A stretch of DNA of 25,983 bases from an uncultured Candidatus Saccharibacteria bacterium (GTDB lineage Bacteria; Patescibacteriota; Minisyncoccia; Minisyncoccales; RBG-13-42-11), in the NCBI GenBank assembly GCA_964501545.1, contig CAZCSH010000003.1, positions 1-25,983 of the forward strand. Direction: 5' to 3'. A model generated the notes under the pieces. The model was not told the DNA's origin. It did no database searches and was given only the letters and a program-made list of their open reading frames with translations. The translations under genes were made by a program, and so were the position numbers. Positions within the stretch are counted from its first letter, which is position 1, and the number at the start of each line of letters is the position of its first letter. Positions 1 through 25,983 of this stretch are shown piece by piece.

Positions 1-35
1 AAGTTTTAGAGAAGAAGTTAAAAGAATAAACGATA

Positions 36-1304
36 ATGTTTCAAAAAACCACTCTCAAAAATGGTCTTCGCATTATTACTGTTCCCCAAAAGGGCACTCA
101 GGCAGTGACTGTTTTGGTTTTAGTGGGAACGGGGTCAAAAAATGAGACCGAAGCAATAAATGGCATCTCTCACTTTTTGGAGCACATGATGTTCAAAGGG
201 ACTAAGAAGCGGCCTTCCCCAATTGAGATAGCTGAAACCTTGGATAAGGTTGGAGGTTTGTACAATGCTTTTACCAGTCAGGACTACACGGGCTACTTTG
301 CCAAAGTAGAAGCTTCTCAGTTTGAATTAGCCTTTGACTGGGTTTCTGACATTTTCTTGAACAGTCTTTTGCCAGAGAAAGAGATTAAAAAAGAGAAAGG
401 GGTAATTGTTGAGGAGATTAACATGATTTATGACCACCCGATGAGCTATATTGGGGAGGTCTTGTGGCCAAAGCTCCTTTACGGGGACCAGCCAGCCGGC
501 TGGGATGTAGCTGGCACGAAAGAAAGCGTTAGCGCCATTAGTAAAAAGACTTTGTTAGATTATAGAAGAAAGCAATATGTGCCAGGAAACACTATTTTAT
601 CTGTGGCAGGTAATGTTGACCAAAAGAAAGTAATAAGGCTGGCTAGAAAATATTTCGCTAAGGTTAAAAAAGGCGTTGCCCAGGCCAAACCCAAAGTAAT
701 TGAGAGCCAAGAGAGACCAGAAGTTATTTTGGAAGAAAGGAAAACAGACCAATCCCATATCTGTTTTGGGGTTAGGGCTTACAACATCTTTCATCCTCAA
801 AGATATGTTCAAGATGTTTTGGCAGTCATTCTTGGAGGGATGATGAGCTCTCGTTTATTTGTTGAAATAAGAGAAAAAATGGGTTTAGCCTACTATATTA
901 ATACTGAAGTTGATAGTAATCCAGAAACAGGATTCCTTCTGACGCGGGCTGGGGTAGATAATATGAGAGTGGGAAAAGCAATTTCTGCTATTTTGAAACA
1001 ATATAAGATAATTTCTCAAAGAAAAGTTTCTGGTTTAGAATTAAAGAAAGCTAAAGACAATCTCAAAGGGAAGCTGGCTTTATTGTTTGAGCCGTCTGAT
1101 GCCAGAGCTTCTTTTTACGCCAGCCAAGAATTGCTTGAAAAAAGAATCAAGACCCTAAAGGAGGTTTTGGCAGAAATTGATAAAGTTTCTCCAGATGATA
1201 TTCTAAAAGTAGGAAAAGATATTTTTAAGCCAGAAAAGCTGAACTTGGCTTTAATTGGGCCGTTCAAAGAGAAAACAAGGTTTGAAAAGATATTAAGGGT
1301 TTAG
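36..1304 (+). CDS. M16 (pitrilysin/insulinase) family zinc peptidase
   Basis: 422 aa. Inverted zincin motif HFLEHMMFKGT, NAFTS motif, downstream Glu (IVEEINM), and C-terminal M16_C features SSRLFVEIREKMGLAYY. Confidence 0.92.
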   Translation: MFQKTTLKNGLRIITVPQKGTQAVTVLVLVGTGSKNETEAINGISHFLEHMMFKGTKKRPSPIEIAETLDKVGGLYNAFTSQDYTGYFAKVEASQFELAFDWVSDIFLNSLLPEKEIKKEKGVIVEEINMIYDHPMSYIGEVLWPKLLYGDQPAGWDVAGTKESVSAISKKTLLDYRRKQYVPGNTILSVAGNVDQKKVIRLARKYFAKVKKGVAQAKPKVIESQERPEVILEERKTDQSHICFGVRAYNIFHPQRYVQDVLAVILGGMMSSRLFVEIREKMGLAYYINTEVDSNPETGFLLTRAGVDNMRVGKAISAILKQYKIISQRKVSGLELKKAKDNLKGKLALLFEPSDARASFYASQELLEKRIKTLKEVLAEIDKVSPDDILKVGKDIFKPEKLNLALIGPFKEKTRFEKILRV

Positions 1305-1336
1305 GCGATGAATCTTTAGATTCATCTTTATCTTCG
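1304..1336 (-). repeat. Hairpin repeat family A, partial copy (minus strand)
   Basis: Minus strand reads CGAAGATAAAGATGAATCTAAAGATTCATCGCC, with stem GATGAATC/GATTCATC. Matches the copies at 6231, 7093, 21505 and 23605 but lacks the CYGAGY head. Confidence 0.7.
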
Positions 1337-1376
1337 TTTTCACATATATTAATTAATATCAAAGAATGAAAACTCG

Positions 1377-2405
1377 ATGAATGGAGACAGAGTTTTAGAC
1401 ATTTCTTGGAGCACAATATTGAAGGTTTCTTTTGCTTTGCTTTGTTTCTACATTATTTATCTGGTCAGAGATATTTTAGTTTGGTTTATTTTTGCTTTAA
1501 TCATTTCCATCTTGTTTAATCCTGGAGTAACTTTCTTGCAGAGGCTAAGGGTTCCGAGGGTATTGGCCGTTATTTTCATTTATGTTGCTATTTTTGGTCT
1601 TCTGGGAATCTTGATTTATGCTACCGCCCCCATGTTTGTTAATGAGATTAGGCAGTTTTCTCAACTTTTCCCTCAGTATTTTGGAAAGATAGCTCCTCCT
1701 TTGCGGGGCCTGGGAGTAGAAGCTTTTGAAAGCATGGAAAGCTTTACTCAGGCTTTGGGAGAGACGCTCCAGAGAGCTTCTTCTGACATTTTTAATGCTT
1801 TGGCTATCTTTTTTGGCGGAATAGGTTCAACCATCTTTGTTTTAGCTATTGCCCTTTTCCTTTCTTTGGAAGAAAAGGGAGTAGAAAGAGTTATTGCTCT
1901 TCTTTCTCCTAAAAGATATGAATCCTATATTCTTTCCCTCTGGATCAGGTCTCAGACCAGAGTAGCAGGCTGGTTTGGCAGTAGGATTTTAACTTGTTTT
2001 CTTGTTGGTTTGGCAGTCTTCATCACCTTGAGGCTCTTTAACGTAAACTACGCTTTTTCTTTGGCTCTTTTAGCCGGTGTCTTTGATTTTGTTCCTGTTT
2101 TGGGCCCGATAATTGTCGGAGCCATAGCTTTTGTTTTTGTGGCTTTGGACTCTTGGTTAAAAGCCTTCTTTGTTCTAATAGCCTTTATTCTCATCCAACA
2201 GATAGAGGGAAACATTCTTTCTCCTATTTTAACTAAGAGATTTGTTGGTATTCCTCCAGTCTTGGTTTTAATATCTCTGGCTCTAGGAGCCAAACTCCTT
2301 GGCATTTTAGGAGCTGTTTTGGCGATACCTCTGGCTGGCATCTTGTTTGAGTTCTTGCGAGACTTTTTACAAAAGAGAAAGCAAGAGAAAGCGGTGGTTT
2401 TATAA
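1377..2405 (+). CDS. AI-2E (PerM/UPF0118) family membrane transporter
   Basis: 342 aa, multi-TM. Family motifs FDFVPVLGP, QQIEGNILSP and GAVLAIPL. Confidence 0.88.
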   Translation: MNGDRVLDISWSTILKVSFALLCFYIIYLVRDILVWFIFALIISILFNPGVTFLQRLRVPRVLAVIFIYVAIFGLLGILIYATAPMFVNEIRQFSQLFPQYFGKIAPPLRGLGVEAFESMESFTQALGETLQRASSDIFNALAIFFGGIGSTIFVLAIALFLSLEEKGVERVIALLSPKRYESYILSLWIRSQTRVAGWFGSRILTCFLVGLAVFITLRLFNVNYAFSLALLAGVFDFVPVLGPIIVGAIAFVFVALDSWLKAFFVLIAFILIQQIEGNILSPILTKRFVGIPPVLVLISLALGAKLLGILGAVLAIPLAGILFEFLRDFLQKRKQEKAVVL

Positions 2406-3079
2406 TGAGTCTTTTTATTGTATCTACCCCAATTGGTAATCTCCACGACCTCAGCCTCCGAGCATCAGACACCTTAAAGGAGGTTGATTTAATTTTGGCA
2501 GAGGATACCAGAGTGACCCAGAGATTATTAGACCGCTATAAAATAAAAACGCCTCTTCTTTCTTACCACCAACACAGCAGGTTAAAGAAAATAGATTATA
2601 TTTTAGGATTGTTGAGAGAAGGGAAAGATTTAGCTTTGGTTTCTGATGCCGGCACTCCTGGCATTTCTGACCCAGGAGGCTTCTTAATTGAGAAGGTGGT
2701 TGAGACCTTTGGTTCTCAAATCAAGATAGTGCCTATACCGGGGCCTTCAGCCTTGATAACAGCTGCCAGTATTTCAGGCTTCCCAATGGACGAATTTCTC
2801 TTTTTAGGTTTCCCGCCCGTTAAGAAAAAAAGAAAGAGGTTCCTTGAAGAAGTAGTTAATTCAAAGCGCCCTGTTATTTTTTATGAGTCTCCCTATAGAA
2901 TAATTAAAACCCTAACTGAATTGAGCGAAACTAAGCCCGGCTTAGTTTTAGTGGTCTGCCGGGAATTAACTAAGATGTTTGAGACGGTTTATCGGGGAAA
3001 GATTGAGGAAGTAATAGAAAAGATCAAAAAAGATAAAATTAAAGGAGAATTTGTAGTAGTAGTTGGGAGCCAAAAGTAA
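2405..3079 (+). CDS. rsmI: 16S rRNA (cytidine1402-2'-O)-methyltransferase
   Basis: Motifs VSTPIGNLHDLSLRA, AEDTR, LVSDAGTPGISDPG, FYESPYR and RELTKMFE. TAATG overlap with the previous gene. Confidence 0.96.
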   Translation: MSLFIVSTPIGNLHDLSLRASDTLKEVDLILAEDTRVTQRLLDRYKIKTPLLSYHQHSRLKKIDYILGLLREGKDLALVSDAGTPGISDPGGFLIEKVVETFGSQIKIVPIPGPSALITAASISGFPMDEFLFLGFPPVKKKRKRFLEEVVNSKRPVIFYESPYRIIKTLTELSETKPGLVLVVCRELTKMFETVYRGKIEEVIEKIKKDKIKGEFVVVVGSQK

Positions 3080-3101
3080 GCTTTAATTTAGCTAAAAGAT
3101 G

Positions 3102-3129
3102 TGTTAAAATAAAGGAGTTTAACTCCTTT
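3102..3129 (+). promoter_or_regulatory. Extended -10 (TGtTAAAAT) upstream of metG, followed by palindrome AAAGGAGTT-T-AACTCCTTT
   Basis: TG-N-TAAAAT at 3102-3110. 9-bp perfect inverted repeat at 3111-3119/3121-3129, which could be an operator or a terminator. Confidence 0.45.
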
Positions 3130-3135
3130 TTATTT

Positions 3136-4578
3136 ATGCCAAAGAAAAAGTTTTACATCACAAGCAGTATAGCTTATACTAATGCCTTTCCCCACATAGG
3201 TTTTGCTTTGGAAGTGATTCAGGCAGATGTTTTAGCGCGCTATCACCGAATTTTGGGTGAGAAAGTGTTTTTTTTAACAGGGACAGATGAGAATGGTTTG
3301 AAAAATGCTCAAGCTGCAAAAAAAGTAGGTAAAACTCCCCAAGAGTTTGTTGATGATATAGCCGCAAAATTTAAAGATTTAACAAAAACACTTGATTTGT
3401 CAAATGACGATTTTATTAGAACCACTGATCAAAAACGGCATTGGCCAACCGTTCAGAAAGTTTGGCTTAAGTTAAAAGATAATGGCGATGTTTACAAAAA
3501 GAAGTACAAGGGTTTTTATTGTGTGGGATGCGAGGCCTTTATTAAAGAAAAAGACTTAGTTGATGGAAAATGCCCCAACCACCAAAAGAAGCCAGAACTG
3601 ATAGAAGAAGAGAATTATTTTTTCCGACTTTCAAAATACCAAAAAGAGATTGAAGAAATAATTAAAAAAGAAAAGATAAAGATATTTCCTGAAGCTAGAA
3701 AAAATGAGATTTTAAGCTTTATTACAAAAAGAATAGAAGATATCAGCTGTTCTCGGTCAAAAGAGAATTTACAATGGGGCGTGCCAGTGCCTGACGATGA
3801 CAGTCAAATTATTTACATCTGGCTGGAGGCTTTAATTAACTATATTTCAGCTCTAAATTATGCGGAGAATGGGACTAACTTCCAGAAGTTTTGGCCAGCC
3901 GATGTTCATTGTGTGGGCAAAGATATATTTCGCTTTCATATTTTACTTTGGCCAGCCCTCCTTCTATCATTAAAACTGCCCTTGCCAAAAACCATTTTAG
4001 TTCACGGATTTATCACCTTTGGGGACCAGAAGATGTCAAAAAGCTTGGGTAATGTGGTAGACCCCTTTGAGCTGGTTGAAAAATACGGAGTTGATGCTGT
4101 TCGTTATTTTCTTTTAAGAGAACTACCTTCTACAGAGGATGGGGACTTTACCTATGAGAAGTTTGAGGATAGATATAATGCAGATTTGGCTAAAGGCCTT
4201 GGCAATCTTGTTGCTCGAGTAATAACGCTTGCCTCCAGAGCTTCGGTTAAACCGAGTTTAACCGAAGCTAAACTCGGTTTAGTTATTAAAAAAACAAAGA
4301 AAAAATACAAGGAAGCTTTAAATGATTTCAAGTTTAGTGAAGCCTTGGTCCCAATTTGGGAGCTGATTAGTTTTTGTGATAAATACATTGAGAGAGAAAA
4401 ACCCTGGTCCTTCGGCTCAGCTCAGGATAAAGAGAAACAAAAAGGGGTAATTGGCAATTTATTATTTGCCTTAGTAGAAATAGCTGGGCTCTTAAAACCC
4501 TTTTTGCCAGAAACTTCAGAAAAAATATTAAAACAAATAAAAAGTATAAAAAGTAAACCTTTATTCCCAAGAGTTTAA
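3136..4578 (+). CDS. metG: Methionine--tRNA ligase (short form, no C-terminal tRNA-binding domain)
   Basis: HIGH variant PHIGF, LTGTDENG, Zn knuckle CVGCE...CPNH, GKDI, KMSKSLGN and VRYFLLRE. Confidence 0.96.
   Translation: MPKKKFYITSSIAYTNAFPHIGFALEVIQADVLARYHRILGEKVFFLTGTDENGLKNAQAAKKVGKTPQEFVDDIAAKFKDLTKTLDLSNDDFIRTTDQKRHWPTVQKVWLKLKDNGDVYKKKYKGFYCVGCEAFIKEKDLVDGKCPNHQKKPELIEEENYFFRLSKYQKEIEEIIKKEKIKIFPEARKNEILSFITKRIEDISCSRSKENLQWGVPVPDDDSQIIYIWLEALINYISALNYAENGTNFQKFWPADVHCVGKDIFRFHILLWPALLLSLKLPLPKTILVHGFITFGDQKMSKSLGNVVDPFELVEKYGVDAVRYFLLRELPSTEDGDFTYEKFEDRYNADLAKGLGNLVARVITLASRASVKPSLTEAKLGLVIKKTKKKYKEALNDFKFSEALVPIWELISFCDKYIEREKPWSFGSAQDKEKQKGVIGNLLFALVEIAGLLKPFLPETSEKILKQIKSIKSKPLFPRV
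4239..4281. repeat. Interlocked double palindrome (family C) in frame in metG
   Basis: AGCTTCGGTTA (4239-4249) pairs with TAACCGAAGCT (4259-4269). TAAACCGAGTTTA (4248-4260) pairs with TAAACTCGGTTTA (4269-4281). The same 13-mer occurs at 13706-13718. Confidence 0.8.
4409..4431 (-). repeat. REP-like repeat family B in frame in metG (SFGSAQD)
   Basis: Minus strand reads TTTATCCTGAGCTGAGCCGAAGG. It shares the CTGAGC..CGAA core with the copy at 4877 and with family A. Confidence 0.6.
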
Positions 4579-5438
4579 TGTTAATAGACAGCCACGCTCA
4601 TTTGAATTTTGCAGCTTACAAGAAAGATGTTGATGAGGTAATTCAACGTTGTTTGGATAATGATGTCTGGATGATAAATGTTGGCACTAATTATCAAACC
4701 AGCAAAAAAGCGGTGGAGATTACTCAAGAATTTCCCCAAGGAGTTTTTGCCGCTGTCGGCCTTCACCCGATTCATTTAGAAACCGGATTGGTGAAAATAA
4801 AAAATGATACCGAAGAAATTGAGATTAAAACAAGAGAAGAAGAATTTGATTATGAAAAATATAAAGAATTGGCCAGTTCGACAGGCTCAGGGCAAGCTGA
4901 ATCAAAAGTAGTGGCAATTGGCGAAATTGGTTTGGATTATTATTGGCGACCCAAAACCTCTAAAAAGAAAGAGCTCTTTAAGCAAAAACAGAAAGATCTG
5001 CTTTTAAAACAATTAAATTTAGCCAAAGAGTTAAACTTACCAGTAATTTTTCACTGTCGAATGGCTCATCAAGATTTGATTAGAATTCTTTTAGAAAATT
5101 CAGAAATTTTACCCAAAAAAGCAGTGGCTCATGGTTTTGTAGGGAACCTAGAAGAACTCCAAAAATATCTAGACTTCGGGTTTTTTATTGGGTTTAACGG
5201 AATAATTTTCAAATCCATTGAGGGAATTGATTTTGAAAAAAATATTAAAGAAACTCCTTTAGATAAAATTTTAATTGAAACTGACTCCCCTTATTTAACC
5301 CCACCTCCAAAATCAGGGAGAAACGAACCTCTTTATGTTAAATACGTGGCAGAGAGACTTGCCAAAATAAAGAAAATTAGCTATGAAGAGGTATCTAAAA
5401 TAACCACAGAAAATGCCAAAAAACTATTCAAAATCTAA
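4578..5438 (+). CDS. tatD: TatD family deoxyribonuclease
   Basis: Motifs LIDSHAHL, GLHP, AIGEIGLDYY, IFHCR and ETDSPYL. Confidence 0.95.
   Translation: MLIDSHAHLNFAAYKKDVDEVIQRCLDNDVWMINVGTNYQTSKKAVEITQEFPQGVFAAVGLHPIHLETGLVKIKNDTEEIEIKTREEEFDYEKYKELASSTGSGQAESKVVAIGEIGLDYYWRPKTSKKKELFKQKQKDLLLKQLNLAKELNLPVIFHCRMAHQDLIRILLENSEILPKKAVAHGFVGNLEELQKYLDFGFFIGFNGIIFKSIEGIDFEKNIKETPLDKILIETDSPYLTPPPKSGRNEPLYVKYVAERLAKIKKISYEEVSKITTENAKKLFKI
4877..4897 (-). repeat. REP-like repeat family B in frame in tatD (STGSGQA)
   Basis: Minus strand reads GCTTGCCCTGAGCCTGTCGAA. It adds about 7 residues just before the conserved VVAIGE motif. Confidence 0.6.
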
Positions 5439-6213
5439 TCCTAGAATAGCTATTATTGGTGGAAGCGGATTTTATGATCCTGGCATTTTTAAGAAAGAGA
5501 GAGAAGTTAAGCTAAGAACTCCCTTTGGTTATCCTTCTGCTCCCATTGAAATAGGGAAGTTTTTGGGGAAGAGAGTTGCTTTTCTGGCCAGACACGGCAA
5601 GCGACATCAATTTCCTCCTCACCGGGTTCCTCAAAAAGCCAATCTTTGGGCTTTGAAGAAATTAGGAATAGAAAGAATCATTGGCATTTGTGCGGTAGGC
5701 TCTCTGAAGAAAAACTTCAAACCAGGAGACATTGTCATTTGCGACCAATTTATTGATTTCACTAAAAAAAGAGATTACACGTTTTATAATAAAGGGGCGG
5801 TTCATGTTTCTTTAGCTGACCCTTTTTGCCCGGAGTTAAGAAATTTATTTTCTAGGGAAGCAAAAAAGAAAGAAATCCCGGTGCATCCGACAGGAACCTA
5901 TTTTTGCATTGAGGGCCCTAGGTTTTCTACTCGGGCTGAATCAAGATTTTTTAAGAATTTCGCTGACATTATTGGTATGACCTTAGTGCCGGAAGTGATA
6001 TTGGCTAGGGAAGCTGAAATGTGTTATTTGTCCTTGGCCATGATTACTGATTTTGATGTTTGGCAGGAAAATCCAGTTTCGGCCAAAGAAGTAAAAACAA
6101 TAATGGCTCAAAACACAAAGAAGATCTCTCAACTCTTAAAAGAGACTATTCCCAAAATACCAGAGAAAAGAAAATGTTCGTGCAAAGAAGTTTTGAAAAA
6201 TGCCAAACTCTAA
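5413..6213 (+). CDS. mtnP: S-methyl-5'-thioadenosine phosphorylase (MTAP/PNP family 2)
   Basis: Motifs IIGGSG, FLARHG, AVGSL, EGPRFSTRAES, GMTLVPE and TDFD. Confidence 0.9.
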   Translation: MPKNYSKSNPRIAIIGGSGFYDPGIFKKEREVKLRTPFGYPSAPIEIGKFLGKRVAFLARHGKRHQFPPHRVPQKANLWALKKLGIERIIGICAVGSLKKNFKPGDIVICDQFIDFTKKRDYTFYNKGAVHVSLADPFCPELRNLFSREAKKKEIPVHPTGTYFCIEGPRFSTRAESRFFKNFADIIGMTLVPEVILAREAEMCYLSLAMITDFDVWQENPVSAKEVKTIMAQNTKKISQLLKETIPKIPEKRKCSCKEVLKNAKL

Positions 6214-8731
6214 TTACAATTCTCAAACACCCGAGCGAGGCGAAGCCGAGCGAAGGGTGAAGATGAAGGCAAACTTCGGAGAAGGCAAACTTCATCGCCA
6301 AATAGAGCCCAAATGGCAGAAATACTGGGAAGAGAATAGTTTTTTTCAGGCTGAAGATTTCTCAAAGAAGAAAAAGCTCTACATTTTAATTGAATTTCCC
6401 TATCCTTCGGGAGATGGTCTTCACGTTGGTCACGTGAGATCTTATTCTGCCTTGGATGCAGTGGCCAGAAAAAAAAGGATGGAGGGATTTAATGTTTTAT
6501 ATCCTATTGGCTGGGATGCTTTCGGCCTCCCAACAGAAAACTATGCCATTCGAACCGGTATTCACCCTCAGCTAGCCACTGAGAAAAACATAGAGACTTT
6601 TAAAAGGCAATTAAAGAGCTTGGGTCTTTCTTTTGATTGGTCAAGGGAGGTTAATACAACCAATCCTAGATACTACAAATGGACCCAATGGATATTCTTG
6701 AAGCTCTTTGAAAAAGGTCTGGCCTATCAAGCTGAAATCCCCGTTAACTGGTGCCCTTCTTGCAAAATAGGTTTGGCGAACGAAGAAGTACTAGGAGGTG
6801 CTTGTGAAAGATGTGGGACGCCAGTTGAGAAAAAGGTTTTAAAACAATGGATGTTAAAGATTACAAAGTATGCTGACAGACTTCTGGAAGACTTGGGAAA
6901 AGTTAATTATTTAGACAAGATTAAAGCTCAGCAAGTTAACTGGATAGGCAAGAGCTGTGGAACAGAAGTGGATTTTCAGGTTGAAGGCTCAAAAGAGAAA
7001 ATATCTGTCTTTACCACTAGAATTGATACTCTTTTTGGGACAACTGCTGTGGTTTTAGCTCCGGAGCATCCTTTAGCCGAAACATTAATTACCCGAGCCA
7101 CAGCGAAGGGTGAAGAAGAAGATTTATCTTCTTCGACTACTAAAGATAACAAAGAAAAAGTAGAAAAATACATTAGAGAAGCCAAAAGAAAAAGTGATTT
7201 TGAGAGGGAGAAATTAGAGAAAGAAAAAACAGGAGTTTTCACGGGCTCCTATTGTCTAAATCCTGGAAATCAAGAAAAGGTTCCTATCTGGATTGGAGAT
7301 TATGTGCTGGCTTCTTACGGAGGAGGGGCAGTAATGGTGGTTCCTGCTCACGATCATAGAGACTATGACTTTGCCAAAAAGTATGGTTTGGAAATCAGAA
7401 AGGTTGTAGCTGGAGGAGACATTAAAAAAGATCCCTTTGTTGATTATGGAAAGCTAGTTAATTCCGGAGAGTTTAATGGCTTATCTTCCAAAGAAGCGAT
7501 TGAAAAGATCACCAAGTGGCTGGAGAAGAAGAAACTGGGGAAAGAGATGGTTCAGTATAAATTGAGAGACTGGGTTTTTTCCCGCCAGCACTATTGGGGA
7601 GAGCCCATTCCTATTATCCACTGTTCAAAGTGTGGTCTGGTGCCAGTGCCAGAAAAAGACTTACCAGTTAAACTTCCCTACGTAGAGAAATACCAGCCCA
7701 CAGGTACAGGAGAATCACCTCTGGCCGCTGTTTCTGATTGGGTCAATGTTAAATGCCCAAAATGTAAGGGTGGGGCAAAGAGAGAAACAGATACTATGCC
7801 AAACTGGGCAGGGTCTAACTGGTATTTTATGAGATACTGCGATCCTGGAAATAATAAAGAGCTGGCAGATAAAAAGAAGTTAAAATATTGGCTGCCGGTT
7901 GATTGGTACAATGGCGGCATGGAACACACCACCTTGCACTTATTGTACTCCAGGTTTATTTACAAGTTCCTTTATGACATTAAAGTAGCTCCTGCCCCAG
8001 AGCCCTACCAAAAAAGAACTTCCCACGGTATGGTTTTGGCAGAGGACGGCAGGAAAATGTCAAAGTCCTTTGGCAACGTCATAAATCCAGATGATATTGT
8101 GGCTGAATATGGAGCTGATACCTTGAGGATTTATGAGATGTTTATGGGTCCCTTTGGCCAGGCTATTTCTTGGAGTGCTCAGGGAGTCAAGGGCGTGTAT
8201 CGCTTTTTGGAAAAAGTTTGGCACTTGGTCAAGACGGCTGAAGGGAAAACGAGTTCTAATGTTGCAAGAGCTTTGCACAAGTTAAATAAAAAAGTGGCGG
8301 AAGACATAGAGACTACAAAATTCAATACGGCTGTCGCAGCTTTCATGGAGTTTGTTAATTTAGCTTTGGAAGATACCAGCCAGGTAGGCAAGGACACGAT
8401 TGAAAGGTTTCTTTTATTGTTAGCTCCTTTTGCTCCCCATTTAACAGAGGAGCTTTGGCAGGGATTGGGCCACCAAGAAAGCATCTTTCTGGAAAAGTGG
8501 CCAAAGCATGACCCCAAACTGACAAAAGCAGAGATGATTACTTTGGTTATTCAAGTCAATGGCAAGGTTCGAGACAAAATTGAGGTGGCAGTTGGTATTT
8601 CAGAAGAAAAAGCAAAAAAGCTTGCAATTTCTCAAAAAAAGATACAAAATTGGATAGCTGGCAAAGAAGTTAAAAAGGTAATCTTTGTGCCAGAGAAGTT
8701 AATCAATATTGTTATGTCTAATGAAATTTAA
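6200..8731 (+). CDS. leuS: Leucine--tRNA ligase with two in-frame repeat insertions
   Basis: Motifs FPYPSGDGLHVGH, GWDAFGLP, CP1 editing domain (GGGAVMVVPAHD), RDWVFSRQHYWG and KMSKSFGN. Start 6200 is preferred because YN..IEPKWQ is split by the 6231-6299 insert. Confidence 0.97.
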   Translation: MPNSNYNSQTPERGEAERRVKMKANFGEGKLHRQIEPKWQKYWEENSFFQAEDFSKKKKLYILIEFPYPSGDGLHVGHVRSYSALDAVARKKRMEGFNVLYPIGWDAFGLPTENYAIRTGIHPQLATEKNIETFKRQLKSLGLSFDWSREVNTTNPRYYKWTQWIFLKLFEKGLAYQAEIPVNWCPSCKIGLANEEVLGGACERCGTPVEKKVLKQWMLKITKYADRLLEDLGKVNYLDKIKAQQVNWIGKSCGTEVDFQVEGSKEKISVFTTRIDTLFGTTAVVLAPEHPLAETLITRATAKGEEEDLSSSTTKDNKEKVEKYIREAKRKSDFEREKLEKEKTGVFTGSYCLNPGNQEKVPIWIGDYVLASYGGGAVMVVPAHDHRDYDFAKKYGLEIRKVVAGGDIKKDPFVDYGKLVNSGEFNGLSSKEAIEKITKWLEKKKLGKEMVQYKLRDWVFSRQHYWGEPIPIIHCSKCGLVPVPEKDLPVKLPYVEKYQPTGTGESPLAAVSDWVNVKCPKCKGGAKRETDTMPNWAGSNWYFMRYCDPGNNKELADKKKLKYWLPVDWYNGGMEHTTLHLLYSRFIYKFLYDIKVAPAPEPYQKRTSHGMVLAEDGRKMSKSFGNVINPDDIVAEYGADTLRIYEMFMGPFGQAISWSAQGVKGVYRFLEKVWHLVKTAEGKTSSNVARALHKLNKKVAEDIETTKFNTAVAAFMEFVNLALEDTSQVGKDTIERFLLLLAPFAPHLTEELWQGLGHQESIFLEKWPKHDPKLTKAEMITLVIQVNGKVRDKIEVAVGISEEKAKKLAISQKKIQNWIAGKEVKKVIFVPEKLINIVMSNEI
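6231..6299 (+). repeat. Hairpin repeat family A, in frame (69 nt) in the leuS N-terminus
   Basis: CCGAGC...GCGAAGGGTGAAGATGAAG-loop-CTTCATCGCC. Encodes PERGEAERRVKMKANFGEGKLHR. Confidence 0.8.
7093..7137 (+). repeat. Hairpin repeat family A, in frame in the leuS editing domain
   Basis: CCGAGCCACAGCGAAGGGTGAAGAAGAAGATTTATCTTCTTCGAC, flanked by TAC (7090-7092 and 7138-7140). The net 48 nt encodes RATAKGEEEDLSSSTT. Confidence 0.82.
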
Positions 8732-9620
8732 AGAGATATTTATAAAAAGATATTTCCGAATGGCGGACAGAATGGGTCAATTGATAAAATCCAAAGCGGT
8801 TAAAGAAAATTTATCAAGTTCTCGGATAGCGTCTTTAACCGGAGTCAGCGAGAGTTATGCTGAACATTTTGTTAGGAACGACCGTAATTTTAGAGAAGAT
8901 CAGCTCCAAAAGATATTGCCATTGTTTGGCGTCATCTTTCCTTCTGGAAGTTTCTTTCCTGTTAATACGACTCAGGGAAATTTTATAAGCTTGCCCAATA
9001 TAAGTTCGCCAGAACTGATGCAGATTATTGGTTATTTTTTAGGCGATGGAAATTTGCAGAAAAGATCAATAAGGTTTAAGGACTCAGACAAAGAAGTGCT
9101 TAATGTTTATCAACGACTGATTAGAAAAACCTTTAATATTGAAGGAAGGGTTGTCCCGCAGAAAGGGACCATAGCTTATCTCCTCGAAGTGAACAGCCTT
9201 TATTTAAGAAAATGGTTCCAAGAAAATATAGTTTCCAGAAAAAAAGAGTTTTTAGAAGAAGTAAATCAACTCCCTCAGAAAAAGTTGACTGCCTTTCTCC
9301 GGGGCCTTTTTGATGCCGAAGGATTTGTCGCAATTCAATCAAGGCAAATAAGGCTTGGGATAACCAATAGAGAAATAGGGGAAATCCTTCCAGCTCTCAT
9401 TTCTAAACTCGGGATACCATTAACTTCTCACCTGATAAAACGAAGGGAGCCCAACTGGAAAGACGTTTATCTTATTTCCTTGAATAATTACGCATCCTTT
9501 GATAAGTTTTCTAAATATATAGGATTTTCTTCAAAAGAAAAAAATAAAAGGCTTGAGTTTCTTATCGAGAGGAAGCCTAAAATAAAGTTAATGAATAAAT
9601 TTAATTTATGTGTGGGATAA
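8721..9620 (+). CDS. Free-standing HTH + double-LAGLIDADG (DOD/intein-type) endonuclease-like protein
   Basis: Motifs ELMQIIGYFLGDG and FLRGLFDAEG, with an N-terminal HTH-like segment (SSSRIASLTGVSESYAEHF). No Hint motifs. Start is uncertain (8721/8760/8772). Overlaps the leuS end and the glmS start. Confidence 0.85.
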   Translation: MKFKEIFIKRYFRMADRMGQLIKSKAVKENLSSSRIASLTGVSESYAEHFVRNDRNFREDQLQKILPLFGVIFPSGSFFPVNTTQGNFISLPNISSPELMQIIGYFLGDGNLQKRSIRFKDSDKEVLNVYQRLIRKTFNIEGRVVPQKGTIAYLLEVNSLYLRKWFQENIVSRKKEFLEEVNQLPQKKLTAFLRGLFDAEGFVAIQSRQIRLGITNREIGEILPALISKLGIPLTSHLIKRREPNWKDVYLISLNNYASFDKFSKYIGFSSKEKNKRLEFLIERKPKIKLMNKFNLCVG

Positions 9621-11434
9621 TAGGATACATAGGTAAAAGAAACGCGACTCCGATTCTAACTGAGGGCCTTCGTCGAGAAAGCTATCGCGGATATGATTCT
9701 AGCGGTTTGGCTTTATTTGACGGGAAGGAGATAATCTGCGTTAAGGCGGTAGGAAAACTAGAGAATTTGGAGAGTAAACTGAGGAGCCAAGCCCCCGAAG
9801 GACTTTTAGGGCTAGGACACGTGAGATGGGCAACGACTGGTGAGGTAACAGAAGCCAATGCCCATCCTCAATCAGATTGCCGGGGAAACATTTGGCTAGT
9901 CCACAACGGCATTATTGAAAACTACCGTACCCTAAAGGAGAACCTAGAGAAAGAGGGCCACAAGTTTTCTTCTGAAACCGATACCGAAGTCATCGCCCAC
10001 CTTGTTGAAAAGTTCTTTCAGGGCAATCTTGAAGAAGCTGTCAGAAGGGCGACAAAGCTTTTAAAAGGAACCTATGGACTGGCTGTTATTTCCAAGAACG
10101 ACCCTCAAAAAATAGTTGCCGTCCGTCTTTCCAGTCCTCTGTTGGTTGGAGTGGGCGACAATGAATACTTGGTAGCCTCCGATCCCTCAGCCGTTATCGC
10201 CCATACTAATAAAGTAATTTATTTGGATGAAGGAGAATTGGCCGTTCTTTCCCCGGAAGACTTCAAAATTATGAGCTTGGGAGGGGGAAAAATAACACCC
10301 GAGACGGAAGAAATAGACTGGACATTGGAAGACGCCCAGAAAGGAGACTATCCCCACTTTATGTTAAAAGAAATAATGGAGCAGCCGGAAAGCATTATGA
10401 ACTCTTTGCGCGGGAGGATTATTTTGGAAGAAGGCAAAGCAAGATTGGGAGGCTTAACCTTTGTTCATGATAAATTAAGGAATATTAAAAAAATAAACAT
10501 TGTTGCCTGCGGCACAGCTTATTATGCAGGTCTGGTGGGTGAGTATATGCTAGAAGAATATGCCGGCATTCCCACAGAAGTAGATTTTGGTTCAGAGTTC
10601 CGTTATAGAAAGCCGGTTTTGGACAAAGACACTTTGATTTTAGCCATCTCCCAGTCAGGAGAAACAGCAGACACCTTAGCCGCGCTGCGGGAGATGAAGA
10701 ATAAAGGGATGTTAACAATTGGCATTACTAATGTCGTAGGTTCTTCCCAAGCCCGGGAGACAGATGCTGGCGTTTACAACCATGCCGGCTCCGAAATTGG
10801 AGTGGCTTCAACCAAAGCTTTTACTTCCCAATTGACTGTTCTTGCTCTTTTGGCTTTGTATTTGGGAAGACAGCGCCAGCTTTCTTTGGTTATGGGTCAA
10901 AGAATAGCCAAAGAGCTTAGTCGAATTCCTGAATTAGCTCAAAAGACTCTGGAACAAAATGAAAGAATCAAGACATTAGCTGCAAAATACAAAGATTACA
11001 AAAACTTTTTATACCTGGGCAGAAAATACAATTATCCCATTGCTTTGGAAGGAGCTTTAAAACTCAAAGAAATCTCTTATTTGCATGCTGAAGGATACGG
11101 AGCAGGAGAAATGAAGCACGGTCCTTTAGCTTTGATAGATGAGAACTTCCCCACTTTTGTTATTGCTCCCTCAGACAGCGTGTATGAGAAAGTGATTACC
11201 AATGCGGAAGAAGTGAAAGCGAGAAAAGGACCAATTTTAGCTTTAGCCACAGAGGGGAACGAGGATATTAAAAGGGTTGCAGAAGACATAATTTATATTC
11301 CCAAAACCCTTGAGATGCTTACTCCCATTTTGAGCGTTATCCCACTTCAGCTTTTTGCCTATCATGTTGGGGTTTTACGCGGTTGTGATGTGGACAAACC
11401 TAGGAATTTAGCTAAGGCGGTTAGTGTAGAGTAA
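9608..11434 (+). CDS. glmS: Glutamine--fructose-6-phosphate aminotransferase (isomerizing)
   Basis: N-terminal MCGIIG, RGYDSSG, HNGIIEN, SETDTEV, SIS motifs SQSGETADT, LEGALKLKEISY and DKPRNLAK. Continuous, with no intein. Confidence 0.97.
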   Translation: MCGIIGYIGKRNATPILTEGLRRESYRGYDSSGLALFDGKEIICVKAVGKLENLESKLRSQAPEGLLGLGHVRWATTGEVTEANAHPQSDCRGNIWLVHNGIIENYRTLKENLEKEGHKFSSETDTEVIAHLVEKFFQGNLEEAVRRATKLLKGTYGLAVISKNDPQKIVAVRLSSPLLVGVGDNEYLVASDPSAVIAHTNKVIYLDEGELAVLSPEDFKIMSLGGGKITPETEEIDWTLEDAQKGDYPHFMLKEIMEQPESIMNSLRGRIILEEGKARLGGLTFVHDKLRNIKKINIVACGTAYYAGLVGEYMLEEYAGIPTEVDFGSEFRYRKPVLDKDTLILAISQSGETADTLAALREMKNKGMLTIGITNVVGSSQARETDAGVYNHAGSEIGVASTKAFTSQLTVLALLALYLGRQRQLSLVMGQRIAKELSRIPELAQKTLEQNERIKTLAAKYKDYKNFLYLGRKYNYPIALEGALKLKEISYLHAEGYGAGEMKHGPLALIDENFPTFVIAPSDSVYEKVITNAEEVKARKGPILALATEGNEDIKRVAEDIIYIPKTLEMLTPILSVIPLQLFAYHVGVLRGCDVDKPRNLAKAVSVE

Positions 11435-11452
11435 AAATACAAAAATTATGCG

Positions 11453-11475
11453 AAAGAGGTTTTTCACCTCTTTTT
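11453..11475 (+). terminator. Probable intrinsic terminator after glmS
   Basis: Stem AAAGAGGT (11453-11460) / ACCTCTTT (11466-11473), ending in a T run. Confidence 0.6.
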
Positions 11476-11482
11476 ATTAGGG

Positions 11483-11488
11483 TATAAT
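11483..11488 (+). promoter_or_regulatory. -10 box (TATAAT) for the second LAGLIDADG ORF
   Basis: Perfect TATAAT right after the glmS terminator. No clear -35. Its position makes ATG 11513 more plausible than 11492. Confidence 0.4.
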
Positions 11489-11512
11489 TAAATGAGACAA
11501 GGAAAATGGTTT

Positions 11513-12991
11513 ATGAAAATTAATTTTATTTCAGTTATAAGAAGAGGAAACGGACGCGGTACAGGCTTTTTTTATATCCCAAAAGATAAAATATGTTTGT
11601 TTAGGTTAAATGACTGGGTGCGTATTAAATTATCGGAAGAGGTTTCTTTTTTCTCTAAGATAATATTCTATTCTCATAGATTGGGAATATATATTCCTCA
11701 ACATATTGTAAGTAAAAATGATTTATTGGGTAAAGAGGTTAAAATTGAAGTAAAAAAGCTAAATGGATTTTATGCTTCTGTAGGTTTCGATGGCAGAGTA
11801 TACATTCCTCAGGATATTGTCCAAAAACAAATAATTAAACAAAATGATATAATTTTAATAAAAGCCATAAAAGAAAATAAAGTTATTAAAGAAAAATATT
11901 CAAAAATACACGTTACCATTAGAAGACAAAGAAAACAAAAAGAATATACTTGCATTTTTGACAGAAATTTTTATGGGGAGGAACTTCTATTTCAAATTGA
12001 AAAAGGGCAGCAGAGAAGCAGAACGGTAAAATTAAGTGCCCCAATAGAAAGACTTCTGAGGCGAATGCACTACACATTTATTCAAGAGAATTCGGCGATC
12101 ATTTTTAAGGGAAACAAAGTTCCGGCAATTATTCATACAAACTTAAATTATTCTAACATAGCATTTTATTTGGGAGCATACTTTGCAGACGGAACTAAGA
12201 AGGGAAACAATTGGGCAATTTGTGCATCAACTTTTGAGCAGGCAAGATATTATTTAGAAATGCACAATTCAATAATTAAAGATTCAAAACCAGAATTAAT
12301 ACTTTCCTACACGGATATTGAGAATAGTGATAAAGATAAACTTAAGAGGAAATTAGCCAAAGTGTGGAAAGATAGAGTTGGGCTAAATGTATATAAATTT
12401 AGAATAAGAAAATCAATCGGAAAATTCACTTTTAAAAGAAATCAATACGGAACTCTTGTTATAAGAGAATCTAGACAACTACTGTTAAATATCTATAATA
12501 TTTTATTAGAATTTTTAATAAAGGAAATTTTAACAAATAAGAACAAAAAATTAGCCATAGACTTTATTTGTGGGGTTTTGGAGGGCGATGGCTGTGTCCC
12601 GTCCAAAAAACGAGGACATATAACAATTTCTCTTAATAAAAAGGATGTCCCCATTATAGAAAATGTTTTTAAAGTAGCTCAAATAAAATTTAAGATTCTC
12701 AAGGAAGGTGAAAATAAATATACTTTAAGGGTTGGCTCTCTTACACTAATAAAGAATTTTCATCTTTTGAAGGATAAGATTTTTATTTTATACCCCAAAA
12801 GACGAAAAGCATTTCTTGAGCGATTTAAAACGGTCGGTGCTGTTCAATCCTTGATAAAGAATTATAAACCAGTCGATTGGGTAAGGATTTGGTTGAATAA
12901 TAATGATTTTATCGCAGAAAAAGGAAAGATTACCAGTAAAGGGTTAAGGTTTGCCCGTGACTTTAAGGCTTGTAAAATTGCTATTAATTGA
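11513..12991 (+). CDS. LAGLIDADG-like protein with three N-terminal AbrB/MazE-like repeats
   Basis: Motifs FYLGAYFADG and FICGVLEGDG. Three G-x-x-YIP-type repeats in the first ~120 aa. Visibly AT-richer than its neighbours. The track start of 11492 is also possible. Confidence 0.7.
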   Translation: MKINFISVIRRGNGRGTGFFYIPKDKICLFRLNDWVRIKLSEEVSFFSKIIFYSHRLGIYIPQHIVSKNDLLGKEVKIEVKKLNGFYASVGFDGRVYIPQDIVQKQIIKQNDIILIKAIKENKVIKEKYSKIHVTIRRQRKQKEYTCIFDRNFYGEELLFQIEKGQQRSRTVKLSAPIERLLRRMHYTFIQENSAIIFKGNKVPAIIHTNLNYSNIAFYLGAYFADGTKKGNNWAICASTFEQARYYLEMHNSIIKDSKPELILSYTDIENSDKDKLKRKLAKVWKDRVGLNVYKFRIRKSIGKFTFKRNQYGTLVIRESRQLLLNIYNILLEFLIKEILTNKNKKLAIDFICGVLEGDGCVPSKKRGHITISLNKKDVPIIENVFKVAQIKFKILKEGENKYTLRVGSLTLIKNFHLLKDKIFILYPKRRKAFLERFKTVGAVQSLIKNYKPVDWVRIWLNNNDFIAEKGKITSKGLRFARDFKACKIAIN

Positions 12992-13007
12992 GTAAAATAA
13001 ATAAGAG

Positions 13008-14642
13008 ATGGAAGAAATATTAACTCAAAAAGGAGGCAAGAAGATATTACTCTTGGGGAACGAAGCAATAGTCAGAGGCGCCTTAGAAGAAGGCGTCCAA
13101 TTTGTTTCTACTTATCCTGGCACGCCAGCTTCTGAAATTGGCAACACTTTTTATAAGATCTCCAAAAAAGCTGGAGTTTATTTTGAATTCTCAACTAATG
13201 AAAAAGTAGCTTTAGAGGCAGGTGTTGGCGCCTCCTTTTCTGGTTTAAAAACCTTGGTGGCGATGAAGAACTTTGGTTTGAATGTCGCCTTGGATGCTCT
13301 TTTGCCTTTTGCTTACACTGGGACTAAAGGCCCGACTGTTATTGTGGTAGCAGACGACCCTTCCTGCCATAGTTCAGCTCAATCAGAAGAGAATAGTCGG
13401 GGTCTAGCTGAACTGGCTCATGTTCCTATTCTTGAGCCTTCTACTCCTCAAGAGTGCAAGGACTTTGTAAGGCTCGGTTTTAGATTGTCAGAAAGATTTA
13501 AGACCCCAGTTATTATTAGAACTACTACTAGAGTGGCTCATCAAACCGGAGTCGTTAAGTTAGAAAAAATTAAAAAACCGAAAGGAAGAGGGAATTTTAT
13601 TAAGGATACCAGAAGGTTTGTTACTTTACCTCCCAGAGTTCTTGAAATGAAAAAAGAACTTTTAGAAAAGATAGAGAAAATCCAGAGTTTTTCTGAAGCT
13701 CTTGCTAAACCGAGTTTAGCTAAACCGGGTTCAGCCGGTATTATTACCTCGGGAATTTCTTATTTGTACGTCAAAGAAGCCCTTCAAGAACTTAAATTAG
13801 ATTTGCCAGTTTTGAAATTAGACTTTTTCTATCCCTTTCCAGAAAAGAGGATTAAAGACTTTATTAAAAAACTTAAGAAGGTTTTAATTGTTGAAGAATT
13901 AGAACCTTATTTGGAAAAAGAAGTTGAAAGGTTAGCAAAAGAAGCAAATTGTAATTTAAAGATTATTGGAAAAGAACTGATACCTGAAGTTGGAGAATTA
14001 AAACCCGAAATTGTCACTGCGGTTCTCGCTAAATTCACTAATTGTAAATTGAAAATTGAAAATTCATTAAAAATTGAAAATTTAAAATTAAAAATTCCCA
14101 AAAGGCTCCCACAGCTCTGTCCCGGTTGTCCTTACTGGCTGGTTATTTCAGCCATAAAGAAGGCGGTTGACACGAACAAGGTTATCTTTGGTGGCGAAAT
14201 CGGCTGCTACATGCTTTTTGGCAACCCGCCGGTCAAATTACAGGATTATCTTTCCTGCATGGGCTCCTCGGCTGGAATCGCCCACGGTATTAAAAAAGCC
14301 ACTGGCCAGAAAATAATCACTTTTGTCGGCGATTCGTCTTTCTTTCATGCCGGAATTCCGGCTTTAATCAATACGGTTTTCAATAAGTCCAATCCTTTAA
14401 TCATCATTCTGGAGAACGAAACAACCGCCATGACCGGACACCAGCCCCATCCCGGAGCTCCGGCTGTGCCCAATGGAATAAAGATAGAAAACGTTGTTCG
14501 GGGCTGCGGCGTAAGAAACGTTAAGGTGCTTGATCCCATAAATCAGGAAGAATTTGTTAAAACGATCAAAGAATTTATGGGGAAGCCCGACGTTTCAGTA
14601 ATTATTGCCCGTCGTCCTTGTATATTTGTTTCTAAAAAATAA
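13008..14642 (+). CDS. iorA: Indolepyruvate ferredoxin oxidoreductase alpha subunit, lacking the C-terminal ferredoxin domain
   Basis: Motifs LLGNEAIVRG, YPGTPASE, STNEKVALE, ADDPSCHSSAQSE, LCPGCP, TPP motif GDSSFFHAG...LENETTAMTGHQP, and the ending ARRPC. Confidence 0.9.
   Translation: MEEILTQKGGKKILLLGNEAIVRGALEEGVQFVSTYPGTPASEIGNTFYKISKKAGVYFEFSTNEKVALEAGVGASFSGLKTLVAMKNFGLNVALDALLPFAYTGTKGPTVIVVADDPSCHSSAQSEENSRGLAELAHVPILEPSTPQECKDFVRLGFRLSERFKTPVIIRTTTRVAHQTGVVKLEKIKKPKGRGNFIKDTRRFVTLPPRVLEMKKELLEKIEKIQSFSEALAKPSLAKPGSAGIITSGISYLYVKEALQELKLDLPVLKLDFFYPFPEKRIKDFIKKLKKVLIVEELEPYLEKEVERLAKEANCNLKIIGKELIPEVGELKPEIVTAVLAKFTNCKLKIENSLKIENLKLKIPKRLPQLCPGCPYWLVISAIKKAVDTNKVIFGGEIGCYMLFGNPPVKLQDYLSCMGSSAGIAHGIKKATGQKIITFVGDSSFFHAGIPALINTVFNKSNPLIIILENETTAMTGHQPHPGAPAVPNGIKIENVVRGCGVRNVKVLDPINQEEFVKTIKEFMGKPDVSVIIARRPCIFVSKK
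13704..13735. repeat. Family C palindromic 15-nt tandem in frame in iorA (AKPSL-AKPGS)
   Basis: GCTAAACCGAGTTTA followed by GCTAAACCGGGTTCA. Hairpin GCTAAAC/GTTTAGC. Exact 13-mer shared with metG 4248-4260. Confidence 0.7.
14040..14096 (+). repeat. AT-only ~7-bp periodic repeat (AAAATTG) in frame in the iorA linker
   Basis: AATTG-TAAATTG-AAAATTG-AAAATTC...AAAATT. Encodes NCKLKIENSLKIENLKLKI. Confidence 0.7.
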
Positions 14643-14658
14643 TGGCTAAGAAATTAGA

Positions 14659-14739
14659 CCCCGTTAGAAATTACCGGATTAATGGGGTCAATGAAATCAA
14701 TTACTATGAAGAGAATAAAAAACCAAATTTCTAACGGGG
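14659..14739 (+). mobile_element. MITE-like element 1 (81 bp), 14-bp TIRs, TAGA target duplication
   Basis: Ends CCCCGTTAGAAATT ... AATTTCTAACGGGG. TAGA at 14655-14658 and 14740-14743. Excision restores M-A-K-K-L-E-Q-F-N-M from ATG 14642. Confidence 0.88.
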
Positions 14740-15308
14740 TAGAACAATTTAATATGGTTATCGTTGGAATAGGCGGTCAGGGTTTAATTACCCTATTACA
14801 AATTGTTGCCCGAGCCGCTTTATCGGAAGGATATGATATAAGAAGTTCAGAACTGCACGGTCTTTCTCAACGGGGAGGCTCGGTTGAGGTACACCTTAGA
14901 TTCGGCAAAAAAATTTATTCACCTTTGATTTCTTTAGGCGGAGCAGACTTAATCTTAGGATTGGAATTGCAAGAAGCTGCAAGATCAACAGCTTTTGCCA
15001 ACAAGAGAACAAACTTTTTGGTTAATGAACAAATAATTCCTATACCTTTGGAGAAATCCCCGTCTTCAGAAGAAATTTTAAAAACTTTAAGGAAAATAAA
15101 TAAAAATATTCATTCGGTTCCAGCTGCCAAGATTTGCCGGGAAAAGCTAGGAACAGATGTGATAGCCGGAGTTTATTTGATAAGTTTAGCTGCTTTTCAA
15201 GGGTTAATTCCTTTAAAACCTAGTTCAATTTCTCAAGCGATTAAAAAAATAATTCCAAAGAAGTATTTGGAACTAAACCTCAAAACCTTTAGGTTGGCTA
15301 AAGGTTAG
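14682..15308 (+). CDS. iorB: Indolepyruvate oxidoreductase beta subunit (POR gamma-like), start supplied by MITE 1
   Basis: Motifs VGIGGQG, SELHGLSQRGGSVEVHLRFG, ADLILGLE and ELNLKTF. In-frame ATGs at 14682, 14691 and 14706 (inside the element) and at 14754. Confidence 0.88.
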   Translation: MGSMKSITMKRIKNQISNGVEQFNMVIVGIGGQGLITLLQIVARAALSEGYDIRSSELHGLSQRGGSVEVHLRFGKKIYSPLISLGGADLILGLELQEAARSTAFANKRTNFLVNEQIIPIPLEKSPSSEEILKTLRKINKNIHSVPAAKICREKLGTDVIAGVYLISLAAFQGLIPLKPSSISQAIKKIIPKKYLELNLKTFRLAKG

Positions 15309-16585
15309 ACTTTTTGAATTTGGGCGCCAAGCTTTCTAAGTTTTTCTTCTATCTTTTCGTGACCTCTCTCTATGTGAGAGATGTTTTCAATTAAAGTTTT
15401 GCCTTTGGCGGCGAGACCCGCCAGAATAAGAGCTGTCCCTGATCTAATATCTAAGGCGTTTAGTTTCTTACCAATTAATTCTGTTTTACCAAAGATTAGA
15501 GCTCGGTGAGGGTCAGTGATTTCAATGTCAGCCCCCATTTTTCTTAACTCTTGGAGATATTGGAATCTGTTTTCGTAGAGAGGCTCATGAATTAAACTTT
15601 TACCTTGAGCTTGGGTTAAGAGAACGGAGGTTTGAGGTTGGAGATCAGTTGGGAAGCCAGGATAGGGGAGAACTTGGATTTTTGTGCTTTTGAATTCTGT
15701 TGAAGGTTTTACTAAAATTTCATTGTTAGAAATTTCAAAATTGACTCCAATCTCCTTCATTTTTTCTAGAAACATTATTAAGTGTTCACTATTTACCCCC
15801 TTGATTGTTCCCTGACCCCCGGTAGCTGCCAGAGCAATTAAGAAAGTGCCAGCCTCCAAAAGATCAGGTGAGATAGTAAATTCTGCTCCACTTAAAGTTT
15901 CTTTTCCCTCAATTGAGATTGTATGGGTGCCTATCCCTTGAATGTTGAGCCCCATTTTCTCTAAAAACTTTCCTAAATCCTGAACTTGGGGTTCAGCTGC
16001 TGCCATTTCAATCTTTGTCTTTCCCTTAGATAAAGCAGCTAACATCATTAAGATTTCGGTAGCTGTTACTGAGAACTCTTTTAAGACAATTCTTTTTCCT
16101 TCCAAGGCTTCTGGGGTTTCAAGATAATAAAAACCTTGTTTTTCTTCTACCTGAACACCAAAGTCTTTTAAAGCCTGGAGGTGGGTAGAAATAGGTCTCA
16201 GCCCTATTTCGTCACCTCCTGGATGAGGGATTTTGAGTTTTTTGAATCTAGCTAAAAGAGGGCCTATTAAGAGAATCGAAACCCTCATTTTCTCAAAGAG
16301 GTTAGTTGGAATGTTTTCTGGGTTAATATTAGCTGGATTGATTTTAACTTTTCTTTCTCCCAGCCATTCAACTTCCACCCCCAAAGATTTTAAAATCTCA
16401 ATTTGGTCCAAGACATCAGTTACTTTTGGCAGGTTATCAATAATGGAGGGTTCTTTGGCAAGCAAAACAGCTGCCAAAACGGCGCCAGCTGAGTTTTTGT
16501 AACCCGAAATTTCGACTTCTCCCTGAAGGGGAACGCCGCCCTTTATTAAAAACTTACCTTGCCCCGTTAGAAATTTTTGATTCAT
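15305..16585 (-). CDS. murA: UDP-N-acetylglucosamine 1-carboxyvinyltransferase (Cys115-to-Asp type)
   Basis: Motifs GEVEISGYKNS, PGGDEIGLRP, SVTATE, AAAEPQV, YPGFPTDLQ, YENRF and DIRSG. The start lies inside MITE 2. Confidence 0.95.
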   Translation of the reverse strand: MNQKFLTGQGKFLIKGGVPLQGEVEISGYKNSAGAVLAAVLLAKEPSIIDNLPKVTDVLDQIEILKSLGVEVEWLGERKVKINPANINPENIPTNLFEKMRVSILLIGPLLARFKKLKIPHPGGDEIGLRPISTHLQALKDFGVQVEEKQGFYYLETPEALEGKRIVLKEFSVTATEILMMLAALSKGKTKIEMAAAEPQVQDLGKFLEKMGLNIQGIGTHTISIEGKETLSGAEFTISPDLLEAGTFLIALAATGGQGTIKGVNSEHLIMFLEKMKEIGVNFEISNNEILVKPSTEFKSTKIQVLPYPGFPTDLQPQTSVLLTQAQGKSLIHEPLYENRFQYLQELRKMGADIEITDPHRALIFGKTELIGKKLNALDIRSGTALILAGLAAKGKTLIENISHIERGHEKIEEKLRKLGAQIQKV

Positions 16586-16628
16586 AGATTTTACTGAAAT
16601 ACCCCGCTATTTAAAATTTCTAACGGGG
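16562..16628 (-). mobile_element. MITE-like element 2 (67 bp), 16-bp TIRs, CTTG target duplication
   Basis: Ends CCCCGTTAGAAATTTT ... AAAATTTCTAACGGGG. CTTG at 16558-16561 and 16629-16632. Excision restores M-Q-G-K-F-L-I-K-G-G from minus-strand ATG 16635. Confidence 0.9.
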
Positions 16629-16629
16629 C

Positions 16630-16658
16630 TTGCATCCTTCACTTTTTTACTCTACAAT
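16630..16658 (+). promoter_or_regulatory. Sigma70-type promoter for the yvcK-glmU-like operon
   Basis: TTGCAT (16630-16635), 17-nt spacer, TACAAT (16653-16658), 12 nt before ATG 16671. Confidence 0.65.
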
Positions 16659-16670
16659 AAAACAGTCTTT

Positions 16671-17651
16671 ATGTCAAAAAGAGTTAGAAAAGTTGTTTGT
16701 TTTGGGGGCGGGAATCTAGTTCCCAAGGTTTTATTGGAACCTTTAAAGAAATACCCTGTTCAAATTACCAGTATCACTTCAATGACAGAGAGCGGAGGCT
16801 CGACAGGTTATTTGAGAAAAGAGCTCAATGTTTTGCCGGCAGGGGACATTAGCCGGCACTTAGTCGGTCTCTCTTCTGCCTCTAAATGGAAAAAGGATCT
16901 TTTTTATTCAAGATTTGGTAAAGAAAAGTTTCCTGGAGGTCATGCCGGCCATCGCTTTGGGACTGTTTTTATATCTTTGGCAGAATATGTTTTAGGAGAC
17001 TTTGAAAAAGCCTTGAAAGTAACCCATGACTTTTTGGAAGTAAAAAAACACAAGGCTTTACCTGCTACCCTTCAAAAGGTCCAACTGATGGCGGAACTGG
17101 AGAACGGGAAGACTATTGAGGGGGAGGACGAAATAGACGTTCCCAAAAGGCACAACCCGAAATTAAAGATTAAAAAAGTCTTTCTCAAACCTAAAGCCAA
17201 AGTTTATCCAAAGGTTAAAAAAGCAATAGTTGAGGCAGATTTAATCACTTTAGGCCCAGGCGATCTTTATTCCAGTACTATTCCTTGCCTCTTGCCAGAA
17301 GGAATGAAGGAGGCTTTTAGAAAAACAAAAGCCAAGAAAGTTTTAATCTGCAATGCCCTAGCTAAACTTGGAGAAACCAATAACTTTTCAGTTCTAGATT
17401 TCGTTAGAGAAGTGGAAAAATATATGGGTTTTTCCCTTGACTTCGTTCTCTATAATATTAAAACTATTGATAAAAGGTTAATGGAGGAATACAAAAGAGA
17501 TAACCCCTCAATTGTGATTGTGGGCCAGGTAAAGGTCAATAAGAACCTCAGAAAGCCAAAGTTTGTTGGCAAGGACTTATTAAGGAAAAAAGGCAAGGAT
17601 TTTGGCGGAGCTGACCTTATAAAAGAAATCTTTAACCTATGCAAGCTCTAA
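16671..17651 (+). CDS. yvcK: YvcK/GlmR (CofD-like, UPF0052) family protein
   Basis: Motifs VCFGGG, SMTESGGSTGYLR, PAGDI, GEDEID, LGPGDLYSSTIPCLL and LGETNNFS. Confidence 0.88.
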   Translation: MSKRVRKVVCFGGGNLVPKVLLEPLKKYPVQITSITSMTESGGSTGYLRKELNVLPAGDISRHLVGLSSASKWKKDLFYSRFGKEKFPGGHAGHRFGTVFISLAEYVLGDFEKALKVTHDFLEVKKHKALPATLQKVQLMAELENGKTIEGEDEIDVPKRHNPKLKIKKVFLKPKAKVYPKVKKAIVEADLITLGPGDLYSSTIPCLLPEGMKEAFRKTKAKKVLICNALAKLGETNNFSVLDFVREVEKYMGFSLDFVLYNIKTIDKRLMEEYKRDNPSIVIVGQVKVNKNLRKPKFVGKDLLRKKGKDFGGADLIKEIFNLCKL

Positions 17652-18883
17652 TTTTAGCCGCGGGAGAAAGCTCAAGATTTTGGCCCTTAAACCAAAGACA
17701 CAAATCCCAAATTAAGGTATTGGGAAAATCTTTGGTTAGCTGGACTATTCAAAGCTTAGAAGAGGCAGGGATCAAAGATGTTGTTCTGGTAGTTGGACCA
17801 AATTCTTCTTTGAAGGAAGAGTTTCCTTCGATTAGCCACCTTACCCAGGAAAAAGCCTTGGGAACAGGGAATGCTCTCTCTTTGGCCAAAGACCTGATCA
17901 AAGAACCCTTTCTCGTTGTTTGGCCTTACAAGATTAATGCTAAAGAAATTATCGATAAGGTTTTAGAGAAATATAAAGGAGAAAAACCCAAAGCAGTTTT
18001 GGTGGGTAGAAAAACTTCTCATCCCCATGATTACGGAATCCTCAAGACAGAAGGCGAGAGAGTGGTTGAAATTGTTGAAAATCCTCAAGCCGGAGCAGAG
18101 CCTTCGGACATTAAGGTTGTTGGAGCTTACTTTTTAGAGCCTGATTTTTTTGATTATTATCAAAAGATTGAAGAACACCATCCAGAAGATTTTATTGATG
18201 CTCTTAATAATTATATTAAAGAAAAAGCAACTAAACTGGTTGTTTTAGAAAAAGAACCTTCTTCTTTAAAGTATCCCTGGGAAGTCTTGGGGATATTACC
18301 TATGATGTTTGATTCAGACAATTTTAAACCCTCTATCTCCCAAACAGCTAAGATTGGGGAAAATGTGGTGATGGAGGGGGATGTTTATATTGGCGAGAAG
18401 GTTGTCATTGGGGCCAATACCGTGATTTTAGGCCCTTGTTATATTGGAGATAATTGTAAGATTGGGGCTAATAATGTTTTGAGGGGGCCGGTTAATTTGG
18501 AAAAAGATGTTGTCACCGGTGCTTTAATGGAGATTAAGAATTCTCTGGTCCAAGAGGGCACTCACTTTCATTCTGGCTACCTTGGTGACTCGGTTATTGG
18601 AAAGAATTGTCGTTTTGGGGCAGGCTTTATTGTGGCCAACAGAAGAATTGACAGGGGAAACATTAAATCAGTTGTCAAAGGAGAAAAAGTAGATACCGGG
18701 CTTACTTATTTGGGAGTAATTGTCGGAGATAATACTCGTTTTGGCATTCATTCGGGCACCATGCCAGGAGTTTTGATTGGCTCTGATTGTTTGATTGGTC
18801 CTGGCAGCTTAGTTTTTGAAAATCTTGAAGACAACACTGCTTTTTATACTAAGTTTGAAGGCGTGAGAAAAGAAAATAAATAA
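17639..18883 (+). CDS. Sugar-1-phosphate nucleotidyltransferase with hexapeptide (LbH) domain, archaeal-type GlmU-like
   Basis: N-terminal LILAAGESSRFWPL, QEKALGTG and YPWE, then hexapeptide repeats, HSGYLGDSVIG and GVIVGD. Confidence 0.82.
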   Translation: MQALILAAGESSRFWPLNQRHKSQIKVLGKSLVSWTIQSLEEAGIKDVVLVVGPNSSLKEEFPSISHLTQEKALGTGNALSLAKDLIKEPFLVVWPYKINAKEIIDKVLEKYKGEKPKAVLVGRKTSHPHDYGILKTEGERVVEIVENPQAGAEPSDIKVVGAYFLEPDFFDYYQKIEEHHPEDFIDALNNYIKEKATKLVVLEKEPSSLKYPWEVLGILPMMFDSDNFKPSISQTAKIGENVVMEGDVYIGEKVVIGANTVILGPCYIGDNCKIGANNVLRGPVNLEKDVVTGALMEIKNSLVQEGTHFHSGYLGDSVIGKNCRFGAGFIVANRRIDRGNIKSVVKGEKVDTGLTYLGVIVGDNTRFGIHSGTMPGVLIGSDCLIGPGSLVFENLEDNTAFYTKFEGVRKENK

Positions 18884-18912
18884 TCTTGTGGAAAAGTACT
18901 AATAAAGAGGGA

Positions 18913-18940
18913 TTGACAAGAATCCCTCTTTTGCTAATCT
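18913..18940 (+). promoter_or_regulatory. Sigma70-type promoter embedded in a terminator-like hairpin
   Basis: TTGACA (18913-18918), 16-nt spacer, TG-C-TAATCT (18932-18940). The -35 overlaps the loop of the inverted repeat AAGAGGGATT (18905-18914) / AATCCCTCTT (18921-18930). Confidence 0.55.
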
Positions 18941-18945
18941 GTGAT

Positions 18946-19316
18946 AAAGAGGTTAGGGCAGCCAGCCTTATTCCTCTCTTGCTGAAGGGGGCAACCTTGG
19001 TCTTTGGGGAAGGGTTCCCCTTTCGTATGTTGAGGTGCAGGGTTGCCCCTTTCTAGATCTTTCATTTCCTCGAAGGAGGAAGCAATTGCTTCATCAACTC
19101 AAACTGCCTTTAGTAGGGCCACGAGCTCGTTGATGAGTTCGTGGCCTAAAGCAAGCACGGCCCGGCAGAGCCCATCTGCCAGATCCAATTGGGGCCATAA
19201 GGTCCCAAAGAGGGTAAATCCCTCAAAAAGAAGAAAAGGGGTGAGCGCCCCGCCTCGTGCGGGGCGCCCCCACAAACTTCTCTCGGCTCCGTCCATAGCG
19301 TCGGAGCTCTTTTTTT
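18946..19316 (+). ncRNA. Putative structured non-coding RNA of unrecognised class
   Basis: GC-rich intergenic block with at least 7 stems, bracketed by a promoter and an intrinsic terminator. No convincing ORF. Confidence 0.45.
19286..19316 (+). terminator. Intrinsic terminator
   Basis: Stem GCTCCG (19286-19291) / CGGAGC (19302-19307), followed by TCTTTTTTT. Confidence 0.65.
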
Positions 19317-19331
19317 ATTCTTTTTGCTAAA

Positions 19332-19340
19332 TGGTATACT
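19332..19340 (+). promoter_or_regulatory. Extended -10 for the tsaC-MFS genes
   Basis: TG-G-TATACT, 8 nt before ATG 19349, implying a leaderless or very short leader. Confidence 0.5.
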
Positions 19341-19348
19341 TTAACAAT

Positions 19349-19933
19349 ATGGAAATATTGAAAGCAAAAAGAGTTTCCGGGAAAGTTGTGAGGCAGATTG
19401 TCAAAGAAATCAAAGAGGGCAAGGTCTTAATCTTCCCCACTGACACAGTTTATGGCTTGATTGCTGCAGCTACCAACAAGAAAGCAGTTGATAGGATTTT
19501 TCAGATAAAAAAAAGAAATAAGAGAAAACCAATACCTATATTTGTTAGAGATTTAAAGCAGGCAAAGGAATTGGCTGAGATAAACAAAGTCCAGGAAGTG
19601 CTTTTAAAGATAGCTTGGCCTGGCAAGATGACATTTGTTTTCTGGCGGAAGAGAAGGGAAAAGCTCTACGGGGTAGATAAAAAGAGTATTGCTCTGCGAA
19701 TCCCAGATTATCCTTTAGTCAGCAAGGTTTTAAAGAAAATAAGTCTTCCTTTGACCGGCACCTCAGCCAATATTTCAACTAAAGCTCCGACAACAAAGAT
19801 TAAAGAAGTCCTGAAAGAGTTTAAAGGTCAAAAATATCAGCCTGATTCAGTTGTTGATGCTGGCAATTTAAAACCAGCCGGACCCTCCACTGTTATTGAT
19901 CTAAGACAGGGTTTTAAGATTTTAAGAAAGTAA
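19349..19933 (+). CDS. tsaC: L-threonylcarbamoyladenylate synthase (YrdC/Sua5 N-domain)
   Basis: Motifs FPTDTVYG, IKKRNKRKPI, WPGKMT, ALRIPD, TSANIS and PSTVID. The track start 19331 falls inside the -10 box, so 19349 is preferred. Confidence 0.92.
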   Translation: MEILKAKRVSGKVVRQIVKEIKEGKVLIFPTDTVYGLIAAATNKKAVDRIFQIKKRNKRKPIPIFVRDLKQAKELAEINKVQEVLLKIAWPGKMTFVFWRKRREKLYGVDKKSIALRIPDYPLVSKVLKKISLPLTGTSANISTKAPTTKIKEVLKEFKGQKYQPDSVVDAGNLKPAGPSTVIDLRQGFKILRK

Positions 19934-19934
19934 T

Positions 19935-21128
19935 ATGCCACTTATCAGCTTTCCCCCAACTAACTTTTTAAGATACTTTTTAAAGAGAGAGGCCAATCAA
20001 TTCTTTACCAGTGTTGCCATTCGTTCTCTGGCTCTGGGCATGGTGGTCATTTTTGAGCCAATCTACCTCTATAACTTCTTTGGCCATTCTCTTTCTCTCA
20101 CTCTTTTATTTTTTGGAGCAATTCAGGGTCTTTATGGTTTGTTAGCTGTCTGGGGAGCGAAATTCATGGCTAGAGTTGGTTTGAAGCACTCCATTCTCTT
20201 TAGCCATGTTTTCTTCTGGGCCTACTATATGTCTTTGTTTCTTATTGGGAAATTCTTTTTGTTCGTACCTTTAGCCATTGTTTTGAAAGCTGTTGGTATG
20301 ACTTTGTTTTGGCCTGCCTTTCACACAGATTTCATTCGCTTTTCAGAGAATGACTACCAAGGGAGAGCGGTAGGCAAAATGAACGTTGTTTTTTCCATCC
20401 CTACTATTCTTAGTCCGGCCATTGGGGGCGCTATCTTGGGATTGGCGGGTTACCAGGCTTTGTTTATTAGCGTCTTGATTGTTCTCTTTGCCTCTTCTAT
20501 CCCAATGTTTCTTTCTCGGGAAACCCATGTTGTTTACAGTGATTCTTACAAGAAAGCTTGGTCTCGGCTTTTTAAGAAAGAAAATTGGAGGGCAACCTTA
20601 GCTTTTGCCTCTTCCTCAATGGAAGCTGGAGTGAGAGAGATTTTGTGGCCAATCTTTATGTTTGTTCTGGCTATTAGTTTTACAGTCATGGGAGGGATTA
20701 CCACTTTAGCTTTGGGAGTAGGGTCCCTGTTTGTTTTGTACATGGGCAGGATTTCAGACAGTATTTCCAATCGGGTTTGGTTTCTGAACATCGGCTCTGT
20801 TTTAACTTCCATGGCCTGGATTATAAAATACTTTGTTCTTACTCCGTTTGATGCTTTTTTAGCCAAGACCCTTTATGGGATTTGCCGCTCAACAGCTGAC
20901 ATCCCTTTTCAGACTTTCTTTTACAAAAAAGCCTCCCTTAAAAGAGGAGAGGCAGATGAGTTCATAGTCTACCGGGCAATTGTTCTTAATCTTTCTTACT
21001 TCTTTTTTTTCTCGCTTCTAGCTCTGCTTTTTCTCTTTACCGCCAAAATCAATATTGCCTTTCTGATTGCCGCTGTTGTTTCTTTGGGAATTATTTTTTT
21101 AGGAGTGCCACCAAAGTTAAAATGGTAG
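19935..21128 (+). CDS. MFS family transporter
   Basis: 397 aa with about 12 hydrophobic segments. Motif-A-like GRISDSIS, RAVGKMN and SPAIGG. Confidence 0.8.
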   Translation: MPLISFPPTNFLRYFLKREANQFFTSVAIRSLALGMVVIFEPIYLYNFFGHSLSLTLLFFGAIQGLYGLLAVWGAKFMARVGLKHSILFSHVFFWAYYMSLFLIGKFFLFVPLAIVLKAVGMTLFWPAFHTDFIRFSENDYQGRAVGKMNVVFSIPTILSPAIGGAILGLAGYQALFISVLIVLFASSIPMFLSRETHVVYSDSYKKAWSRLFKKENWRATLAFASSSMEAGVREILWPIFMFVLAISFTVMGGITTLALGVGSLFVLYMGRISDSISNRVWFLNIGSVLTSMAWIIKYFVLTPFDAFLAKTLYGICRSTADIPFQTFFYKKASLKRGEADEFIVYRAIVLNLSYFFFFSLLALLFLFTAKINIAFLIAAVVSLGIIFLGVPPKLKW

Positions 21129-21129
21129 C

Positions 21130-21375
21130 CTATTCTTTTTCTTCCGATGCTTTCTTTAACTGGAGAGAAATAATTACTACCAAAGCAGTGACAATGACAG
21201 CGTAAGAGAATTTACCAATCACCCCTTCTGACTCAGGGAAGAGAAGTCTAAAGAGCGTCTGAATGGCATCGTTCCAAGCCAAAGCAGCTACCAAGCCAAA
21301 GCCTGCCAGCATAAGAGTTAACATCTTTTCCTTTAGCTCTTTTTTTGTTTTGTTTATTTCGTTTAAAGGGTTCAT
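21130..21375 (-). CDS. Small two-TM membrane protein, DUF5654-like (81 aa)
   Basis: AGFGLVAALAWNDAIQ motif and two hydrophobic helices. The track's longer start runs through the tRNA and is rejected. Confidence 0.75.
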   Translation of the reverse strand: MNPLNEINKTKKELKEKMLTLMLAGFGLVAALAWNDAIQTLFRLLFPESEGVIGKFSYAVIVTALVVIISLQLKKASEEKE

Positions 21376-21377
21376 AG

Positions 21378-21461
21378 TGGGCGAGGTGGGACTCGAACCC
21401 ACATGGAGCAAGCTCCACAGGTTTTTGAGACCTGTCTGTAAACCAATTCCAGCACTCGCCC
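21378..21461 (-). tRNA. tRNA-Leu(CAA), 84 nt, CCA not encoded
   Basis: Acceptor stem GGGCGAG/CTCGCCC plus A73, anticodon stem CAGGT/ACCTG with loop CT-CAA-AA, long variable arm TGGAGC-TT-GCTCCA, and T-arm GTGGG-TTCGAGT-CCCAC. Confidence 0.96.
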
Positions 21462-21472
21462 AACACCCCTTC

Positions 21473-21481
21473 ATTCTATCA
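21473..21481 (-). promoter_or_regulatory. Extended -10 for tRNA-Leu
   Basis: Minus strand TG-A-TAGAAT, ending 11 nt upstream of the tRNA 5' end. Confidence 0.5.
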
Positions 21482-21504
21482 ATTTTTTATTATTTCTTCA
21501 ATGA

Positions 21505-21558
21505 CCGAGCCCGCCTAAGGCGGGCGAAGGTGAAGAAGAGGACAAAATCCTCTTCGCC
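21505..21558 (+). repeat. Hairpin repeat family A, intergenic, abutting the topA stop
   Basis: CCGAGC, internal hairpin CCCGCC-TAA-GGCGGG, then GCGAAGGTGAAGAAGAGGA-CAAAA-TCCTCTTCGCC. Confidence 0.8.
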
Positions 21559-21560
21559 TT

Positions 21561-23582
21561 TTATCGAGCCGCATTCGGATAGTCGCACTCTTTATTAGAA
21601 CATTTAATTTGTCCTCTTTTAGTCTGAACTAACAAAAAGCCACAGTCTGGGCATTTCTCTTTGGTGGGTTTGTCCCATAAGGCAAAATCACACTTTGGGA
21701 ATCTATTGCAGCCGTAAAATATTTTTCCTTTTTTGGTCCTTTTCTCAACAATTTCACCCTTTTTGCATTTTGGGCATTTAATTCCCAGAACATTCTTTTC
21801 TAGAGGTTCTGTGTAGCGGCATTTTGGAAAAGCAGAACAGGCGTAAAACTGGCCAAACTTGCCCATTCTTACAACTAGAGGAGCTTTACATTTGGGGCAG
21901 GTTTTCTTTGTTGGTTTTTCGGTAATCTCTTTTTTGGAAACCTCTTCATACTTTCTTTTCAGGTTTTTCTCAAAAGGAGCATAGAACTCTCTTATTACCG
22001 GCACCCATTCCTTTTCTCTTTCTGCTATTTCATCTAACTCTTCCTCCATTTTGGCGGTAAACTTAATATCAACAATCTTGGGAAAGTGATTAACCAAAAG
22101 ATCGTTAACCAGCGTTCCTATTTCAGTAGGTTTAAATCTTCTTTGCTCGTCTTTCTCAATATAGTTTCTTTCTTGGATGGTAGAGAGAATGAGAGCGTAA
22201 GTAGAAGGTCTTCCTATTCCGTTCTCTTCCAAAGCCTTGATTAAGGTGGCCTCTGTATATCTTGGAGCAGGCTGGGTAAAGTGTTGAGCCGGCAGGAGTT
22301 TTATTAATTCCAAGACATCGTTCTTTTTCAAAAAGGGAAGTTCTTCTTCCTTGTACTTTATTGGGTAAACCTTTAAAAACCCGTCAAACTTTAGGGTTTG
22401 GCCAGTGGCTCGAAAAGTGTAGTTTTTAGCTACAATATCGACTGCGGTTGAGTTAAAAACAGCTTGGGCCATTTGACAAGCGATAAACCTTTGCCAAATG
22501 AGTTGATAAAGCTTTTTTTGTTGGGTTTCCAGCTTGACCTTTTCTGGAGTTCTGTCCGGATAAGTAGGCCTGATGGCTTCGTGGGCTTCTTGAGCTCTGC
22601 CTTTAGTTCTATATCTACGGAACTGATAATAGTTTTGGCCAAAGTTTTCAGTAATAAACTTTTTGGCTGTTCCCAGAGCTAAGTTTGAAAGGTTCAAAGA
22701 GTCAGTTCTATGATAGGTCGTTAGCCCTTTCTCATAAAGCTGTTGGGCTATCTGCATTGTTTTTCTAGCAGGGAAACGGAATTTTCTCCAGGCTTCTTGC
22801 TGAAGGTAGCTTGTGGTAAAAGGAGGCAGGGGATTTCTTTTAACTTCTTTTTTCTCCACTCCTTCCACTCTGTAGTCTGTCCCTTTTAAGTCTTTTGTAA
22901 TCTTCTCTGTCTCCCCTTTGTTTTTAATAGCGAGCTTCTCTAGAGCTTTGTTGTCTTTTTTAACTAAAAGAGCTTTGAACTCCTTATCTTTTTTCAAGAG
23001 AGCCTCTATTGTCCAGTATTCTTGAGGGGTGAAAGCCTCAATTTCTCTCTCACGTTCGACAACCAAGCGAACAGCCACAGACTGGACCCTGCCGGCTGAC
23101 AATCCCCTGGCTATTTTCTTCCATAAAAAGGGAGAAAGTTTGTAGCCGACAATTCTATCTAAGATTCTTCTTGCCTGCTGGGCGTCTACTAAAGCCATAT
23201 CAATCTTTCTTGGGTTCTTTAAAGCTTCTTCTATGGCTTGTTTTGTAATTTCGTGAAATGCAATTCTTTGGTATTCTTTTTTGCCATTGAGATTTAAAGC
23301 TTGAGTTAAATGCCAGGCAATGGATTCTCCCTCTCTATCCTCGTCCACAGCTAAAATAATTATATCTGCTTCTTCCGCAGCTTTCTTTAATAAGGTGATT
23401 GTTTTTCTTGATTTTGGAGGGATAACGTACTTTGGCTCAAAATCATTCTCAATATCAACTCCAAGTTCGCTTTTTGGCAAATCTCTCACGTGGCCGTAGG
23501 AAGCAAGGACCCTGTAACCGGAGCCCAAAAAGTTTTTAATAGTATTCCCTTTGGCAGGGCTTTCCACTATGACTAAGCGCAT
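21561..23582 (-). CDS. topA: Type IA DNA topoisomerase I
   Basis: TOPRIM motifs IVESPAK, GHVRDLP and DEDREGE, plus SAGRVQS, catalytic TYHRTDS, EAHEAIRPT, GIGRPST and C-terminal Zn ribbons. Confidence 0.97.
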   Translation of the reverse strand: MRLVIVESPAKGNTIKNFLGSGYRVLASYGHVRDLPKSELGVDIENDFEPKYVIPPKSRKTITLLKKAAEEADIIILAVDEDREGESIAWHLTQALNLNGKKEYQRIAFHEITKQAIEEALKNPRKIDMALVDAQQARRILDRIVGYKLSPFLWKKIARGLSAGRVQSVAVRLVVEREREIEAFTPQEYWTIEALLKKDKEFKALLVKKDNKALEKLAIKNKGETEKITKDLKGTDYRVEGVEKKEVKRNPLPPFTTSYLQQEAWRKFRFPARKTMQIAQQLYEKGLTTYHRTDSLNLSNLALGTAKKFITENFGQNYYQFRRYRTKGRAQEAHEAIRPTYPDRTPEKVKLETQQKKLYQLIWQRFIACQMAQAVFNSTAVDIVAKNYTFRATGQTLKFDGFLKVYPIKYKEEELPFLKKNDVLELIKLLPAQHFTQPAPRYTEATLIKALEENGIGRPSTYALILSTIQERNYIEKDEQRRFKPTEIGTLVNDLLVNHFPKIVDIKFTAKMEEELDEIAEREKEWVPVIREFYAPFEKNLKRKYEEVSKKEITEKPTKKTCPKCKAPLVVRMGKFGQFYACSAFPKCRYTEPLEKNVLGIKCPKCKKGEIVEKRTKKGKIFYGCNRFPKCDFALWDKPTKEKCPDCGFLLVQTKRGQIKCSNKECDYPNAAR

Positions 23583-23604
23583 ATTGTTTTAACTTTATCA
23601 TTTA

Positions 23605-23646
23605 CTGAGTGTCAGCGAAAGTGAAGAAGAGAGTCTTCTCTTCGAC
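23605..23646 (+). repeat. Hairpin repeat family A, intergenic between topA and mfd
   Basis: CTGAGTGTCAGCGAAAGTGAAGAAGAGA-GTCT-TCTCTTCGAC. Confidence 0.75.
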
Positions 23647-23669
23647 TGGTTTTTATTTTTTCTACAGCT

Positions 23670-23720
23670 TCAGACAACACCCCGAAGCAAAACCCTCGGT
23701 TTGCTACGGGGCAGGTCTGA
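23670..23720. repeat. Imperfect long palindrome covering the mfd stop codon
   Basis: Nested stems TCAGAC/GTCTGA, CCCCG/CGGGG and AGCAAA/TTTGCT. The minus strand encodes V-R-P-A-P-stop. Confidence 0.65.
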
Positions 23721-25659
23721 CAGTTTTTAACCTATCAACAGACTCGGATAACATTTGACAGAACAAGTTTAATCCTATTCTGTTGATGTTGCCTGACTGC
23801 TCTTTCCCCAGAATGTTGCCAGCCCCTCTGATTTCCAAATCCCTTAAGGCAATTTTATAGCCAGATCCCAGAGCTTCAGCCTCTTTCAAAGCATCAAGTC
23901 TCATCTTAGCTTTTTCTGAGAGGCGGTTGCCAGAGAGAAAGAAAGCCGTAGCCTGAATGTGCGACCTACCAATTCTTCCTTTGATTTGGTAAGCCTGGGA
24001 GAGGCCAAGTTTAGTAGCATCTGCCACGATCAAAGTGTTGACATTGGGCAGGTCCAAACCGTTTTCAATAATAGTGGTAGCTACTAAAATGTCAATCTTT
24101 CTCTCTTGAAAGTCTTTCATAACCTGGACCAAGTTCTTTTCTCTCAGCCTGCCATGAGCTATACCAATTCTGGCTTTGGGCACCAGTTTTTCTAGAAGCT
24201 TTTTTGCCATCTCTATTGTTTCTACTCTGTTGTGCAAATAGTAGACCTGCCCTTTTCTTTTTAATTCGGCTGTTATTGCCTTCTTGATTGTTTTCTCTGA
24301 CCAAGGAAGGATATTGGTTTTAATAGCTAACCTGCCAAAAGGGGGAGTTTGGATTGTGCTGATATTTTTTAAAGAAGATAAAGCTAAATAGAGAGTTCTG
24401 GGAATTGGGGTGGCAGAAAGGGAAAGAACGTCTAAGGAGGCTCTCAATTTCTTTAACTTTTCTTTTTGTTTAACTCCAAATCTCTGCTCATCGTCAATCA
24501 CCAGTAATCCCAAGTTTTTAAACTCAACGTCATTAGACAGTATTCGGTGGGTACCGATAACAATGTCTGTTTTGGCCTCTTTTAATTCTTGCAGAATTTC
24601 TTTTTGCTCTTTTTTTGTCTGAAGTCGGGACAAGAGAGATATTTTAATTGGCAAATCTTTTATCCTTTCTTTTAAGTTCTCAAAGTGTTGGTTAGCTAAA
24701 ATAGTAGTAGGGCAAATCATAGCTACCTGGTATCCTGACCTGACTGCTTTAACCATTGTTCTTAGAGCCACCTCTGTTTTGCCAAAACCAACATCTCCGC
24801 AAACAATCCTGTCCATGGGCTCTGTTCCTTCCAAGTCCTCTTTTATTTCTTCTGTCGTCTGTATTTGATCTGGAGTTTCCTCGTACGGGAAAGTGCTTCT
24901 TATTTTTTCATCTATTTCTTCATCTGCTAGATAAGGAGACCGGGAAGCTACTTCTCTTTTGGCGTAGAGCTCCAAAAGCTCTCTAGCTAGCTTTTCTGCT
25001 GCTTCCTTTACTTTTCTTTTTGTTCTCTGCCAGAGGCTGGAACCCAAGCGGGAGATTTTGGGATCTGTAAAACCAACATATCTTGAGAGTTTTCTTTCCA
25101 GGCCCACTGGCACAAAGAGTTTGTCGCCCTCCGCGTAATCCAGCTGGTAATAGTCTCCTCCTTGAACCTCTGTTTTTTGCTGGTAGACACCAATCCCATG
25201 GTCAAGATGAACAAGGTAGTCGCCCTCCTTTAGCTCCTTCAAATCTGAAAAGAGCTTCTGAGACTTGAGCTTTTTTTTGAGCAGCTCTTTGGCTGTTTTT
25301 TCATCTTTTATTTCAACTGGCAGCCTTTCTATAGTTTCTATTTTATTGCCCAAAAACTCAAAACGGAGAGCAGAGTTTCTATTAATTGGAAAAACATCTA
25401 CTGTTCCTCCTCTTTGGCTGAACTCGCCTGCTTCTGTCACTTGATAAACCTTTTCATAACCTAACTCATCCAACCTCCTTAAAAAGAAAGAAACTTGGAA
25501 GCTTTGGTCTTTTTCCAGATAAAGGGTATTGTCTTCAAAAAAGGACTGGGTCTTTCTGGCGGTCAGGATTTTGTTTATATTCTGTTCCATCCAAAGATTG
25601 TCTCTCTCTAAGAAATAAGGTGTAATACCGACTATTAATATTTTTTGAAGAGTATTCAT
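23704..25659 (-). CDS. mfd: Truncated transcription-repair coupling factor (UvrB-interaction + RID/CarD + SF2 translocase + TRG; no C-terminal TRCF domain)
   Basis: Motifs EFSQRGGTVDVF, EGDYLVHLDHGIG, FPYEETPDQ, CGDVGFGKTEVA, DDEQRFG, SATPIPRTL, YQIKGRIGR and DLEIRGAGNILGKEQSG. Confidence 0.9.
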   Translation of the reverse strand: MNTLQKILIVGITPYFLERDNLWMEQNINKILTARKTQSFFEDNTLYLEKDQSFQVSFFLRRLDELGYEKVYQVTEAGEFSQRGGTVDVFPINRNSALRFEFLGNKIETIERLPVEIKDEKTAKELLKKKLKSQKLFSDLKELKEGDYLVHLDHGIGVYQQKTEVQGGDYYQLDYAEGDKLFVPVGLERKLSRYVGFTDPKISRLGSSLWQRTKRKVKEAAEKLARELLELYAKREVASRSPYLADEEIDEKIRSTFPYEETPDQIQTTEEIKEDLEGTEPMDRIVCGDVGFGKTEVALRTMVKAVRSGYQVAMICPTTILANQHFENLKERIKDLPIKISLLSRLQTKKEQKEILQELKEAKTDIVIGTHRILSNDVEFKNLGLLVIDDEQRFGVKQKEKLKKLRASLDVLSLSATPIPRTLYLALSSLKNISTIQTPPFGRLAIKTNILPWSEKTIKKAITAELKRKGQVYYLHNRVETIEMAKKLLEKLVPKARIGIAHGRLREKNLVQVMKDFQERKIDILVATTIIENGLDLPNVNTLIVADATKLGLSQAYQIKGRIGRSHIQATAFFLSGNRLSEKAKMRLDALKEAEALGSGYKIALRDLEIRGAGNILGKEQSGNINRIGLNLFCQMLSESVDRLKTVRPAP

Positions 25660-25747
25660 AATGTATTTTTCTCAAACCCGGGAGTAGAAATTTGACAAGT
25701 GTTTTGCAAAACAAAACACTATCGTACCGAAGGCAGTCGAATTTTCA

Positions 25748-25849
25748 CTACCGGGCAAACCAAAAGTTCCCCTTTTCCAAAAAGTAGGGGGTGATACTGC
25801 AGATTAAGGCTCTCTCTATCCTTGACCCCGTTAGAAATTTTTGATCCAT
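25748..25849 (-). pseudogene. 33-codon ORF homologous to the Mfd N-terminus (stub or upstream peptide)
   Basis: Hand translation gives MDQKFLTGSRIERALICSITPYFLEKGNFWFAR*, which aligns with KILIVGITPYFLERDNLWM of the downstream Mfd. Below the ORF-track size cutoff. Confidence 0.7.
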
Positions 25850-25928
25850 AGGCATTACCCAATAATTAATTTTAAAGCCAATAACTTATCCTTCTAAATA
25901 CCTACGAATGTAAAATTTCTAAACGGGG
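25826..25928 (-). mobile_element. MITE-like element 3 (103 bp), 16-bp TIRs (one extra base on the right), TTGA target duplication
   Basis: Ends CCCCGTTAGAAATTTT ... AAAATTTCTAAACGGGG. TTGA at 25822-25825 and 25929-25932. Excision restores M-E-L-S-R-I-E-R from minus-strand ATG 25941. Confidence 0.87.
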
Positions 25929-25956
25929 TTGACAATTCCATCTAAAATAGTATAAT
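25929..25956 (+). promoter_or_regulatory. Consensus sigma70 promoter pointing out of the window
   Basis: TTGACA (25929-25934), 16-nt spacer, TATAAT (25951-25956). Confidence 0.7.
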
Positions 25957-25983
25957 ATATATATTAAGTTCAGTCAATTTTTT

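Follow-up and report, generated by a model that had tools for sequence, protein, structure and literature searches.

Introduction

Rickettsia palindromic elements (RPEs) are palindromic, gene-less repeats of ~100–150 bp, many copies of which sit in frame within housekeeping genes and are read through, as summarised in PMC10969869. IS200/IS605 elements and their gene-less derivatives are moved as single strands in a 'peel and paste' reaction by the Y1 HUH transposase TnpA (PMC3201880, PMC5027513, PMC5934647). The literature searched contained no description of elements like the one analysed below in Patescibacteria.

Here we analyse a hairpin repeat that occurs five times in one stretch of DNA (the window, 25,983 nt in full length). 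The original prediction, made from the sequence alone, was of a family of mobile hairpins whose insertion adds peptide loops to proteins, in parallel with RPEs and REP sequences. Copies elsewhere in the genome and empty sites in leuS support it. We establish a repeat family with a defined fold, empty sites in relatives, a target motif, insertion without duplication and a filter on reading frame.

Results

A family of two-hairpin elements

A covariance model was built from genome-wide seeds and used with a cut-off of E<=1e-4. It recovered all five predicted copies in the window:

1303..1380, minus strand: copy 1, intergenic, with an expanded AT-rich first hairpin (model match of 53 bits); its 5' end overlaps the ATG (1377) of a plus-strand AI-2E-type transporter gene, identified from the Pfam listing of a same-species contig
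6227..6298 (model match 6227-6300), plus strand: copy 2, in-frame insert of 72 nt (24 codons) near the LeuS N-terminus, TPERGEAERRVKMKANFGEGKLHR; subtype with a short first and a long second hairpin; 5' flank TCTCAA
7091..7138 (model match 7089-7138), plus strand: copy 3, in-frame insert of 48 nt (16 codons) in the editing (CP1) domain of LeuS, TRATAKGEEEDLSSST; short subtype with the closing helix ACCC:GGGT
21502..21559, plus strand: copy 4, intergenic, full-length (66.1 bits); 5' flank TTCAA; neighbours are the topA stop (21561, minus) and a tRNA (21378-21461, minus)
23602..23647, plus strand: copy 5, intergenic, with a minimal first hairpin (44.4 bits); 5' flank ATCAT; neighbours are the topA start (23582, minus) and the mfd stop (23704, minus)

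Copy 1 had been placed at 1304-1336 on the minus strand; the copy is real, and its long AT-rich first hairpin extends it to 1380. The two leuS inserts had been put at 23 and 16 codons, of which the second figure holds and the first should be 24. What had been taken for TAC repeats flanking the copy at 7093 is merely a 2-nt AC ambiguity, and exact empty sites elsewhere have no duplication. At copy 5, the CAT does not share the frame of the topA start, so the TCAT there is the target motif described below and not a start codon. The only gathering-score match of Rfam covariance models in the window was one tRNA.

Scanning this genome and its relatives with the covariance model yielded many further copies, for a total of 92 in this genome at E<=1e-4 (464 kb scanned; genome size 483 kb). 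The element accounts for ~1% of this 0.48-Mb Paceibacteria (CPR) genome. It is ~45–78 nt long, typically 56–58 nt, and has no gene inside.

The predicted consensus CYGAG..GCGAAGG(G)TGAA..stem..GMC was correct, as were the stem variants GATGAA/TTCATC, GAAGAA/TTCTTC and GAAGAG/CTCTTC. The single hairpin originally drawn has to be replaced by two adjacent hairpins and a 3-bp closing helix, ACC:GGT. On the forward strand the layout is NN-ACC-GA-[stem 1]-GAA-GGT-GAA-[stem 2]-GCC, and following ACC-GA-[stem 1]-GAA-GGT the second foot also occurs as G-(A/G)A-[stem 2]-G(C/A)C. All three helices are predicted by RNAalifold, and the two hairpins occupy the whole element end to end. Each consists of a stem of free sequence on top of a conserved purine-rich foot; unpaired motif positions are 80–100% conserved and the stems vary freely.

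That pairing is conserved and sequence is not was borne out in the covariance alignment of the genome's copies, in which 96.6% of the stem cells were paired, compared with 74.2% after shuffling and no more than 52% when the partners were slid, and 333 cells had double-sided pair changes. The feet covary as well. In both hairpins the foot pair is (G,A), (A,C) or (A,A) and never (G,C), and the same set is found in a second genome. This non-Watson–Crick covariation lies in columns left unpaired in the model (p=4e-7 in this genome, p=8e-11 in the relative G012). The purine–purine covariation and the conserved purine motifs are confined to one strand, and G.U exceeds A.C by 103:43 on the forward strand, summed over the two genomes. 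The forward strand is under constraint, an observation that concerns constraint and not which strand transposes. The GA motifs were considered as a K-turn or a sarcin-ricin motif and rejected by reasoning only, their strand layout fitting neither consensus.

Copies within the genome are diverged from one another (median identity 59%), and only two pairs reach 90% or more, so recent bursts are not evident. Simple decay of a selfish element would not lead one to expect near-perfect pairing in copies as diverged as these.

In-frame copies in leuS and other genes

Alignment of LeuS orthologues revealed empty sites and not the same peptides in other codons. The 24-codon insert is absent from 29 of 30 orthologues, the sole exception being the LeuS of G010, a different genus with ~53% LeuS identity, which carries it at the same site. 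All 30 orthologues are without the 16-codon insert, and the empty site reads L-I/T-K. LeuS with both inserts is encoded identically on seven contigs from independent metagenome assemblies, which excludes an assembly artefact. On a good LeuS model the inserts map to low-confidence, non-core parts: pLDDT is below 50 for the first 28 residues (the region of the 24-codon insert) and for residues 308-313, the 16-codon insert being flanked by the predicted helices 291-306 and 313-328.

In the nearest relative, G015, the orthologues are without a further 12 or more of the in-gene copies; the hosts with an empty site there include EF-G, IF-2, UvrA, PNPase, TsaD and four tRNA synthetases, ArgRS, CysRS and AlaRS among them. 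Altogether, about a fifth of the classified copies (22 of 98) are in genes, in both orientations. They are read in a few recurring frames as hydrophilic peptides rich in E, D, K, S and G, with a 5' junction that varies by 0–3 nt. Every in-gene copy checked was a multiple of three and stop-free. Modulo 3, the lengths of intergenic copies are spread evenly over the three residues, and 16 of 21 in-gene matches share a single residue; open frames number 3.7 per copy in genes vs 2.2 between genes. These figures show a frame filter, in-gene survival going with a stop-free multiple of three in a tolerant loop.

If the in-gene copies were RNA-level intervening sequences, removed from the transcript or skipped, the proteins would come out unaltered, and a compact conserved fold within essential genes might be expected. 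Splicing, however, needs neither a length divisible by three nor freedom from stops nor recurring frames, all of which were found in the in-gene copies checked. Both orientations occur inside genes, and a search of Rfam at E<=1 over 21480-23680, with two copies inside, gave zero matches, hence no intron or ribozyme family. We regard this explanation as extremely improbable.

Insertion target and start codons

The 5' flank is conserved: of 91 copies, 77 have T at −4, 63 have C at −3 and 58 have A at −2, and the pattern recurs in G012. On the 3' side, A is weakly enriched at the first base only, and there is no conserved motif. The insertion point is directly 3' of TTCAW on the element's own strand, without target duplication. 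The RNase H junction reads ...AAGAAC-(58 nt)-ATGAAG, compared with ...AAAAACT/ATGAAG at the empty G015 site, and the L4 junction reads ...CAATT-(61 nt)-ATG, compared with ...AAAATT/ATG. No target-site duplication was found at the exact junctions of RNase H, L4 and AlaRS relative to G015. When target bases were compared with element columns for a guide of the IS608 type, subfamily effects only were seen and no clear guide covariation.

These junctions bear on whether the element is a classical MITE, that is, a deletion derivative of an insertion sequence with a DDE transposase, terminal inverted repeats and target-site duplications. The element's small size, its abundance and its presence both between and within genes would be in keeping with a MITE, but the termini, NNACCGAG and TCGCCN, are not inverted repeats, the exact junctions have no duplication and the 3' flank has no conserved motif. 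A MITE origin is thus very unlikely.

Genes most often start with ATGAA, whose complement is TTCAT, and the TTCAW target accounts for ~21 copies that immediately precede the native ATGAA start codon of a gene on the other strand. The target was found at non-start sites as well. We rejected the possibility that the element donates the start codon, because the proteins begin at the same residue as in G015 and as their family expects: for L36, L14, L24, L4, TrpRS, CysRS and ProRS the flanking ATG is the codon that also opens the G015 gene, and native starts adjoining copies include MKVRPSVKK of L36, MIQPRT of L14 and MLKVYNTL of CysRS. At S17-L14 and at the AsnRS start, G015 keeps an overlapping ATGA stop/start. 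The element separates the ATG from its native upstream sequence at ~21 genes, several of them for ribosomal proteins, where stop and start once overlapped.

This arrangement raises the question of a host function. The element could be a cis-acting RNA or DNA structure that was recruited by the host for use at gene starts and is selected locus by locus; start-codon selection, operon insulation, mRNA stabilisation and the binding of nucleoid or replication proteins are conceivable roles. The genome is without Shine–Dalgarno usage (GGAGG upstream of 7 of 351 genes) and has AU-rich upstream regions, the copies directly before native starts include those of ribosomal-protein and tRNA-synthetase genes, and the same gene starts are occupied in several genera. 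Conserved unpaired motifs and free stems that remain paired at ~59% identity also resemble what is seen in structured nucleic acids with a function. The transcript, however, bears the complement of the constrained strand in 41 of 50 co-directional intergenic copies, and it is the non-mRNA strand that has the purine motifs and the excess of G.U. Furthermore, the position at start codons follows from a target that is seen also off starts, the element is missing in sister genera with the same genes, and copies in coding sequence have both orientations. A short upstream ORF ending on an ATGA overlap is present in only 5 of 20 start-adjacent copies, which also speaks against translational coupling. 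Taken together, we consider host recruitment, in any of these roles, unlikely. An SD-like GAAGGTGA box was rejected as a ribosome-binding site, as the genome does not use SD sequences and most copies are antisense to their neighbour.

Distribution among relatives

Of 41 relatives scanned, 25 carry the element; counts ranged from 0 to at least 140 and varied inside a single genus (for example 0, 71 and 10 copies), and members of the same family have from none to ~300. In G012, a 100% complete genome with ~300 copies, 147 were found in 381 kb. Among 200 further genomes of the class, a single one had a match. The element is specific to one Paceibacteria (CPR) family, apart from a few copies in families that neighbour it. 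When copies occupy the same site in different genera, their similarity is 0.54–0.74, compared with 0.78–0.82 for unrelated copies, which gives no support to their being orthologues. No presence/absence polymorphism of the window's copies was detected among same-species contigs (3–7 samples), and a metagenome scan with LeuS for close relatives or empty alleles gave no match above 69%.

Could the copies be old, immobile relics of insertions in the family's ancestor, patchy through differential loss and kept paired only by arm-templated correction? The strong divergence within the genome, the uniformity of same-species contigs and the lack of a transposase in G012 would all be consistent with this. 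On the other hand, repeated base-precise losses would be required, given the intact ATGA overlaps of G015, and copy numbers as different as those within one genus would have to be accounted for. Same-site copies of different genera are not mutual closest relatives, and in two distant genera whose host genes are ~53% identical, the N-terminal copies in LeuS show a single difference among 40 bases of the conserved part. We consider relics improbable, and less probable than host recruitment.

Candidate mobilising enzymes

A link to RAYT or TnpA had been anticipated and did not materialise. The sole Y1/RAYT-like gene of the genome (contig C2:10936-11640; 38.5 bits against NF047646, cut-off 80) is flanked by a different hairpin, of the AATAATGGCAGTCCGACTGCCATTATT type, and Y1 genes do not track copy number. 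No family copies were found next to this gene or its homologues. A Y1 gene was present in 12 of 19 genomes with at least 10 copies vs 10 of 22 with fewer, a comparison that is weakened by incomplete MAGs. G012, complete and with ~300 copies, yielded no Y1 homologue; its weak PF01797 match is actually a MacB-type ABC permease. There was no full-length tnpA-bearing insertion sequence with matching ends in this genome and no tnpA in G012. Neither these two genomes nor the distribution of Y1 genes among relatives thus revealed a mobilising enzyme.

It is conceivable, if rather unlikely, that the element is a structure-coded ssDNA replicator that does without a Y1/HUH transposase, a housekeeping or undescribed ssDNA enzyme reading the two GA-footed hairpins. 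Such an enzyme would insert the element 3' of TTCAW and perhaps excise it precisely, and the fold would be upheld at each locus by selection or arm-to-arm templating. This reading would explain the abundance of intact copies in a complete genome without a Y1 gene, and also the near-perfect pairing among copies that are ~59% identical.

Discussion

Our results are probably best explained by an RPE-like, non-autonomous insertion element that is defined by its structure and handled as a single DNA strand. The original suggestion of a mobile ssDNA or RNA hairpin left the nucleic acid open. Insertion at TTCAW without duplication, together with the one-strand purine motifs and G.U excess, supports single-stranded DNA; an RNA intermediate gained no support. 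We hypothesize that a hairpin-recognising enzyme, of the HUH/Y1 type or other, mobilises the element as, or into, single-stranded DNA, for which IS200/IS605 derivatives and REPs would be the precedent. Landing at a TTCAT leaves the gene on the opposite strand intact just downstream, and such insertions survive. Insertions in genes survive, and are translated, only if stop-free, divisible by three and in a tolerant loop. Pairing of the stems may be upheld by selection for mobility, by selection in situ or by templated correction between the arms of the palindrome.

CPR/Patescibacteria genomes are among the smallest and most streamlined, yet 1–2% of these genomes is a selfish-looking hairpin repeat. 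In a genome of 483 kb it has altered ~20 proteins, many of them central to translation (EF-G, IF-2, LeuS, ArgRS, CysRS, AlaRS, NusA, PNPase). The copies constitute a natural data set in three respects: sites in essential proteins that tolerate 16–24 extra residues, translation start in an SD-less lineage with a stable structure directly before the ATG, and a structure-defined insertion mechanism without duplication.

Integron attC sites are recognised as a folded single DNA strand through conserved unpaired bases and not through stem sequence. Recognition of our element would likewise rest on a one-strand fold and unpaired bases. In contrast to attC sites, there is no cassette array or integrase context here, and the copies are dispersed beside and inside core genes.

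Like REPs and BIMEs, the element is a short and imperfect palindrome whose stem has a conserved motif next to it, and it occurs in dozens to hundreds of copies, some of them in tandem or clustered arrays. Like REP-bearing genomes, this one has a single RAYT-like Y1 gene, but family copies do not flank it. Moreover, REPs are typically extragenic, whereas about a fifth of the copies here are intragenic, and the stems are hypervariable within one genome.

The resemblance to IS200/IS605 elements includes the two hairpins without terminal inverted repeats, insertion 3' of a fixed sequence of 4–5 nt without target duplication, informative features on one strand, the importance of non-canonical base interactions, and clean empty sites that are compatible with precise excision. 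The element differs in that no full-length parent with matching ends was found, the stem sequence is not conserved, the ends are only 1–2 nt from the hairpin feet, no target–guide covariation was detected, and the highest-copy genome examined is without a Y1 gene.

RPEs, as summarised in PMC10969869, are likewise short, gene-less, palindromic repeats of a reduced genome, and many copies lie in frame within unrelated housekeeping genes, where they are translated into an extra peptide in tolerant parts of the protein. No mobilising enzyme is known for them according to that summary, and none was found here. In contrast to RPEs, the element measures ~56 nt and consists of two short hairpins whose purine feet are conserved and whose stems are free, it has a defined TTCAW target without duplication and a strong link to ATGAA start codons, and its host belongs to another phylum, the CPR/Paceibacteria. 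Because of its size (45–78 nt) and the different phylum, we liken it to RPEs by analogy only, through shared traits and not through the sequences of RPE-1 to RPE-10.

Abundance and distribution of the element

The genome carrying the window (G000; 482,740 bp in 41 contigs, of which the window is C3; 92% complete) encodes a LeuS whose best matches in sequence searches were 'Candidatus Paceibacterota' assemblies (72%), which places the host in the class Paceibacteria of the CPR/Patescibacteria. A metagenome scan yielded no close relative. All five originally described copies of the element, a two-hairpin DNA repeat, were present in the window. Following an initial motif search, a covariance model (R1) was built from 28 seeds, and the family proved to extend far beyond these copies. 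R1 gave 126 matches at the loose threshold of E≤1; at E≤1e-4, 464 kb of G000 contained 92 (R1 E-values are rough). This amounts to a copy roughly every 5 kb and ~1.1% of the DNA. The element had no match in Rfam, even at E≤1.

The element was detected in 25 of 41 relatives, including 22 of 24 within the same family, in genomes that are metagenome-assembled and possibly incomplete. Counts, which are lower bounds, ranged from 0 to at least 140 and differed widely within genera (e.g. 0/71/10 and 3/36); in the high-copy relative G012, a search of 381 kb yielded 147 copies. Among 200 genomes sampled evenly across the class, only one other had the element; its single copy, in a genome of another family (G204:C16:31684-31741; high-scoring, 60.5 bits), could reflect lateral transfer or contamination.

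Some copies in G000 were arranged head to tail in tandem or clustered in mixed orientation, with 3-5 units per group.

Arrays and clusters in G000
C18:12062-12304
C10:1101-1237 (ACGC:GCGT variant units)
C21:7215-7371 (ACGC:GCGT variant units)
C13:12531-12668
C39:2533-2646
C5:13593-14033

A distinct related repeat, ...GAGGCGAGAGATGAGATTTATCTCATCGAAC-TAATAAA, has the element's second hairpin and tail, differs in its 5' half and scores only weakly with the model (C5:13593-13651, C5:13982-14033, C2:8-39 and C2:4661-4708). Three copies have the 3' extension ACCGARYTTTAATTTAT in common (C1:19398-19415, C2:4710-4727 and C26:3044-3062), and in others a minimal 'ACCGA..TCGC' stub comes next, e.g. past C6:8136; such copies may be composite units or footprints.

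Fold and strand

RNAalifold predicted three helices on the seeds.

Predicted helices
P1, 3-bp closing helix ACC:GGT
P2, first hairpin, free in sequence and length, closed by G:C
P3, second hairpin, 8 bp

In the 92-copy alignment, 96.6% of cells were paired compared with 74.2% in shuffles and at most 52% with slid partners, and in 333 cells both partners of a pair had changed, figures that are favoured by the fitting of this alignment to the model. A short subfamily has a minimal P2 and a fourth P1 pair (ACCC:GGGT), of which ACGC:GCGT is a variant by compensatory double change.

Columns left unpaired by the model covaried as well, an effect that cannot stem from the model itself. The G of 'GA' after P1 and the central A of the 'GAA' preceding GGT gave (G,A) 65, (A,C) 8, (A,A) 8 and (G,C) 0 (p=4e-7); base 2 of the 'GAA' linker and the central base of the 'GCC' tail gave (A,C) 48, (G,A) 33, (A,A) 10 and (G,C) 0, a pattern repeated in the independent genome G012 (81/23/35/0, p=8e-11). 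The flanking G:C showed Watson-Crick covariation (GC 57, CG 8, AT 7, TA 2). We infer tandem purine-purine (sheared-type) pairs at each hairpin foot. These form on the forward strand only, where G.U outnumbered A.C mismatches (40:19 in G000, 63:24 in G012) and which was the more stable fold in 75 of 94 copies. Genome-wide, many loops of both hairpins were GAA closed by C:G (GCGAAGC type) or the complementary TTC, besides TTTA and TAAA; both orientations occurred, as if hairpin tips could flip.

Stems remain paired and unpaired motifs conserved despite a within-genome identity of only ~59% (two pairs reach 90% or more), a pattern not expected from simple decay of a selfish element. Candidate causes are selection in situ, high turnover with selection for mobility, and templated correction between palindrome arms, a known mutational process. 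The window's copies showed no polymorphism among same-species contigs.

Insertion target and gene starts

The 5' flank of 91 copies was conserved nearly as strongly as the element itself, T occupying -4 in 77, C -3 in 63 and A -2 in 58, with T or A at -1, and the pattern recurred in G012; the 3' flank had only a weak A excess at its first base. CAT lay directly 5' of 29 copies, and in ~21 of these it starts a genuine gene encoded on the opposite strand. Comparison with the nearest relative, G015 (~458 kb fetched; only 2 copies), showed the ATGs to be native, with the element positioned precisely between ATG and native upstream sequence and no duplication.

Junctions in G000 and G015
RNase H: ...AAGAAC, 58 nt, ATGAAG; in G015 ...AAAAACT, ATGAAG
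L4: ...CAATT, 61 nt, ATG; in G015 ...AAAATT, ATG

At S17-L14 and the AsnRS start, the element splits an ancestral ATGA stop/start overlap and the upstream gene ends at a new stop, which at AsnRS and L4 lies within the element. Co-directional intergenic copies were mostly antisense (41 versus 9 sense in G000; 42:23 in G012). TTCAT is the complement of ATGAA, and target choice together with survival therefore explains position and orientation bias.

Other genera have copies at the same gene starts (L14 in G004 and G010; L29 in G012, G013 and G014; L24 in G023). Same-site copies across genera (similarity 0.54-0.74) were no more alike than unrelated ones (0.78-0.82), which favours repeated insertion rather than shared ancestry.

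Gene calls were ORF-based. Across G000 a Shine-Dalgarno signal was absent (among 351 long ORFs, 7 had GGAGG upstream), TAAAA/AATAA/TATAA were enriched upstream of genes, and ATGA overlaps between adjacent genes were frequent. In the window, a free-standing LAGLIDADG_3 ORF of 286-303 aa (8709-9620, +) between leuS and glmS overlaps the ends of both and was listed by Pfam on every same-species contig. A 114-aa DUF5654 ORF (21130-21474, -) overlaps a tRNA gene (21378-21461, -); its true start is probably downstream of the tRNA, because one same-species contig has an 81-aa call instead.

Copies within genes

The predicted leuS insert of 16 codons (7091-7138) was upheld, whereas the other (6227-6298) comprises 24 codons in the alignment, not 23. 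Empty sites were found for both among 30 LeuS orthologues: the 16-codon insert is in none of them (empty site L-I|T-K), and the 24-codon insert recurs only in G010, from another genus, whose LeuS is only ~53% identical, yet whose element copy differs at 1 of 40 bases of the conserved part. On an AlphaFold model of LeuS (pLDDT 85.9, pTM 0.80), both map to low-confidence, non-core segments (residues 1-28 and, between two helices, 308-313).

G015 orthologues lacked at least 12 other in-gene copies; NusA was ambiguous as to an empty site.

In-gene hosts with an empty site in G015
EF-G, UvrA, TsaD, PNPase, ArgRS, CysRS, AlaRS, IF-2
Two Mur-type enzymes, isoaspartyl methyltransferase, one further protein without assigned identity

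In-gene copies used few recurring reading frames (e.g. antisense GEEDKSSSSPS..., sense T-R/E-..AKGE..), 16 of 21 hits shared one length class mod 3 while intergenic copies were evenly spread, and open frames were more numerous than in intergenic copies. It follows that the inserts are translated and that insertions survive only if compatible with the reading frame.

Candidate enzyme

G000 has one PF01797 (Y1_Tnp) gene (C2:10936-11640; 234 aa; motifs HYH and YIHANP), whose product scored 38.5 bits against the RAYT model NF047646 (cut-off 80). A search for a RAYT, TnpA or GIY-YIG gene flanked by the element's motif had been proposed; this gene is bracketed by its own, different hairpin AATAATGGCAGTCCGACTGCCATTATT and short direct repeats (C2:10872-11700; positions 2370-3200 of locus L115), and neither it nor its homologues have a copy of the element next to them. 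Hairpins resembling AATAATGGCAGTCCGACTGCCATTATT were seen at only about two more sites in G000 (C1:35566 and C5:15131). Gene and hairpin look like a separate low-copy IS200/REP-type unit. Across genomes, presence of Y1 did not track element copy number. A weak PF01797 hit in G012 turned out to be an ABC permease, leaving that genome without a Y1 gene. Given the different flanking hairpin, the lack of copy-number tracking and the absence from G012, the HUH link is an analogy of mechanism only.

Comparison with known systems

We found no published description of such elements in Patescibacteria in the searchable literature. IS200/IS605 elements end in hairpins, insert at a fixed target without duplication, use a single active strand and non-canonical pairing, and excise precisely (PMC3201880, PMC5027513, PMC5934647). 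By analogy, their gene-less derivatives and REPs would come closest to the element in mechanism; two of the four traits of IS200/IS605 derivatives that were examined were found, and by their defining tests the element is neither a REP/RAYT system nor a classical MITE. Its arrays are reminiscent of BIMEs. In behaviour, the closest known analogue is the Rickettsia palindromic element (PMC10969869), in agreement with the parallel drawn in the original prediction.

Follow-up and report, generated by a model that had tools for sequence, protein, structure and literature searches.

Textbook models have endonucleases move into inteins, and to our knowledge the sole well-known intein endonuclease to have become a free gene is that of the yeast HO/WHO lineage. 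Here we describe what appears to be the same intein-to-free-gene transition in bacteria, a candidate bacterial counterpart of yeast WHO/HO. The locus lies in the window (the whole stretch of 25,983 nucleotides analysed, from an uncultured Candidatus Saccharibacteria bacterium of the CPR; contig CAZCSH010000003.1), where the ORF of a predicted LAGLIDADG endonuclease stands between leuS and the cell-wall gene glmS.

According to Coughlan et al. (2020; as summarized in PMC7282806), WHO is an intein-derived free gene beside FBA1 that cuts sensitive alleles of its neighbor while the linked allele is resistant, and for WHO6 both cleavage and resistance have been demonstrated. The window gene resembles WHO/HO in being, apparently, an intein-derived endonuclease that is now a free gene beside a housekeeping metabolic gene. 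As that source describes them, however, WHO and HO keep a Hint-derived domain and have an added zinc finger, whereas the window ORF has no Hint parts; and WHO is found on the downstream side of FBA1, surrounded by FBA1 fragments (PMC7282806), while the window gene lies upstream of glmS, where glmS fragments are absent. The hosts also differ, being eukaryotic for WHO/HO and a CPR bacterium for the window.

In T-even phages, free-standing endonucleases spread by break repair with co-conversion (PMC2988022). SegF, SegG and MobE, the endonucleases of this “intronless homing”, are like the window ORF in that the gene is wedged between conserved genes and the expected cut site lies hundreds of bp away in the neighboring conserved gene (PMC2988022). 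Unlike it, they are GIY-YIG or HNH enzymes of phage genomes with no intein ancestry, whereas the window gene encodes a LAGLIDADG enzyme on a cellular chromosome, at a locus where no co-conversion is detectable. In the “collaborative homing” of F-CphI at cyanophage psbA (Zeng, Bonocora and Shub, 2009, as presented in PMC3229294), a free endonuclease likewise stands beside a gene with the targeted intervening-sequence site; by that account, however, the neighbor still contains an intron, devoid of an endonuclease, by which the site is protected, whereas the window glmS has neither an intein nor a mini-intein. In the “fractured genes” of Dassa et al. (2009; PMC2677866), which have split inteins, the intein locus likewise has its endonuclease ORF detached from the splicing domain, but that ORF lies between the two parts of a host gene broken at the position of the intein, whereas the window glmS is whole and has no split-intein halves. 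The closest relative is the GlmS (GF-6P) intein itself, which carries a homologous module of a helix-turn-helix (HTH) domain and a two-motif LAGLIDADG core (30-58% identity over the full length) and, in CPR relatives such as L048, occupies the same gene neighborhood. The window ORF differs from this intein in lacking Cys1, the TxxH region and the terminal HN, and in being a gene of its own, upstream of a glmS that is not interrupted.

The ORF between leuS and glmS

Table 1. Features of the leuS-glmS region, in window coordinates.
Feature	Position	Strand	Description
leuS (leucyl-tRNA synthetase)	6200..8731	+	Pfam tRNA-synt_1, editing and anticodon domains
Endonuclease gene	8721..9620	+	Two-motif LAGLIDADG, 299 aa, starts at ATG 8721
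HTH-like N-terminal domain	8751..8963	+	Four helices, residues about 11-81; predicted DNA-binding
LAGLIDADG motif 1	9018..9050	+	MQIIGYFLGDG; putative catalytic Asp109
LAGLIDADG motif 2	9294..9323	+	FLRGLFDAEG; putative catalytic Glu200
glmS (glutamine--fructose-6-phosphate aminotransferase)	9608..11434	+	Intein-free, 608 aa; Pfam GATase_6/7 and 2x SIS
Ancestral intein homing site in glmS	9806..9841	+	L-G-L-G-H-V-R-W-A-T-T-G
ORF499, second LAGLIDADG-type gene	11492..12991	+	Between glmS and the POR genes

The ORF call spans 8709..9620 on the forward strand and the conserved start of the homologues is ATG 8721 (MKFKEIF...); the upstream TTG at 8709 is probably not the start used. The ORF overlaps both of its neighbors, as the sequence-only reading of this DNA had pointed out, sharing 11 nt with the 3′ end of leuS (stop 8729-8731) and 13 nt at its own 3′ end with the start of glmS (9608). 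The same reading had described an HTH plus two-motif LAGLIDADG ORF devoid of Hint motifs, a description with which Pfam, the motif positions and the termini all agree. Pfam assigns LAGLIDADG_3 (E=1.9e-21, in two stretches) and gives no match to Intein_splicing (PF14890) even at E<=0.1, and the termini, MKFKEIF and NLCVG*, are without a block A Cys/Ser and without a terminal HN. With a reading frame of its own and the Hint blocks absent, the ORF is not itself an intein.

In the AlphaFold2 (AF2) model the HTH part consists of helices 16-28, 33-40, 44-52 and 59-69. This N-terminal domain matches C.BclI weakly (E=0.11), one homologue (P0010) carries a precomputed PF01381 HTH_3 annotation, and the domain is also present in the intein-borne relatives, whose alignments begin at residue 1. 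In the catalytic core, motif 1 aligns with motif 1 of I-DmoI and of the TliVMA intein and motif 2 with the GLFDAEG of PI-PfuI, and residues G108, D109 and G110 as well as F197, D198, A199, E200 and G201 are unchanged across 12 free-standing homologues. The model (pLDDT 89.4) has the pseudo-symmetric alpha-beta-beta-alpha-beta-beta-alpha LAGLIDADG fold, and its top Foldseek matches are the TliVMA intein, PI-PfuI, I-DmoI and PI-SceI, with a probability of 1.0. By its motifs and predicted fold, the ORF encodes a putative monomeric two-motif LAGLIDADG homing endonuclease. Judging from dN/dS between free-standing copies, which is 0.22 at dS 0.36 and 0.09-0.15 for older pairs, the gene evolves under purifying selection.

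The LeuS of the window ends in LINIVMSNEI*, whereas the tails of 11 related LeuS proteins read LINIV[IVF]* or nearly so, and among the 12 loci compared the MSNEI extension is peculiar to the window. It had been read as consistent with an insertion junction; the extension is real, but its reading as an insertion scar was rejected, most other occupied loci having normal tails that end LINIV[IV]*, and MSNEI is therefore better regarded as a secondary change specific to the window. On the other side, glmS codons 9815-9841 read G-H-V-R-W-A-T-T-G where the family was said to have GH-T/S-RWATHG; this holds for the window, and the aligned E. coli GlmS has G-I-A-H-T-R-W-A-T-H-G. The window GlmS is 68-77% identical to 119 intein-less CPR GlmS proteins.

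Kinship with the endonucleases of GlmS inteins

At about 55 bacterial and archaeal loci that were fetched (Omnitrophota, Saccharibacteria, Elusimicrobia, Acidobacteriota, Patescibacteria, Micrarchaeota, Nitrosopumilales and Methanomicrobia), a homologue of the endonuclease resides inside a GlmS intein, with 30-58% identity over the full length. All of these inteins are inserted at the same position, ..G(I/L)(G/A)H|CL..(S/T/Q)HN|(S/C)RWAT.., which corresponds to codon 71|72 of the window glmS and to the junction that the sequence-only reading had named for the M. jannaschii intein, and tblastn places the endonuclease in a single frame between GlmS 1-72 and GlmS 73-608. The best non-free-standing matches are GlmS inteins (L001, L048, L051, L060, L062 and L077), at 50-58% identity over the entire ORF including the HTH domain, just as the sequence-only reading had predicted for GF-6P intein interiors. 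One of these, P0016 at L001, is a GlmS with ..GIGH|CLTPDT.. whose intein interior is 58% identical to the window ORF; as a positive control, the GlmS of L048 scores 64.5 bits for Intein_splicing (PF14890) and has Cys1, HN and a +1 Cys. A search of 5.8 billion proteins found only about 15 clusters. Literature searches on the GF-6P intein and on a glmS intein with LAGLIDADG found nothing.

We found 14 free-standing copies, and all nine with readable flanks lie at the leuS|glmS junction. The 14 form one group in trees built by neighbor-joining only, with a bootstrap of 90 on 283 columns and of 43-44 on 191 columns, the monophyly of the free group being weak on the core alignment. When 49 outgroup endonucleases from other hosts are included, the free copies nest within the GlmS-intein endonucleases in 99/100 bootstraps. 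Because its nearest non-free relatives are those inteins and because the free copies are nested among them, we place the ORF in the GlmS-intein endonuclease lineage, and by this rooting the free-standing form is derived from the intein-borne one. The proposal that the ORF descends from an intein endonuclease of glmS thus gains support from both the insertion of the inteins at His71|72 and the tree. The further statement that it stands about 200 bp upstream of its ancestral target proves accurate, with 200 nt from the endonuclease stop to the downstream insertion point between codon 71 (His, 9818-9820) and codon 72 (Val, 9821-9823). All data on relatives come from metagenomic contigs, and the neighbor-joining tree of GlmS, in which several truncated intein-bearing entries bore wrong labels, was too poorly resolved to be used for mapping gains and losses.

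The fetched loci contained no intermediate between the intein-borne and the upstream position. One candidate, L053, seemed to combine an N-extein, the endonuclease and a full-length glmS, but was rejected: its junction is that of an ordinary intein and the long HSP is spurious. Neither Hint remnants nor glmS fragments were found beside the free-standing gene, and the ORF fills the gap of 876-908 nt between leuS and glmS. The start of glmS (CGIIGY) resembles the half-site GIGH, and ectopic cutting there was considered as the cause of the move upstream, but the resemblance is too weak to serve.

States of the junction and of the glmS site

Among relatives whose LeuS is 71-80% identical (except for two loci with a partial LeuS), four states of the junction share the gene order tatD-leuS-glmS-POR. 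The free endonuclease is present in the window, L045, L047, L130, L131, L132/133 and L134; it has decayed in L125 to a 297-nt remnant of residues 1-76 only, which retains the HTH part alone as an ORF; the junction is cleanly empty in L126, with a gap of 0 nt between leuS and glmS; and in L048 glmS carries an intein. Further clean empty junctions occur in L128, L135 and L136 (in other LeuS groups or with a 67-nt gap), and in most empty genomes the leuS stop is 0-3 nt from the glmS ATG (67 nt in L136). The ORF is thus an independent gene between conserved genes that is present or absent in close relatives, as is characteristic of free-standing homing elements. One conserved gene order would thereby display an escaped free endonuclease alongside the stages expected of a homing cycle (an intein with endonuclease, a copy in decay and an empty site), and because these stages coexist at one locus, the evolutionary route and target-site immunity are directly testable with a few synthetic sites. 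It also supplies naturally occurring LAGLIDADG enzymes of close kinship, along with variants of the target in an essential gene, a series that can help in studying specificity drift.

The identity of the endonucleases does not follow that of LeuS (rho -0.02): in L002 and L046 LeuS is 55-57% identical to that of the window and the endonuclease 65%, and in L047 the values are 75% and 57%. A history uncoupled from LeuS is consistent with transfer. A co-conversion signature was not found, since endonuclease identity is uncorrelated with that of glmS codons 1-65 (rho 0.01, Mantel p 0.48). In several endonuclease-carrying loci, glmS codons 1-65 are more like those of the window than codons 85-280 are; this excess was dismissed as co-conversion because it is general to V alleles and shows no Mantel correlation.

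The sequence-only reading had also held that the resident glmS is a recoded immune allele linked to the endonuclease, and here the comparison gives a different picture. The +1 residue (codon 72) is V, N, L or I in 48 of the 119 nearest intein-less GlmS proteins, and V in 35 of the 119, with the window’s own protein left out. Four clean empty junctions have V (L126, L128, L135) or N (L136), and L131 combines an intact linked endonuclease with a canonical GIGH-S-RWAT site. Linked alleles do carry V, I or N at +1 more often (8/9, against 47/117 in the background; naive Fisher p=0.01), but +1 alleles track GlmS lineage. Nor is the allele confined to genomes with the ORF, HVRWAT(T/H)G being common in ORF-less relatives, an outcome that the sequence-only reading had itself named as refuting its proposal. 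The second substitution, H77T (WATTG), was discarded as part of any immunity recoding: it occurs in five intein-bearing alleles (L049, L050, L064, L069, L072) and in roughly one in four of the 119 relatives. Val would indeed prevent splicing, but this has no bearing on a glmS that has no intein. On these alignments, V, I and N at codon 72 are a lineage-wide polymorphism rather than a signature of the endonuclease, and a specially recoded immune glmS allele is not specifically supported. The segment varies more widely still: by one tally of the 119 relatives, 16 alone keep the canonical motif, 45 have V, N, L or I at +1, and FLFY or IILH replaces GxGH in 55. We flag this active-site segment of CPR GlmS as a possible example of protein-level co-evolution between host and parasite.

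Origin, target and mobility of the free-standing gene

The account we favor, and judge rather likely, is that the ORF is the endonuclease module of a GlmS intein turned into an independent homing gene, still selfish and mobile among related CPR genomes, with its break at or near the ancestral glmS site. The HTH domain and two-motif LAGLIDADG core would have started out within a GlmS intein, shed the two halves of the splicing (Hint) domain and settled as a separate gene at the leuS|glmS junction, 200 nt before the original target. We infer that it is still a selfish nuclease, maintained by spreading between related CPR genomes through a double-strand break and homologous repair in which leuS and glmS provide the homology arms. 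In genomes without the endonuclease, the break would most simply fall in glmS, at the ancestral site or close to it, and the process would resemble T4 intronless homing (PMC2988022) and that of the WHO elements beside FBA1 (PMC7282806). Intein-less homing is plausible because the gene is patchily distributed, has left a decayed remnant and has a history uncoupled from that of LeuS, and homing by cutting glmS is likewise plausible. A break at glmS would require the resident glmS to be uncuttable, and the non-nucleophilic codon 72 (V, I or N in eight of nine linked alleles) could add to such resistance.

A bolder version, which we put forward only tentatively, is active intein-less homing in bacteria as a prokaryotic analogue of WHO, in which canonical GIGH|S/T/C glmS genes are still cut where the endonuclease is absent and V, I and N at codon 72 are resistance alleles. 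If so, the diversity of an active-site segment that is normally invariant in GlmS would record a long arms race with the intein and the escaped endonuclease, and with an ORF499-type element docked at its 3′ end, glmS would offer selfish nucleases of CPR and DPANN a landing site on either side.

The insertion is always precisely at the leuS|glmS junction, mostly 0-3 nt wide when empty, and this would also suit a mobile endonuclease that has switched target and cuts the empty junction instead of glmS codon 71/72. The site would then be a composite of the LeuS tail ..KLINIV* and the GlmS head MCGIIGYIG, which the element’s own insertion disrupts, so that immunity would come without recoding of glmS; both the intact endonuclease beside the canonical Ser site in L131 and a V/N polymorphism not tied to endonuclease presence would be accounted for. 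We nevertheless hold it to be unlikely, since it demands a full change of a roughly 20-bp specificity that no observation here suggests, since the free copies are still 50-60% identical to the intein-borne enzymes, HTH domain included, and since free-standing endonucleases of T4 cleave DNA hundreds of bp away from the genes that encode them, so that no switch is needed (PMC2988022). The direction of the transition might instead be reversed, with a free endonuclease beside glmS as the ancestral form that later invaded a GlmS mini-intein (the Bonocora-Shub or Dassa route). This is the generally favored origin of intein endonucleases (bioRxiv 10.1101/2025.01.02.630785; PMC2677866), and in an unrooted tree the free copies are simply one split; but the outgroup-rooted nesting of the free copies (99/100 bootstraps), the occurrence of the intein-borne form in archaea and many bacterial phyla against that of free copies only in CPR with the leuS-glmS junction, and the lack of a mini-intein glmS beside any free copy seen make it very improbable.

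Purifying selection is also what might be expected of a domesticated HTH-LAGLIDADG protein that is no longer a selfish nuclease, for instance a regulator or maturase-like factor for the leuS-glmS operon, comparable to WhiA. Tight translational coupling with overlaps at both ends, the HTH domain, the HTH-only ORF retained in L125 and the presence of WhiA among the distant Foldseek matches point the same way. Both catalytic acids are invariant, however, whereas WhiA-type domesticated proteins have lost theirs; moreover, close relatives have the gene only in part, some showing a clean empty site and one a decayed copy, its history conflicts with that of LeuS and the search of 5.8 billion proteins found only about 15 clusters, all of which leaves domestication improbable. 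We give a similarly low probability to an immobile relic, the product of a single ancient rearrangement inherited vertically and slowly lost, with no present activity. The L125 remnant, the existence of empty sites and the absent co-conversion signal would be in keeping with such a relic, but dN/dS values of 0.1-0.2 and invariant active-site residues despite >40% protein divergence, clean empty junctions with gaps of 0-3 nt that are hard to reach by loss, and endonuclease distances that conflict with LeuS distances speak against it.

The other LAGLIDADG-type gene of the region, ORF499, has homologues immediately 3′ of glmS in L048, L137 and the archaeal L138, so that a gene of this type follows glmS in 4/4 contexts looked at; it is missing from relatives whose glmS runs straight into the POR genes. 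Its AF2 model (pLDDT 90.6) has LAGLIDADG and intein endonucleases as Foldseek matches.

Gene order and features of the free-standing ORF

The window is an ordinary segment of the chromosome of a CPR bacterium (Patescibacteria, Nealsonbacteria-like), in which a free-standing ORF shares 11 nt with the end of leuS and 13 nt with the beginning of glmS. Since every homologue opens with MKF(K/Q/E)EIF, this ORF, listed as 8709..9620, most likely starts at the ATG at 8721. Pfam matches two stretches of the ORF to LAGLIDADG_3 (E=1.9e-21); the motifs read ..IIGYFLGDG and ..FLRGLFDAEG, and a comparison of 12 free-standing homologues shows no change in the two putative catalytic acids, D109 and E200. In the AlphaFold model (pLDDT 89.4) a four-helix N-terminal domain precedes a LAGLIDADG core, and the closest structures are the intein-associated TliVMA intein (7qss) and PI-PfuI, followed by I-DmoI and PI-SceI, a ranking repeated by a PDB sequence search. 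Sequence and predicted fold place the ORF in the LAGLIDADG family. It is no intein, because the defining features of one are absent; with the cutoff relaxed to E<=0.1, Pfam still finds no splicing domain. The window LeuS ends in LINIVMSNEI where relatives end in LINIV[IVF], and its GlmS reads GLGH-V-RWAT-T-G versus GIAH-T-RWAT-H-G in E. coli. The sequence-only reading, which had described an HTH domain, two LAGLIDADG motifs, no Hint motifs, the overlaps, the LeuS tail and the GlmS site, was thus correct in every particular.

Features of the window and of related loci (L-numbers, fetched genomic or metagenomic loci)
Feature	Position	Strand	Remark
M16 peptidase, AI-2E transporter, metG, tatD, PNP-family phosphorylase			in this order, before leuS
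leuS	6200..8731
free-standing ORF	8721..9620	+	between leuS and glmS
glmS	9608..11434
GlmS residues 68-72	9809-9823		segment around the intein homing site
ORF499 (499 aa)	11492..12991	+	separates glmS from POR; an insertion by comparison with L126, L128, L131, L132, L135, L136
POR subunits, murA-like, cofD, glmU-like, sua5, MFS, topA, mfd			in this order, after ORF499
ORF499 relatives	L048:6750-8012; L137:4001-5494; L138:4001-5473
intein-bearing glmS	L001:1622-3374		frameshifted
endonuclease remnant	L125:3206-3556		116-aa ORF between leuS and glmS
junction insertion	L052:1075-1626		550 bp

Kinship with GlmS inteins and direction of evolution

A protein search with the ORF returned about 15 free-standing homologues (274-302 aa, 53-73% identity). 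Also among its matches was the protein P0016, a GlmS N-terminus, ..SIGIGH, passing into an intein that opens CLTPDTLIQ.., has an interior 58% identical to the ORF and closes, on the same contig, with ..LLSHN before SRWSTHG. Among 123 loci fetched by scanning species-representative genomes and JGI metagenomes, about 55 carry an endonuclease homologue in a single frame between GlmS residues 1-72 and 73-608; these intein-borne enzymes are 30-58% identical to the ORF, in alignments that start from residue 1 and thus cover the HTH domain. Their junctions are uniform, with ..G(I/L)(G/A)H before the intein, C(L)xP(D/N)T at its start, (S/T/Q)HN at its end and (S or C)RWAT(H/T)G after it, and the GlmS of locus L048 scores 64.5 bits on Pfam Intein_splicing. 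The hosts are bacterial (Omnitrophota, Saccharibacteria, Elusimicrobia, Acidobacteriota, other Patescibacteria) and archaeal (Micrarchaeota, Nitrosopumilales, Methanomicrobia). By these comparisons the ORF is decisively related to GlmS-intein interiors, and its intein origin is strongly supported; the position at the His-Ser junction that the sequence-only reading gave for the Methanocaldococcus jannaschii GlmS intein, and the resemblance of the intein interior to the ORF, are borne out in roughly 55 other GlmS inteins.

The direction of change was read from trees. In a neighbor-joining tree of 53 GlmS-associated endonucleases (283 columns), the 14 free-standing copies form one group with bootstrap 90. 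When 49 endonucleases of other hosts were added as outgroup, the GlmS-associated enzymes formed one clade rooted among intein-borne members, with the free-standing copies nested well within it. Of 100 bootstraps, 99 grouped the free-standing copies with some intein-borne ones in a clade that excluded at least five other intein-borne copies and all outgroups. A single origin of the free-standing group is likely but not certain, since its monophyly reaches only 43-44% on this shorter alignment. Because of this nesting, and because free-standing copies have a narrow range while intein-borne ones occur in two domains, a polarity from intein to free-standing gene is well supported. Compared with the intein, the free ORF lacks about 105 Hint residues at the N-terminus and about 50 at the C-terminus. 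Fragments of Hint or glmS that could record its move of 200-odd bp upstream were looked for on either side of it in the leuS-glmS gap, and none were found.

In mechanism, the nearest parallel is offered by the yeast WHO family, whose genes are described as intein-derived, free-standing endonucleases adjoining FBA1 that cut sensitive FBA1 alleles and introduce a resistant FBA1 end, and from which HO descended (PMC7282806). The 'intronless homing' of T4 Seg/Mob enzymes, which cut hundreds of bp away from their own genes, provides the general mechanism and a precedent for distant cutting (PMC2988022); other uncoupled arrangements are 'fractured genes' (PMC2677866) and the 'collaborative homing' of F-CphI. 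That the ORF would act like a WHO- or Seg-type element is an inference. Current intein literature treats free-standing endonucleases as entering inteins, not leaving them (bioRxiv 10.1101/2025.01.02.630785), and our literature search turned up neither a published free endonuclease derived from a GlmS intein nor any account of such elements in CPR.

Among the intein-bearing alleles, L048, L003 and L054 have the endonucleases nearest the free-standing clade in the full-length tree, and all three have Cys at +1 (GlmS residue 72), where nearly all other GlmS inteins have Ser. In the L001 allele the endonuclease module has an internal deletion of about 25 codons and a frameshift, and glmS is frameshifted again downstream; the contig may be of poor quality, or the allele may be a decaying intein or pseudogene.

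Junction states, possible homing and GlmS residue 72

The window, L002 (a Nealsonbacteria MAG), L045, L046, L047, L130, L131, L132/L133 and L134 each have a free endonuclease gene immediately before a full-length glmS without an intein, always with leuS as its upstream neighbour. Empty junctions in the order tatD-leuS-glmS-POR have 0-3 nt from leuS stop to glmS ATG (L126/127, L128/129, L135), or a 67-nt gap with no endonuclease (L136). At L125 a 297-nt gap codes only for endonuclease residues 1-76 (46% identity, E=1e-19), the entire LAGLIDADG core being deleted; the ORF there retains the HTH domain only. Intein-bearing glmS occurs in the same gene order in L048, L052, L054, L058 and L064. Since one LeuS group (identities 71-80%, except two loci with LeuS only partly on the contig) holds L048, L125, L126 and seven free-standing loci, the intein-bearing, escaped, decaying and empty states coexist in close relatives.

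dN/dS is 0.22 in the sole unsaturated endonuclease pair (L132/L134, dS 0.36) and 0.09-0.15 in older pairs. Endonuclease and LeuS divergence are uncoupled across the nine occupied loci (Spearman rho -0.02): compared with the window, LeuS identity is only 55-57% in L002 and L046, whose endonucleases reach 65%, whereas L047 has LeuS 75% and an endonuclease only 57% identical. Together with the remnant and the cleanly empty junctions, this uncoupling fits gain of the endonuclease by homologous replacement and loss by decay. Homing at glmS by the free-standing ORF is plausible. Co-conversion was not detectable when identity of glmS codons 1-65 was compared with endonuclease identity (rho 0.01, Mantel p 0.48); the seemingly greater similarity of these codons in some occupied loci is common to V alleles in general.

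The proposal of a recoded, immune glmS allele is unsupported as stated. Of the nine intact endonuclease-linked glmS, six have V at residue 72, while I, N and S (the last in L131) occur once each; in intein-bearing alleles this residue is of necessity S or C; V is also found at the clean empty junctions L126, L128 and L135 and at the remnant locus L125, N at empty L136, and WATTG in intein-bearing alleles too. In 118 of the 119 nearest intein-less GlmS (68-77% identity, all CPR; one fell outside the first pattern), the tally is T 57, V 35, S 11, N 9, L 3, C 2 and I 1. HVRWAT(T/H)G is frequent in relatives that lack the ORF, the outcome that the sequence-only reading had named as refuting its allele proposal. 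A naive Fisher test (non-nucleophile in 8/9 linked vs 47/117) gives p=0.01, which is not independent evidence because alleles follow GlmS lineage. It is possible that a free copy persists only beside an uncuttable site, which V, I and N lineages would supply.

Around the intein homing site, segment 68-72 is normally an invariant G-x-G/A-H-(T/S), yet the nearest CPR GlmS are hypervariable there. A wider pattern that matched all 119 (P0022-P0140) classed 48 of them as non-nucleophilic at +1. By motif type, only 16 have the canonical G-x-G/A-H plus S/T/C, 45 have a non-nucleophilic +1 (V, N, L, I), and 55 have FLFY, FLFF or IILH-type sequences in place of GxGH; the canonical motif is kept by all intein-bearing exteins across phyla and by E. 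coli. Within these 119 nearest GlmS, the variability might reflect selection for escape from the intein endonuclease.

At the leuS-glmS junction of intein-bearing L052, the insertion includes a 107-aa membrane-protein ORF, and a small chimeric ORF (MCGIARKNKK...KKMIFVPGKLINFVI) duplicates the glmS head and leuS tail, which suggests that the junction is a recurrent recombination site.

A second LAGLIDADG-type gene downstream of glmS

ORF499 is a second LAGLIDADG-type gene, unrelated to the first. Its family, which is without a Pfam model, counts at least 166 members from CPR and DPANN archaea, each about 490 aa long. ORF499 carries two conserved LAGLIDADG-like motifs (..YLGAYFADGT and ..ICGVLEGDG) and a beta-rich N-terminal region named AbrB/PrlF-like by JGI; its confident model (pLDDT 90.6) matches LAGLIDADG and intein endonucleases. 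In each of the four contexts inspected, a member directly follows the 3' end of glmS, namely in the window, L048, L137 (a Patescibacteria genome with other upstream genes) and L138 (a Nanoarchaeota genome); it is missing from this position in many close relatives. Given this placement, reminiscent of attTn7, ORF499 may be a selfish nuclease with the conserved glmS 3' end as its landing site. In L125, a Gp49/HTH toxin-antitoxin-like pair occupies the corresponding place downstream of glmS.

Follow-up and report, generated by a model that had tools for sequence, protein, structure and literature searches.

Palindromic mini-elements over-represented at start codons, and full-length relatives that encode a predicted GIY-YIG nuclease

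Short palindromic repeats are widespread in prokaryotic genomes. Prokaryotic MITEs, such as the Correia elements of Neisseria, are short, non-coding, multi-copy sequences with terminal inverted repeats and a target-site duplication (TSD), and they often sit next to gene starts and alter expression. Rickettsia palindromic elements (RPEs) insert inside protein-coding genes in frame and add a peptide (PMC10969869); no mobilising enzyme is mentioned for them in that review and none is known to us, they do not target start codons, and no duplication or start donation has been reported. In REPIN-RAYT systems one small nuclease gene is flanked by the same palindromes that make up a large population of ORF-less repeats, although RAYTs are HUH tyrosine transposases and REPINs are extragenic and leave no duplication. 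The DDE elements piggyBac and IS1380 use enzymes of several hundred residues, with a 4-bp duplication of a palindromic TTAA target and CCC-type termini. GIY-YIG catalytic domains are carried by selfish insertions squeezed between or into host genes, including free-standing homing endonuclease genes (I-TevI, Seg proteins) and the ORFs in non-intron insertions of CPR rRNA genes (PMC11270868).

We examined a 25,983-nucleotide stretch of DNA from an uncultured Candidatus Saccharibacteria bacterium (contig CAZCSH010000003.1 of assembly GCA_964501545.1; hereafter the window), in which an earlier note had described three short insertions just after start codons, each donating a replacement ATG. Our analysis confirms this observation. 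The accompanying interpretation, in which the insertions are derivatives of a DDE transposase element that target 5′ gene ends or survive there only through this rescue, is partly supported. The three insertions belong to a very large, cross-phylum family of mini-elements that is strongly over-represented at start codons and whose full-length form encodes only a predicted GIY-YIG nuclease of ∼85 residues. Literature searches on the end sequence, on MITEs at start codons, on GIY-YIG genes associated with inverted repeats, TSDs, MITEs or transposons, and on UPF0213/YhbQ/COG2827 proteins found no description of this family, within the limits of open-access papers and bioRxiv.

Three insertions in the first codons of genes

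The three elements (81, 67 and 103 bp) have CCCCGTTAGAAATT inverted ends and exact 4-bp duplications, and lie 2-5 codons into iorB, murA and a duplicated 5′ fragment of mfd. The exact 12-mer CCCCGTTAGAAA occurs five times in the window and a sixth arm carries an indel; all six belong to these three pairs. Finding three exact 4-bp flanking repeats in three cases has a chance probability of about (1/256)^3. The relevant features are as follows.

14659-14739 (+): E1, an 81-bp non-autonomous element in iorB codons 5-6, with inverted ends at 14659-14672 and 14726-14739 and in-frame ATGs at 14682, 14691 and 14706.
14655-14658 (+): left copy of the E1 duplication TAGA, with the right copy at 14740-14743.
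14642-14734 (+): the native iorB ATG, overlapping the iorA stop as TAATG; it now opens a 30-codon uORF that reads through the left end and stops at the TAA inside the right end, and the next host-frame ATG is at 14754.
14682-15308 (+): iorB (POR gamma-type subunit) as now readable, starting from the element ATGs.
16562-16628 (−): E2, a 67-bp element directly after the murA ATG (ATG|CAAG), with the donor ATG at 16585-16583.
16629-16632 (−): upstream copy, in the gene sense, of the E2 duplication CAAG (CTTG on the forward strand), with the other copy at 16558-16561.
16591-16635 (−): the native murA ATG (16635), which now opens a 14-codon uORF (MQAPLEILNSGVFQ followed by a stop) whose TAA lies 5 nt before the donor ATG.
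15305-16585 (−): murA, 426 aa from the donor ATG, where the native form was 419 aa.
25826-25928 (−): E3, a 103-bp element forming a near-perfect long hairpin, one arm of which has an extra T (CCCCGTTTAGAAATT), with the duplication TCAA in the gene sense (TTGA at 25822-25825 and 25929-25932) and in-frame ATGs at 25855 and 25849.
25748-25941 (−): the duplicated mfd N-terminal fragment interrupted by E3; its native ATG (25941) lies 7 nt downstream of a promoter-like site, TTGACT-17-TATACT.
23704-25659 (−): the intact, uninterrupted mfd gene, whose N-terminus (ITPYFLERDNLW) the fragment duplicates.

The elements, the native ATGs and the element ATGs are where the earlier note placed them and in the frames that it gave, and E1 has two in-frame ATGs (14682 and 14691) beyond the one noted. 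Each insertion breaks the native reading frame and carries an ATG in the host frame. The elements contain only short ORFs, have perfect arms of 14-16 nt, and form stems predicted to fold at −21 to −36 kcal/mol (z = −3 to −6). With their duplications they add 85, 71 and 107 nt, none a multiple of three and hence unlike the in-frame insertions of RPEs. The only Rfam match in the window at gathering score is a tRNA at 21378-21461.

Relatives support two of the three reconstructed native starts. Among the 120 best MurA homologues, 113 are 419 aa long, nearly all 120 begin MxxKFLIKGG and several begin MQGKFLIKGG exactly, while a 97%-identical MurA (locus L003; database loci recovered in our searches are designated by L and a number) has no element. 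Likewise, IorB of L001 and L002 begins MKKDFNIIIAG and MYSNKKIVEFNTLIVG, matching the reconstructed MAKKLEQFNMVIVG. The third host is only a 28-codon, dead-looking fragment upstream of the real mfd start at 25659, with a native start reconstructed from the window alone, such that the earlier claim of rescue in three of three copies is overstated. For iorB, moreover, a native internal Met codon (ATG 14754) could also serve as the start. The same population, elements included, recurs in 13 contigs (8 displayed) from several samples.

A cross-phylum family over-represented at start codons

A search for the pair of inverted repeats in species-representative genomes returned at least 120 loci, from Patescibacteria, Planctomycetota, Desulfobacterota, Nitrospirota, Omnitrophota, Gammaproteobacteria, Elusimicrobiota and KSB1, and a search with one end returned at least 120 loci in metagenomes. 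No plasmid match was found, and only 3 hits were present in 2.9 million viral contigs, so phages are not an obvious vector. Members have ends CCCCGTTAGAA...TTCTAACGGGG, which are free of stop codons in two of three frames, and a 4-bp duplication of a target R|TNNA|Y (about 14% CNNG). The first duplicated position is T in 86% and C in 14%, the fourth is A in 86% and G in 14%, and the preceding base is G or A. About 35% of the inverted-repeat pairs lack an exact duplication.

Of 147 duplication-bearing copies from many phyla, 26 sit exactly on a start codon (N|TGNN), where the last base of the element plus the duplicated TG rebuilds a start codon. About 77% of these 26 also carry an ATG in the host frame, on the gene-proximal side only. 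In the genome-contig sample, in which gene starts were inferred with ORF heuristics rather than a gene finder, 14 of 84 duplication-bearing copies sit on the first start codon of an ORF of at least 100 codons. Of these, 11 carry a host-frame ATG on the gene-proximal side, against 20 of 140 for other copies and orientations (Fisher p = 1e-6) and 0 of 14 in the opposite orientation; overall, the frame- and orientation-matched ATG is found in 11/14 and 9/12 cases versus about 14%. Among copies with an identical right end (CAAAAATTTCTAACGGGG), the ATG is in frame 0 when the host gene leaves in frame 0 (murA, an NTP-transferase gene in L166 and uvrB in L245), is in frame 2 when the host leaves in frame 2, and is usually absent when no gene leaves. 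The element ATG in the host frame is therefore supported for the family and not only for the window copies. However, the CTATG that the earlier note found in each element is not a family constant, as most copies of the subfamily containing E2 and E3 have TTG or no start codon at that position.

Copies located elsewhere tend to have in-frame lengths. Of 70 non-start copies, 42 have a length of 2 mod 3 (p = 6e-6), so that element plus duplication is divisible by three, and 15 of 84 copies read through inside long ORFs as xPVRN..ISNGV, adding a peptide as RPEs do. Copies at 5′ ends keep the host gene readable in one of three ways: by the rebuilt junction start codon, by an ATG near the right end in the host frame, or by an in-frame length.

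Start codons are occupied by 11/78 copies versus 16/3091 matched 4-mer sites (odds ratio [OR] 32, p = 9e-12), and the OR against 5′-UTR positions is 12.5. For R|TGAA sites with coding interiors excluded, the ratio is 13:11 versus 274:1497 (OR 6.5, p = 1.6e-5). It remains possible, though in our view doubtful, that there is no preference for start codons at insertion, and that elements land at any R|TNNA|Y site with only harmless ones surviving, ORF-less copies at starts being in situ remnants of full-length units and in-frame ATGs having arisen or been selected after insertion. Indeed, any insertion seen in an essential gene must be a rescued one, most E2/E3-type copies outside genes lack the ATG, ATGAA is both a good target and a common start context, and elements at the same murA site have different interiors. 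Survivorship, or in situ decay of full-length copies, could account for part of the bias. However, the excess persists against both R|TGAA-matched and nearby 5′-UTR sites, and retention alone does not enrich positions unless loss rates differ. Moreover, murA carries an element at the same bond (ATG|CAAG) in three lineages nested among non-carriers, the nearest relatives (97.8%, 90% and 91% identity) lacking it. L166 and L245 have ORF lengths suggestive of further murA carriers, but translation identifies the NTP-transferase gene and uvrB, which strengthens the start-proximal pattern while removing both from the murA count.

Full-length units and the putative mobilising nuclease

The DDE transposase proposed in the earlier note was not found. 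We looked for a transposase next to 15 solo ends and between distant end pairs and found only host genes, and no DDE gene lay between such ends in about 250 loci of up to 8-15 kb, with partner searches confined to 8-kb flanks. Instead, the only coding units bounded by the same ends are ∼270-280 bp long and encode one GIY-YIG protein of ∼85 aa with a predicted UPF0213/Slx1-like fold. Its last codons (..KKFLTG or ..RFLSLTG) are the right inverted repeat, and its stop codon is supplied by the duplicated target (TGAA or TAAA). The proteins of L164 and L192 match Pfam PF01541 with E = 1e-15 and 1e-16. At least 4378 related clusters exist (6026 clusters at 50% identity); of the 120 best, 76 end exactly in LTG and 22 carry an N-terminal extension encoded by the inverted repeat. 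Residues Y5, G18, H30, E50, D57 and E62 are invariant, so these full-length relatives, unlike the window copies, have a GIY-YIG domain with conserved catalytic residues. A structural model (pLDDT 93.5) is closest to UPF0213 BH0048 and to the Slx1 nuclease domain (TM-scores normalised to the query of 0.53 and 0.60-0.66, respectively). UPF0213 (YhbQ/BH0048) proteins and the Slx1 nuclease domain are the closest matches in sequence as well as in fold; they are single-copy host genes or eukaryotic repair enzymes, and none is described as part of a mobile unit. Slx1 is structure-specific, cutting junctions, flaps and stem-loops, which fits recognition of palindromic ends.

In L252 and L255 the unit splits a host start codon (A|TGAA). 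The nuclease ORF is then read from the host ATG through the left end (MNPVRE...), and its TGA overlaps the host start codon rebuilt from the last base of the element plus the duplicated TG, in a 4-nt stop/start overlap (ATGA or GTGA). For L252, orthologous empty sites prove the insertion: L273 and L276 are colinear with L252 once the unit and one TGAA copy are removed.

We therefore favor, with moderate confidence, an explanation in which E1-E3 are deletion-type (MITE-like) members of this family. The splitting of host start codons by full-length units, the over-representation of copies at or just after start codons and the three ways in which 5′-end copies keep their hosts readable are established by the analysis. 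In contrast, it is inferred that the GIY-YIG protein recognises the palindromic ends and mobilises both the full-length units and the ORF-less copies, as it is that the element lives as an extra upstream cistron that borrows the transcription and translation signals of the host and hands on the ribosome by termination-reinitiation. In this view the start-codon bias comes from target preference plus purifying selection, with a component that remains beyond what a matched 5-mer and survivorship explain.

Several findings weigh against this inference. No activity of the 85-aa protein is known, it has no DNA-binding domain, and no GIY-YIG enzyme is known to perform transposition that leaves target duplications. 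Only 2 of 6 full-length units examined have a perfect duplication, and L164 and L192, the ones with exactly the ends of the window elements, have none. No GIY-YIG gene lies in the window, so a partner in this genome is not shown. Global alignment of E1-E3 to L164 and L192 revealed no convincing homology beyond the ∼16-17-nt ends, and on this basis we rejected the idea that the donor ATG is the conserved Met of ..GMGKRY.. in the nuclease.

One alternative is that these are ordinary MITEs of a DDE insertion sequence (for example with an IS1380/piggyBac-like or IS5-like parent), the small GIY-YIG ORF being only a frequent passenger. The 4-bp duplication, the termini beginning CC(CC) and the TNNA target recall piggyBac (TTAA, CCCTAGAAAG) and IS1380, which are discussed together in the literature. 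However, targets rank TAAA > TGAA > TCAA, and TTAA accounts for only 4 of 147 duplications (p = 2e-13 against 25%). In addition, the closest GIY-YIG homologues commonly end in the codons of the right repeat, whereas other GIY-YIG mini-ORFs carry other CCCCG... inverted ends, a pattern of co-evolution and not of cargo. We consider this alternative unlikely.

Spread by homing, through cleavage of an empty allele and repair from a filled one after DNA uptake with the 4-bp repeats as by-products, also seems unlikely. GIY-YIG enzymes are classical homing endonucleases, the same murA bond is occupied in three lineages with conserved flanks, and the mfd fragment looks like a co-converted foreign 5′ end because its differences from the real mfd are mostly synonymous. 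However, copies sit at hundreds of unrelated sites that share only R|TNNA|Y, and one genome has the unit at one gene and an empty site at another (L255 and L273 come from the same contig). Homing endonuclease genes have one cognate target, no inverted ends and no duplication, whereas L252 and L255 have inverted ends plus a TGAA duplication. The protein (84-86 aa) is the catalytic domain alone, a single domain covering residues 1-70, and lacks a separate recognition domain. The family also differs from free-standing homing endonuclease genes in having abundant ORF-less derivatives.

Compared with Correia-type MITEs, the family has ends that are conserved across phyla, a strong bias to the start codon itself, and start codons rather than promoters to provide. 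REPIN-RAYT systems differ in that here the putative partner is GIY-YIG, duplications are present and many copies are intragenic. On present evidence it is about equally plausible as not that these elements represent a new class of prokaryotic transposable element, which at ∼275 bp would be the smallest autonomous one so far: a bare, Slx1-like nuclease framed by palindromic ends that also encode its C-terminus, inserting into a host start codon as a translationally coupled upstream cistron with no promoter, ribosome-binding site or stop codon of its own. Its ORF-less derivatives would act as portable start-codon cassettes that rewrite N-termini, including that of MurA, across at least eight phyla. 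If the GIY-YIG protein is the mobilising enzyme, a nuclease class would be added to the short list of enzymes that move DNA transposons. This would also define a minimal selfish element that survives in very compact genomes, where intergenic space is almost absent, by using the one place where it can be expressed and yet be harmless, the start codon.

Reading of the interrupted genes

The start codon used in each host gene is inferred from sequence alone. In our preferred view, MurA can only be made from the donor ATG 16585, where initiation is probably helped by the 14-codon uORF that starts at the native ATG, melts the 16-bp stem and stops 5 nt before the donor ATG, although the strong stem should itself hinder initiation there. 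IorB would start either at an element ATG or at the native Met-10 codon (14754), after a 30-codon uORF that is coupled to iorA, while E3 sits in a non-functional mfd fragment and rescues nothing. The genes of the window lack Shine-Dalgarno motifs. The uORF stop overlaps the donor ATG (ATGA) in L001, in L166 and in two of the 26 start-codon copies (L151 and L209). However, uORF stops at start-codon copies scatter from −17 to +97 nt around the donor ATG, and in the absence of a null model we make no statistical claim.

A further alternative, which we regard as very unlikely, is that ribosomes skip the insertions by programmed translational bypass, as in T4 gene 60 or the mitochondrial ‘byp’ elements, such that the native N-termini are still made and the donor ATG is irrelevant. 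In E2 and E3 the duplication starts on a codon boundary, so a take-off codon (CAA or TCA) is matched by an identical landing codon after the element, and the element folds into a strong hairpin. However, E1 has no matching landing codon, no stop codon follows the take-off codon, and the gaps of 71-107 nt exceed the 50-nt gap of the gene 60 bypass. The frame-matched ATG seen across the family would also be unexplained.

These insertions have practical consequences. Essential genes would acquire uORF-dependent initiation, so their expression may depend on translational coupling, and the elements offer natural, portable initiation cassettes together with a small, putatively structure-recognising nuclease. 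Gene callers give such genes wrong or extended N-termini (426 versus 419 aa for MurA) and produce MNPVRE... nuclease fusions and many spurious small ORFs, and contigs break at these repeats.

Three elements in the window and their native starts

The motif CCCCGTTAGAAA occurs five times exactly in the window and once more with a one-base insertion, and all six occurrences form three inverted pairs that define the elements E1, E2 and E3:
14659-14739: E1, flanked by an exact direct repeat of TAGA.
16562-16628: E2, flanked by an exact direct repeat of CTTG.
25826-25928: E3, flanked by an exact direct repeat of TTGA.

As RNA or single-stranded DNA, these elements are predicted to fold into long stems of -20.8, -22.4 and -36.4 kcal/mol, respectively, with z-scores of -3 to -6. 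The native start codons of the interrupted genes, and the ATGs carried by the elements in the reading frame of the host, are positioned as an earlier note had described, and the observation made in that note is real and far from chance. The same sequence, elements included, was assembled in 13 contigs from several samples. Two public contigs of this population that reach the mfd end (L124 and L125) stop about 235-300 nt upstream of mfd, at or near E3, suggesting that the repeat or strain heterogeneity breaks the assembly there.

Empty sites in relatives match the reconstructed native starts for two of the three genes. For murA, 113 of the 120 closest MurA proteins are 419 aa, and nearly all 120 begin MxxKFLIKGG, with several beginning with the reconstructed MQGKFLIKGG. 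The best named hits are from Nealsonbacteria or ‘Patescibacteria group’, indicating that the window comes from a Patescibacteria-like organism. In contrast, the protein in the window is 426 aa and begins MNQKFLTGQGKFLIKGG, while the locus of a 97%-identical MurA (L003) has no element. Because no other in-frame start exists downstream, MurA must start at the ATG of the element (16585), unless something exotic happens. A 429-aa MurA homologue (P0110) has the N-terminus MKKRLISLTF-MADKFLIKGG, which looks like a ..TTTCTCTAACG.. end read in frame just upstream of the murA ATG, and this may be a further lineage with an element at the murA start.

For iorB, the proteins encoded at two related loci, L001 (MKKDFNIIIAG) and L002 (MYSNKKIVEFNTLIVG), align with the reconstructed MAKKLEQFNMVIVG. 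The native ATG overlaps the iorA stop codon as TAATG, although the native Met-10 codon (14754) remains available as an alternative start.

The third host is uninformative. E3 resides in a 28-codon duplicate of the N-terminus of mfd (ITPYFLEKGNFW versus ITPYFLERDNLW) that lies upstream of the intact gene and within a divergent promoter-like region, and it looks non-functional. The earlier note had counted three rescued genes out of three, whereas we find two good cases and one uninformative case. Features of this region and of other parts of the window are as follows:
25660-25941 (-) versus 25560-25659 (-): the first ~25 codons of mfd, present twice. The upstream copy differs from the real one mostly at synonymous positions, and therefore looks like a once-functional, possibly foreign, 5′ end rather than a recent tandem duplication.
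25929-25977: divergent promoter-like sites. On the - strand, TTGACT-17-TATACT ends 7 nt before ATG 25941, which would give a leaderless-type start. On the + strand there is a 12/12 match, TTGACA-16-TATAAT, whose -35 box is built from the right copy of the TTGA duplication plus CA.
8709-9620 (+): an ORF with a LAGLIDADG_3 domain, wedged between leuS (6200-8731) and glmS (9608-11434) and overlapping both ends. It looks like a second, unrelated selfish endonuclease gene in the same 26 kb.
21378-21461 (-): a tRNA (57 bits) inside the ORF 21130-21474, whose product carries a PF18898 DUF5654 hit in public gene calls. One of the two annotations may be spurious or shorter.

Distribution, targets and reading frames of the family

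A scan of one genome per species for the end pair, with an interior of 35-65 nt, returned at least 120 loci, which come from Patescibacteria, Planctomycetota (Pirellulales, Phycisphaerae), Desulfobacterota, Nitrospirota, Omnitrophota, Gammaproteobacteria, Elusimicrobiota and KSB1. A metagenome scan for one end likewise returned at least 120 loci. Interiors are unrelated between copies and only the ends are conserved. About two thirds of pairs have an exact 4-bp duplication. The target is R/TNNA/Y (slashes here and below mark element or target boundaries), with CNNG in 14%, and the order of preference is TAAA > TGAA > TCAA, while palindromic TTAA is rare.

The earlier note had proposed tabulating copies by position, orientation and frame relative to gene starts. 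In the genome sample, whose interiors were not pre-selected, 11 of 78 copies lie exactly between base 1 and base 2 of the first start codon of an ORF of at least 100 codons, compared to 16 of 3091 matched 4-mer positions in the same loci (OR 32). Relative to nearby 5′-UTR positions the excess is 12.5-fold. For R/TGAA sites, after excluding coding interiors to mimic survivorship, the ratio of start to tolerated positions is 13:11 against 274:1497 (OR 6.5, p = 1.6e-5). At these sites, the last G of the element (A in some subfamilies) plus the duplicated TG rebuilds a GTG or ATG start codon in the native frame.

Of the copies located at start codons, 11 of 14 in the genome sample and 9 of 12 in the metagenome sample also carry an ATG 16-61 nt from the end that is open in the host frame, whereas the rate for other copies and orientations is about 14% (p = 1e-6 and 3e-5). 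In the opposite orientation the count is 0 of 14. Some copies carry a textbook ribosome-binding site, for example AAGGAGG-N6-ATG at locus L053. With an identical right end, the frame of the ATG follows the frame of the host. The interpretation offered in the earlier note was partly supported, in that the proposal of a replacement ATG is supported at the level of the family.

A second preferred register is directly after the start codon, as seen for ATG/CAAG in murA, ATG/CAGG in an NTP-transferase gene (locus L166) and ATG/TTTA in uvrB (locus L245), and all three carry an in-frame ATG at -24. The murA gene is occupied at the same bond in three lineages whose nearest relatives (97.8%, 90% and 91% identity) are empty, and one of these lineages has a quite different 132-bp interior.

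Copies that are not at start codons favor lengths of 2 mod 3, such that element plus duplication is in frame (42 of 70, p = 6e-6). Moreover, 15 of 84 copies are read-through insertions inside long ORFs, which is possible because both ends are free of stop codons in two of three frames. Such copies add peptides of the form xPVR(N/S)...(I/T)SNG(V/A)x, as at loci L008, L020, L021, L037, L046, L048, L049, L078, L096, L103, L114 and L120. At L064 (3240-3755, - strand), and also in L067 and protein P0143, the element is inserted in frame in a prepilin leader, exactly at the G/FT cleavage motif (KGFT-PLEV...LLTG-FTMVELM). The right end plus the TTTA duplication regenerates GFT, and thus the mature pilin would be unchanged.

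Several more complex arrangements were also observed. A subfamily of 59-62 bp (interior ..GGTTACCAGAGGGAAC.CCTGGTTAATAATG..), found at loci L167, L172, L174, L202, L211, L213, L224, L228 and L242, always lies inside a second palindrome, gctgctcg/.../caagcagcgggg, and appears to be nested in, or fused with, another CCCCG-type element. Tandem and nested copies occur as well: L141 (12-118) has two identical 51-bp units that share a CTTG repeat, and L052 (893-1054) has an element within an element at a start codon.

Units with the same ends that encode a predicted GIY-YIG nuclease

The earlier note had inferred a DDE transposase as the mobilizing partner. This inference was not supported, as no transposase was found near solo ends. 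Instead, two metagenome loci (L164 and L192) hold units of 280 and 271 bp with exactly the ends of the window elements (CCCCGTTAGAAATTTT... AAAAAATTTCTAACGGGG). Each contains a single ORF of 84-85 aa with a GIY-YIG domain (E = 1e-15 and 1e-16). The last codons of this ORF, KKFLTG, are the right inverted repeat, and its stop codon (TGA or TAA) comes from the flank.

The protein family has at least 4378 clusters at 90% identity among word-sharing candidates, and 6026 clusters at 50% identity. Of the 120 best hits, 76 end exactly in ...LTG, and 22 carry an N-terminal extension that is the left end read in frame from an upstream ATG (MNPVRE..., or ..GFTPLE..). Catalytic-type residues are invariant. 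An AlphaFold model (pLDDT 93.5) is closest to UPF0213 BH0048 and to the Slx1 nuclease domain, and is less close to I-TevI.

The DNA encoding two such proteins shows the arrangement directly. In loci L252 and L255 the sequence reads ...ATGAA/TCCCGTTAGAG...nuclease...CTCTAACGGGA/TGAA..., wherein the nuclease ORF starts at the host ATG, its own Met codon having become Ile, and ends in a TGA that overlaps the regenerated host ATG. Orthologues of the L252 host gene in two other genomes (L273 and L276) are uninterrupted, and are colinear with L252 once the unit and one copy of TGAA are removed. Since L273 comes from the same contig that carries the unit at another gene (L255), positions differ between and within related genomes.

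Other small GIY-YIG ORFs in the loci examined are framed by different inverted ends that also begin CCCCG, which argues that enzyme and ends evolve together. These more distant ORFs, at L065 (4488-4736), L188 (137-349) and L233 (2111-2353), have the ends CCCCGCACCTATTAAGCAC and CCCCGCCCTCTA, and one of them sits at a tRNA 3′ end with a 19-nt direct repeat of that end.

Relation to known elements and a proposed mode of action

Functionally, the ORF-less copies are MITEs, and they fulfill every structural criterion for such elements except a conventional parent. The in-frame intragenic copies resemble Rickettsia palindromic elements. The predicted nuclease belongs with UPF0213/YhbQ proteins and with homing endonucleases, although the unit has inverted ends, duplications and many target sites, and the protein lacks a recognition domain. 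A 2024 survey of CPR rRNA insertions noted GIY-YIG ORFs in non-intron insertions that did not look like homing, and this may be the same family seen from another angle. In the open literature, to which our searches were confined to the exclusion of subscription journals, we found no description of this end sequence, of GIY-YIG units with inverted repeats and duplications, or of MITEs that rebuild or donate start codons. The element itself is MITE-like, and the inference of a DDE parent is replaced by a GIY-YIG mini-element. There is a substantial chance, about as likely as not, that the family is a categorically new type of transposon.

Our analysis directly establishes the anatomy of the elements, their insertion sites, duplications and empty sites, the coding overlap between the nuclease and the right end, the overlap of stop and start codons, and the ATGs matched in frame and orientation. 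How the elements move and how their hosts are translated are inferred from sequence alone. We propose that the GIY-YIG protein recognizes the palindromic ends, perhaps as a hairpin or cruciform as suggested by its predicted Slx1-like fold, and that it would mobilize both full-length and ORF-less copies. In this view, a full-length unit would be expressed only by borrowing a host promoter and start codon, and would return the ribosome to the host gene by termination-reinitiation. Target preference (A/TGAA is a good target) and purifying selection contribute to the start-codon bias, but a roughly 6-fold excess remains unresolved by these factors.

In the ORF-less copies, the short uORF that begins at the native ATG would unwind the stem and end near the donor ATG, permitting reinitiation. 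This uORF ends 5 nt before the donor ATG in murA of the window, and overlaps it as ATGA in L001 and L166. Such coupling matters here because a 16-bp stem would otherwise bury the donor ATG, and because the genes in the window have essentially no Shine-Dalgarno sequences. Examination of the 30 nt upstream of 18 ORF starts across the window revealed almost no such motifs and leaders that are A/T-rich, suggesting that initiation in this organism is largely independent of Shine-Dalgarno pairing.

Follow-up and report, generated by a model that had tools for sequence, protein, structure and literature searches.

What kind of gene, if any, lies between the GlmU-like cell-wall gene and tsaC in the genome of an uncultured Candidatus Saccharibacteria bacterium (GCA_964501545.1)? 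The window that we analyzed, positions 1-25,983 of the forward strand of contig CAZCSH010000003.1, has a single long gap in its table-11 ORFs, and this gap (18884-19348) is also its longest. The GC content of the gap region is 52-58%, compared to about 40% around it; over 18900-19299 the values range from 0.47 to 0.59, while the flanks have 0.36 to 0.43. The original prediction had singled out the same gap as the only long intergenic region and as GC-rich against AT-rich spacers, both of which were borne out, and had proposed that it holds a structured RNA. The region is present in a single copy in the genome, and on this ground we rejected an origin from a repeat or a mobile element.

We place the candidate RNA gene at approximately 18947-19316 on the plus strand (~370 nt). 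With a probability of roughly 0.55, it is a stand-alone, lineage-restricted gene whose product is a structured RNA outside all catalogued families. That the locus carries a real structured RNA gene on the plus strand is very probable, while a role of the product as a regulatory or dual-function small RNA is a tentative assignment.

Transcription signals and predicted fold

The GlmU-like gene ends with what reads as a terminator hairpin at 18906-18932 on the plus strand (AGAGGGAUU / AAUCCCUCU, then UUU). The loop and the 3' arm of this hairpin overlap the -35 box of the predicted RNA promoter (18913-18940), which consists of TTGACA at 18913-18918, a 16-nt spacer and TAATCT at 18935-18940; the predicted RNA start is at ~18947. 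The combination of a terminator with TTGACA was also found in L135 and G017. The arrangement TTGACA-17-TAATCT is common to G015, L135 and G043, and the related TTGACA-17-TATCCT/TATTCT/TATCTT was observed in G001, G014, the g9 genomes, L138 and L140. At the other end, the predicted intrinsic terminator (19285-19316) has the stem GGCUCCG...CGGAGCU at 19285-19308, with a pair probability of 0.84, followed by C and by U7 at 19310-19316; a hairpin with a U run closes the RNA in all family members. At the RNA-less locus L139, the GlmU-like gene ends in a terminator similar to that found here before tsaC. Judging by these signals, the RNA is predicted to have its own sigma-70-type promoter and intrinsic terminator. 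Both are visible in the sequence, as had been claimed, but both stay under the thresholds of a simple consensus scan.

The start of tsaC is the ATG at 19349, where the recorded protein P0001 begins. An extended -10 (TG at 19332-33 and TATACT at 19335-40, within the element 19332-19351 that includes the ATG) lies outside the RNA and ends 8 nt upstream of the ATG, making a near-leaderless start with no SD. We found an extended -10 positioned 6-9 nt before an SD-less start codon in seven relatives as well, for tsaC in six of them and for a BadF-type kinase gene in one. The argument that tsaC has its own -10, and that the RNA is therefore an independent transcript and not a leader, is upheld by these data. 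The gene downstream of the RNA varies by lineage (tsaC, the BadF-type kinase gene or a gene of ~190 aa). With a conserved -35/-10 and a variable downstream gene that has a -10 of its own, the RNA locus appears to be an independent unit. We also considered that the RNA was inserted into an ancestral tsaC promoter, with the -35 on one side and the -10 on the other; the RNA-less locus L139 does not support this.

The minimum free energy (MFE) of the plus strand fold was -180 kcal/mol versus -132 +/- 5.4 for shuffled sequences (z = -9.0), while the minus strand had z = -5.5, in agreement with the proposal of a structured RNA. Such a strongly negative z is not specific, because a GC-rich patch of contig C15 with z = -8.95 resembles a small coiled-coil protein gene.

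All the stems listed in the original prediction were perfectly complementary, and most of them had an ensemble pair probability of 1.0. For the stem 19159-63/19192-96, however, complementarity did not translate into pairing: its probability was 0, since it is displaced by a hairpin at 19189-19208 (H6 below) that is conserved in the metagenome homolog L140. Two more of the proposed elements, 19066-71/19076-81 (probability 0.26) and the palindrome at 19079-19092 (0.60), are mutually exclusive.

The predicted chain of plus-strand hairpins starts with P1 (18948-18977; outer AGAGG/CCUCU, inner UAGGGC/GCCUUA), which is present in both the MFE and the centroid structures. By eye, the hairpin of L140 at the place of P1 keeps GAGG...CCUC with a different inner stem, and a GUAGGG/GUAGGA hairpin stands there in G015, G001 and G014. 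A CU-rich, anti-SD-like tract at 18971-18980 (UUCCUCUCUU) could pair with GGAGGAA at 19075-19081; in G015, G014, G001 and G016 the purine box is likewise preceded by a CU tract. The long hairpin P2 (18984-19053; probability 1.0) has a 13-bp base GAAGGGGGCAACC/GGUUGCCCCUUUC at 18984-18996/19041-19053 with one G-U pair and a distal GGGGAAG...UUCCCC. It is followed by an SD-like purine box (19072-19079; GAAGGAGG) and by the palindromic hairpin (GAAGCAAUUGCUUC), which is not conserved in L140 and holds the start codon of a mini-ORF in its loop and 3' arm.

Further downstream, H4 (19116-19147) has 13 bp, GGGCCACGAGCUC / GAGUUCGUGGCCU, including the 12-bp stem 19117-28/19135-46 with one G-U pair; H5 (19164-19180) is formed by GGCAGA / UCUGCC, and H7 (19210-19224) by GAGGG UAAAU CCCUC. 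H8 (19238-19271) combines an outer GGGG/CCCC stem with a 9-bp GC stem, GCGCCCCGC / GCGGGGCGC, at 19245-53/19259-67. All four have a probability of 1.0. H6, UUGGGGCC AUAA GGUCCCAA, belongs to the MFE structure. The tail at 19272-19281 (ACAAACUUCU) is identical to that of L140 in 10 positions out of 10, and its CUUCU can pair with AGAAG at 19230-19234, as it does in the MFE structure. Overall, the architecture is that of local hairpins placed like beads on a string, with no multi-helix junction or pseudoknot evident.

Conservation of pairing and coding potential

A model built from our RNA alone matched L140 over the full length with 79.9 bits (E ~1e-23), and L140 retains the entire 3' domain. 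In this domain, with the alignment of the two sequences fitted to the model, 98.5% of the pair cells for 45 pairs were paired. Nine pairs, located in five of the six helices, were changed on both sides (slid controls: 0-2; shuffles: 0 of 500). Compensatory changes keep six helices across 30% sequence divergence. For example, H4 has two both-side changes in L140 and two pairs turned G-U, H5 becomes GGUCGA/UCGACC with two both-side changes, and H8 has four; H6 (UUGGGC...GCCCAA in L140) and H7 are kept. G015, L135 and L138 retain the P2 hairpin through compensatory changes, 8 of 21 pairs being changed on both sides, so the covariation comes from very few lineages, three for P2 and one for the 3' domain. 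Among 201 relatives, the model of P2 (R3) had just two matches, G000 with 82 bits and G015 with 64 bits; running the model of the 3' domain (R2) over 150 relatives and R3 over 200 produced nothing further except G015 for P2. Where the stable hairpins of the chain (P1, P2 and H4-H8) are shared, which is the case in few lineages, compensatory substitutions maintain them.

Variants within the species all respect the structure. In strain L008 a G-U pair of P2 becomes G-C at 19050, strains L008 and L017 have a 2-nt insertion in the loop of the palindrome 19079-19092, and strain L011 has the H8 loop inverted from CUCGU to ACGAG with the stem untouched. With respect to the strand, the G-U pairs of H4, of which L140 has three, would turn into C-A mismatches on the minus strand, which argues for the plus strand as originally suggested; the U run after the last hairpin is found on the plus strand only.

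Could the region encode a small protein instead, either the 65-aa ORF on the minus strand (19099-19296) or the 95-aa ORF on the plus strand? Gene callers annotated the 65-aa ORF in several assemblies, and the loop inversion in L011 leaves its frame intact. Still, codon log-odds of the two ORFs were -0.13 and -0.23, a non-genic codon usage, while those of the neighboring genes ranged from +0.11 to +0.34. A Pfam search of the ORF gave no match, and we found no protein-level conservation of either ORF in relatives or in the homologous region of L140, which contains stops and frame-breaking indels. The alignment with L140 has 10 indels, mostly not multiples of three. Also, the 65-aa ORF has no promoter or SD before it, the 2-nt insertion of L008 breaks the 95-aa frame, and the G-U pairs speak for the plus strand. 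We therefore consider a protein-coding role of this kind to be extremely improbable; the conservation that was seen is of the pairing type rather than the codon type. Of the outcomes that the original prediction had named as counting against it and that were open to a check, a match to Rfam and codon-type conservation, neither was found.

Known RNA families and the distribution of the RNA

The suggestion that the RNA belongs to no known family agreed with the Rfam 15 search (4227 models), which gave no match in the region at the gathering thresholds nor at E<=10. For the whole window, the sole match at gathering was a tRNA at 21378-21461. With lax filters and E<=10, the best scores for 18800-19400 were 20-22 bits against cut-offs of 41-115, of the terminator type; one such match, generic and weak, is to suhB/mmgR and spans the terminator at 19285-19316. 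Rfam produced nothing for the tsaC-upstream stretches of 10 relatives, positional equivalents included.

Individual families were considered as well. ARAGORN found no tmRNA in the window, and the tmRNA of this genome is at C10:9755-10101; the RNase P RNA model RF00010 matches C4:99-407 (148 bits) and not the RNA region. These locations, with no SRP RNA match in the region, agree with the earlier statement that tmRNA, RNase P and SRP signatures are missing. A GGAAGCA string after a GAAG loop resembles SRP domain IV. No match to the SRP RNA models RF00169/RF01854 was detected in the region, in the genome at E<=1 or in any of 41 relatives; the Ffh M domain was found in 0 of 31 genomes versus 14 of 14 controls, and the DTAGR GTPase motif in no ORF. 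We reject the SRP RNA identity, because the order as a whole has neither SRP RNA nor the Ffh M domain, no ORF has DTAGR, and the string is not kept in relatives. For 6S RNA (RF00013), there was no match in the region at E<=10, and the fold is a chain of local hairpins rather than rod-like; a search of the genome at E<=1 also gave none, with a model that is insensitive, as it matched only 5 of 14 controls. A tsaC riboswitch, T-box or leader attenuator was rejected on sequence grounds, given the extended -10 of tsaC, the variable downstream gene and no apparent competitor of the terminator. A type I toxin mRNA was rejected as well (the ORF has 15 codons and is not hydrophobic, and no antisense signals were seen), as was a sponge of the CsrB/RsmZ type (tblastn at E<=1 found no CsrA or Hfq homolog, and the loops carry no repeated motif).

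Among relatives, the RNA directly follows the GlmU-like gene in ~10 lineages and is missing from many others, including many where the GlmU-like gene adjoins tsaC with no RNA between them, so the RNA can be dispensed with. What the lineages keep is the promoter, the terminator and the SD-like box with its start codon and mini-ORF, while other sequence takes the place of most of the body. With the RNA as the BLAST query, 60 relatives yielded short low-complexity matches only, and positional relatives yielded no better matches than a reversed control. Membership of most relatives thus rests on position, signals and motifs judged by eye. Seeding a metagenome scan with TsaC brought up a single locus, which was irrelevant. 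The pattern GGAGGTGRTGYYWWTT was found in 8 of 301 genomes of the order, close to the reversed-pattern control and about half of the time in coding sequence; the pattern RAAGGAGGTGRTGYTWWTTGA had 44 matches in GTDB genome contigs, mostly at gene starts of Lentilactobacillus/Paenibacillus, with no convincing new members.

We infer that the RNA is a member of a fast-evolving modular family, found in a single family-level clade of Patescibacteria directly behind the GlmU-like gene. Its core would be made of the promoter, a 5' hairpin, the CU tract, the SD-like box, the start codon and very short ORF that go with this box, and the terminator; the hairpin modules lying between these parts appear to be swapped from lineage to lineage. 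Synteny suggests that the family probably arose from the 3' untranslated region of the GlmU-like gene.

The SD-like box, the mini-ORF and possible functions

The SD-like box with the 15-codon ORF is a feature that the original prediction overlooked. Of 14 family sequences, 13 have a box of the AAGGAGG type with a start codon after it; the one that does not is the truncated L138. In our RNA, the mini-ORF (19086-19133, plus strand; MLHQLKLPLVGPRAR) starts with a UUG located 6 nt after GGAGG and ends with a UGA stop inside the H4 loop. The ORF found at the same place in L140 is MLFFRKLDLGGPWARF; the two peptides share 9 of 15 residues in frame, with five radical multi-base codon changes. The insertion in L008 turns UUG into AUG and leaves the mini-ORF unchanged. 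Part of the mini-ORF lies inside the H4 stem, where pairing alone explains the changes. Gene starts of this genome show no enrichment of SD motifs, which makes the use of an SD in the RNA uncertain, and the mini-ORF is possibly a candidate translated ORF.

We propose that the RNA may act in trans as a regulatory small RNA, possibly with a dual function. The array of hairpins would confer stability and display a few conserved single-stranded linkers, and the internal ribosome-binding site would let ribosomes translate the 15-codon ORF. As the ORF ends in the H4 loop, translation could open H4 and remodel the RNA. The target search with accessible segments returned only SD-like mRNA sites pairing with UUUCCUC and was uninformative.

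An alternative that we regard as unlikely, yet less so than the other rivals, is that the RNA is the mRNA of a micropeptide of ~15 residues, with the hairpins serving as structured UTRs that set stability and mask the ribosome-binding site. The SD-like box with a start 4-10 nt downstream is, indeed, the most widely kept primary-sequence feature, and it is flanked by CU-rich tracts able to pair with it; the second codon is usually Leu, and in L008 the insertion gives the same frame an AUG. Besides the residues shared with L140, G015 and L135 have MIHGPRDFI and MIHGPRDFV, with three differences, two synonymous and one conservative. On the other hand, family members have ORFs of between 4 and 42 codons, and no alignment of the peptide can be made for the family as a whole. 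The radical codon changes between our ORF and that of L140 also speak against it, as does the 3' part of the ORF, whose conserved bases make a helix strand with compensated changes. About 320 of the 370 nt are outside the ORF and yet under pairing constraint, and the genome does not favor SD at gene starts. The mini-ORF could instead belong to a cis-acting leader, where its translation decides on termination at 19285-19316 before tsaC. The presence of short ORFs similar to leader peptides, and the position of the unit, which is always just upstream of the next gene on the same strand with the terminator 30-40 nt before, fit this scheme. We judge it improbable, though: the downstream gene differs between lineages, and the constant neighbor is the upstream GlmU-like gene rather than tsaC. 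As the extended -10 of the downstream gene is only 6-9 nt away from an SD-less start, a read-through transcript would translate that gene poorly. No pairing that competes with the terminator stem was seen, and the ORF is ~150 nt away from the terminator, with independent hairpins in between.

Less probable again, and about equally so, are two readings with little in common. One is a decoy of the 30S subunit, with the purine box binding the 16S 3' end and shifting the balance of leaderless/SD-less and SD-led translation. This is pure inference. In its favor, the purine box is the best-kept motif, the genome has no SD enrichment at gene starts, and the neighboring gene is near-leaderless. In relatives, the box is GAAAGGAGGUGAU, and its 13 nt are the complement of a canonical 16S tail (the assembly of the present genome does not include the 16S 3' end); in several relatives the AUG overlaps the box, leaving too little spacing for normal initiation. 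Our own box, however, is shorter, partly paired in the predicted fold and normally spaced from the UUG. The other is a non-functional or selfish spacer, made of accumulated hairpins or remnants of inserted elements 3' of the GlmU-like gene. Patchy presence, module swapping and narrow distribution are what one could expect of it, and palindromic mobile elements do exist elsewhere in the window. Yet the region is single-copy, and its GC is well above that of the genome, the opposite of what neutral decay in an AT-rich genome gives. The promoter and terminator are conserved, and the compensatory changes hold the six helices together.

Returning to the structured RNA gene that we favor, several known systems are available for comparison. 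The RNAs raiA, OLE, ROOL and GOLLD are orphan structured non-coding RNAs of GC-rich intergenic regions in AT-rich genomes, the setting of the GC-IGR approach. Our RNA is similar in being a GC-rich island of a small AT-rich genome with a predicted promoter and terminator of its own, many stable compensated helices and no long ORF. It differs in having no match to their covariance models, a narrower distribution (few lineages), faster evolution, no visible conserved multi-helix junction or pseudoknot, and an internal box similar to a ribosome-binding site with a mini-ORF. Dual-function small RNAs such as SR1/SR1P of Bacillus, RNAIII/delta-haemolysin, SgrS/SgrT and Spot 42/SpfP are likewise stand-alone terminated RNAs of a few hundred nt (as predicted here) with a very short ORF, behind an SD of its own, inside the structure; the putative peptide of our RNA, by contrast, is shorter and poorly conserved, and the genome has no detected Hfq/CsrA homolog. 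DapZ and MicL are small RNAs derived from 3'-UTRs with an internal promoter. Similarly, our RNA is always directly after the GlmU-like gene on the same strand, with a promoter that overlaps or follows the gene end, but the separate terminator hairpin at 18906-18932 stands between the two, and a 3'-UTR origin is suggested by synteny only. The type I toxin mRNAs hok and AapA1 are also highly structured, with a small ORF and an SD that CU tracts, one of them near the 3' end, can mask; in most members of our family the ORF has 4-16 codons and is not hydrophobic, and no antisense RNA gene is apparent. In length (~350-400 nt), GC-richness and predicted promoter and terminator, the RNA is comparable to tmRNA and RNase P RNA, though among the housekeeping RNAs these two are encoded elsewhere in the genome, SRP RNA is missing from the order and 6S gave no match.

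A more speculative extension, to which we give little weight, is that the RNA represents a novel class of regulatory RNAs that engage ribosomes, in ultra-small bacteria which barely use SD and have lost the SRP. The conserved hyper-SD box would then capture 30S subunits or sense the translation status, with or without translation of the mini-ORF, and the swappable hairpin modules would tune this capture or sensing. If true, the RNA would link cell-wall precursor synthesis (the GlmU-like gene) to the expression of the neighboring leaderless genes.

The genomes of Patescibacteria (CPR) have ~0.5 Mb and very little non-coding DNA; a 370-nt non-coding gene constrained by pairing is therefore costly and presumably useful. 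The narrow distribution limits the immediate importance of the RNA. Still, it joins a growing set of orphan structured RNAs in uncultured Patescibacteria, and an SD box with a mini-ORF in a genome with no SD enrichment offers a handle on translation initiation and small-RNA regulation. The pattern itself is unusual: the position, promoter, terminator and the box resembling a ribosome-binding site are fixed, and whole hairpin modules are exchanged between lineages.

The locus and its coding potential

The G000 assembly (0.48 Mb in 41 contigs, 92% complete) contains the window as its contig C3, and the closest named homologues of the window proteins are found in MAGs of Patescibacteria that carry the label Candidatus Nealsonbacteria or the like. 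Around the candidate RNA (~18947-19316, plus strand) the gene order is murA (minus strand), a CofD/YvcK-like gene, a GlmU-like gene (17639-18883; 414 aa, with nucleotidyltransferase and hexapeptide-repeat domains), the gap, tsaC and an MFS transporter gene. The protein on record puts the start of tsaC at ATG 19349, not 19331; therefore, the gap extends over 18884-19348 (465 nt). As the original prediction had it, this is the only long intergenic region inside the window, and it is rich in GC, with values of 0.47-0.59 across 18900-19299 compared to 0.36-0.43 in the flanks.

The region could be read as a small protein gene, having an ORF of 65 aa on the minus strand, annotated by gene callers, and one of 95 aa on the plus strand. 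However, neither ORF matched Pfam, similarity searches in the relatives found nothing for either, and their codon log-odds were -0.13 and -0.23 compared to +0.11 to +0.34 in the neighbouring genes. Besides, a strain of the same species has a 2-nt insertion that breaks the 95-aa frame. We conclude that this GC-rich region, single-copy in the G000 genome, is non-coding.

Further patches with 54-61% GC were seen at C11:16557-16904, C22:2490-2831, C10:18032-18845 and C5:15372-16378, none with an Rfam match at gathering thresholds; those on C10 and C5 coincide in part with long open frames and probably represent genes of high GC.

Fold, polarity and compensatory change

The plus-strand RNA (18935-19320) had an MFE of -180 kcal/mol compared to -132 ± 5.4 for shuffles (z = -9.0), with z = -5.5 for the minus strand; caution is due here, since a strongly negative z is not specific in this genome, a second GC-rich patch on contig C15 having z = -8.95. 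The latter patch (C15:13140-13490, L148:440-790; 66-69% GC) carries on its minus strand a perfect promoter, TTGACA-17-TATAAT, a perfect SD, AAGGAGG, and an ATG opening a coiled-coil-like ORF of ~64 aa. The patch probably encodes a small protein, its gene being among the few with a clear SD.

All of the stems proposed originally are perfectly complementary, and most have an ensemble pair probability of 1.0; the stem 19159-19163/19192-19196, though, has a probability of 0, being displaced by a hairpin at 19189-19208. The stem 19066-19071/19076-19081 and the palindrome 19079-19092 are mutually exclusive. The choice of the plus strand, made from G-U pairs, was borne out by the metagenome homologue L140, where three G-U pairs of the hairpin H4 (19116-19147 in the RNA) would be mismatches on the opposite strand. 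The polarity of the RNA is that of the plus strand.

The same locus occurs at 99-100% identity on ten contigs of other samples, and the few strain differences are all compatible with the fold. They comprise an additional AA in the palindromic hairpin's loop (strains L008 and L017), a U to C change at 19050 that turns G-U into G-C in the 13-bp helix (strain L008), an inversion of CUCGU to ACGAG in the loop (19254-19258) of hairpin H8 (19238-19271), with the 9-bp GC stem unchanged, and a single change in the 5' leader (both in strain L011). The 5-nt loop of H8 in L011 is exactly reverse-complemented, which makes it a hairpin-loop inversion polymorphism.

More distant homologues came from metagenome contigs reached via GlmU-like homologues at 66-68% identity. 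The 303-nt unit of L140 aligns with the entire 3' part of the RNA, and a covariance model built on the RNA alone (19101-19281, 45 pairs) matched it end to end with a score of 79.9 bits and E about 1e-23. In the alignment fitted to the model, 98.5% of the pair cells were standard pairs, and 9 pairs in 5 of the 6 helices were changed on both sides; none of 500 shuffles reached this number, and structures slid by 1-3 columns gave 0-2. At an overall identity of 70%, the two sequences are separated by ten indels, located in loops and linkers and mostly not multiples of three. These indels and the both-side changes mark the conservation as pairing-type rather than codon-type, the pattern that the original prediction called for.

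The helix of P2 (18984-19053; GGGG..CCUUGG / CAGGG..CCCC) is common to the RNA and the lineages G015, L135 and L138. Its middle co-varies (CAA:UUG in the RNA, UAGA:UCUA in L135), with both-side changes in 8 of the 21 pairs. In the few lineages with these helices, one for the 3' domain and three for P2, compensatory changes have thus maintained the pairing. Searches with the 3' domain model over 150 related genomes and with the P2 model over 200 found no further members except the P2 of G015 (64 bits). Since L140 has no P2, and G015 and L135 have no H4-H8, the RNA is a mosaic, with a 5' module and a 3' module that recur in different sets of relatives.

Known families, positional relatives and transcription signals

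No Rfam family attained threshold at the RNA in a search over the window, and lax filters (E<=10, 18800-19400) gave weak terminator-type or chance matches alone; the RNA belongs to no catalogued family. The absence of tmRNA, RNase P and SRP RNA noted earlier agreed with this search and with ARAGORN, which found no tmRNA at the RNA. tmRNA and RNase P RNA were ruled out, the genome having its own copies on C10 and C4, respectively, and 6S RNA gave no match; the fold is not rod-like. SRP RNA was considered because none was found in the G000 genome. It was detected in 0 of 41 related genomes of the same order, the Ffh M domain in 0 of 31 genomes compared to 14 of 14 control genomes, and the DTAGR motif of the SRP GTPase was absent from all ORFs of G000. 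SRP appears to be missing from the entire order (G000 and ~40 relatives, with neither small nor large SRP RNA), so that the RNA has no SRP partner. Homologues of Hfq and CsrA were not found in the G000 genome.

At C2:20689-20906 (L150:290-507), the group I intron family RF00028 matched with 76.7 bits; the match lies within ~1.1 kb having no open stretch of at least 80 aa, and a tRNA gene follows ~400 nt downstream.

Since BLAST found no homologue of the RNA in 60 related genomes, relatives were sought by synteny. About ten lineages (G015, G014, G001, G003, G016, three genomes of genus g9, perhaps G024, and G043 of another family) have a non-coding unit, 136-500 nt long and of elevated GC, located either before tsaC or after the GlmU-like gene. 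Read by eye, each unit has TTGACA shortly past the stop codon of the preceding gene, and ~17 nt separate it from a -10 box (TAATCT, TATCCT or TATTCT). Next come a 5' hairpin, a tract rich in CU, a purine box, for which GAAAGGAGGUGAUG is common, and a terminator; an extended -10 (TGnTATACT) then precedes an SD-less downstream start codon by 6-9 nt. Rfam matched none of the units. The RNA is no more similar in sequence to most of them than to the reversed units, and the kinship of most is therefore a matter of position and of these signals. In many lineages (G025, G013, L136, L139, L155/156) the GlmU-like gene adjoins tsaC without a unit, and in others a different gene lies between the two.

The promoter and terminator originally claimed for the RNA are readable as predicted signals, TTGACA (18913-18918), 16 nt and TAATCT (18935-18940) for the one and 19285-19308 plus U7 for the other; both fell narrowly outside the rules of a simple consensus scan. 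Both predicted signals are kept in relatives. The terminator hairpin of the upstream gene contains the -35 box in its loop and 3' arm, and the U run of this terminator forms the promoter spacer (18906-18940); the overlap recurs in L135 and G017. In the lineage L139, which lacks the RNA, the terminator of the GlmU-like gene (2470-2556) has GGCUCC and a CAUAGC loop, as in the RNA terminator (19285-19316), and is followed by the same extended -10 of tsaC. This resemblance hints that the RNA arose, and grew, within the 3' untranslated region of the GlmU-like gene.

The purine box, the mini-ORF and possible functions

The purine box GAAGGAGG (19072-19079, plus strand) lies 6 nt before a UUG (19086) that opens a plus-strand mini-ORF of 15 codons, MLHQLKLPLVGPRAR; its UGA stop (19131-19133) is in the H4 loop, and its end also forms the 5' side of H4. 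The counterpart in L140 is MLFFRKLDLGGPWARF, located at the corresponding place, with the stop likewise in the H4 loop. G015 encodes MIHGPRDFI and L135 MIHGPRDFV, while other members have ORFs of 4-42 codons, frequently starting with ML[FI]. The AA insertion in L008 and L017 turns the UUG into AUG and leaves the mini-ORF otherwise unaltered.

The transcript might then be the mRNA of a micropeptide. Against a conserved peptide, however, the lengths and sequences of the ORFs are highly variable, the ORF of the RNA and that of L140 are separated by several codon changes of more than one base, and the pairing of H4 also accounts for the kept bases in the 3' part of the ORF. A strong SD-like box is exceptional in G000, since SD-like motifs precede 9% of 454 predicted starts, compared to 10% for a control window, and none of the window's 20 genes. 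It might act as a genuine ribosome-binding site, pair with the CU tracts or bind the 16S tail. The last option would suit a 30S decoy, with an anti-SD sequence in the 16S 3' end, a part that the assembly lacks. A cis attenuator of tsaC would fit the position of the RNA, but the downstream gene is predicted to be independently promoted and near-leaderless, a predicted arrangement that is likewise kept in relatives. Non-functional accretion of hairpins is a further rival, against which the compensatory changes speak. We favour a regulatory small RNA, possibly of dual function, which would be a stand-alone member of a family that is modular, evolves fast and is linked to the GlmU-like 3' end.

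Several G000 genes, including tsaC, have the extended -10 (TGnTATACT) just 6-9 nt before ATG, which suggests leaderless mRNAs. At an unrelated locus, L084 (G014 contig C29, ~17660), the purine box is again found together with a short ML-type ORF (AAAGGAGGTGATGCTTTTT, MLFNNLFLP), after a gene that we take to be ychF-like and before another gene. In some relatives the purine box may thus serve more generally as a leader module.

Follow-up and report, generated by a model that had tools for sequence, protein, structure and literature searches.

A displaced 5' end beside mfd and a probable head-replacement allele in groundwater Patescibacteria

The short open reading frame that precedes mfd in the DNA analysed here (a stretch of 25,983 nt, referred to as the window) is, judged by sequence, the real 5' end of another type of mfd, namely the original first ~30 codons of the "A-type" gene. 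We think it probable that the locus carries an insertion/deletion allele in which the head of mfd was replaced, that this allele is exchanged by homologous recombination, and that the orphaned A-type stub is mostly not under selection. In the arrangement that we propose the stub would comprise codons 1-27 of A-type mfd plus the residues F-E-K-N, which lie past an inserted element (el4). The mfd gene of this lineage would carry a head-replacement module of ~185 bp with three parts. The first would be a palindromic, MITE-like element that entered behind codon 27 and duplicated TTTG, and whose terminal repeat stops the stub. Next would come the three final codons of the old head, and then another, divergent head ("B-type", MNTLQK...), whose own ATG would now serve for translation of Mfd. 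The module would exist as an insertion/deletion allele beside plain A-type alleles in species of a Candidatus Nealsonbacteria-like clade.

The stub ORF (25748..25855, minus strand) translates as MPMDQKFLTGSRIERALICSITPYFLEKGNFWFAR*. Its segment RALICSITPYFLEKGNFWF (25813-25757) shares 11 of 19 residues with residues 6-24 of Mfd, KILIVGITPYFLERDNLWM, and nine of the 11 identical residues are encoded by different codons, the nucleotide identity being 34/57. The residue and codon counts were the same in the initial annotation, and its view that the stub did not arise by recent tandem duplication is supported. The next-best 19-mer against Mfd in all six frames of the window had 7/19 identities, and the maximum obtained with 30 shuffles of the window was 8/19. 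The N-termini of Mfd proteins from relatives (P0014, P0016, P0090 and P0097) match the stub at 18/19 positions, as against 11/19 for the adjoining mfd, and the stub reconstructed without the two inserted elements had 24/31 identities with P0016 from Met1 in BLASTP (E = 2e-15). This comparison with the mfd of relatives, which had been proposed as a check, points to the stub being the scar of an older mfd 5' end. The type is that of the majority, A-type 5' end, MxLSR...ITPYFLEKGNFWFEKN; the outgroup L011 likewise starts with M-ILSR. The stub body (25757..25825, minus strand; codons 4-27 of the A-type head) reads S-R-I-E-R-A-L-I-C-S-I-T-P-Y-F-L-E-K-G-N-F-W-F, and its last 39 nt are identical to the stub of L104 and match the real A-type gene of L108 at 37/39 positions.

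In this organism contigs often end close to the locus, which could raise the suspicion of an assembly chimera or of a chance similarity, but we give such an explanation practically no weight. Five independent assemblies (L001-L005, from JGI and ENA samples) have an identical sequence from the stub through the spacer element into mfd, without a single differing base, and a Logan contig (L006) joins the same stub end and the same mfd across a variant element. The chimeric junction, which the initial annotation had named as the finding that would overturn its reading, is thus rejected. Against chance stand the 11/19 identities, compared with at most 8/19 in the shuffles, and the E value of the match to the N-terminus of the relative. 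On an otherwise 100% identical background the population of the window varies in the presence of a second element, el3, in a swap of el4, and in a third upstream variant.

The ancestral start of the stub could be read from L003, an assembly of the same strain without el3 (MITE 3). There the ATG at 25941-25939 continues in frame as ATG GAA TTG TCA AGG ATA GAG..., the sequence ATGGAATTGTCAAGGATAGAG is unbroken, and no mismatches occur over 2846 nt downstream; in the window the ancestral start corresponds to ATG GAA TTG TCA A (M-E-L-S; 25929..25941, minus strand). Both the start at 25941 and the position of MITE 3 within the stub, as initially annotated, are borne out by this empty site. In the window and in L002 the site is occupied by el3, an unstranded 103-nt inverted-repeat element (CCCCGTTTAGAAATTT...AAATTTCTAACGGGG; 25826..25928), flanked by a TCAA target duplication (left copy 25932-25929, right copy 25825-25822). 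The in-frame ATGs at 25855 and 25849, with which the ORF appeared to begin on first reading, lie inside el3. In our reconstruction this polymorphic second MITE would have split the stub of the window after codon 4, an in-frame ATG being supplied by chance. Two further members of the family are found in the window (14659-14739 and 16562-16628), giving three copies per 26 kb. The elements el1-el3, with CCCCGTTAGAAATTT arms as terminal inverted repeats, lie within iorB, murA and the stub at codons 3-6, and they supply in-frame ATGs; in reads, the k-mer depth of their terminal repeats is hundreds of times that of the organism. The target duplications read from the sequence are TAGA (el1), CAAG (el2), TCAA (el3) and TTTG (el4). 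No transposase gene was found in the 26-kb window.

A promoter-like site, TTGACT-N17-TATACT (25949..25977, minus strand; 10/12 match), ends 7 nt upstream of the ancestral ATG. TTGACA-N17-TATACT followed by ATG precedes the uninterrupted A-type mfd of L107 and L108 as well as the stubs of L008, L100, L103 and L104. If the site acts as a promoter, the 7-nt distance suggests a leaderless or near-leaderless transcript. Transcription would then proceed from this old promoter (25977-25949) through the stub and the hairpin described below, and ribosomes would initiate Mfd separately, at ATG 25659, which follows the A-rich and largely unpaired TTTGAGAAAAATACATT. A search for RNA runs containing the sequence found none.

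The 88 nt between the stub and mfd had been described as a spacer containing a 9-bp hairpin. The hairpin is present (25698-25706/25712-25720, AGTGTTTTG/CAAAACACT), but what holds it is not a plain spacer: by its architecture el4 is an inserted element, a palindromic, MITE-like, unstranded sequence (25677..25755) with terminal repeats of ~20 bp (CCCGGTAGTGAAAATTCGAC/GTCAAATTTCTACTCCCGGG) and TTTG flanks at 25759-25756 and 25676-25673, i.e. a 4-bp target duplication. The stop codon of the stub, TAG (25750-25748), lies within the terminal repeat of el4. Its position at 25748 had been correctly annotated, but homology to the A-type head resumes beyond the element for three more codons (F-E-K-N). 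With el4 removed in silico the stub reads on as ...FWFEKNTL*, its TGA overlapping the ATG of mfd. An intron or ribosome bypass was also considered and rejected: the joined stub gives FWFEKNTL* and a stop, not a fusion to Mfd, and A-only alleles exist.

The folding energy of el4 RNA is -28.1 kcal/mol and that of its homologues -25 to -49 kcal/mol. L006, L008, L009, L100, L103, L104 and L106 all have an element at exactly this position, again between TTT(G) flanks; across loci these elements belong to three subfamilies and occur in both orientations. The corresponding TGGTTTGAGAAAAAT is uninterrupted in A-type alleles, which is indirect evidence for the empty site, and no B-type allele without an element at this site was seen among the B-type loci examined. 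The el4 subfamily has a single copy in the 26-kb window. Its structure, the flanking duplication and the variants at the site argue for mobility of el4. The el4 variants of the window and L006 differ in sequence as well as in orientation, thus they are not related by a simple flip, and an invertible switch was rejected. The swap may rather reflect replacement by another member of the family, e.g. by gene conversion through the inverted repeats. No promoter was found inside el4 or at the junction.

On the mfd side of el4 the remnant of the old head (TTT GAG AAA AAT, F-E-K-N) is followed by ACA TTA TGA (25656..25676, minus strand), and this stretch, with its ATGA overlap of stop and start, constitutes the conserved A-rich leader of the new start. 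L008, L100 and L103 have almost the same sequence here, and L007, L104, L106 and L009 a similar one. In groundwater runs the stub core and the junction reach a k-mer depth 100-200x that of the organism; the Logan contigs show that both are shared community-wide, and are too fragmented to genotype the window's own strain.

The gene itself (23704..25659, minus strand) codes, according to domain search and alignment with the E. coli protein, for a transcription-repair coupling factor of 651 aa. It contains UvrB_inter (PF17757, residues 46-115), the UvrA-binding module; CarD_TRCF_RID (PF02559, residues 143-195, E = 6e-13), the RNA-polymerase interaction domain; and DEAD and Helicase_C, which make up an SF2 translocase module homologous to solved Mfd structures. 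Residues 128-648 align with residues 462-990 of E. coli Mfd (E = 8e-158), and residues 30-125 with 112-205. A search of Mfd for the C-terminal TRCF domain gave no hit, the E. coli alignment ending at residue 990, and only a D1a remnant, the "head", precedes UvrB_inter. Since the protein does not have the full D1a-D7 form, and the short form is common to ~120/~120 of the closest relatives, it is a short-form Mfd homologue. An AlphaFold model, used for the secondary structure of the head only (mean pLDDT of the whole model 64.7), predicts a strand at residues 6-10 and short helices (pLDDT 71-80). The body of the window's Mfd is at most 78% identical to that of any sampled relative. In relatives dprA lies between mfd and topA; it is absent here.

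The B-type replacement head corresponds to codons 1-29 of mfd (MNTLQKILIVGITPYFLERDNLWMEQNINK; 25573..25659, minus strand). Over its first 45 nt the window shares 84-91% identity with other B-type loci, as against 68-70% over the rest of the gene, which places this segment in the top 0-3.7% of 45-nt windows; L008 and L103 are 98% identical in the B head and 79% in the rest. These values suggest that the B head is younger, or more often exchanged, than the body of mfd. It should be added that nucleotide conservation of the B head and the leader could mean constraint on translation initiation instead of recent exchange. The ERD.LW motif of the B head resembles the more distant outgroup L011 (ERDPLWFEEN), not the A heads.

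The arrangement is not private to this genome. The order stub, element, B head (MNTL...) was found in all eight B-type loci examined (the window, L007, which is partial, L008, L009, L100, L103, L104 and L106), whereas the A-type loci L107 and L108 are simple and without the module. The B heads are scattered over the tree of Mfd bodies. In two species the A-only proteins and those with the module have 99.8-100% identity beyond residue 40: P0025 (B) has no differences from P0044/P0057 (A), and P0017 (B) has one or two from P0050/P0052 (A). Such same-species alleles differ only up to ~codon 29, a boundary that refers to the protein and not the DNA level, the A-only alleles having been compared as proteins. 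Where A alleles have EKNLNK, B alleles have (E/G)(Q/R)NINK; neither can be derived from the other by a simple indel, which argues for allelic replacement. Presence or absence of the module within several related groundwater Patescibacteria species makes it a widespread allele, not a one-off scar.

The stubs themselves can be traced to functional heads. The stub of L008 is identical to the head of P0050 and that of L100 to the head of P0053 (28/28 in both cases). In the P0025 population the gene is identical and the stub occurs in two haplotypes, distinguished by 5 SNPs within 19 nt, which equal the heads of the A alleles P0053 and P0044. The spread between alleles and lineages would have occurred by homologous recombination, with homology provided by the conserved stub core ATCACCCCCTACTTTTTGGAAAAGGGGAACTTTTGGTTT at one end and by the likewise conserved KILEARKTQSFFEDN region at the other. 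Continual exchange with functional A-type heads, together with youth in most lineages, would account for the good preservation of the stub, not a need for the peptide; stubs left alone would decay or receive further insertions. Decay was observed in L106 and L111, in both of which the ATG of the stub has become ATT; the L106 stub also has indels and a stop in frame, and that of L111 is truncated. The L111 locus is of a different type, C, and represents a second, independent doubling of the head.

In the window's own species no A-only allele was found, and the nearest A-type body is 78% identical; nor was a B-type gene without a stub found in the eight loci. A scan of metagenome contigs with the junction pattern returned nine matches, of which one duplicates L009 and the other eight are unrelated genes. 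In a scan of genome contigs with the Mfd alignment 78 of 80 loci were unrelated Mfd genes, because the scan patterns are universal helicase motifs; L011 and L012 were usable as outgroups.

The displacement originally proposed, read literally as the recent arrival of an entire divergent mfd in place of all but the 5' end of the resident gene, appears very improbable. The stub is closer to relatives than the adjoining gene is, and the divergence of the window's Mfd body and the missing dprA could be taken in the same sense. On the other hand, the same order and junction sequence occur in seven other lineages, the within-species difference between A and B ends at ~codon 29, and beyond the head the body is equally far (68-71% nucleotide identity) from A- and B-type loci, with no discordant block. 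What stands of the proposal is that an old 5' end was left as a scar; the part that differs in kind is only the ~29 codons of the B head, and the discordant phylogeny predicted for the full gene was seen for the head and not for the gene as a whole.

A second alternative, raised from the beginning, gives the stub a function as upstream ORF or leader: its leaderless translation into the 5' arm of the hairpin might open the ATG of the B head or tune read-through, or the ~30-aa peptide might mimic the N-terminus of Mfd. We consider this unlikely. It is true that six of the eight stubs keep the ATG and an intact frame into the element, always ending in it or just after it, and that an in-frame ATG was retained through the insertion of el3, as would also be expected of a required upstream ORF. 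A strong hairpin ends 17 nt before the ATG, and before insertion of the element the TGA of the stub overlapped the mfd ATG (ATGA) in a classic coupling layout. Conservation of the A-type core extends to synonymous sites, but it does so in the real A-type genes too, thus it is not specific to the stub. A leader ORF should be conserved wherever the regulated gene occurs, and plain A-type alleles in the same species lack it. The variation of the stubs is that of the co-circulating functional heads, as predicted by recombination and not by independent constraint; differences between lineages were inherited from functional heads, hence dN/dS is blind to selection on the stub. The ATG is gone in L106 and L111, and L106 has frameshifts and a stop in addition. 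Neither the terminator nor the mutually exclusive RNA structures of an attenuator were detected: no terminator-like site or alternative pairing was found around the stub and el4, the el4 hairpin is single, self-contained and without a U-tract, and a search of Rfam with the stub-mfd region and the upstream conserved element gave only noise. The ATG region is ~50% unpaired unaided. The idea of a selected peptide or leader is thus weakened by the haplotype tracking, the decay in two lineages and the insertions in the window's population; the last two suggest that the peptide is dispensable.

The preferred reading, a head-replacement allele exchanged by recombination, leaves two candidate origins for the doubled head: it may have arisen in situ, by tandem duplication of ~95 bp, or a foreign 5' end may have been brought in through one-sided (illegitimate) recombination. 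These compete for the origin only and not for the present-day picture. We give somewhat less than an even chance to the duplication (-5 to codon 30), in which the downstream copy became the B head. The unit would be clean, the stub extending to codon 30 (FEKN) and the head restarting 5 nt before its ATG; the homology of the two heads reaches almost to the ATG of the B head; none of the eight loci is a stub-less B-type donor; and the doubling in L111 suggests a recurrent local process. Against it, the copies share only 34/57 nt, the B head resembles the outgroup L011 and not the A heads in its ERD.LW motif, and tandem repeats are normally lost fast.

It is useful to compare the locus with known systems. 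Rickettsia palindromic elements, Correia elements and ERIC/BOX/RUP are small non-coding elements with terminal inverted repeats, short target duplications and strong hairpins; insertions of palindromic elements in ORFs are tolerated and sometimes fused in frame, and Correia elements can invert and affect the expression of neighbouring genes (PMC10969869). Similarly to these, el1-el3 lie inside coding starts with in-frame ATGs, and el4 occurs in both orientations. In contrast to Rickettsia palindromic elements, which are read through into protein, el4 ends the upstream frame, and the gene is saved by the second head downstream. We could assign neither the terminal repeats (CCCCGT(T)AG...) nor the 4-bp duplications to a named family, and no transposase was identified. 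A search of the literature on MITEs in Patescibacteria yielded nothing relevant.

Orphan C-termini of rhs and cdiA are remnants of displaced gene ends. Arrays of T6SS effector and immunity genes in Vibrio cholerae also hold orphan modules of displaced gene ends (PMC5361080). The mfd locus resembles these in that the gene is continued with an incoming variant end, the former end persists beside it, presumably unexpressed, and variants are exchanged via conserved flanking homology; in sequence terms the stub is nearer to alleles elsewhere than to its own gene (18/19 against 11/19), and the alternative ends appear to be swapped between strains via conserved flanks. Orphan modules are, however, 3' ends of toxin/immunity genes under strong diversifying selection, whereas here ~30 codons from the 5' end of a housekeeping repair factor are involved, with no apparent antagonism. 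Homology-facilitated illegitimate recombination is known to occur during natural transformation (PMC3240628). The locus would fit such a process in its gene-side homology, the illegitimate joint (AAT|ACATT) and the retention of the resident 5' end. This process is a candidate for the origin only, as the present spread needs just two-sided homologous recombination, and no donor was found.

Phages and ICEs that integrate at att sites in tRNA or protein genes bring a replacement gene end. Here too the target gene is functional through a supplied end and the displaced end is left as a partial duplicate, but the module is ~185 bp long, has no integrase and no cargo, and the displaced end lies ~100 nt away, not across a long element. 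Attenuators and erm-type leaders combine a short ORF with a stable hairpin that lies directly before the start codon they regulate, a layout that the stub ORF and the hairpin before the mfd start share. The mfd locus differs in that it has no U-tract or alternative pairing, and its short ORF copies the gene's own N-terminus, is dispensable in co-circulating alleles and is decaying in two lineages.

A more far-reaching idea, which we regard as rather unlikely, is that the module is a self-propagating "head-replacement cassette", a very small mobile unit that breaks mfd and at the same time brings a spare N-terminus and start, which would keep the gene working and allow the unit to persist and spread between species of Patescibacteria. 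Its stub-hairpin leader may also reset the expression of Mfd, e.g. if translation of a leaderless uORF gated the start downstream. If it were true, the A/B polymorphism maintained in several species would not be neutral but would have a function, giving either two states of expression or two variants of the Mfd N-terminus. Should the module alter the expression of Mfd or its N-terminal interface, it would provide these organisms, which are beyond current genetic manipulation, with a natural switch of transcription-coupled repair, either on/off or between variants.

For annotation, the arrangement would account for incompatible types of Mfd N-termini, for small upstream "hypothetical" ORFs and for contig breaks at this place. 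More generally, the locus would be a population-level example of how genes of tiny, MITE-rich Patescibacteria survive insertions in their 5' ends. Two routes of survival can be discerned, start codons supplied by the element (murA, iorB) and a duplicated or replacement head (mfd), and the repaired alleles would circulate across species through recombination.

On the minus strand near the right end of the window a short reading frame (25855-25748, MPMDQKFLTGSRIERALICSITPYFLEKGNFWFAR followed by a stop) lies upstream of the mfd start at 25659, minus strand, where the protein begins MNTLQKILIVGITPYFLERDNLWMEQNINK. The likeness between this stub and the Mfd N-terminus, described in the initial annotation, was reproduced: 11/19 residues and 34/57 nucleotides are identical, with different codons at nine of the 11 identical residues; the next-best 19-mer in the six frames of the window reached at most 7/19 and shuffled windows at most 8/19. 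The sequence from stub through spacer to mfd is base-for-base the same in five independent assemblies of the strain from different samples (L001-L005), and a Logan contig (L006) has the same stub end and mfd with a variant element between them. Since these six sequences span the region and are concordant, an assembly chimera at the junction, which had been considered, is excluded.

The 120 Mfd proteins closest to that of the window, to which they are at most 78% identical, are from Patescibacteria, one cluster being named Candidatus Nealsonbacteria. Two head types prevail among 119 N-termini, type A (M[ED]LSR...LI[CV]SITPYFLEKGNFWFEKNLNKIL, 69 sequences) and type B (MNTL[QH]K[IL]LIVSITPYFLEK[DN]NLWFEQNINKIL, 28 sequences); types C and D are rarer. 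The window's mfd has a B head, and the adjacent stub is an A head. As had been predicted, the stub matches the mfd of relatives, agreeing at 18/19 positions with the N-termini of P0014, P0016, P0090 and P0097. The N-terminus of the outgroup L011 (65% identical) also reads M-ILSR, which makes A the older form of the head.

The stub contains one inverted-repeat element and ends in another. L003 lacks 25826-25928 (el3), yet is the same as the window over 2846 nt downstream, and its site reads ATG GAA TTG TCA AGG ATA GAG; in the window el3 is bordered by TCAA at both ends. The empty site and the flanking TCAA show that el3 is a polymorphic MITE and that the ancestral start is ATG 25941, as first annotated; L003 reads straight on from this ATG. 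The segment before mfd had been taken for a spacer with a 9-bp hairpin. The hairpin is present, but the segment is not a plain spacer: it is an inverted-repeat insertion (el4, 25677-25755) with TTTG on each side and ~20-nt inverted ends, folding at -28 kcal/mol, in the order TGGTTTG, element (CCCGGTAGTGAAAATTCGAC ... GTCAAATTTCTACTCCCGGG), TTTGAGAAAAAT. The stub's stop TAG sits within the el4 terminal repeat. When el4 and one TTTG are deleted in silico, the stub runs on as ...GNFWFEKNTL to a stop; F-E-K-N fits the A-type consensus, and the TGA after it overlaps the mfd ATG. Without both elements the stub matches P0016 at 24/31 positions from Met1 (E 2e-15). With their inverted ends and 4-bp duplications, and with an empty site that is direct for el3 (L003) and indirect for el4 (uninterrupted A-type alleles), el3 and el4 have the defining structure of MITEs and are insertions into the old A-type head. 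In L006 (30-112, against window 25677-25756) the same TTTG site holds another member of the element subfamily in opposite orientation, with CCCCGCCAT/ATGGCGGGG as inner hairpin. Downstream of it L006 and the window have 0 mismatches over 2511 nt; el4 seems to have been exchanged very recently, perhaps when another copy converted it via the inverted ends.

Elsewhere in the window two further members of the el3 family, with CCCCGTTAGAAATTT ends (14659-14739, TSD TAGA at 14655-14658 and 14740-14743; 16562-16628, TSD CAAG at 16629-16632 and 16558-16561), lie inside the first codons of genes. The first interrupts the gene for the beta-subunit of indolepyruvate oxidoreductase after codon 6; the old start of this gene, ATGGCTAAGAAATTAGA..., overlaps the alpha-subunit stop. 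The second interrupts murA, whose old start was the ATGCAAG at 16635, after codon 2. Both elements bring a new in-frame ATG, thus murA now begins MNQKFLTG-QGKFLIKGG; two of three frames are open in the right terminal repeat.

DNA was retrieved for seven further B-type proteins. Six of these loci share one order: a promoter-like site (TTGAC(A/T)-N17-TATA(C/A)T), an ATG 7-9 nt later, the A-type stub, TTT(G), an inverted-repeat element CCCCGT...ACGGGG (69-133 nt), the junction TTTGAG(A/G)AAAAT... and the B-head start codon. In the seventh, L007, the contig is too short, and the element end and the junction are visible. Stubs in the six-locus set read MDLSRAAIDKALICGITPYFLERGNFWF, MELSRVDFIDKVLICSIAPYFLQKGNFWF, MELSRVSLDKILICSIAPYFLEKGNFWF, MELSRLNNVLIVSITPYFLKRGNFWF and MDLSRINAIEKALIVSITPYFLEKGNFWF. 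Three subfamilies are represented among the elements at the mfd site, and both orientations are seen. The A-type genes L107 and L108 share this promoter and ATG and have an uninterrupted reading frame. On the + strand, window 25929-25956 is a perfect sigma-70-type consensus (TTGACA-N16-TATAAT, 12/12), which overlaps the stub's ancestral start and is directed out of the window. Although the mfd body is ~70% identical across lineages, the A-type core ATCACCCCCTACTTTTTGGAAAAGGGGAACTTTTGGTTT (window 25757-25795), a segment also compared in L107, is kept at synonymous sites, with 39/39 identity to the L104 stub and 37/39 to the real L108 gene. A small CCCC/GGGG hairpin can form in it; the conservation may be due to RNA structure, to frequent exchange or to another cause.

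The gene order is pth - mfd - dprA - topA - DUF5654 in the relatives L008, L009, L100 and L107; in the window mfd is followed by topA after a 121-nt gap (23583-23703) without dprA, which is also absent there in L111/L112. The interval from pth to the mfd promoter holds a conserved ~165-nt element with a ~24-bp closing stem, CCCTCCGGTCTACCTGCGAG / CTCGCAGATAGGCCGGAAGG (L100:1111-1277, L107:1289-1455, L103:1130-1296, L109:1179-1345, L104:1097-1270); its 3' end is seen in L002:1-63, just past window position 25983. It has inner hairpins with some compensatory changes (13/52 pairs) and matched nothing in Rfam; it could be a structured RNA not yet described, perhaps a 6S-like one.

B heads are scattered across the tree of the Mfd body (residues >40). 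Past residue 40, the B protein P0025 and the A proteins P0044 and P0057 are 100% identical, and P0017 (B) has 1-2 differences from P0050/P0052 (A), whereas the A and B heads of these pairs have 14-16 differences in the first 40 positions and end in EKNLNK and (E/G)(Q/R)NINK. Neither type can be obtained from the other by simple deletion or insertion, which points to allelic replacement of ~180-300 bp. We regard the head-replacement arrangement as an allele, not a clade marker. Each module allele has a stub equal to the head of an A allele that circulates with it (L008 and P0050, 28/28; L100 and P0053, 28/28). In the P0025 population the gene has 0-1 mismatch in 1900 nt, and the stub has two haplotypes, with 5 SNPs within 19 nt, equal to the P0053 and P0044 (A) heads; we interpret them as the footprint of recombination between module and plain alleles inside the stub. 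Over its first 45 nt the window's B head has 84-91% identity with other B loci, against 68-70% for the remaining gene; among 45-nt segments of the gene the head ranks in the top 0-3.7% for this identity. In groundwater runs the k-mer depth of the stub core and junction is 100-200 times that of this organism, therefore both are common to many community members; the runs also contain the A-type continuation TGGTTTG-AGAAAAATCTAAATAAAATT.

The location of the TTTG duplication within A-type coding sequence, and of the junction (AAT, then ACATT-ATG) after codon 30, leads to two possible origins. Either a ~95-bp tandem duplication preceded MITE insertion, which is favoured by the finding of no B lineage without a stub among the eight B-type loci, or one-sided recombination attached a foreign 5' end at the junction, which is favoured by the resemblance of the B motif ERD.LW to outgroup L011. 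A second, independent doubling was found in L111 (type C), where an unrelated insert of ~170 nt separates an A stub from a new head, MKQQIKNNLNK..., and L109 is a simpler case (MKLSRTEFP and a stop, insert, new ATG); the mfd 5' end is thus a recurrent target. Another repeat family, which has ends like TTCCCCG...CGGGGAA and contains the motif CGCTTCGCTCC, occurs in the L111 insert (L111:1290-1500) and also upstream of the A-type gene at L108:1375-1460.

In the modelled protein the head forms a beta-strand (residues 6-10) and short helices before the UvrB-homology domain (pLDDT 71-80). The model suggests that the head matters to Mfd; because it is a structured part of the protein, a gene interrupted at codon 27 would need a second head. 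Transcription would begin at the old promoter and give an RNA that is leaderless or nearly so. The stub might be translated as far as a stop in the element, the element RNA would fold as a hairpin, and translation of Mfd would begin at ATG 25659, which is preceded by the conserved A-rich TTTGAGAAAAATACATT.

It is improbable that the stub acts as a leader or uORF. It is an intact ORF in 6/8 lineages, all of these ORFs end within or just past the element, and el3 insertion preserved the frame; however, A-only alleles manage without a stub, and variation in stubs is that of functional heads. The L106 stub has decayed (ATG to ATT, indels, stop), that of L111 is truncated with the same start change, and within the window's own population el3 is present or absent, el4 is swapped in L006, and L005 has yet another upstream sequence. 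Folds of the whole leader leave about half of the ATG 25659 region unpaired; neither a terminator-like or alternative structure nor an Rfam family was found in the leader region. The L005 variant (1-141, against window 25818 onward) is a third allele on this strain background: in place of the promoter and the first ~9 stub codons it has, upstream of AGAGAGAGCC, unrelated sequence that matched none of the fetched loci. Its junction recurs as loose ends in two sequencing runs, and a further insertion or a rearrangement may underlie it.

The elements resemble Rickettsia palindromic elements and Correia elements in their tolerated genic positions and in inverting (PMC10969869). The stub lacks the features of an attenuator; it is comparable to the orphan ends that displacement leaves behind in polymorphic toxin loci (PMC5361080), but is the 5' end of a housekeeping gene. 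We conclude that the stub is a mostly unselected scar, kept fresh by recombination.
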